From the IMG/VR virus record IMGVR_UViG_3300009061_000331, positions 1-18,093 of that record: a DNA stretch of 18,093 nt. One strand, written 5' to 3'. The notes below the pieces were generated by a model, which did no database searches, was not told the DNA's origin, and saw only the letters and a list, made by a program, of their open reading frames with translations. Positions within the stretch are counted from its first letter, which is position 1, and each line of letters starts with the position of its first letter. The position numbers were made by a program, and so were the translations under genes. This document shows positions 1 through 18,093 of the stretch, piece after piece. This DNA is from a virus.

Positions 1-123
1 CTTGCCACTTTTCCAATGTGGCACACATTCTAAAGCAATCGGGACATTTTCAGTATTTTTCTGGGATTCGGCTTTATAATAATTAATAAATTTATTTCTG
101 AATTCTATTCTTTCTTCTTTTGA
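1..123. repeat. Terminal redundancy, copy 1: identical to 17971-18093. Read as a circular-closure overlap giving a unit length of 17,970 bp.
   Basis: Base-for-base comparison of the two window ends gives 123/123 identity. A minus-strand ORF reads through the join without a stop. Confidence 0.95.
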
Positions 124-480
124 TAATAATAATAATAAATTACTGAATATGTGGATATGAAACCCTCTACTACCTGTTGAATAACAATTATAACTTATAC
201 CTTCATTTTTTAAACTAATACAAACTGTATTAACTCGTTCTTTTAATTGTTCAAATGTTTCGTTATTAAAAGGGTCAAAGTCTAAAACTATTTCATTTTT
301 TAATAATGTTCTATGTGTTGCTTTATCTAGTTCTTCTTCTGTTGCGTTTAAATAATAAACCCATTTAGTGAAACCTTTAGAGCCGTCTGATTTAATATAA
401 TTAGTAAATATTCTAAAATTGGTCTGTTGCTTGCCTATGAAATAATACAATTCTCCAAGTATCCTATTAGTTTTATTCAT
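1..480 (-). CDS. Compact archaeo-eukaryotic primase (AEP)/PrimPol-type protein, ~167 aa. Codons 1-160 are here; the last 7 codons and the stop lie at 17970-17947 across the circular join.
   Basis: Not in the supplied ORF track because it runs off the window edge. Hand translation from ATG 480-478: MNKTNRILGELYYFIGKQQTNFRIFTNYIKSDGSKGFTKWVYYLNATEEELDKATHRTLLKNEIVLDFDPFNNETFEQLKERVNTVCISLKNEGISYNCYSTGSRGFHIHIFSNLLLLLSKEERIEFRNKFINYYKAESQKNTENVPIALECVPHWKSGK, then NKTRCYF-stop after the join. AEP-like motifs: VLDFD (motif I, DxD), STGSRGFHIHIF (motif II, sGxGxH), VPHWKSGK (motif III-like). The ATG overlaps the TGA of the upstream RHH gene (ATGA). Confidence 0.8.
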   Translation of the reverse strand, partial: MNKTNRILGELYYFIGKQQTNFRIFTNYIKSDGSKGFTKWVYYLNATEEELDKATHRTLLKNEIVLDFDPFNNETFEQLKERVNTVCISLKNEGISYNCYSTGSRGFHIHIFSNLLLLLSKEERIEFRNKFINYYKAESQKNTENVPIALECVPHWKSGK

Positions 481-599
481 TTTTGTTTTGCTATTAATAG
501 TAATCTTTTTATTAAATCATCAAATGTTTCACTTTTCTTTCCAAACTCTAAAAGATCAGTATGTGTTTCAATAGATATTTTTATTATTTTTTCACTCAT
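477..599 (-). CDS. Small ribbon-helix-helix (CopG/Arc-like) DNA-binding protein, 40 aa; first gene of the leftward replication operon.
   Basis: Hand translation: MSEKIIKISIETHTDLLEFGKKSETFDDLIKRLLLIAKQK. It has a short N-terminal beta-strand segment followed by two helix-like segments, typical RHH size. GAGGT lies 8 nt upstream of the ATG. Its stop overlaps the PrimPol start. Confidence 0.55.
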   Translation of the reverse strand: MSEKIIKISIETHTDLLEFGKKSETFDDLIKRLLLIAKQK

Positions 600-647
600 T
601 ATATAAAACCTCAGTATAATTTCTTATTACTGTCTTATATTCATTCA

Positions 648-655
648 TATATAAA
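648..655 (-). promoter_or_regulatory. Archaeal-type TATA box (TTTATATA on the minus strand) for the leftward RHH-PrimPol-helicase operon.
   Basis: Plus strand reads tatataaa at 648-655, preceded on the minus strand by the A-rich tract ACAAAAAC. It sits ~50 nt upstream of ATG 599, with the GAGGT SD between them. Confidence 0.4.
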
Positions 656-677
656 GTTTTTGTTTTTTTTGTCTTCT

Positions 678-707
678 GCTTAAAACTTTTAAGCAAAGAT
701 TAAAATA
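678..707. promoter_or_regulatory. Operator-like element: perfect palindrome GCTTAAAA-C-TTTTAAGC (678-694) overlapping copy 1 (684-707) of a 24-nt repeat shared with 11704-11727.
   Basis: AACTTTTAAGCAAAGATTAAAATA is identical at both loci. Each copy lies 20-28 nt upstream (minus-strand sense) of a TTTATATA box. Confidence 0.5.
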
Positions 708-717
708 TTTAAGATTC

Positions 718-819
718 TTGCCACCCTATCCAGCTTTTCCACCGTAAAATACCCTAAGGCGGAGCGTTGACCCTCTCCTATAGGTAAAAACAGGGTGGTT
801 ATGTTGGATAGGGTGGCAA
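718..819. other. GC-rich long hairpin: 17-bp stem (718-734 pairs with 803-819, one G-T pair) enclosing 68 nt. Candidate replication origin or structured RNA.
   Basis: TTGCCACCCTATCCAGC and GTTGGATAGGGTGGCAA are reverse complements. My count is 50 G+C in 102 nt (~49%) against a much more AT-rich background. The heptamer CCACCCT/AGGGTGG occurs at 721-727, 792-798 and 810-816. Inner pairings are possible: GGAG 761-764 with CTCC 775-778, and ACCCT 751-755 with AGGGT 792-796. Confidence 0.5.
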
Positions 820-845
820 CGGTAATGTTTATGAAAGCTTATTTT

Positions 846-876
846 TTGACTAAAAACTTCAAAAAAATATATAAAT
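846..876 (+). promoter_or_regulatory. Promoter for the rightward (structural) operon.
   Basis: An A-rich tract plus ATATATAAAT (867-876) lies ~40-50 nt upstream of ATG 916, with the SD AGGGTGAT at 901-908. The same DNA also reads as TTGACT(846-851)-N18-TATAAA. Confidence 0.45.
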
Positions 877-915
877 AAAAAACCCTTTTGTTATATTTAT
901 AGGGTGATTTAACAA

Positions 916-1107
916 ATGAGTTTTATTAAAGCAATAATGGGTTTAACTGTATCAGTTATCGTTACTACTACTGTTTTAGTACCAACTATCAAAGATGTGA
1001 ATGATGATGGTTATACTAGCGCAGAGAAATCTATGGTCGTTTTAGCTTCGTTAATAGCAATCATAGGTTTAGTATACGGTATTGGTAGTGCTTTCGGAAT
1101 GATGTAA
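916..1107 (+). CDS. 63-aa protein of two hydrophobic helices. Candidate major virion protein, resembling spindle-shaped-virus major capsid proteins.
   Basis: Hydrophobic helices at about residues 5-24 and 41-61, separated by the charged loop KDVNDDGYTSAEK. It is the first gene after the strongest-looking promoter, has a good SD, and is followed by a hairpin + T-tract. Confidence 0.45.
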   Translation: MSFIKAIMGLTVSVIVTTTVLVPTIKDVNDDGYTSAEKSMVVLASLIAIIGLVYGIGSAFGMM

Positions 1108-1137
1108 ACCAGTGTTTATAATCAGGTATAGCAAAAA

Positions 1138-1177
1138 GGTTAAAGGTAACTTTAACCAACCCTTTTATTTTTTTTGT
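1138..1177 (+). terminator. Intrinsic terminator/attenuator after the 63-aa gene.
   Basis: Perfect stem GGTTAAAG(1138-1145)-GTAA-CTTTAACC(1150-1157), followed by TTTTATTTTTTTT (1163-1177). Confidence 0.6.
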
Positions 1178-1213
1178 TAGATTAACTAAGATTCATTGAG
1201 GGTATAAAAAAAA

Positions 1214-1624
1214 ATGATAATAACATTATGGATAACATTATTAATTCTTTCTTTCTTATTAATTATAGTAGGTTACAAATTTAGTGATACAAGTGTTAGT
1301 GATATATTAATAATTGTAGGTTGGGCTTTTGTTTGTCTATTAGGAATAGTTCTTTTAAGTAATGCTTTAGAATTTAAAACTGGTGAAACAACAATTGAGA
1401 CTTATACTTATAATCCAAATAATACAACAGATACAATAACGAAAGTTACAAGTAATGTATATACACCTTTTGTACAAGAAGGTTCAGGAGCTTTAAAGAA
1501 AGCTACAGATACTCACGTTTGGGGATTTTTTTTAATGCTTAGTGGCTTATTTGGTAGTATTTTATTTTGGTTTGATAGAAAAGCTTACGGTAAAAGATTT
1601 AACGAGGTTAGATATGAGGAATAA
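1214..1624 (+). CDS. Membrane protein, 136 aa, ~3 predicted TM helices.
   Basis: ORF track. Two N-terminal hydrophobic helices and one near the C-terminus. GAGGGT lies upstream. Confidence 0.6.
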   Translation: MIITLWITLLILSFLLIIVGYKFSDTSVSDILIIVGWAFVCLLGIVLLSNALEFKTGETTIETYTYNPNNTTDTITKVTSNVYTPFVQEGSGALKKATDTHVWGFFLMLSGLFGSILFWFDRKAYGKRFNEVRYEE

Positions 1625-1757
1625 AAAGAATAATAAAAACAATCGTCTTATGAAAATAAAAATATGGGATGATAGTGGTAAACCAGTATTTAAAGATAAA
1701 TGCAAAGCTAAAGACTTAAGTAAAAGTTTTGGTAATATATTAAAGAAGTTTAATTAA
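1614..1757 (+). CDS. Small basic protein, 47 aa (MRNKKNNKNNRLMKIKIWDDSGKPVF...).
   Basis: In-frame ATG at 1614 with GAGGT (1604-1608) 5 nt upstream. The longer 1542 start would overlap the previous gene by 83 nt and has no SD. Confidence 0.45.
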   Translation: MRNKKNNKNNRLMKIKIWDDSGKPVFKDKCKAKDLSKSFGNILKKFN

Positions 1758-1758
1758 T

Positions 1759-4700
1759 ATGGTCAGTGAACAATATAAAGCTTATTTAAAGACGGATAGA
1801 GGAAAAACAGCACAGAAAGCTAAGATCGAACATTTAGAACGTGGTAAAAAACAAGCTAAGAGTAAATCTTCTAAGAAAAGAATACAAAAAAAAATAGATG
1901 AAGAAAAAAGATTAAAAAAAGAAGTTACACCTATTACTCCTAAATCTTATATTGTTGATGGTAAAAAAGTTAGTAAGGCTCAGTATGAGCAAAGCGTTAT
2001 TGATAAGTCTAAGAAACTTAAAGAGGGTGAGAAACTTGTAGCTAAAACTACTATGTATAATAGACAATATCAAAAAAAAGAACAACCTAAAACTGTTAAA
2101 GGTGTTGATGTAAAAAAAGAACAACCTAGGACATGGCAAGAAACAGAAGATTTTAAACAAAAAAAAGAAACATGGCAAGAATATTACGATCGTAAATATA
2201 AATTAAAAAACAAACCTACCCAGACTTTACAACCTATTATCAATAACAAGGGGCAAATTATAGGATATAAAGACACTTCTACTAAAAAAAGTGTTTTAAT
2301 ACCTAAAGGAAAAGAAGTTACAGAATCGGCTTTATTAAAAGTTGATAAAAGTAGAGCTGTTAGTAAAGAAATAGAGAAAAAAAACAAACAAACTGATAAA
2401 ATAAAAAATTTAACAAGTTCTGTTACTATTCCAACCCAAAAAGGTAATTTTATGTTTTATCCAGGGTATTTTAGAGATTACCAAAATTTCGCTAATAAAA
2501 AAATTCAACAATCTAAATCTATTCTAGTTAAATCTTTATTTGGTGCTTCTAAATTAGTAATAGGTGTTGCAGAGCCGATTCTAGATACACCATATTATGC
2601 TACAAAATTAATTACTACTACTGGCAAGAATATTATTCCAATACTATCAGATCTAAAAAAAGAAGGATCCAGATTTATAACTTTATCTAATAAAAAAGAT
2701 GATAGTTTTAGTTTAAGCATTTCAAAAGCACTAAAAGATAAGAAAAATGTAAAATCTGTAAAAAATATAATAAGTAATAAAGTTTCAGATACAGTTTTAA
2801 CAACTTCTATTTTAGCAGGTGATTTTTCAAGAGATGTAAAAAAATCTTTTCAAGAAGATCCTTTATATGCTGGTGGGTTTACTACTGGATTATTATATGG
2901 TGGTAAGATTCTTAACAGTGCCAGTGAATTTTTTTCTAAAACAATCGTAAGTACACAGTCTAAATTAGATAAAATGTTACCTTCAAGACCCTATTATGTT
3001 GAAAAATTACCAGAAGGTTTTGAAGTTCATAAAGGAGAATTTGTTCAAGATTTATTAAAATATAAAGGTGAATCTTTTGAACGTGGAGGAAAAGTATTTG
3101 GGGTTAGAAGGGTACAAGAATTTGAACCTAAAAAACTATTACAAGATCCTTTAGAACAAAGTTCAGCCTTTATTGATAAATTAAAAGGTAAAAAACCAGG
3201 TCAAATAAAATATTTTGATTCTGTAGGTCAAGACATTTTATTAAGGGATGTTCCCAGTGAATTTGCAACACCTAAAACAGAGTTATTAATACCAAATCAA
3301 GGAACACAAACTGTTGCAAGTGTTACCCCAGATAGTAAATTCTTAGTAGAAGGATCTAAAAAGGGTGGATATACCAGTATAAGTGGAGGTGGTCAAGAAT
3401 TAGAAACTATTCAAGGTAGAGCTGGTGTTGGTGGTGGAGAATTAGGACAGTTTTTTAGCGTCCCAACAAGTAAAGATATAGCAGGAGTTAAGAAAGGAAC
3501 TCCTCAAGTTTATACTTATTATAGTGGGGTTACAGGTTCAAGTGACTATACAGAAAAACTTCCTTTAAAATTTACTTTAAAGAAACCTAAACCAGGAGTA
3601 ATTTTCCAACAAGAGAATATTAATGTTCCTATAACAACAAAAAAAGGTTATGAGGAATTAGCTCAAGATTTAGCAGGTTATACTGAACCTAGTACTTTTC
3701 AATTAAGTGCTTCAACTATTAAAGGTGTAAGATCAGAGTTAGAAGTTATCAAAAGTCCTCAGACTTATACAACCTTAACAAAAACAACAGATATAAACGT
3801 ACCAGGATATTCTAAAGGTTTTAATATATTTTATGGTAGGAATGTACCTTTAACAAAAAAAGGTTACCATGAAGCTTTAGATGCTAACATTAAATTTTTA
3901 GAAAATCGTATAACTGAAGTTAAAAATATTATTAAGACTTCACCAGAACTTGAAAGTAAAGGTAATATTATAATTAAACGTGAATTAAGAAATATTGAAA
4001 ATATTAAATTGGCTCAACAAGGTAAAAAATACAAAAATGTTCCTAATTTAGATTCATCAAGTAAAGAGGCATATAATAAGTTTGAGGATTTAGGCTTAAG
4101 TCCACAAAATTCACCAAGTTATAATTATGTGACACCTAGTGATTTAATTAGTAGTAATAAACCCATTATTAGTGGTGTAGCTATTACTGTTTCAAAATTA
4201 TCAGCAGATAAAGAAGAAGTTATTTTTAGCGATTCAAGTAGTAGTCCTAGTACTAAACCAAGTAGTAGTCCTAGTATTAAACCAAGTAGTAGTAATAATA
4301 ATAATTTAAATATTTCTTCTATTAGTTCTAATATTATTTCTAGTAAAGTTATTAGTACTAAATCAAGTAGTAGTCCTAGTACTAAACCAAGTAGTAGTCC
4401 TAGTATTAAACCAAGTAGTAGTCCTAGTATTAAACCAAGTAGTAGTCCTAGTATTAAACCAAGTAGTAGTTCTAGTATTATTCCTAGTATAATTGAAAGT
4501 CAGATACCTCGTGCGTCATTATTTCCACCATTTAAGAAAAGTAATAATAAATTTTCCACTGGTTTTGGTGTTGAAGTTCGTAAGAAAGGTAAGTTTAGAC
4601 CTATTTTTGGGTCATTTCGTACAAAAAAAGAAGCTACTAGATTCGGTATGTTTAAAGTTGGTACAACTGCACGTGCAAGTTTTAGAGTAGTTGATAAGAA

Positions 4701-4875
4701 AACTGGTATTAGAAGAAAATTTAGAGGATCAGGTAAACCTTTAGATTTTTATAAAAAAGGTAATGTTTTCATAGAGAAACGTGGTCGTCGTATTAAAAGT
4801 CGTGGTGAAGTTCGTGAAATTAGTTTAAAAGGTGTAAGAAGTCAAAGAAAAGGGAAAAAGTTTAAAATGTATTAG
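1759..4875 (+). CDS. Large virion-associated-like protein, 1038 aa: Lys-rich N-terminus, central region, Ser/Pro repeat linker, strongly basic C-terminal domain.
   Basis: Long uninterrupted ORF in AT-rich DNA. N-terminal ~230 aa are K/E/Q-rich. SSSPS[T/I]KP repeats span roughly residues 826-909. The C-terminal ~120 aa are R/K-rich (RKKGKFRPIFGSFRTKKEATRFG...KRGRRIKSRGEVREISLKGVRSQRKGKKFKMY). I recognise no family. Confidence 0.75.
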   Translation: MVSEQYKAYLKTDRGKTAQKAKIEHLERGKKQAKSKSSKKRIQKKIDEEKRLKKEVTPITPKSYIVDGKKVSKAQYEQSVIDKSKKLKEGEKLVAKTTMYNRQYQKKEQPKTVKGVDVKKEQPRTWQETEDFKQKKETWQEYYDRKYKLKNKPTQTLQPIINNKGQIIGYKDTSTKKSVLIPKGKEVTESALLKVDKSRAVSKEIEKKNKQTDKIKNLTSSVTIPTQKGNFMFYPGYFRDYQNFANKKIQQSKSILVKSLFGASKLVIGVAEPILDTPYYATKLITTTGKNIIPILSDLKKEGSRFITLSNKKDDSFSLSISKALKDKKNVKSVKNIISNKVSDTVLTTSILAGDFSRDVKKSFQEDPLYAGGFTTGLLYGGKILNSASEFFSKTIVSTQSKLDKMLPSRPYYVEKLPEGFEVHKGEFVQDLLKYKGESFERGGKVFGVRRVQEFEPKKLLQDPLEQSSAFIDKLKGKKPGQIKYFDSVGQDILLRDVPSEFATPKTELLIPNQGTQTVASVTPDSKFLVEGSKKGGYTSISGGGQELETIQGRAGVGGGELGQFFSVPTSKDIAGVKKGTPQVYTYYSGVTGSSDYTEKLPLKFTLKKPKPGVIFQQENINVPITTKKGYEELAQDLAGYTEPSTFQLSASTIKGVRSELEVIKSPQTYTTLTKTTDINVPGYSKGFNIFYGRNVPLTKKGYHEALDANIKFLENRITEVKNIIKTSPELESKGNIIIKRELRNIENIKLAQQGKKYKNVPNLDSSSKEAYNKFEDLGLSPQNSPSYNYVTPSDLISSNKPIISGVAITVSKLSADKEEVIFSDSSSSPSTKPSSSPSIKPSSSNNNNLNISSISSNIISSKVISTKSSSSPSTKPSSSPSIKPSSSPSIKPSSSPSIKPSSSSSIIPSIIESQIPRASLFPPFKKSNNKFSTGFGVEVRKKGKFRPIFGSFRTKKEATRFGMFKVGTTARASFRVVDKKTGIRRKFRGSGKPLDFYKKGNVFIEKRGRRIKSRGEVREISLKGVRSQRKGKKFKMY
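4234..4485 (+). repeat. In-frame 24-nt tandem repeats (AGTAGTAGTCCTAGTAYTAAACCA, encoding SSSPS[T/I]KP) in two blocks, 4237-4293 and 4366-4485.
   Basis: Units are identical at nucleotide level. The 60-nt segment 4234-4293 recurs exactly at 4363-4422. The last unit (4462-4485) is degenerate. Confidence 0.9.
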
Positions 4876-4885
4876 GTGATTAAAA

Positions 4886-5158
4886 ATTAACACAAAAAAA
4901 GAATTAAAAATAAAGTTAAAAACTGATAAAATAAGAAAGGAAAATAAAAGGTTATCAGCTAAAAATAAAATTCGTTCTGATTTGTATAAAGCTAAACAAA
5001 GAAGAAGGATTCTGAAACAAAAGATTAATAAACGTAGATATAATAATATCAATAAAGCTATTAAACTTGTTTCTAAAGAGATAAAAAAAAATAAATCTAA
5101 TAAATCATCTAATAAAAAAAGAGAAAAACCTAAAGGAATGTGGGGTGAATTATATTAA
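4886..5158 (+). CDS. Candidate unlisted gene for a ~90-aa very basic protein with no canonical start codon (possible ATT start).
   Basis: The frame is open for 92 sense codons, 4880-5155, with the stop at 5156-5158, in an otherwise tightly packed operon. AGGTGAT (4874-4880) lies 5 nt before ATT 4886. The stop is 1 nt before the next ATG (5160). Hand translation: NTKKELKIKLKTDKIRKENKRLSAKNKIRSDLYKAKQRRRILKQKINKRRYNNINKAIKLVSKEIKKNKSNKSSNKKREKPKGMWGELY. Confidence 0.4.
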   Translation: MNTKKELKIKLKTDKIRKENKRLSAKNKIRSDLYKAKQRRRILKQKINKRRYNNINKAIKLVSKEIKKNKSNKSSNKKREKPKGMWGELY

Positions 5159-5159
5159 G

Positions 5160-5387
5160 ATGAATAAAAAAGGTAATACTTTTGTATTATTTTTTTGGAT
5201 ATTAACATTTATACCATTTTGGGTTTATTTCTTCGGACCTGTACTTAGTGAATGGGGTAAACGTGCTATTATTGAGAATAATATGATAGGTATAGAAGCT
5301 TTTCTATATGGAAACCTTAATCTAGCAATATTCTTTTTTTTATTGTTAGTAATGTTTGGTGTTGGATTTGTAGGTGATAGAAGATGA
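5160..5387 (+). CDS. Small membrane protein, ~75 aa, 2 TM helices.
   Basis: ORF track frame. I prefer ATG 5160 over GTG 5145, which lies inside the SD-like GGGGTGA. ATT 5154 is also possible. The stop overlaps the next start (ATGA at 5384). Confidence 0.6.
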   Translation: MNKKGNTFVLFFWILTFIPFWVYFFGPVLSEWGKRAIIENNMIGIEAFLYGNLNLAIFFFLLLVMFGVGFVGDRR

Positions 5388-8300
5388 ATAAAAATAATAT
5401 TCTTTTTTCAATAATTGTAATTTTAATAACATTATTAAGTATTGGTTTAGTTAATGCTGTACCAACTGATGGAGTTAGTTTTTATCCTTTTGATGAGGGT
5501 TCTGGTTCTACTCTTGGTGATAATTGGGGTAGTAATGATGGTTCTATTACCAGTGATGATGTTGATATTTGGAGTGGTATTGTGCCTACTTTTGCTGATG
5601 GTGTTACAAGTCCTGATTATAGTTTAAGTGGTAATGGTGAGGATTATGTTGATTTGGGATTTACTCCTGATACTGACGATTTCAGTATTGCTGGTTGGGT
5701 TAGGTTTAATAGTGTTGCTTCTTTTCAAGAAATTTTTACAACAGTTCAAACATCAACTAACAGAGATGGTGTTATGTTAACTCTTCACGATGAAGTCGGT
5801 TGGAGAATGGGTTTTTATAATGATAATGATGCTTTTATTAGTGTTACTGAGGGAAGTGTTAGTTCTTCTGTAGATACTTGGTATAATATTGTTCTTAATT
5901 ATTATGATAATGGAACTGCTAAACTTTGGGTAAATAATGCGAGTATGATTAGTGAATATAGTGCTACTTCTTTGAGCACTCACGATAGTAATTTACATTT
6001 AATGCAGGATTATGTGACTATTACTGGAGATACTCTTGATGGTTATGAAAGTTATTTTCAAGTTTTTAGTGAACCTTTAACAGAAGAAGAAATTAGCAAT
6101 TTTTATAAAAGTGGAAGAGTAGATGTTACTTCTTATTTTGATATTATTAATACTAATTCTATTAATAATATGACAGCTTATTTTAATAGTACATCATATT
6201 CAACAACAAATGGAACTATTGTTACAGGGATAGAAAGTACAGAAGAATTTAATATTATTATGGAATCTAACCAAGGTTATTATTTCAATAATACTTATAC
6301 TAACTATAATATTAGTGAAGATTTAGAAGTAACTTTTTATGAATATCCATATGTTTCAACAAATATTAATAATTTTACTGCTACTATTGACGGTGTTGAT
6401 TATATAACAACTAATGGCTTGGTTTATGTTCCTTTTAATTCTAGCAAAACCATTAATATTACAACTAATCAAGATTATTTTAGTACTAGCTTCGTTCATG
6501 ATTTTAGCGATTTAACAGATATTAATAAGACTTTGGTTGAGTACCCCTATGTTAATGTTAGCAATTCGTGGACTGGTGAAACAATAGAATCTTTTAATAT
6601 TAGTTTTATAGAGAATGATTATGAATTAATTAATAGTGCTTGTGTTTATTATGGTGGTACTTGGCTTAGTGAGTATAAAGAATGTGAGAGTGTAAGTTCA
6701 ATGACTATTACTGAGTCTGTTTGTGACCTAATGGGTGGCACTTATCACGAGGGTAGTAGTTGCAGAAACTCAGATCCTGGAGATTACTGTGTAAGTTCTG
6801 TAGTTTATTGGTGTTCATTTGAAGAAATATCAGAAGAGTATTCCAGTTACGTTACTTATTTGACAACAAACGGTAAAATATACGTTCCAATCAATCAAAG
6901 TGTAGATTTAACAATAAGAGCAGAAGGATATTTTAATACTAGTTTCGTTCATGATTTTACAGACAGTAATGATTTAGAAACAGAACTGAATCAAAGCATA
7001 ATCAGAATCGAAATAACAGAAAAATATTCAGGAAACAACATTACTAATTGGGTTTTATTAAATGGTTCAGAAGTCTTAATTAATACTACGGATAATTATG
7101 ATATAGTTAATCTAGCAGCAGGACAATATAACGATTTAACATTAAAAAGTAATATCGCAAGTTTTAGCGATAGAATGATAGATGGATTTAATGTCTCAAG
7201 TCTAGATAATAAAACAATAAGTTATGATTTTTTGCCTACTGAGCTAAGTATTATTGCTAAAGACTTTTTAACAAATACAACCATAAATAATTTTAGCGTT
7301 AGTATAAATAGTCTTAATAGTTCTCATTCTGGAACTTATAGTATAACAACTGGTGAATTAGTTTTTGGTGTTATAAATAATGATGATTATAGTGTAATTA
7401 TTGATGCTATTGGTTATTCTTTATTTAACAATACTGATATAATAAACATTAACGGTAACACTAATAAAACTTTTAGGTTGTTCACCGAGAATAGTATATT
7501 CTTTGAAGTATTTAATGAACAGACAGGCGAACCTATAACAGATTTAATTGATATAGTTATGGATGGTGATTATAAGAGTTATTCTTTTAATATTACAAAT
7601 AGTACTCATTACATAGATGATATTATTGATGGTGTTTATAGTATAAAAGCTAGTTATAATGATAGTATTAAATATTATAGTGTTACTGTTGGAGATAGAT
7701 CATATAGTGATGTTAACATATTCTTTGGTTCAAATTATAATAATGTTAGTTTTAGTTTTTTAGGTGGTAATACTGGTAATATACTAGAAGATGTTTATTT
7801 TACTATGAGTAGATACATTAATGGTAGTTTAATGGTTGTTGGTTCGGGTATTAGCAATATATTAGGACATGTTAATATGCCTTATGTAGAAGGTACTTAC
7901 TATAAATTTATAGCAAGTAAAGATGGTTATGCTCCTAAAGAGTTTACTCTTGATCCTATATTTGAAGATAAATATTATGTTAGAATGTATGTAAGTAGTG
8001 AAGGTGAATTAATATCTGATGGTGTTAGTGTAAATTATAATCATGATATATTCGTTTATGGTGAGAATAATTTTAGTATTATTTTTAATAGTCCATTAGG
8101 TACTTTAACAGATTACAGTTATACATTGGTTTACCCTGGTAGTAATTCCTCTGATAATGGTATTAACGCTAATGGTGAAATATTTGATTTCGCATTTAAT
8201 ATTACTAATGTAGATATAGGTTCATACGTTAAATTAATCTATAATTATAATACAACTATTAGTGATCAAGTTACTAAAACTATATTTTTCCCTGTTACAA

Positions 8301-8563
8301 TTAATAGCGATGACCCAGGTTTGTGGAGTGGTATAGGTTCTTTTTTGGGCAAAGAGGGATTATGGACTAGAATTATTTTAGTTACTATTATAGTTATATT
8401 TTTAAGTGGTTTTGCTTATCTTATAGGTGGTTCAACTGCGAGTTTAATTATTGGTATGTTAATATATACTTTTTTTGTAATTATTAAAGTAATACCGTTA
8501 TGGAGTATATTAATAACTTTATTAATTGGATTTCTATCAATTATTAAATTAGGGGGTGACTAA
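5384..8563 (+). CDS. Secreted, membrane-anchored LamG (concanavalin A-like lectin) domain protein, 1059 aa. Candidate receptor-binding/spike protein.
   Basis: N-terminal signal-like segment (ILFSIIVILITLLSIGLVNA). LamG-type pattern: SFYPFDEGSGSTLGDNWGSNDGSIT...DFSIAGWVRFNS...WYNIVLNYYDNGTAKLWVNNA. Repeated modules (TTNGxxYVPxN...YFxTSFVHDFxD) and carboxypeptidase-regulatory-like segments. ~3 hydrophobic helices in the last ~75 aa. Confidence 0.8.
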   Translation: MNKNNILFSIIVILITLLSIGLVNAVPTDGVSFYPFDEGSGSTLGDNWGSNDGSITSDDVDIWSGIVPTFADGVTSPDYSLSGNGEDYVDLGFTPDTDDFSIAGWVRFNSVASFQEIFTTVQTSTNRDGVMLTLHDEVGWRMGFYNDNDAFISVTEGSVSSSVDTWYNIVLNYYDNGTAKLWVNNASMISEYSATSLSTHDSNLHLMQDYVTITGDTLDGYESYFQVFSEPLTEEEISNFYKSGRVDVTSYFDIINTNSINNMTAYFNSTSYSTTNGTIVTGIESTEEFNIIMESNQGYYFNNTYTNYNISEDLEVTFYEYPYVSTNINNFTATIDGVDYITTNGLVYVPFNSSKTINITTNQDYFSTSFVHDFSDLTDINKTLVEYPYVNVSNSWTGETIESFNISFIENDYELINSACVYYGGTWLSEYKECESVSSMTITESVCDLMGGTYHEGSSCRNSDPGDYCVSSVVYWCSFEEISEEYSSYVTYLTTNGKIYVPINQSVDLTIRAEGYFNTSFVHDFTDSNDLETELNQSIIRIEITEKYSGNNITNWVLLNGSEVLINTTDNYDIVNLAAGQYNDLTLKSNIASFSDRMIDGFNVSSLDNKTISYDFLPTELSIIAKDFLTNTTINNFSVSINSLNSSHSGTYSITTGELVFGVINNDDYSVIIDAIGYSLFNNTDIININGNTNKTFRLFTENSIFFEVFNEQTGEPITDLIDIVMDGDYKSYSFNITNSTHYIDDIIDGVYSIKASYNDSIKYYSVTVGDRSYSDVNIFFGSNYNNVSFSFLGGNTGNILEDVYFTMSRYINGSLMVVGSGISNILGHVNMPYVEGTYYKFIASKDGYAPKEFTLDPIFEDKYYVRMYVSSEGELISDGVSVNYNHDIFVYGENNFSIIFNSPLGTLTDYSYTLVYPGSNSSDNGINANGEIFDFAFNITNVDIGSYVKLIYNYNTTISDQVTKTIFFPVTINSDDPGLWSGIGSFLGKEGLWTRIILVTIIVIFLSGFAYLIGGSTASLIIGMLIYTFFVIIKVIPLWSILITLLIGFLSIIKLGGD

Positions 8564-8564
8564 G

Positions 8565-9017
8565 TTGGGTAGTATAAAGATTGTGATGACTTTATTAGTT
8601 ATTTTATGTGTTGATGTCATCCTGTTTTTAGGTCAGATATCTGCTAGTAATATAGGAGATGAATTTAATTTAGATTCTCCTAATTTTTTTAACGAGAATT
8701 CAAGTTTTTTAAAAAAGTTTGATGAAGGGAATTATAGTATTAATAGCAATACTAGTGGTGTTTTACCTATACCTGAGGATAGTGTGAGCAGTGAGACAGG
8801 TAATGTATTTACTGATAGTGCTAAAAGTATTACTAGTTGGTTAAAAGATAAAACTAGAGGTGTTATTACTGGCTGGGATTATCTGGTTAGTTTTTTAGGT
8901 GGTCCTACTAAATATTTAAGTGATATAAATGCACCTAAAGAGTTTGTTTTTGCACTTAGTGCTTTATGGTATGGATTAACATTGTTGTTATTAATTTTAG
9001 TTGTTTTCAATAGGTGA
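8565..9017 (+). CDS. Secreted/membrane protein, ~150 aa: N-terminal signal-like helix and C-terminal TM.
   Basis: ORF track frame. TTG 8565 lies 5 nt after GGGGGTGA (8552-8559). The GTG 8556 start given in the track lies inside that SD. Confidence 0.6.
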   Translation: MGSIKIVMTLLVILCVDVILFLGQISASNIGDEFNLDSPNFFNENSSFLKKFDEGNYSINSNTSGVLPIPEDSVSSETGNVFTDSAKSITSWLKDKTRGVITGWDYLVSFLGGPTKYLSDINAPKEFVFALSALWYGLTLLLLILVVFNR

Positions 9018-9021
9018 TAAT

Positions 9022-9297
9022 ATGGTATTTTATGATAGTTCAAGTTTTTTAGGGGGTATGTTAGAACAGTTCACTATTAGTATTAGTGGTAGCTTAGCAT
9101 TAACATTGTTAGCTGTTTTTATCTTTTTAATAGGTTTATTTATTATGTTTAGAGTACCAATTAATATTATAATAATATTATTATTACCGATCACATTATC
9201 TTTTATTGCTTATGAAGCTAGTGGTTTTTTAGCTGTAGGTGGCGTAGTATTAATGTTCGCTGGTGTATTGTTAGCTAGAAGTTGGCTTATAAGATAA
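9022..9297 (+). CDS. Polytopic membrane protein, 91 aa.
   Basis: ATG 9022 is preceded by AGGTGAT (9012-9018). There are three hydrophobic segments. The track start TTG 9001 overlaps the previous gene. Confidence 0.6.
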   Translation: MVFYDSSSFLGGMLEQFTISISGSLALTLLAVFIFLIGLFIMFRVPINIIIILLLPITLSFIAYEASGFLAVGGVVLMFAGVLLARSWLIR

Positions 9298-9320
9298 AAA
9301 CGTTATGGGGGGTGAATAAA

Positions 9321-9419
9321 TTGAAAGAAATATGTAAGAAAATCAATACTAAAGATATAGGTAAAGAAGAAATTAGAGTAGGTAAAACTAAGAAAATTAA
9401 GAGTCCTAAGGCTCTTTAA
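9321..9419 (+). CDS. Small basic protein, 32 aa, TTG start (MKEICKKINTKDIGKEEIRVGKTKKIKSPKAL).
   Basis: GGGGGGTGA (9307-9315) then 5 nt then TTG 9321, the same geometry as at 8565. Not in the ORF track because it is too short. Confidence 0.35.
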   Translation: MKEICKKINTKDIGKEEIRVGKTKKIKSPKAL

Positions 9420-9426
9420 TTTTTTT
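9420..9426 (+). terminator. Oligo-T (T7) tract immediately after the last rightward gene.
   Basis: TAA 9417-9419 is followed by seven T. Oligo-T tracts act as archaeal termination signals. Confidence 0.3.
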
Positions 9427-9535
9427 AGTTTATATTTCTAGTTTTACAATAAGGGCATATACTTATACTCTGATATCCTTCTAATTGATGATCCTTTTCA
9501 TTATATATATTTTTACACATAAAACATTTTATCAT
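9425..9535 (-). CDS. Zinc-ribbon protein, 36 aa; last gene of the leftward module.
   Basis: Hand translation: MIKCFMCKNIYNEKDHQLEGYQSISICPYCKTRNIN, with CxxC...CxxC. The ATG lies 2 nt after the stop of the upstream gene. Confidence 0.5.
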   Translation of the reverse strand: MIKCFMCKNIYNEKDHQLEGYQSISICPYCKTRNIN

Positions 9536-9537
9536 TT

Positions 9538-9726
9538 TTATTTGTATAGTTTTTTGAAAATATTAATTAAAACTGGATCTATTTTCATTCTTTCGTATTT
9601 CTGAGTTAAAGCTATACATCTTTTATTATCACTATTATATAATTTCATCATTGATAATTCTTTTTGCATTTCTTCCCTTACTTGTATTTCTTCTTTTTGT
9701 CTTCTACTTAAATATATGTCCTTCAT
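9538..9726 (-). CDS. Hypothetical protein, 62 aa, charged/helical.
   Basis: ORF track. Tightly packed behind the 9729-9953 gene. Confidence 0.5.
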   Translation of the reverse strand: MKDIYLSRRQKEEIQVREEMQKELSMMKLYNSDNKRCIALTQKYERMKIDPVLINIFKKLYK

Positions 9727-9728
9727 TT

Positions 9729-9953
9729 TTATTCCTCTATTTTATTTAGATCTTTAAAATCTATTATTGTAATTAATATTAATAATACAAAATATATTAA
9801 TATAATTATAGCTTCTAAATACATTTCACCATTAGCATTAATATCAACTATTATTTTACCACCATTTTGATAAGCTTTCATAAATATATATAAAAAAACT
9901 GTTACAAAACTTGAAGTTAATATAAAAAAAGCTGCTTTGATTTGTTTTATCAT
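9729..9953 (-). CDS. Small membrane protein, 74 aa, 2 TM.
   Basis: ORF track. GAGGT lies upstream (plus strand acctc at 9961-9965). Confidence 0.55.
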   Translation of the reverse strand: MIKQIKAAFFILTSSFVTVFLYIFMKAYQNGGKIIVDINANGEMYLEAIIILIYFVLLILITIIDFKDLNKIEE

Positions 9954-10051
9954 TATTTATACCTCTATTTACACTTTAAGTGCGGCTTATTTAGTACAAA
10001 TACGCACCTAAATTATTGTAACTTTTACTATTTAATAAAAGTTGTAAAAGT

Positions 10052-10255
10052 TTAACCTTTTATATACCTTTCATATAATTCATTACAAATAGTATCAAAA
10101 ATAAAAATACCTAAAAAAATAACATAAGGTATAATAACTATAAATAATAATATAGTCAAAAATATATCTAACAATAACGAATGACTAATATTAATCATAA
10201 TGCAAATAATAAAAATAAATACTATCGAAATTACAAGTTTAGATTTATTTCTCAT
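10052..10255 (-). CDS. Small membrane protein, ~67 aa, 2 TM.
   Basis: ORF track frame. ATG at 10255; the track start at 10264 is TTG. Confidence 0.45.
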   Translation of the reverse strand: MRNKSKLVISIVFIFIICIMINISHSLLLDIFLTILLFIVIIPYVIFLGIFIFDTICNELYERYIKG

Positions 10256-10325
10256 TTTCTTCAACTAAAAACGAACGTTTTTAACTATCCGTTATTTTTA
10301 GCATTTCTTTATAAAAGAAACACTA

Positions 10326-10451
10326 TTATTGAGACCCCCCTTTTTTATTATTATTTTGATTTATTTTCTGAATAACAAAACCGATTATCATACCAGCCAT
10401 TAAAGTTAAACAATATGTAGTTCCAATTATTGCCCATATATATGAATTCAT
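10326..10451 (-). CDS. Small single-TM protein, 41 aa (MNSYIWAIIGTTYCLTLMAGMIIGFVIQKINQNNNKKGGSQ).
   Basis: Hand translation. Its ATG overlaps the recombinase TGA (ATGA at 10451-10448). Confidence 0.4.
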   Translation of the reverse strand: MNSYIWAIIGTTYCLTLMAGMIIGFVIQKINQNNNKKGGSQ

Positions 10452-10930
10452 TTTCTTAGTGTACCTCTACTTTTTCTTTGAACTTTATCTTTACCACGTT
10501 TACCAACATTCTTAGCAAACCTTAAACCCTCTTTTGTTCTCTCACTAATGATTGATCTTTCGTATTCGGCAAATGCTCCTAAGATCTGCCATTGTAAACG
10601 GCCTATACTAGAAGATGTATCTATGTTTTGGGTTACTGCAACAAATTCAACATTCTTATTTCTAAATTCATCTAACAAACTAATCAGATGTTTTAATGAT
10701 CTTCCCATACGATCAAGTTTAGTAACAACGACCATTCTAAATTTATAATGTCTTAAATCTCTCAAAAGCTCATTAAACATTGGCCTAGACACTTTAGCCC
10801 CGCTTATTACATCAGAATAGACTTTGTAAATTTCCCATCCTTGACTCTCACAATAATCTCTGCAAATCTTTTCCTGTTTTCTTTCATCTTGATCAGCTGT
10901 TGAAACTCTACAATAAATAGCAACTTTCAT
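10448..10930 (-). CDS. Small serine recombinase (resolvase/invertase catalytic domain), 160 aa, without a C-terminal HTH domain.
   Basis: MKVAIYCRVSTADQ (catalytic Ser motif), VVTKLDRMGRS, and the E-helix LGAFAEYERSIISERTKEGL. The protein ends in a short basic tail, GKRGKDKVQRKSRGTLRK. Confidence 0.9.
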   Translation of the reverse strand: MKVAIYCRVSTADQDERKQEKICRDYCESQGWEIYKVYSDVISGAKVSRPMFNELLRDLRHYKFRMVVVTKLDRMGRSLKHLISLLDEFRNKNVEFVAVTQNIDTSSSIGRLQWQILGAFAEYERSIISERTKEGLRFAKNVGKRGKDKVQRKSRGTLRK

Positions 10931-11052
10931 TTTAACCTCTTATTAAACATTTCTTTGTAATTGTTTTGTTCATCTGTCCAAATTCTATATACTCCAGGAA
11001 ACGTATAAGCTAACCAATGTAAAATTTCGTTGTAATCTTCATCTTTATTCAT
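10927..11052 (-). CDS. Hypothetical protein, 41 aa (MNKDEDYNEILHWLAYTFPGVYRIWTDEQNNYKEMFNKRLK).
   Basis: Hand translation. Its stop overlaps the recombinase ATG (ATGA). Confidence 0.4.
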   Translation of the reverse strand: MNKDEDYNEILHWLAYTFPGVYRIWTDEQNNYKEMFNKRLK

Positions 11053-11236
11053 CTTGATACACCTCTAGATCATAATCACCAAGACTAATAACATTATCAG
11101 ATTGTTTTTCTACACTAAGCCAGACATAATTATCTAAATTATCACTATCACCATCTTTTAATTCATATTTATCCTTAACATCTAAAATATTATACCTAAC
11201 TTTAGTATGTGGATTATTCTTTATTTCCTTTATCAT
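11045..11236 (-). CDS. Small acidic protein, 63 aa.
   Basis: ORF track frame. ATG 11236 is preceded by AAGGGTG. The C-terminal half is rich in D/E. Confidence 0.5.
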   Translation of the reverse strand: MIKEIKNNPHTKVRYNILDVKDKYELKDGDSDNLDNYVWLSVEKQSDNVISLGDYDLEVYQDE

Positions 11237-11312
11237 TATACACACCCTTAGTTAATTTATTAAACACACTAAACAAAACTTGTTCTGTTTCTTTATTGTA
11301 ATCAACAAACAT
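11214..11312 (-). CDS. Possible 32-aa ORF (MFVDYNKETEQVLFSVFNKLTKGVYNDKGNKE).
   Basis: GGGTGA lies 6 nt upstream of ATG 11312, which overlaps the upstream TAA (TAATG). The ORF overlaps the next gene by 23 nt. Confidence 0.25.
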   Translation of the reverse strand: MFVDYNKETEQVLFSVFNKLTKGVYNDKGNKE

Positions 11313-11473
11313 TAGAATTCACCCATAATATGTTTAACAGCCTCAGTATCAACACTATAGTTATCTATAATATAATTAATAGCTTCTTCTTTACTTTTTA
11401 AACCAGCCAAACTCTTTACTAAACCAATTTTTTTATTATGATCTTCTGATAGATCAACATTTACTACTACCAT
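11312..11473 (-). CDS. Second ribbon-helix-helix-like small protein, 53 aa.
   Basis: Hand translation: MVVVNVDLSEDHNKKIGLVKSLAGLKSKEEAINYIIDNYSVDTEAVKHIMGEF. GGAGGT lies 8 nt upstream. Strand-helix-helix pattern. Confidence 0.45.
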   Translation of the reverse strand: MVVVNVDLSEDHNKKIGLVKSLAGLKSKEEAINYIIDNYSVDTEAVKHIMGEF

Positions 11474-11650
11474 TTAATTGTACCTCCAATTATAAATAAT
11501 ACCTTTATTAACTCTTTTAGCAACTATTGGAAACAACCAGTTAGTAAAAGGTGTAACTAAACATATAACAAGTACCACTAATAGTATTTGTAATCTTGAT
11601 ACTCTTATTTTATGTGCTCTACCATAAGTTTTGATATTTTTATAATTCAT
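11474..11650 (-). CDS. Small single-TM protein, 58 aa; SD-less first gene of a leftward sub-operon.
   Basis: Hand translation: MNYKNIKTYGRAHKIRVSRLQILLVVLVICLVTPFTNWLFPIVAKRVNKGIIYNWRYN. There is no SD. A TTTATATA box ends 26 nt upstream of the ATG. Confidence 0.45.
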   Translation of the reverse strand: MNYKNIKTYGRAHKIRVSRLQILLVVLVICLVTPFTNWLFPIVAKRVNKGIIYNWRYN

Positions 11651-11675
11651 TTTATACTATATTAGTATAAACTAC

Positions 11676-11683
11676 TATATAAA
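11676..11683 (-). promoter_or_regulatory. Archaeal-type TATA box (TTTATATA on the minus strand).
   Basis: Plus strand reads tatataaa at 11676-11683. 25 nt separate the box from ATG 11650, which would give a leaderless or near-leaderless mRNA. Confidence 0.45.
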
Positions 11684-11703
11684 TGTTTCTATAATAAACC
11701 TAG

Positions 11704-11727
11704 AACTTTTAAGCAAAGATTAAAATA
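11704..11727. promoter_or_regulatory. Copy 2 of the 24-nt repeat AACTTTTAAGCAAAGATTAAAATA.
   Basis: Identical to 684-707. Lies 20 nt upstream (minus-strand sense) of the TATA box at 11683-11676. Confidence 0.5.
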
Positions 11728-11730
11728 AAT

Positions 11731-11797
11731 AAAAAAAAGTAGTTAAGGGGAGAATTTTATATATATGTCAGAAAATAGATGTGTAATCCCCCTTAAC
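11731..11797 (-). terminator. Inverted repeat + T8 tract downstream of the NTPase gene (minus strand).
   Basis: GTTAAGGGG (11742-11750) pairs with CCCCTTAAC (11789-11797) across a 38-nt loop. On the minus strand it is followed by TTTTTTTT (11738-11731). Confidence 0.4.
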
Positions 11798-11845
11798 CAC
11801 CTATTATAAACAAACAAAACTAATATATAAAGTTTTTTAATCTTC

Positions 11846-12748
11846 TTAATAACCAACACGAATGCTACTATCACTAGTAACTTTGTTTTTAATATATCCT
11901 TTAAATTCTTCGATCTGTTGTTCATTAAAAAATCTCTTATTTTTATAACGTTTGGTCGGTATAACTTTATGTTTTTTACATGCTTTATTAATCCATTCAA
12001 CACTCATGCCTATTTGTTTACTGATAGCTTTAACATCTTTTAAACCTTCTAATTGTGTAACACTTTTATGTAAAACATCCAGTTTAGAATTTGTACTAAA
12101 TCCCTCAAGTTGAATACTACGTTTAGAACTCAAATCTTTACATCTAAATTTAAAGTTCGGTCTAGTTTTAACATAAGCTTTACCAACAACAGGGTTTCTT
12201 TTACCATCCTTTAACGATTGTAATAAATAATGAGCTCTATATACACTATAAGCCCATACAACATTATGAGTTCTAAATTTATCACCTACATGGAAAAGAC
12301 CTCTTACAATACCATTATTAAATAAATCGTTATCTAAAGTCTTAATACAAGGCATAACCATAACAATAATAATTTTAAACGCTCTACATACTTCAAATAC
12401 CCTATTTAATTGAGCATTAAATTTGGTTAAAGCACCTCTACGGTTGAAATCACCTGCTTCATCATATACAATAACATGTAAACCTTTTTCATGACAAATT
12501 AATAACTTCTCTAATAATTGATCTCCACCTAAAGCTAACTGATATTTAAAGTCTATTGGTTTACCATTTAAGAAACTTGCACACTGAACTGCCAGGGTAG
12601 TTTTCCCTTTACCTAACCCACCATCTATTAATAAAACACTTGCTAATTTACGTTCAAACACTCTGTCTTTCCACATCTGTAAGTTATCAGTAACTATTAA
12701 ATTCCCAAATGGTGTGCCTGTTGATTTATAATATTTACATATTTCCAT
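11846..12748 (-). CDS. P-loop NTPase with a C-terminal excisionase/MerR-like HTH, ~300 aa.
   Basis: Walker A: LLIDGGLGKGKTTLAVQ. Walker B: LHVIVYDEAGDF. C-terminus: VKAISKQIGMSVEWINKACKKHKVIPTKRYKNKRFFNEQQIEEF. ATG 12748 lies 5 nt after AGGTG; the track start at 12763 is TTG. Confidence 0.75.
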   Translation of the reverse strand: MEICKYYKSTGTPFGNLIVTDNLQMWKDRVFERKLASVLLIDGGLGKGKTTLAVQCASFLNGKPIDFKYQLALGGDQLLEKLLICHEKGLHVIVYDEAGDFNRRGALTKFNAQLNRVFEVCRAFKIIIVMVMPCIKTLDNDLFNNGIVRGLFHVGDKFRTHNVVWAYSVYRAHYLLQSLKDGKRNPVVGKAYVKTRPNFKFRCKDLSSKRSIQLEGFSTNSKLDVLHKSVTQLEGLKDVKAISKQIGMSVEWINKACKKHKVIPTKRYKNKRFFNEQQIEEFKGYIKNKVTSDSSIRVGY

Positions 12749-12756
12749 AATAACAC

Positions 12757-13248
12757 CTAACAATGATTAGCTATATTCTCATCTTCTAAACTTAAAGTAT
12801 CAATATTCTTTCTAGTATCCCATTTTAATAATCCCTTCTTGTCTAATATTATATTGATAACCCTGAAAGCTAATATAATATTTTCAGGATCATCACTATT
12901 ATATAACTCTCTTAATAAAAGTAAAAACTTTCTTTTACCAACTTCACCATTAAATTTTTTATCTATATTATGTTCTATGCCTACAGTATTAAAAGCTGAT
13001 CTAATTGTAGGTTGTTGTAACCTATTAAAAGAAGGTTCTAATTCTATTATTAACATCTTAAATTTAGATATAAGATCCTTCTTTATGTTACTATAAGTGT
13101 GTCTATTCTTCTTATTCTTACTATTATAATGATAATAATTAGTTAAAGCATCTAAAACATCATCTCTTTTTTGTAAAATATTAATCTTAAGTATCAAAGT
13201 GGGACTTTGACCTTGATATTCACCTATTAATCTATTATTATTCCCCAT
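12757..13248 (-). CDS. Hypothetical protein, 163 aa.
   Basis: ORF track. GGAGGA lies 9 nt upstream of the ATG. Confidence 0.6.
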   Translation of the reverse strand: MGNNNRLIGEYQGQSPTLILKINILQKRDDVLDALTNYYHYNSKNKKNRHTYSNIKKDLISKFKMLIIELEPSFNRLQQPTIRSAFNTVGIEHNIDKKFNGEVGKRKFLLLLRELYNSDDPENIILAFRVINIILDKKGLLKWDTRKNIDTLSLEDENIANHC

Positions 13249-13272
13249 TTTAAAAAATCCTCCTGATTTGGT

Positions 13273-13280
13273 AATATAAA
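13273..13280 (-). promoter_or_regulatory. Possible internal TATA-like box (TTTATATT on the minus strand).
   Basis: Sits in the 88-nt gap between the genes at 13337 and 13248. Its distance to ATG 13248 matches the geometry at 11683/11650. Confidence 0.25.
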
Positions 13281-13336
13281 CTTAAGTAATTATTTAGTAA
13301 AAAAGTAACAAAAAGACTAAAAAAAATAAAAAAATA

Positions 13337-13558
13337 CTACTTTTTGGGTAATTTTAGCCGCCATTTTACCGGAATGGACAATGTTGCATTTAAAATATCA
13401 AGTTCCTTAAGTTTAACCACTTGAAACCATATAGTCTCTTTACAACGAGGTTTACCATACAATTTTAATCCCTTATATATCTCATTTATAGTATAACTCT
13501 CGTTTGGTTTGATAATATGTTGTACCTTTAGCCATTCTAAAACAACCTTTTTACACAT
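13337..13558 (-). CDS. Winged-helix DNA-binding protein candidate, 73 aa.
   Basis: Pattern VLEWLKV...YTINEIYKGL...ETIWFQVVKLKELDILNA...VKWRL resembles helix-turn-helix plus a wing. AGGTGAT lies 3 nt upstream. Confidence 0.45.
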   Translation of the reverse strand: MCKKVVLEWLKVQHIIKPNESYTINEIYKGLKLYGKPRCKETIWFQVVKLKELDILNATLSIPVKWRLKLPKK

Positions 13559-13562
13559 CCTA

Positions 13563-14027
13563 TCACCTTTCTTGTTTAAATTTAGGTTTAATATTTAATC
13601 TTGTATTAAGTATCTCTTCTTTACTGAGTAAACGTTTCTTACCTTTATAGTTAATTATATCTTTAAGGTTAGCTTTAGTAGCTATCCAAAAAAACAATCT
13701 AGTTCTGAGACCTAAATCAATAATGATAAATATTAAACCTAAACCTATCAAAAAATAATTACTTGCATTTAATATCCTATCCCCACCTAAATAATAATTA
13801 ACAATATAATAACTAACTATACTAATACATATTAAAATAAAACCAAGATAAGAAGGTGCATGGGTAAATTTTACTTTACCCTCGCACTCATAAACTAATC
13901 TATCATCAAATGTATGTGTACTTTGTTTAAAATTAACCATTAAAGGACTATTTTTAAAACGTTTTGTATGTCCTTTAATATAATTTAAAGTTGCATCTGT
14001 CTTTTCTATAACATAACCAAATAACAT
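13563..14027 (-). CDS. Membrane protein, 154 aa, 2 central TM helices.
   Basis: ORF track. AGGTGAT lies upstream. Confidence 0.6.
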   Translation of the reverse strand: MLFGYVIEKTDATLNYIKGHTKRFKNSPLMVNFKQSTHTFDDRLVYECEGKVKFTHAPSYLGFILICISIVSYYIVNYYLGGDRILNASNYFLIGLGLIFIIIDLGLRTRLFFWIATKANLKDIINYKGKKRLLSKEEILNTRLNIKPKFKQER

Positions 14028-14040
14028 TTATATCACCTGA

Positions 14041-14616
14041 TTAGTTAATAACTGGTATCTCAGCAACTAATGTCTTAACATTATTTAAAATTGCTAAAAC
14101 CTGGTCGGCTAATAAACCATTACTATATATTATATAAAATATACCTAATAAAGTAACTCCACTCAATAATAAAATAATAATCTGAAATTGTTTCTCTTTA
14201 TTGTTATGTGGATCTGTTAATGCCCTTATAAGAAGGTTCTCTTGTTTTATAGCATCAAATCCAGCAACACCACATAAATTTGGTTTCATTAATATATTAC
14301 CTATCTCTGTATATCTAACGCAATTAACACCCCAACTACGAAAAATATAATCTTCAGCCATTTTTAACCTCTTAACCTTACTCTTATCCTTACCTGTGCT
14401 TGTTTTATCACTAACTATTAAATATCCATCAATGTGTTTGCCGACTACATGATAGTTTTGTATTGGATGGATAACCTCACATAATACCAAACCACCACGA
14501 CTTGCAACAACTTTAACTAATTTAAATAAAAATCCTCTTGTTATCCATTGTACCCAAACAATAGGAATAACTAATACTATTAAACATATAATAATCCAAA
14601 TAATAAATTCTTCCAT
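14041..14616 (-). CDS. Membrane protein, 191 aa, N- and C-terminal TM helices.
   Basis: ORF track. AGGAGGA lies upstream and overlaps the preceding stop. Confidence 0.6.
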   Translation of the reverse strand: MEEFIIWIIICLIVLVIPIVWVQWITRGFLFKLVKVVASRGGLVLCEVIHPIQNYHVVGKHIDGYLIVSDKTSTGKDKSKVKRLKMAEDYIFRSWGVNCVRYTEIGNILMKPNLCGVAGFDAIKQENLLIRALTDPHNNKEKQFQIIILLLSGVTLLGIFYIIYSNGLLADQVLAILNNVKTLVAEIPVIN

Positions 14617-14632
14617 TTTAATAAAAATCCTC

Positions 14633-15124
14633 CTATACCCTATTTATTGGTTGGTGAAAAATACCACCCTTCTTAACATTTTCAATCTTCTCATGATGTT
14701 CTCTTGTAAGAGTTTTCATGATATTCCTAAAAAAGCCATTATGACTCTGACTTAATTCTATCTTACTAGCAACTCGATTCATACAAACAACAAAAGCATT
14801 ATTATATCCCTCATTTAAAAAATCACCACCGAGTTTTAGATAATGATCACAATATTTAACTTCACTAGTTTTTAAATTACCTAAACGTAAATCTCTAGTG
14901 AACATTTGTAACTGTTGCCATATATCACTTTTTTCACTAACTAAAACATCACCTTCTTTTCTCTTTTCTATTCTTTGACTAATAGTATTTATCCTATTAA
15001 TGAATCCTTTATTAACTTCCTCATCACTACCCCATACTCCATTAGTAACGAGCATAGTAGCTTCTAAATTATTTTCAGGGTTCATAGAAGGACCGTTAAA
15101 TTCTTCTTCTCTTTGTTCAACCAT
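14633..15124 (-). CDS. Hypothetical soluble protein, 163 aa.
   Basis: ORF track frame. ATG 15124 follows GGAGGTG. The longer 15160 start has no SD. Confidence 0.6.
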   Translation of the reverse strand: MVEQREEEFNGPSMNPENNLEATMLVTNGVWGSDEEVNKGFINRINTISQRIEKRKEGDVLVSEKSDIWQQLQMFTRDLRLGNLKTSEVKYCDHYLKLGGDFLNEGYNNAFVVCMNRVASKIELSQSHNGFFRNIMKTLTREHHEKIENVKKGGIFHQPINRV

Positions 15125-15425
15125 ATAACACCTCCAACTCGTAGTCTTTATTAGGTTCACAATTATACTTCTTCATTTCTTTACGAATACCTAAAATTAA
15201 ATCTTCACAACTTTTAATGACTAATTTTCTTACTTCACCATTAGGTGTTCTATAATTACCTTCTTTTAACTTTAAAGAGAAAATTATTTGATTATTTTTC
15301 TCTTTTGTTTGAATAATAAACAGTTTTTTAAGCAAAAAAGGTACTTTACTATTTTTTTTTACACCAGTAACACCTTTATCACTTAAACTTTTAACTTTAA
15401 AACCTATAACTATTTTCTCTTCCAT
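15117..15425 (-). CDS. Hypothetical protein, 102 aa.
   Basis: ORF track. GGAGGT lies upstream. Its ATG overlaps the upstream TAA (TAATG). Confidence 0.6.
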   Translation of the reverse strand: MEEKIVIGFKVKSLSDKGVTGVKKNSKVPFLLKKLFIIQTKEKNNQIIFSLKLKEGNYRTPNGEVRKLVIKSCEDLILGIRKEMKKYNCEPNKDYELEVLYG

Positions 15426-15559
15426 TATACTAAAACCTCCATTATCCCAGCAATAAAACCAAATAAAAAAATTAAAAAATAGAAACTACCAACTATAAAA
15501 GATAATACTACACTTGTTTTTAACCAAAAACTTAAATCTTTAAATTTTATTTTACTCAT
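15425..15559 (-). CDS. Small single-TM protein, 44 aa (MSKIKFKDLSFWLKTSVVLSFIVGSFYFLIFLFGFIAGIMEVLV).
   Basis: Hand translation. ATGA overlap with the upstream gene and TAATG overlap with the downstream gene. Confidence 0.45.
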   Translation of the reverse strand: MSKIKFKDLSFWLKTSVVLSFIVGSFYFLIFLFGFIAGIMEVLV

Positions 15560-15996
15560 TCTTTATACCTCCAACCTTTATTATATAATAAATGGTTAAT
15601 AATAAATGCTAACACAAAAACTAAAATAAATATTATATTAAACCATTCCATTAAAAAAGTTGGTTTAACGCCAACACTCTCACCTTTATACATTAAAAAA
15701 CTTTGATACATATATTCAGGTACTTTTTCACAAAAAGATTCATGTCTATAATAATAATCACCGTTAATGTTACAAAAACTATAAAATTCATTTTCGCATA
15801 CTGGTTCATTACATTCTAAATAAAAATATGGTTCTCTTATATTACTAAACCCTGTATCACTCCATAATAAAATAAATAAAAATATCACAAAAACTAAAGC
15901 AATATTAAAAATTAGTTTATTAACCTTATATCCTTTACCCCATGTTTTAATATCAAACTTAGTTTCCCATTCCTTTATTTTTTTTAACCAATTCAT
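15556..15996 (-). CDS. Membrane protein, 146 aa, 2 TM flanking a Cys-containing loop.
   Basis: ORF track. Four Cys lie in LECNEPVCENEFYSFCNINGDYYYRHESFC. ATGA overlap with the upstream gene. Confidence 0.6.
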   Translation of the reverse strand: MNWLKKIKEWETKFDIKTWGKGYKVNKLIFNIALVFVIFLFILLWSDTGFSNIREPYFYLECNEPVCENEFYSFCNINGDYYYRHESFCEKVPEYMYQSFLMYKGESVGVKPTFLMEWFNIIFILVFVLAFIINHLLYNKGWRYKE

Positions 15997-16280
15997 GGCA
16001 ACCTTTTTCCCTCACCATTTACATATTGAGCAGAACTCATACTAACAATCATTAAGTTGCCCATATCTTGTTGTGAAAAGTTTTGAGTGTTCTTCCATTC
16101 ACCAGTAACTTTATCTAACCAACCTTTTTTAAAAGTTATACTCAAAAAAGGTTTACCTTCTTTTGTTTGGTTTTCCCATAAACTCGCCTGAATCATTCCT
16201 GACCTAAAAACCTTAACAGGTCTTTTAAACTCACTACTAGTTTTACTAGTTGTATTTAATTCATTGTTTGTTTTTTCCAT
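15993..16280 (-). CDS. Candidate PC4/YdbC-like single-stranded DNA-binding protein, 95 aa.
   Basis: VKVFRSGMIQASLWENQTKEGKPFLSITFKKGWLDKVTGEWKNTQNFSQQDMGNLMIV resembles the beta-beta-beta-helix PC4-like pattern. It lies in the replication operon. Confidence 0.4.
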   Translation of the reverse strand: MEKTNNELNTTSKTSSEFKRPVKVFRSGMIQASLWENQTKEGKPFLSITFKKGWLDKVTGEWKNTQNFSQQDMGNLMIVSMSSAQYVNGEGKRLP

Positions 16281-16283
16281 TTT

Positions 16284-16448
16284 TTATTTACTTCCTCTTA
16301 AATACCCTGACTCGTCAAAATTAATTAATTTTAACTGAGTTAATGTGTTACTTAATATTTCTAAAGCTTTTTCTTTACTATTCATATTAATAATATCAAT
16401 AGCGTACTCTAAACCCTCGATTTTCCCATCACTAAACCTATCAAACAT
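16284..16448 (-). CDS. Hypothetical protein, 54 aa (MFDRFSDGKIEGLEYAIDIINMNSKEKALEILSNTLTQLKLINFDESGYLRGSK).
   Basis: Hand translation. AGGTGAT lies 4 nt upstream of ATG 16448. It fills the gap between the helicase and the PC4-like gene. Confidence 0.45.
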   Translation of the reverse strand: MFDRFSDGKIEGLEYAIDIINMNSKEKALEILSNTLTQLKLINFDESGYLRGSK

Positions 16449-16453
16449 TTTAA

Positions 16454-17950
16454 TCACCTATAATTATTCATACTAAGATCTCCGACCTCTATATATTTAC
16501 TAAGATTATCATCATCTAAAGATCCTTTTATGAATTCCATGTTTAACCAACAATGCTCTTGGCTCTTAGAATCAAACCCAATATTAATATTAACCCTTTT
16601 ACTTAATATACCTTTAGTCTGTAAAAACTTAAGTATATCTCTATCGCTAACAATATCTAAAGCTCTATGGTCACAAAACTCTGAGTAAAGTGTTCTAACA
16701 TCGCTTTTAATACATTTACAATTCTTACTAAACTTTAAGTATTCATCAAAGAAAACAATAAAGCTATTAGAATCTCTTAACCATTCATTTCTAGTCTCTT
16801 CGGTTGTTTTCTCATTGCTAAACTTTTTATTCTTAAACAATCTATCTAAACCATCTAAAGACCAATTTAGCAACCCACTCATTTCAATTGGATTATTTAA
16901 TTTTTCGATAATATTAATAATTCTAATACCATATCTATCTTTACTCTTATCATCAATATTATTATAAATATCTTTACTTACAAATGTTTTATTAAAATTT
17001 AAAACATTCCATCTTCTAAAAAATCCATCAGTAATGTCATAAGTAGGTGGTCTGTCATTACAATTAAAAATTAGTTTAGCATGGTTAGTAAATTGAATAC
17101 TGGTCTTAAATTTACGACTAGCATTAATAGTATCACGACCTGTTAGTTCTTTAAACCTATCAGTATTAACAATAGCACTTTTAGATAACTCACCAGTTAA
17201 ATTAGCAAATTTCCCATGCAAATTAACAATCTCAAAACTGTCATGTTTCTCTAATACCTTATATGTAATATTGCTAACATTATCACAACCTAAAAAAAGT
17301 TCTATTAATTCAAGAGTTTTACTTTTACCATTACTACCATTACCTCTAAATAAAAAAGCTTTCTCTAAGAAATTATCACGATAAAGACAATATCCTATAA
17401 GCTCCTGCATACCTTTAACATCGGTATCATTTAAAGTGTTAGAAAAAAAAGACTTAATCTTTTTACAATCAGTAACATTATTATAATTAGCATTAAGTTT
17501 AGTGAAAAATATTTTTTTATGACTAAATTTTTCTAATTTACGAGTTTTAACATTTAATATACCGTTTAATACACAAATCTCATCCTTATTATAATTATTA
17601 AAGAATTTATCATGATCTATATAATTGTCAGCAATAACTTTATTTATTACTTGATTAACAATATAAGCACTATAAGCGTCTTTTAATAATCGACGAGTTA
17701 CTTCTTTAATATAACTTTTACCATTTGGGATATATATACCATTTTTATACATCCATATTTCCTCTTTATCATCATCACGAATACTATAAAAATAATTAAA
17801 GGTATCTAAATAAATTACTAGTTCCTCACTTACTTTATCATAATCTTTTTGTAATATTAATCTAACAGCTCTATCTTCAATTTCTTTCTCTTCCTTCTTT
17901 ATAGCTTGTAAAAAATCAGTATTTATATTTTTATTTATATCAGTAATCAA
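16454..17950 (-). CDS. D5/P4-family superfamily-3 replicative helicase (phage/plasmid primase C-terminal type), ~498 aa.
   Basis: Walker A context: AFLFRGNGSNGKSKTLELIELFLG. Also LIFNCNDRP and GFFRRWNVLNFNKTF, typical of D5-like helicases. The probable start, TTG 17950, lies 6 nt after GAGGTG and overlaps the PrimPol stop (TTGA). The track start, GTG 17959, lies inside the SD. Confidence 0.85.
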   Translation of the reverse strand: MITDINKNINTDFLQAIKKEEKEIEDRAVRLILQKDYDKVSEELVIYLDTFNYFYSIRDDDKEEIWMYKNGIYIPNGKSYIKEVTRRLLKDAYSAYIVNQVINKVIADNYIDHDKFFNNYNKDEICVLNGILNVKTRKLEKFSHKKIFFTKLNANYNNVTDCKKIKSFFSNTLNDTDVKGMQELIGYCLYRDNFLEKAFLFRGNGSNGKSKTLELIELFLGCDNVSNITYKVLEKHDSFEIVNLHGKFANLTGELSKSAIVNTDRFKELTGRDTINASRKFKTSIQFTNHAKLIFNCNDRPPTYDITDGFFRRWNVLNFNKTFVSKDIYNNIDDKSKDRYGIRIINIIEKLNNPIEMSGLLNWSLDGLDRLFKNKKFSNEKTTEETRNEWLRDSNSFIVFFDEYLKFSKNCKCIKSDVRTLYSEFCDHRALDIVSDRDILKFLQTKGILSKRVNINIGFDSKSQEHCWLNMEFIKGSLDDDNLSKYIEVGDLSMNNYR

Positions 17951-18093
17951 AAATAACACCTCGTCTTATTCTTGCCACTTTTCCAATGTGGCACACATTC
18001 TAAAGCAATCGGGACATTTTCAGTATTTTTCTGGGATTCGGCTTTATAATAATTAATAAATTTATTTCTGAATTCTATTCTTTCTTCTTTTGA
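17947..18093 (-). CDS. 3' end of the PrimPol gene: 17971-18093 duplicates 1-123, and the unique last 7 codons + TGA lie at 17970-17947.
   Basis: The reading frame continues from position 1 across the join: AAT AAG ACG AGG TGT TAT TTT TGA. Confidence 0.8.
   Translation of the reverse strand, partial: SKEERIEFRNKFINYYKAESQKNTENVPIALECVPHWKSGKNKTRCYF
17971..18093. repeat. Terminal redundancy, copy 2 (identical to 1-123).
   Basis: 123/123 identity with the window start. Confidence 0.95.

Follow-up and report, generated by a model that had tools for sequence, protein, structure and literature searches.

The window, by which we mean the whole 18,093-nt stretch of DNA that was analysed, carries an exact 123-nt direct repeat at its two ends, with bases 1-123 identical to bases 17971-18093. 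Because these ends are identical, we treat positions 1-123 as an assembly overlap and take the true circle to be 17,970 bp rather than 18,093 bp. An independent ENA assembly (L001) that is colinear and 99.6-99.8% identical reads across the window junction and wraps around. The complete circular replicon of about 18 kb proposed in a first-pass annotation is borne out by the overlap and by this assembly, with its size corrected; the window is one closed, complete circular unit of 17,970 bp. Terminal overlaps of 127-141 nt are also found on three relatives (L012, L015 and L016).

The genes form two divergent arms. The rightward arm (916-9297, + strand) holds genes for a two-helix protein of 63 aa, for small membrane proteins and for two large proteins, one basic (1038 aa) and one with LamG (1059 aa). 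The leftward arm (- strand) on the remainder of the circle has those for a prim-pol, an SF3 helicase, a serine recombinase and a P-loop ATPase of 305 aa, together with ribbon-helix-helix (RHH) regulators. This agrees with the layout claimed at first pass, in which a structural-looking operon fills about half of the circle, and replication, regulation and recombination genes the other half. The earlier gene list is extended by a 167-aa prim-pol ORF that crosses the junction and by a 40-aa RHH gene at 477-599. In the convergent gap between the arms the GC-skew changes sign (at ~9400), and a terminator-like hairpin is followed by a T-run (9399-9416, + strand). All genes are kept in a syntenic relative, L006, at 50-92% amino-acid identity; such conservation marks them as genuine rather than as chance open frames.

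The rightward arm opens with a gene (916-1107, + strand) that has a strong Shine-Dalgarno (SD) motif and encodes a 63-aa alpha-helical hairpin membrane protein with two TM segments, modelled by AF2 as helices 2-26 and 35-59 (pLDDT 82). No gene is better conserved: identity is 92% in L006, and family members whose ATPase is 53-59% identical retain 82-100%. Among the small membrane proteins that we tested, the best matches were His1 VP21 and ORF5 of a Nitrosopumilaceae spindle virus (42%). The similarity to VP21 is weak (score 23.1), and this score was reached by none of 600 shuffles, 300 full and 300 segment-preserving. Resemblance to known capsid proteins is likewise weak, at 35-42% probability; VP3 of the pleolipovirus HRPV-1 gave 0.2%, and a Foldseek search with the model found nothing informative. 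The two-helix hairpin is a generic fold. We consider the 63-aa protein a putative major capsid protein.

A 136-aa membrane protein with three TM segments (1214-1624, + strand) is a conserved member of the structural module; its identity is 79% in L006 and falls to 47-52% for L023 and L024. The 1038-aa protein (1759-4875, + strand; pI 9.9) lacks TM segments and a signal peptide. Its N-terminus is rich in Lys, 8-aa Ser/Pro units are repeated in tandem at nt 4217-4525, and the basic domain at its C-terminus is conserved, at 37-50% over the last ~110-120 residues in L008, L010, L023 and L025. Neither the whole protein nor its segments gave a Pfam, PHROG or NCBIfam match, and N-X-S/T sequons are fewer than expected (2 against 7.6). 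From its composition and repeats, we infer an internal, DNA-associated virion protein. Directly upstream of the LamG gene lies a gene for an 80-aa two-TM protein (5145-5387, + strand; 78% in L006, 56% in L023). The LamG gene is always followed by one for a 153-aa protein that has a TM segment near either end (8556-9017, + strand) and is conserved in L010 (37%), L011 and L025, and the arm ends with a 98-aa polytopic membrane protein (9001-9297, + strand).

The 1059-aa protein (5384-8563, + strand) is adhesin-like: it has a signal peptide, repeats of beta-sandwich type and a TM anchor at the C-terminus, and its LamG/ConA-like domain spans residues ~85-238 (nt ~5636-6097). LamG was unreported by a Pfam scan of the full-length protein; scanning residues 25-260 alone gave PF13385 with an E-value of 1.4e-12 (48 bits, full profile). 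Together with the signal peptide and TM predictions, this upholds the original description of a secreted, membrane-anchored LamG protein. Orthologues carry LamG too, and there are weak CarboxypepD_reg-like matches. The gene is the fastest-evolving of the large genes (50% identity in L006). It encodes 35 sequons against 20.6 ± 3.7 expected (z 3.9); among orthologues z is 1.2 to 8.5, and at least 3.9 in four of the five, whereas the reverse-motif control gave z of -1.4 to 0.8 and cytoplasmic proteins had no enrichment. The adhesin is thus probably N-glycosylated.

The 305-aa P-loop ATPase (11846-12763, - strand; AF2 pLDDT 88) has a C-terminal winged-helix/HTH domain. We tested its homology by pairwise profile-sequence comparisons with hhalign. 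With His1 ORF16 the probability was 94%, and the 223 aligned columns take in the ATPase domain as well as the C-terminal HTH; SSV1 B251 gave 87% over 122 columns. The controls gave 0.9% (VP8 of the pleolipovirus HRPV-1), 17% (M13 pI) and 0.6% (an SF3 helicase). A Foldseek search of BFVD with the ATPase model returned ATV ORF286, from an archaeal virus, as the top match (6e-7) and also a Nitrosopumilus spindle-shaped virus protein (6e-5). By these profile and model comparisons, the protein is homologous to the ATPase that serves morphogenesis in spindle viruses (His1 ORF16/SSV1 B251), and it is the hallmark gene of the family described below. Always directly upstream is a gene for a 163-aa protein (12757-13248, - strand); the pair is syntenic in L006, L011, L012, L015 and L022-L024, and the 163-aa protein is probably the partner of the ATPase. 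Six further conserved genes (73, 154, 191, 175, 102 and 146 aa; 13337-15996, - strand), three of them with TM segments, had no family matches in profile searches; identity is 51-75% in L006 and 27-51% in L022-L024.

The junction-crossing ORF, recovered on the doubled circle (480 to 1 plus 17970 to 17947, - strand), encodes a 167-aa prim-pol of the archaeo-eukaryotic primase superfamily that is 68-77% identical to those of L006, L008 and L020. Its best NCBIfam match is PriS (E 1.3e-5), followed by LigD-pol (2.1e-5), and orthologues have weak LigD_Prim-Pol Pfam marks. The 501-aa SF3 replicative helicase (16454-17959, - strand) is of the D5-like/P4-primase C-terminal type, matching PF19263 (DUF5906; E 1.5e-15), PF08706 (D5_N), TIGR01613 (E 4e-48) and a PHROG DNA primase (E 4e-66). 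Its best matches in described viruses are a Halorubrum tailed virus (29%), bacterial phages (28-31%) and Nitrosopumilaceae spindle viruses (26%); this helicase family occurs in both bacteria and archaea. Companions of the helicase are a 95-aa protein, 57-63% identical in L006, L008 and L020, and a 57-aa protein (15993-16457, - strand). The 160-aa serine recombinase (10448-10930, - strand) has a catalytic domain (PF00239, E 7e-45) and a short basic tail, matches a PHROG integrase/invertase and is 83-86% identical to the versions in L006 and L022-L024; an HTH domain is absent from it and from the other resolvases of the family. A tyrosine recombinase takes its place in L015, L016, L011, L020 and L028, and the relatives' tyrosine integrase is nearest to archaeal XerA (87.6 bits versus 68.2 for XerC).

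By inspection, we read the 40-aa protein (477-599, - strand; 92% identical in L020), whose gene heads the leftward replication operon, as an RHH regulator. A small operon (11312-11650, - strand), conserved in L006, L008 and L020, encodes a 58-aa TM protein (11474-11650) and a 53-aa protein (11312-11473) that also appears RHH-like by inspection. A conserved promoter/operator block (640-712) comprises a TATA-like CTTATATATAAA and then the palindrome GCTTAAAAnTTTTAAGC and AAAGATTAAAA; its columns are invariant across five divergent relatives, and the motif is found again in every relative. A second copy (11701-11732), 91% identical to 681-712, lies upstream of the 58-aa/RHH operon, and L008, L012 and L015 have the same two-site arrangement. 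TTTATATA is found 50-57 nt ahead of the start of the 40-aa RHH gene and 26-34 nt ahead of the start at 11650. The motif TTTAWATA is enriched in intergenic DNA, sigma-70-like sites occur at chance level only, and most genes have an upstream SD motif that can pair with the 16S 3' end. Positions 715-822 (+ strand) form a structured GC-rich (about 47-50%) hairpin of ~108 nt, with an MFE of -53 kcal/mol (z -6.5). Compensatory changes affect 17 of its 29 pairs, a value matched by none of 500 shuffles and compared with 4-8 in slid controls. The hairpin is present in all six relatives with prim-pol and helicase, and missing from L012 and L015, which have neither. We see in it a candidate for the replication origin or for a structured RNA that belongs with the prim-pol/helicase module.

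ATPase relatives fall into 224 clusters (50% identity) at E ≤ 1e-30. The 90 homologues found by word index are all on contigs of ≤24 kb, many of 17-19 kb and several circular (~17 kb). Family members come from salt ponds and an Antarctic lake, and only four are in IMG/VR. The structural-looking module keeps its gene order in relatives with ATPase identity down to 32%; this module is the constant part among relatives, and the replication module the swappable part. Megablast of the whole genome found no match among 50,697 records of phages and archaeal viruses or among 72,556 plasmids, and tblastn of the ATPase and adhesin found none in the phage/archaeal-virus or plasmid records. No match to a capsid, portal or terminase was found in Pfam or PHROGs, as the first reading had stated, and no integrated copies were seen. 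That reading's claim of novelty at the family level stands as far as these searches go, yet the element is no singleton, being one of a large metagenomic family.

We consider an archaeal host likely on indirect evidence, because sequons are enriched in the adhesin only, the relatives' integrase is XerA-like and the prim-pol PriS-like, and because TTTAWATA is enriched, sigma-70-like sites are at chance and one relative was binned with Ca. Woesearchaeota. The host is most likely a low-GC archaeon, possibly a DPANN archaeon (Nanobdellota/Woesearchaeota-like), of saline, anoxic waters. The alternative of a low-GC bacterial host (such as Patescibacteria/CPR or the PVC group), with the element as its plasmid or as a non-tailed phage that contains a membrane, draws on the binning of another relative, L010, in a 'PVC group bacterium' MAG, which tempers the archaeal origin first proposed, as well as on the SD motifs (which occur in both domains), related SF3 helicases common in phages, and a serine recombinase family that is mostly bacterial. 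However, an extrachromosomal contig of 14 kb cannot be binned reliably, the ATPase matches its counterparts in archaeal spindle viruses but not M13 pI, sequon enrichment is specific to the exposed protein family-wide, and no spindle-type MCP/ATPase module has so far been seen in bacteria (10.1101/2021.07.29.453957). With the integrase, prim-pol and promoter evidence, this makes a bacterial element quite improbable, and no clear bacterial host emerged.

A plasmid is also conceivable, with a prim-pol/helicase replicon and membrane or secreted proteins for vesicle-mediated or contact-dependent transfer, as is a helper-dependent satellite; haloarchaeal plasmid-vesicle elements and the small ATPase/MCP-bearing circles that accompany haloarchaeal spindle viruses are comparable. 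The replication module is plasmid-like (separate prim-pol and SF3 helicase, hairpin origin candidate), spindle-virus ATPase and MCP genes also occur on satellite or plasmid elements (10.1101/2025.02.15.638363), and the element is known from genes alone, with few family members in IMG/VR. Nevertheless, about half of the genome is an order-conserved module of hairpin protein, membrane proteins, basic protein, adhesin and ATPase, and its constancy while the replication module swaps is a viral pattern. Described satellites are 2.7-9 kb with ATPase and/or MCP only (10.1101/2025.02.15.638363) and lack the adhesin found here, and the ATPase is unmatched among plasmids. We therefore regard this option as unlikely. 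A pleomorphic, pleolipovirus-like membrane vesicle in place of a spindle-shaped virion would fit the numerous small membrane proteins and the adhesin's signal peptide and C-terminal anchor, which resemble pleolipovirus spikes; His1 ORF26 and ORF27, both structural, have the same two features by annotation, however, and the ATPase and hairpin protein are each closer to their His1/SSV1 counterparts than to VP8 and VP3. Such a virion is very unlikely, and the 'spindle-shaped and pleomorphic' hallmark seen at first pass is retained for its spindle part, the pleolipovirus option being disfavoured.

We conclude that the element is probably the complete circular dsDNA genome of an undescribed virus family with the morphogenetic machinery of spindle-shaped archaeal viruses. 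Replication may start at the hairpin at 715-822, which co-occurs with the prim-pol/helicase module. RHH proteins would bind the palindromic operator, with two copies per genome, and toggle between the leftward transcription unit (replication/regulation) and the rightward one (virion). As major capsid protein, the hairpin protein would build up within the membrane of the host, the LamG protein would serve as an N-glycosylated, membrane-anchored, receptor-binding adhesin, and the 1038-aa protein may travel with the DNA. The ATPase and its 163-aa partner could power assembly and genome loading at the membrane, with particles leaving by budding without lysis, like other spindle-shaped viruses. The recombinase may act in multimer resolution or integration.

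Apart from the ATPase, no protein of SSV1, His1 or PAV1 matches here, and PAV1 ORF375 aligns with the ATPase over the P-loop only. Of the likeness to PAV1/TPV1 suggested earlier, the LamG fold holds; other PAV1 proteins are without a match. Spindle-shaped viruses are recognised by a hydrophobic alpha-helical hairpin MCP and an AAA+ ATPase, with an adhesin (10.1101/2025.02.15.638363; 10.1101/2021.07.29.453957). Our verdict is that this element, known here through its genes, is probably a new family-level lineage of the known spindle-virus kind.

The first-pass annotation described a complete circular replicon of about 18 kb. The circle held, and only its size needed correction: the first 123 bases are repeated exactly at the window end, and the unit is therefore a circle of 17,970 bp, not 18,093 bp. 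A MEGAHIT contig assembled independently from a different sample (L001, ENA ERZ27257105; 19,207 bp) is 99.6-99.8% identical to the window, colinear with it and self-overlapping, and runs across the window junction. We found the same element in pieces in IMG 3300026251, an unrestored solar saltern metagenome (PMC8774927), in IMG 3300007537 and in SRR6056297. The window has a GC content of 27% and a coding density of 90%, and its GC skew changes sign at ~600-900 and at ~9400, tracking two divergently transcribed arms. There are no tRNA genes in the window or in its relatives, and hence no tRNA-type att clue. An Rfam scan of the entire window gave no match, nor did whole-genome megablast against phage and plasmid collections.

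Related elements are numerous. L006, a 22.4-kb contig in the NCBI MAG GCA_054000775.1, has full synteny with the window, with 50-92% amino acid identity per gene. The most conserved gene encodes a 63-aa two-helix membrane protein, the putative major capsid protein (MCP; 92%); the resolvase is 86% identical, the helicase 81%, the P-loop ATPase 79% and a 1038-aa protein 66%. A 1059-aa LamG protein, at 50%, is the lowest of the large genes, making it the fastest-evolving among them in this pair. A conserved putative coat protein together with a fast-changing putative receptor binder is the pattern expected of a virus. Using a word index, we identified 90 homologues of the ATPase on contigs of at most 24 kb, many of them 17-19 kb long, and HMMER over 1.84 billion representatives yielded 224 clusters (at 50% identity) with E<=1e-30 and 537 with E<=1e-10. 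Three of these relatives (L012, L015 and L016; ~16.9 kb) overlap at their ends, which makes them complete circles too. Alignment of the ATPase against IMG/VR recovered four relatives, of which three originate from the Antarctic Ace Lake (IMG 3300035698; PMC9324843); IMG/VR scans with a single helicase and a single adhesin sequence gave no match. Literature searches turned up no account of the family, nor of spindle viruses of Woesearchaeota or Pacearchaeales. The genome gives this large family, unnamed in databases, a complete reference; the family has hundreds of ATPase clusters and members in solar salterns and Ace Lake.

In relatives with an ATPase 32-57% identical to that of the window, a common set of genes is kept together: those for the hairpin protein (the 63-aa MCP candidate), the three-TM and two-TM proteins, the LamG protein with the two proteins encoded after it, the large basic protein (its C-terminal domain at the least), the ATPase with the 163-aa protein encoded directly upstream, and several unknowns. 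The variable part comprises the replication and recombination genes. Prim-pol and helicase are missing from L012, L015 and L016, and a tyrosine recombinase stands in place of the window's serine recombinase in L015, L016, L011, L020 and L028. The family can thus be described as a constant virion module combined with interchangeable cassettes for replication (prim-pol/helicase with a GC-rich hairpin, or none) and recombination (serine or tyrosine). We note that the three cassette-less circles are complete without any recognisable replication protein.

Half of the circle had been proposed to carry an array of structural-looking genes, and the rightward arm (916-9297, + strand) does encode them. 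It begins with the gene for the 63-aa protein, which has two TM helices (916..1107), followed by genes for a three-TM protein of 136 aa, the 1038-aa protein (pI 9.9, no TM segment, tandem Ser/Pro repeats of 8 aa), a two-TM protein of 80 aa and the 1059-aa protein (5384-8563), in which a signal peptide is combined with TM helices at the C terminus. The arm ends with genes for two membrane proteins, of 153 aa and 98 aa. As anticipated, no capsid, portal or terminase was found in any ORF with Pfam or PHROGs, at profile-sequence sensitivity. Two short, very basic ORFs also lie in this arm on the + strand: one of 71 aa with a GTG start (1542-1757), overlapping the 136-aa gene, and one of 58 aa with a TTG start (4982-5158). 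Gene callers choose shorter forms of both in relatives (42-47 aa), and their expression is uncertain.

The 1038-aa gene contains a 24-nt tandem repeat (4217-4525, +) with units SSSPS(I/T)KP. Alignment of the 1038-aa protein between L006 and the window breaks at the repeat region, the main alignment covering 810 of 1038 residues, and the related contig L025 has a Gly/Ser-rich stretch at the matching position. We regard the repeat region as a probable flexible linker whose length varies. Cutting the protein into segments produced no Pfam match.

Full-length hmmscan of the 1059-aa protein did not report LamG at E<=0.1. When the N-terminal 236 residues were scanned alone, we detected Laminin_G_3 over the full profile (E 1.4e-12), bearing out the LamG assignment made at first sight; the domain is also present in the adhesin orthologues. 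Long Asn/Ser/Thr-rich proteins of low-GC genomes are hence best scanned segment by segment. We detected no homology between the LamG protein and SSV1 C792 or His1 ORF27. We infer that it is the receptor-binding adhesin of the morphogenetic module.

The 63-aa protein is predicted to form a helix-loop-helix, with AlphaFold2 (AF2) helices at residues 2-26 and 35-59. A first profile, built from near-identical sequences, scored 16.9 against His1 VP21, which is not significant (shuffle maximum, 19.5). With the divergent homologues from L012 and L025 added, the profile matched VP21 weakly (35.6% probability, score 23.1); neither 300 full shuffles nor a further 300 with the hydrophobic segments preserved gave so high a score (maximum, 20.9). 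The alignment covers the end of helix 1 and the loop, and extends into helix 2. The same profile gave 41.7% with ORF5 of a Nitrosopumilaceae spindle virus, a likely capsid protein, 0.3% with SSV1 VP1 and 0.2% with HRPV-1 VP3. Five further small membrane proteins encoded in the window stayed below 0.5% in the same comparison. Foldseek with the 63-aa model was uninformative (E>1), as expected of a hairpin fold, and tblastn with the L025 homologue found no match in a phage and archaeal-virus collection. Thus, the architecture of a hairpin MCP is present, and homology to known MCPs is suggested rather than established. In one sub-lineage, the place of the 63-aa gene is taken by a gene for a two-TM protein of 87-89 aa whose loop is longer (L008 552-815, L020 5786-6049, L028 3984-4524), which is duplicated in tandem in L028. 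Comparison with the 63-aa family by hhalign gave 4-12%, no significant similarity. This protein could be a replaced or highly divergent capsid protein, or the two could be paralogous MCPs, as in fuselloviruses.

The 305-aa ATPase (11846..12763, -) was modelled with AlphaFold2 from 30 homologues (pLDDT 88) as a P-loop domain with a winged helix C-terminal to it. Hydropathy analysis identified one weak segment (residues 122-140), not counted as a TM helix, and the predicted fold is globular. The top Foldseek match among viral models was ORF286 of Acidianus two-tailed virus (6e-7); a Nitrosopumilus spindle-shaped virus protein scored 6e-5, ahead of generic A32, phi6 P4 and Zot ATPases. Foldseek against the PDB returned generic RecA/AAA folds only, and a PDB sequence search with the profile returned only P-loops. 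We compared a 226-sequence family profile with individual proteins by hhalign, as pairwise tests and not as a database-wide ranking. His1 ORF16 matched with 94.3% probability over 223 columns, covering the P-loop, the post-Walker-B motifs and the C-terminal HTH, and the His1 record annotates an HTH at the same region. SSV1 B251 matched with 86.7% probability over 122 columns, and the alignment with PAV1 ORF375 was confined to the P-loop. Controls gave 17% for M13 pI (55 columns), 0.9% for HRPV-1 VP8 and 0.6% for the element's own SF3 helicase. His1 ORF16 and SSV1 B251, compared directly as single sequences, gave just 20%, whereas the family profile reaches 94% and 87%; hence, the profile bridges the His1 and SSV1 ATPases. 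From these pairwise comparisons, we take the protein to be a member of the spindle-virus morphogenesis ATPase family, without a clear TM domain. A tblastn search with the ATPase and adhesin against 50,697 virus records, including Nitrosopumilaceae spindle viruses, found no match, and the bridging profile should be useful for finding further spindle-type viruses.

The leftward arm (- strand) encodes a serine recombinase (10448-10930; PF00239, E 7e-45), the ATPase, a block of conserved unknowns and a 501-aa SF3 helicase (16454..17959; DUF5906 and D5_N, TIGR01613 E 4e-48). The helicase gene as called in the sequence collection starts three codons later than our query. A 167-aa prim-pol spans the junction (480->1 plus 17970->17947), its best NCBIfam match being the archaeal/eukaryotic primase PriS (E 1.3e-5). 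This gene and one for a 40-aa ribbon-helix-helix (RHH)-like protein (477-599) were absent from the linear ORF list because both touch the junction. The serine recombinases of the family (window 10448-10930, L012 8455-8994, L010 1085-1657, L025 9251-9800) consist of a catalytic domain and then only a short basic tail, with no HTH DNA-binding domain; the L010 tail carries a CxxC pair. The window's serine recombinase is 83-86% identical in L006 and L022-L024, and the ATPase just 54-56% in L022-L024, which suggests recent exchange of the recombinase or an unusual constraint on it. A Pfam scan of 54 proteins from relatives identified recombinases and weak Zn-ribbon and TrmB hints, and nothing else.

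Two nucleic-acid elements lie between the arms. The divergent intergenic block at 640-712 is nearly invariant among relatives, and consists of a TATA-like CTTATATATAAA, then a palindrome, GCTTAAAAnTTTTAAGC, then AAAGATTAAAA. A second copy of the motif lies at 11701-11732, upstream of the operon for a 58-aa protein and an RHH protein, and the two-site arrangement recurs in L008, L012 and L015. The palindromic motif, GCTTAAAAnTTTTAAGC(AAAGATTAAAA), thus occurs twice per genome, upstream of both leftward operons; it is present also in L020, and is better conserved among relatives than coding sequence. It is probably the operator for the conserved small RHH proteins. Adjoining the block is a GC-rich hairpin of 108 nt (715-822, +; -53 kcal/mol, z -6.5), distinct from the protein hairpin. 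Homologues were found in all six relatives with the prim-pol/helicase cassette (for example, the - strands of L006 9146-9262, L008 918-1033, L020 6151-6266, L028 4680-4810 and L029 9055-9172), and the element is absent from the cassette-less L012 and L015. Compensatory changes affect 17 of 29 pairs, a number reached by none of 500 shuffles, with slid controls giving 4-8. The hairpin carries a conserved TTTTCCACC stretch and has no Rfam match, and its G-U pairs slightly favour the + strand. We read it as a candidate origin, or structured RNA, of the prim-pol/helicase cassette.

We looked for host signals in the family as a whole. A MAG scan placed L011 (DRSY01000065.1; 5 kb, GC 41%) in a Ca. 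Woesearchaeota MAG and L010 (JAAEQR010000050.1; 14.5 kb, GC 34%) in a PVC group bacterium MAG. These assignments contradict each other, and we rejected binning as decisive; at least one of the two placements is probably an artefact. The window's LamG protein contains 35 N-X-S/T sequons, compared with 20.6+-3.7 expected, and sequons are enriched in four of five LamG orthologues (z = 3.9-8.5; fifth, z = 1.2). A reversed-motif control gave z of -1.4 to 0.8; in the basic protein and the ATPase, sequons were either not enriched or depleted. The enrichment is a putative N-glycosylation footprint on an exposed LamG protein. The relatives' tyrosine recombinase scores best against archaeal XerA (87.6 bits; XerC, 68.2) and the prim-pol best against PriS. 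Sigma-70-like sites occur at chance level (126, compared with 120+-11 expected), and 7 of 16 TTTAWATA motifs fall in the intergenic 10% of the genome, at plausible distances to operon starts. The ATPase/MCP module has been reported from archaeal viruses and satellites only (10.1101/2025.02.15.638363; 10.1101/2021.07.29.453957). The family's GC content (24-41%) overlaps that of Nanobdellota genomes (26-42%; 10.64898/2026.05.13.725050), a circumstantial sign. On this indirect evidence, we consider an archaeal host likely and a DPANN host a tentative suggestion; if the host is a DPANN archaeon, the family would open the virome of a major part of uncultured archaeal diversity.

The features by which spindle-shaped viruses are recognised are a hydrophobic alpha-helical hairpin MCP, an AAA+ ATPase and, alongside these two, an adhesin (10.1101/2025.02.15.638363; 10.1101/2021.07.29.453957). 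On the combined evidence, the element is probably a virus with a spindle module, and its ATPase, hairpin protein, adhesin and chronic-release logic would work like those of a spindle-shaped archaeal virus. Among other readings, a plasmid or satellite seems to us unlikely. Archaeal plasmids of the pRN1 type resemble the element in having an AEP prim-pol, an SF3 helicase and a stem-loop beside the replication genes; unlike in those plasmids, its prim-pol and helicase are separate genes, and the replicon is joined to a structural-type module of ~9 kb. A bacterial host, to which the PVC assignment of L010 points, is rather less probable still, given the sequon enrichment in adhesins, the XerA-like integrase, the PriS-like prim-pol and sigma-70 sites at chance. 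We give least credence to a pleomorphic, pleolipovirus-like morphology: comparisons with pleolipovirus VP8 (ATPase, 0.9%) and VP3 (hairpin profile, 0.2%) fail, and we rejected Pleolipoviridae on these values. Caudoviricetes and icosahedral DJR viruses were rejected for want of an HK97 or DJR capsid, portal, terminase or packaging ATPase in profile-sequence searches of Pfam and PHROGs, and an Inoviridae-like element on the limited match to M13 pI, the globular ATPase with no clear TM helix, and replication by prim-pol and SF3 helicase. No match to an HUH replication protein was returned for the element.

We conclude that the genome is complete and probably represents a new family-level lineage of spindle-type archaeal viruses within a large metagenomic family. 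A broader claim, which we regard as doubtful, is that non-halophilic DPANN archaea (Nanobdellota; Woesearchaeales/Pacearchaeales-like) have here their first recognised viruses, which would form a new global spindle-type family or higher taxon of 17-22 kb circles with at least 224 ATPase clusters (50% identity), abundant in cold saline and anoxic waters, with a His1/SSV1-bridging ATPase profile and a covarying hairpin origin that travels with a swappable prim-pol/helicase cassette. Spindle-type viruses as such are not new, and reports of comparable metagenomic families appear regularly. This family merits further work for its size, a host range that is probably new, the bridging ATPase, and a modular replication cassette accompanied by a covarying hairpin of its own. 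Spindle-shaped viruses are specific to archaea, and an origin as early as the last archaeal common ancestor has been argued for them; every additional host lineage with such viruses tests that idea.

Judged from its sequence, the element is not a member of Fuselloviridae, Halspiviridae or the PAV1 group; only the ATPase and the LamG fold match SSV1, His1 or PAV1. It is like His1 and SSV1 in its homologous ATPase, with the P-loop and C-terminal HTH architecture of His1 ORF16, in a hydrophobic protein of 60-75 aa with two helices (here weakly similar to VP21), in a large protein that is secreted and anchored at its C terminus, and in its size range (17,970 bp; the SSV1 genome measures 15.5 kb and that of His1 14.5 kb). 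It differs in that no protein besides the ATPase is detectably common; when five small-protein families were compared by hhalign with those ORFs of SSV1, His1 and PAV1 that do not exceed 400 aa, nothing scored above 3%. The element has a prim-pol and SF3 helicase whereas His1 has a protein-primed family B polymerase, and a serine recombinase in contrast to the SSV1 integrase; the LamG adhesin, the 1038-aa basic protein and a GC content of 27% also set it apart. The likeness to PAV1/TPV1 proposed in the first-pass annotation stands only for the LamG domain. Both have large ConA-like/LamG proteins, each followed by a membrane protein of ~140-150 aa, on circles of ~18 kb that encode a P-loop ATPase and in which no capsid gene is recognisable. 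Other PAV1 proteins found no counterpart by BLASTP or hhalign, ORF375 aligned at the P-loop only, and the ORF121 membrane protein did not match the element's 136-aa membrane protein (0.9%). We therefore rejected PAV1-group membership, as no core protein is common beyond the ConA/LamG fold. Compared by their descriptions, Wyrdviridae and the Nanohaloarchaeota viruses DNSV-1/2 are like the element in their MCP hairpin nearest to His1, adhesin, ATPase without a TM domain, conserved unknowns in the morphogenetic module and varying replication modules. Genomes of Wyrdviridae (Asgard archaeal, metagenomic) and DNSV-1/2 are of comparable size, at 15-22 kb (10.1101/2021.07.29.453957; 10.1101/2025.02.15.638363).

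Follow-up and report, generated by a model that had tools for sequence, protein, structure and literature searches.

Among archaeal replicons, the Sulfolobales plasmid pRN1 carries a stem-loop of ~100 nt that is essential for replication, whose integrity is required and which is functional when moved (PMC4234260, PMC3869888). Throughout the pRN plasmids this stem-loop keeps its structure and its flanks but is poorly conserved in sequence (PMC4234260, PMC3869888), and it lies downstream of the rep gene and acts independently of its position (PMC4234260). Specific binding of ORF904 to the pRN1 stem-loop could not be demonstrated in vitro (PMC4234260), and the authors of that work described their origin as being without iteron structure. 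Origins of archaeal prim-pol/SF3-helicase replicons are almost unmapped, pRN1 being the main experimental case, and its recognition is unsolved. SF3 helicases also act at the core origins of polyomaviruses and papillomaviruses (SV40 large T antigen site II and the E1 site), where double hexamers assemble on inverted short repeats with dyad symmetry. As for the bacterial SaPI elements, their Rep proteins are self-loading SF3 helicases with a C-terminal winged-helix domain that binds iterons, and their origin possesses at least two iterons per side, in opposed sets around a central region, for which two hexamers have been proposed (PMC9371898).

The DNA analysed here, called the window, is the whole 18,093-nt stretch of the IMG/VR virus record IMGVR_UViG_3300009061_000331. 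Its positions 1-123 are identical to 17971-18093 (123 bp), and this terminal identity indicates a circular (or terminally redundant) genome of ~17,970 bp, with the prim-pol ORF crossing the junction. Considering its folds and its equivalents in relatives, the hairpin/cruciform element at 718-819, to which no strand is assigned, is a candidate replication origin. On comparative sequence grounds, we regard it as reasonably likely that this element is the cis-acting, helicase-loading origin of a circular archaeal virus or plasmid of ~17.97 kb, acting as double-stranded DNA. The original prediction had proposed an origin role by analogy with pRN1, and comparative evidence now supports it, through a helicase homologous to ORF904, the linkage between hairpin and operon, and a length, periodic arms and a motif resembling those of the pRN plasmids.

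As seen by direct reading, the 102-bp quasi-palindrome at 718-819 forms a 17-bp stem between a 5' arm at 718-734 (TTGCCACCCTATCCAGC) and a 3' arm at 803-819 (GTTGGATAGGGTGGCAA), with a single G733-T804 wobble and 68 nt enclosed (735-802), which is the stem first described from the sequence. Its G+C content of 0.49, against ~0.27 for the genome and 0.21-0.33 for the flanks, agrees with the ~49% island originally noticed in this AT-rich genome. The repeated heptamer CCACCCT/AGGGTGG was equally borne out, being found within the hairpin at 721-727 (plus strand), 792-798 and 810-816 (both minus strand). The hairpin thereby accounts for three out of five copies counted over the whole window, against an expectation of 0.67. 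Refolding of 700-860 as RNA gave very stable structures on both strands (-54.5 kcal/mol, z -6.3, on the plus strand; -51.9 kcal/mol, z -5.2, on the minus strand), and 718-819 folded as DNA reached -23 and -24 kcal/mol on the two strands (z -4.6 and -5.3). Among 120-nt segments taken along the whole window, the hairpin folded most strongly (-53), and the next unrelated segment reached only -31.4.

The gene layout places the element between divergent operons and beside the primase-helicase operon, as had been claimed. The replication operon is read on the minus strand and encodes an RHH-like protein, then the prim-pol, then the helicase, while the plus-strand genes start at 916. Its first gene (477-599, minus strand) specifies a 40-aa RHH-like protein with a weak DUF7557 match (E 8e-4, below the Pfam cut-off), and is followed by the archaeo-eukaryotic (AEP) prim-pol (480-1, wrapping to 17970-17947, minus strand), whose matches to LigD_Prim-Pol and DNA_primase_S are weak and below cut-off, and by the SF3 helicase of the D5/P4-alpha/ORF904 type (16454-17959, minus strand), with DUF5906 and D5_N and a predicted C-terminal winged-helix-like domain. 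The database copy of this helicase begins three residues later than the ORF translation. Residues 399-476 are predicted as helix-strand-helix-helix-strand-strand with pLDDT ~78-91, and it is from this order of helices and strands that the winged-helix-like domain is predicted; the model is poor in the ATPase core, with pLDDT below 50 at 197-320. Regarding the first gene of the operon, it is RHH/DUF7557-like in the window, L003 (6378-6512) and L034 and is different in L001 (9368-9514), L005 (1162-1305), L012, L015 and L016, with the promoter region unchanged. The replacement small protein looks AbrB-like by eye and has no Pfam match to the AbrB family.

Every gene points away from the hairpin, and the two sets meet at ~9.4 kb, nearly opposite on the circle. 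The cumulative GC skew, which the original prediction had put forward as a way to locate the origin, is V-shaped, lowest near 700 and highest near 9400. Both signals agree with replication outward from the hairpin, and both are confounded with transcription direction. Rightward from 916, the genome encodes small membrane proteins and two proteins of ~1,050 aa. The first gene of this rightward operon (916-1107) specifies a 63-aa protein with two hydrophobic helices and no significant Pfam match, which we take to resemble the small major capsid proteins of spindle-shaped archaeal viruses. Another product, of 1038 aa (1759-4875), has a serine/proline-rich tandem repeat (SSSPSIKP/SSSPSTKP) at ~4200-4500 and a very basic C-terminus.

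The helicases used for comparison are 81, 76 and 76% identical for the three nearest relatives, around 50% for a further group and 23-41% for an IMG/VR set. Relatives of at least ~50% identity possess, wherever the upstream region was recovered, one hairpin of 87-113 bp (mostly 96-108) directly before the replication operon; L030 was left unscored, as its contig ends before the intergenic region. For the 11 distant IMG/VR loci, the top folds were inspected in four, revealing an equivalent hairpin in L021, L023 and L029 (36-37% identity) and, in L019, a top fold different from the window type. At its locus the hairpin mostly ranks first or close to first in fold strength, and its linkage to the replication operon persists in L018 and L034, which have other genes on the far side. 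Searches of IMG/VR with the exact arm and with the conserved flank returned no matches, nor did a single-protein search of IMG/VR for related loci, and the phage records searched by blastn with 600-920 yielded nothing beyond short A+T-rich chance matches.

Both sides of the element contain tandem repeats of 9 bp. The left array (718-744, plus strand) consists of TTGCCACCC (718-726), TATCCAGCT (727-735) and TTTCCACCG (736-744), and the right array (793-819, minus strand) consists of TTGCCACCC (819-811), TATCCAACA (810-802) and TAACCACCC (801-793), the two arrays facing each other and both pointing inward. The lag-9 autocorrelation of the left arm in the window is 0.57, and within the outer 30 nt of both arms in 12 lineages the mean lag-9 identity is 0.54, compared to 0.27 +/- 0.019 after shuffling, no other lag there rising above ~0.30. 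Every lineage stacked has two to three tandem 9-bp repeats per arm, directed inward. Meanwhile, no relation is seen between the arm sequences of different lineages (window TTGCCACCCTATCCA, L001 AATCAAGGCAAGCAAGG, L003 and L005 CTAGGGTATCTA), and the repeat types differ too, for example TATCCA in the window and CTAGGGTA in L003.

Complementarity is nevertheless kept despite this divergence, as RNAalifold recovers 14 outer pairs with double-sided changes in 11 of them, so that the compensatory changes sought in relatives are present. Where the arms do mismatch, the mismatches sit in the 3-nt spacer between repeat cores (GGG vs GGG in L016, CCC vs CCC in L015, CCC vs CGT in L018), and L032 has an extra (third) inverted repeat pair with non-complementary spacers between. 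G-T and A-C mismatches in the arms present no consistent strand bias. Non-complementary spacers together with a 9-bp periodicity are unexpected for an RNA helix and point to arrays of protein-binding sites in mirror arrangement; the element is thus probably DNA rather than RNA. As a separate observation, helicases that are 81-82% identical accompany arms that are either identical (L003/L005) or wholly different (window/L001), and the most divergent patch between the helicase C-termini of the window and L001 is the predicted wing (NINIGFDSKS vs WTTFDLDNKV). The arm switch and the wing divergence between these two lineages could represent switches in repeat specificity.

Between the arrays lies a central core of 48 bp (745-792, no strand assigned), seen in the folds and alignable to the cores of relatives, with an imperfect stem-loop of its own (~753-784) and ~44% G+C by our own count, which is high for a genome of ~27%. 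The cores of relatives are alignable once their orientation is normalised, and they have in common a run of T behind the 5' arm, a palindrome resembling CC(C)TATAGG and, in the 3' half on the helicase-sense strand, a G-run followed by an A-run. The window version of this last motif is ACGGTGGAAAAG (734-745, minus strand, helicase-sense), which includes a GTG and shares positions with the third left-array repeat; the copy GGTGGAAAAG is one G short of the strict pattern. At the equivalent position, L015 and L012 have GGGTGGAAAAG, L018 has GGGGGTTAAAA and L016 has GGGGGCAAAAA, and L034, L023 and L004 are further carriers; in pRN2, pSSVx and pDL10 it is GGGGTAAAAA, at position 62-67 on the rep-sense strand. 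The pattern matches 10 of 18 elements, always on the rep-sense strand and at position 62-77, with a background of 0.36 per strand-kb, and it is absent from the stem-loops of pRN1 and pHEN7.

The orientation of the core differs between sister lineages. In L005-L008 (four samples) ~70 bp of core are inverted relative to L003/L004, with identical arms and flanks, helicases being 82% identical between the two lineages; the cores align with scores of 83-93 as reverse complement and of 43-49 in the same orientation, and an 18-nt stretch of L004, CTAGGGTGTATTCACTCA, is the exact reverse complement of a stretch in L005. All other lineages share the same core orientation, and each sampled population shows one orientation only. 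Because the arms are symmetric, flipping the core equals flipping the whole element, which would be tolerable for an autonomous DNA origin and not for an RNA transcribed from an outside promoter. The two halves of the window element are near mirror images, so that its core orientation can be called by the G-run motif only; a C-rich 5' motif gave the wrong orientation there. The elements of L003 (6160-6255) and L004 (1757-1852), apparently from the same sample and with ~330 bp of otherwise identical intergenic DNA, present four differences within 10 nt of the hairpin core (CTATGGTATAATCAC vs CTAGGGTGTATTCAC), a clustered change that looks like template switching in a quasi-palindrome.

An A+T-rich flank adjoins the element at 676-713 (no strand assigned), of which 676-705 is identical in the window, L001, L003 and L005 except for one N, the rest to 713 being mostly conserved, and this identity spans four lineages whose helicases are just 76-82% identical. 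The flank contains a perfect palindrome at 678-694, GCTTAAAACTTTTAAGC, also present in L018 and in a Woesearchaeota MAG, and it is a candidate auxiliary origin sequence, unwinding region or operator. The same block holds GCTTAAAAnTTTTAAGC, and these 24 nt recur in the Woesearchaeota MAG (L011, 6501-6524), ~16 nt upstream of the TATA box of a cellular gene and with a second palindrome, GATTAAAAGTTTTAATC, ~110 bp off; the shared 24-nt stretch may be a site for a host transcription factor and, as such, a clue to the host. A match to the same 24 nt in a Gastranaerophilales MAG falls in apparent coding sequence and looks like chance.

The replication operon has an archaeal-type TATA box at 649-656 (minus strand), TTTATATA, preceded by an A-rich BRE-like stretch, and by direct reading (C)GAAAnnTTTATATA is conserved upstream of this operon in all relatives. 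Such a motif follows the established BRE/TATA pattern of archaeal promoters, which indicates that the host is archaeal; scans with bacterial models for sigma-70 promoters and intrinsic terminators were uninformative. The distance from hairpin to TATA box ranges from ~20 to >120 bp across relatives. On the other side of the hairpin, the T6 tract that had been pointed out at 842-847 (plus strand) exists, but it is not conserved, the flank there being unalignable in relatives.

Lying between two promoters, with an RHH-like protein encoded 120 bp away, the hairpin could also be an operator, a regulatory palindrome for the divergent promoters bound by the adjacent small DNA-binding protein; short repeats, tandem or inverted, are common targets of RHH proteins, and ORF56 of pRN1 represses its own operon. 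We consider this rather unlikely, since the RHH proteins of the window and L003 are nearly identical while their arms are unrelated, and the identical arms of L003 and L005 go with different regulators (RHH against the small protein that is AbrB-like by eye). Moreover, the spacing between hairpin and TATA box is variable (~20 to >120 bp), and the homologous stem-loops of the pRN plasmids are downstream of rep and act independently of position (PMC4234260). As regulator type and arm type are uncoupled, the small regulator was also discarded as the arm-binding protein. A structured non-coding RNA transcribed from one strand, such as a copy-control or primer RNA, would suit the very stable predicted fold, the compensatory pair changes, the lone wobble being G-T on the plus strand and the T6 downstream at 842-847. 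It seems quite improbable, because the two strands fold equally well, neither T6 nor the sequence upstream is conserved, transcription from the best plus-side TATA-like sequence (~697-706) would begin inside the 5' arm, and 9-bp periodic arms with non-complementary spacers lack an RNA rationale. Furthermore, with the core inverted and the flanks unchanged in L005-L008, an externally promoted RNA would there be the complement. No family of Rfam 15 was found at gathering thresholds, and the single match of a permissive scan, mir-5681, scored 22.4 bits where the gathering score is 88 and reflects a chance resemblance to the arm sequence. The small structured RNA offered as an alternative in the original prediction is therefore disfavoured, having no Rfam family, conserved promoter or terminator, or strand preference.

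Recombination could also account for arms that are perfect inverted repeats, in a genome that encodes a serine recombinase (10448-10930), and for the ~70-bp core inverted between L003/L004 and L005-L008, the element then being a recombinase target (for dimer resolution or attachment) or a small invertible switch. Yet the recombinase found with this element is of the serine type in the window and L001 and a tyrosine integrase in L003/L004, L012 and L018, so that the recombinase target suggested earlier is disfavoured, and the recombinase gene lies ~9.6 kb from the hairpin. The 68 bp between the arms are also very short for a synapse, given DNA stiffness; one core orientation is found in all other lineages, and no sample has both; the variation of the arms among close relatives is at odds with an att site matching a conserved host gene; and template switching or arm-mediated recombination can invert a palindrome core without a dedicated enzyme. 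This explanation is accordingly held to be very improbable. An invertible promoter switch (inverton) was rejected in view of the variable recombinase type, the distant gene and the single orientation per population, and the hairpin contains no convincing internal TATA box. An attachment site of tRNA type, whose detection would have reassigned the element, found no support either, as ARAGORN reports no tRNA or tmRNA in the whole window and the arms differ between close relatives (76-81% helicase identity). Finally, TTATCCAC in L018 resembles a DnaA box, an assignment rejected on account of the archaeal BRE/TATA promoters and the lineage-specific arms.

The recombinase module itself is exchanged among relatives. 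The window and L001 (17792-18262) encode a serine recombinase of 157-160 aa, with a catalytic domain and a basic tail and no recognisable helix-turn-helix, and L003/L004 (L003 13454-14074), L012 and L018 encode a ~200-aa tyrosine integrase instead. Beside the tyrosine integrase of L018, an intergenic region at ~1265-1365 has dense short direct repeats (ATAAGACAA / TCTCTGACAAA / ATAGGACAA), and this array is a second iteron-like region of L018.

Returning to the replication origin, 718-819 would act as double-stranded DNA, possibly extruded as a cruciform, in which the inward arrays (718-744 and 819-793, three 9-bp repeats each) flank the 48-bp core. The SF3 helicase of the replicon would read the repeats through its predicted C-terminal winged-helix-like domain, as its homologues suggest, with one hexamer probably loading per side and opening the DNA; the separately encoded prim-pol would then prime, and the forks would presumably run both ways. 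Computation establishes the structure, its operon linkage, the repeat architecture, the helicase homology and the resemblances to the pRN plasmids, and from homologues we infer which protein binds the repeats, the double-hexamer loading, where melting starts and the two fork directions. Some features speak against an origin: transcription direction confounds both the GC skew and gene orientation, ORF904 could not be seen to bind the pRN1 stem-loop specifically in vitro, the internal motif is imperfect in the window and missing from pRN1 and pHEN7, and the G+C-rich centre, compared to the A+T-rich one of SaPI, would be a poor unwinding element. In addition, the element is upstream of the rep genes, contrasting with the downstream position in pRN plasmids and SaPIs; since the pRN1 stem-loop works when displaced, a downstream location may not be essential.

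Comparing the element with the pRN set (pRN1, pRN2, pHEN7, pSSVx and pDL10), the helicase is homologous to ORF904 of pRN1, with 32% identity over 274 aa (E 1e-33), and in both groups it is accompanied by a small DNA-binding regulator and an AEP prim-pol. Both also have a single stem-loop of ~100 nt near the replication genes (102 nt in the window), whose structure is kept while its sequence diverges and which adjoins a conserved flank. The stem-loops of pRN1 and pRN2 are the top folds of their plasmids. When the arms of pRN1, pRN2, pHEN7 and pSSVx were read for periodicity, the first three presented two 9-bp repeats per arm (TGTCCAtag TGTCCAact in pRN1, TGTCACcac TGTCACaac in pHEN7, GGACcgata GGACaggaa in pRN2), and pSSVx a weak lag-9 periodicity. 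The 9-bp periodicity of the arms is clear in pRN1, pRN2, pHEN7 and all relatives of the window, and a run of T follows the 5' arm in pRN1, pHEN7 and pSSVx as well. The G-run/A-run motif at ~position 62-70 is approximate in the window and present in three of the five plasmids. Besides these similarities, there are differences: the window element is upstream of the operon, between divergent promoters, and not downstream of rep; its prim-pol and helicase are separate proteins; it has three repeats per arm instead of two; its core is G+C-rich relative to the genome; and its host is an A+T-rich uncultured archaeon, the element also being found with virus-like genes.

A stem-loop origin of pRN type is known, and what is new is the 9-bp repeat architecture and a core motif, both of which recur among the Sulfolobales plasmids. 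As the authors of the pRN1 work saw no iterons, the 9-bp repeats may change the reading of that origin. More tentatively, and as a possibility that we hold to be short of probable, the arm repeats together with the G-run/A-run motif could be an unrecognised recognition code of ORF904/SaPI-Rep-type origins, extending from the Sulfolobales pRN plasmids to this group. If so, the pRN1 stem-loop would be two opposed iteron arrays, lineage-specific repeats would set replicon specificity, and the inverted core of the L005 lineage would record that a cruciform or hairpin had formed in vivo. The natural variants, conserved in their length of ~100 bp and in their core and lineage-specific in their 9-bp arm repeats, suggest that the arms are the recognition sites and that the helicase reads them with its C-terminal domain.

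Regarding the other SF3-helicase origins, the closest solved relative of the window helicase is the PriRep of SaPI5, the family profile matching the SaPI5 primase-helicase 7OLA with E 2e-19 and the Foldseek top matches of the helicase model being 7OLA and 7OM0. The short repeats also lie in two opposed sets in both cases, as three inverted 9-bp repeats per side in the window. The SaPI iterons are nevertheless of 5-6 bp, without a long hairpin, in an origin that is bacterial and just downstream of rep, and their centre is A+T-rich, compared to 49% G+C for the window element and ~44% for its core. Polyomavirus and papillomavirus origins likewise place inverted sets of short repeats around a dyad for an SF3 helicase, but their origin-binding domains are unrelated, their 5-bp GAGGC units have another spacing and they lack a 100-bp hairpin. 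The family described here ties the archaeal stem-loop origins to the bacterial iteron origins of SaPI.
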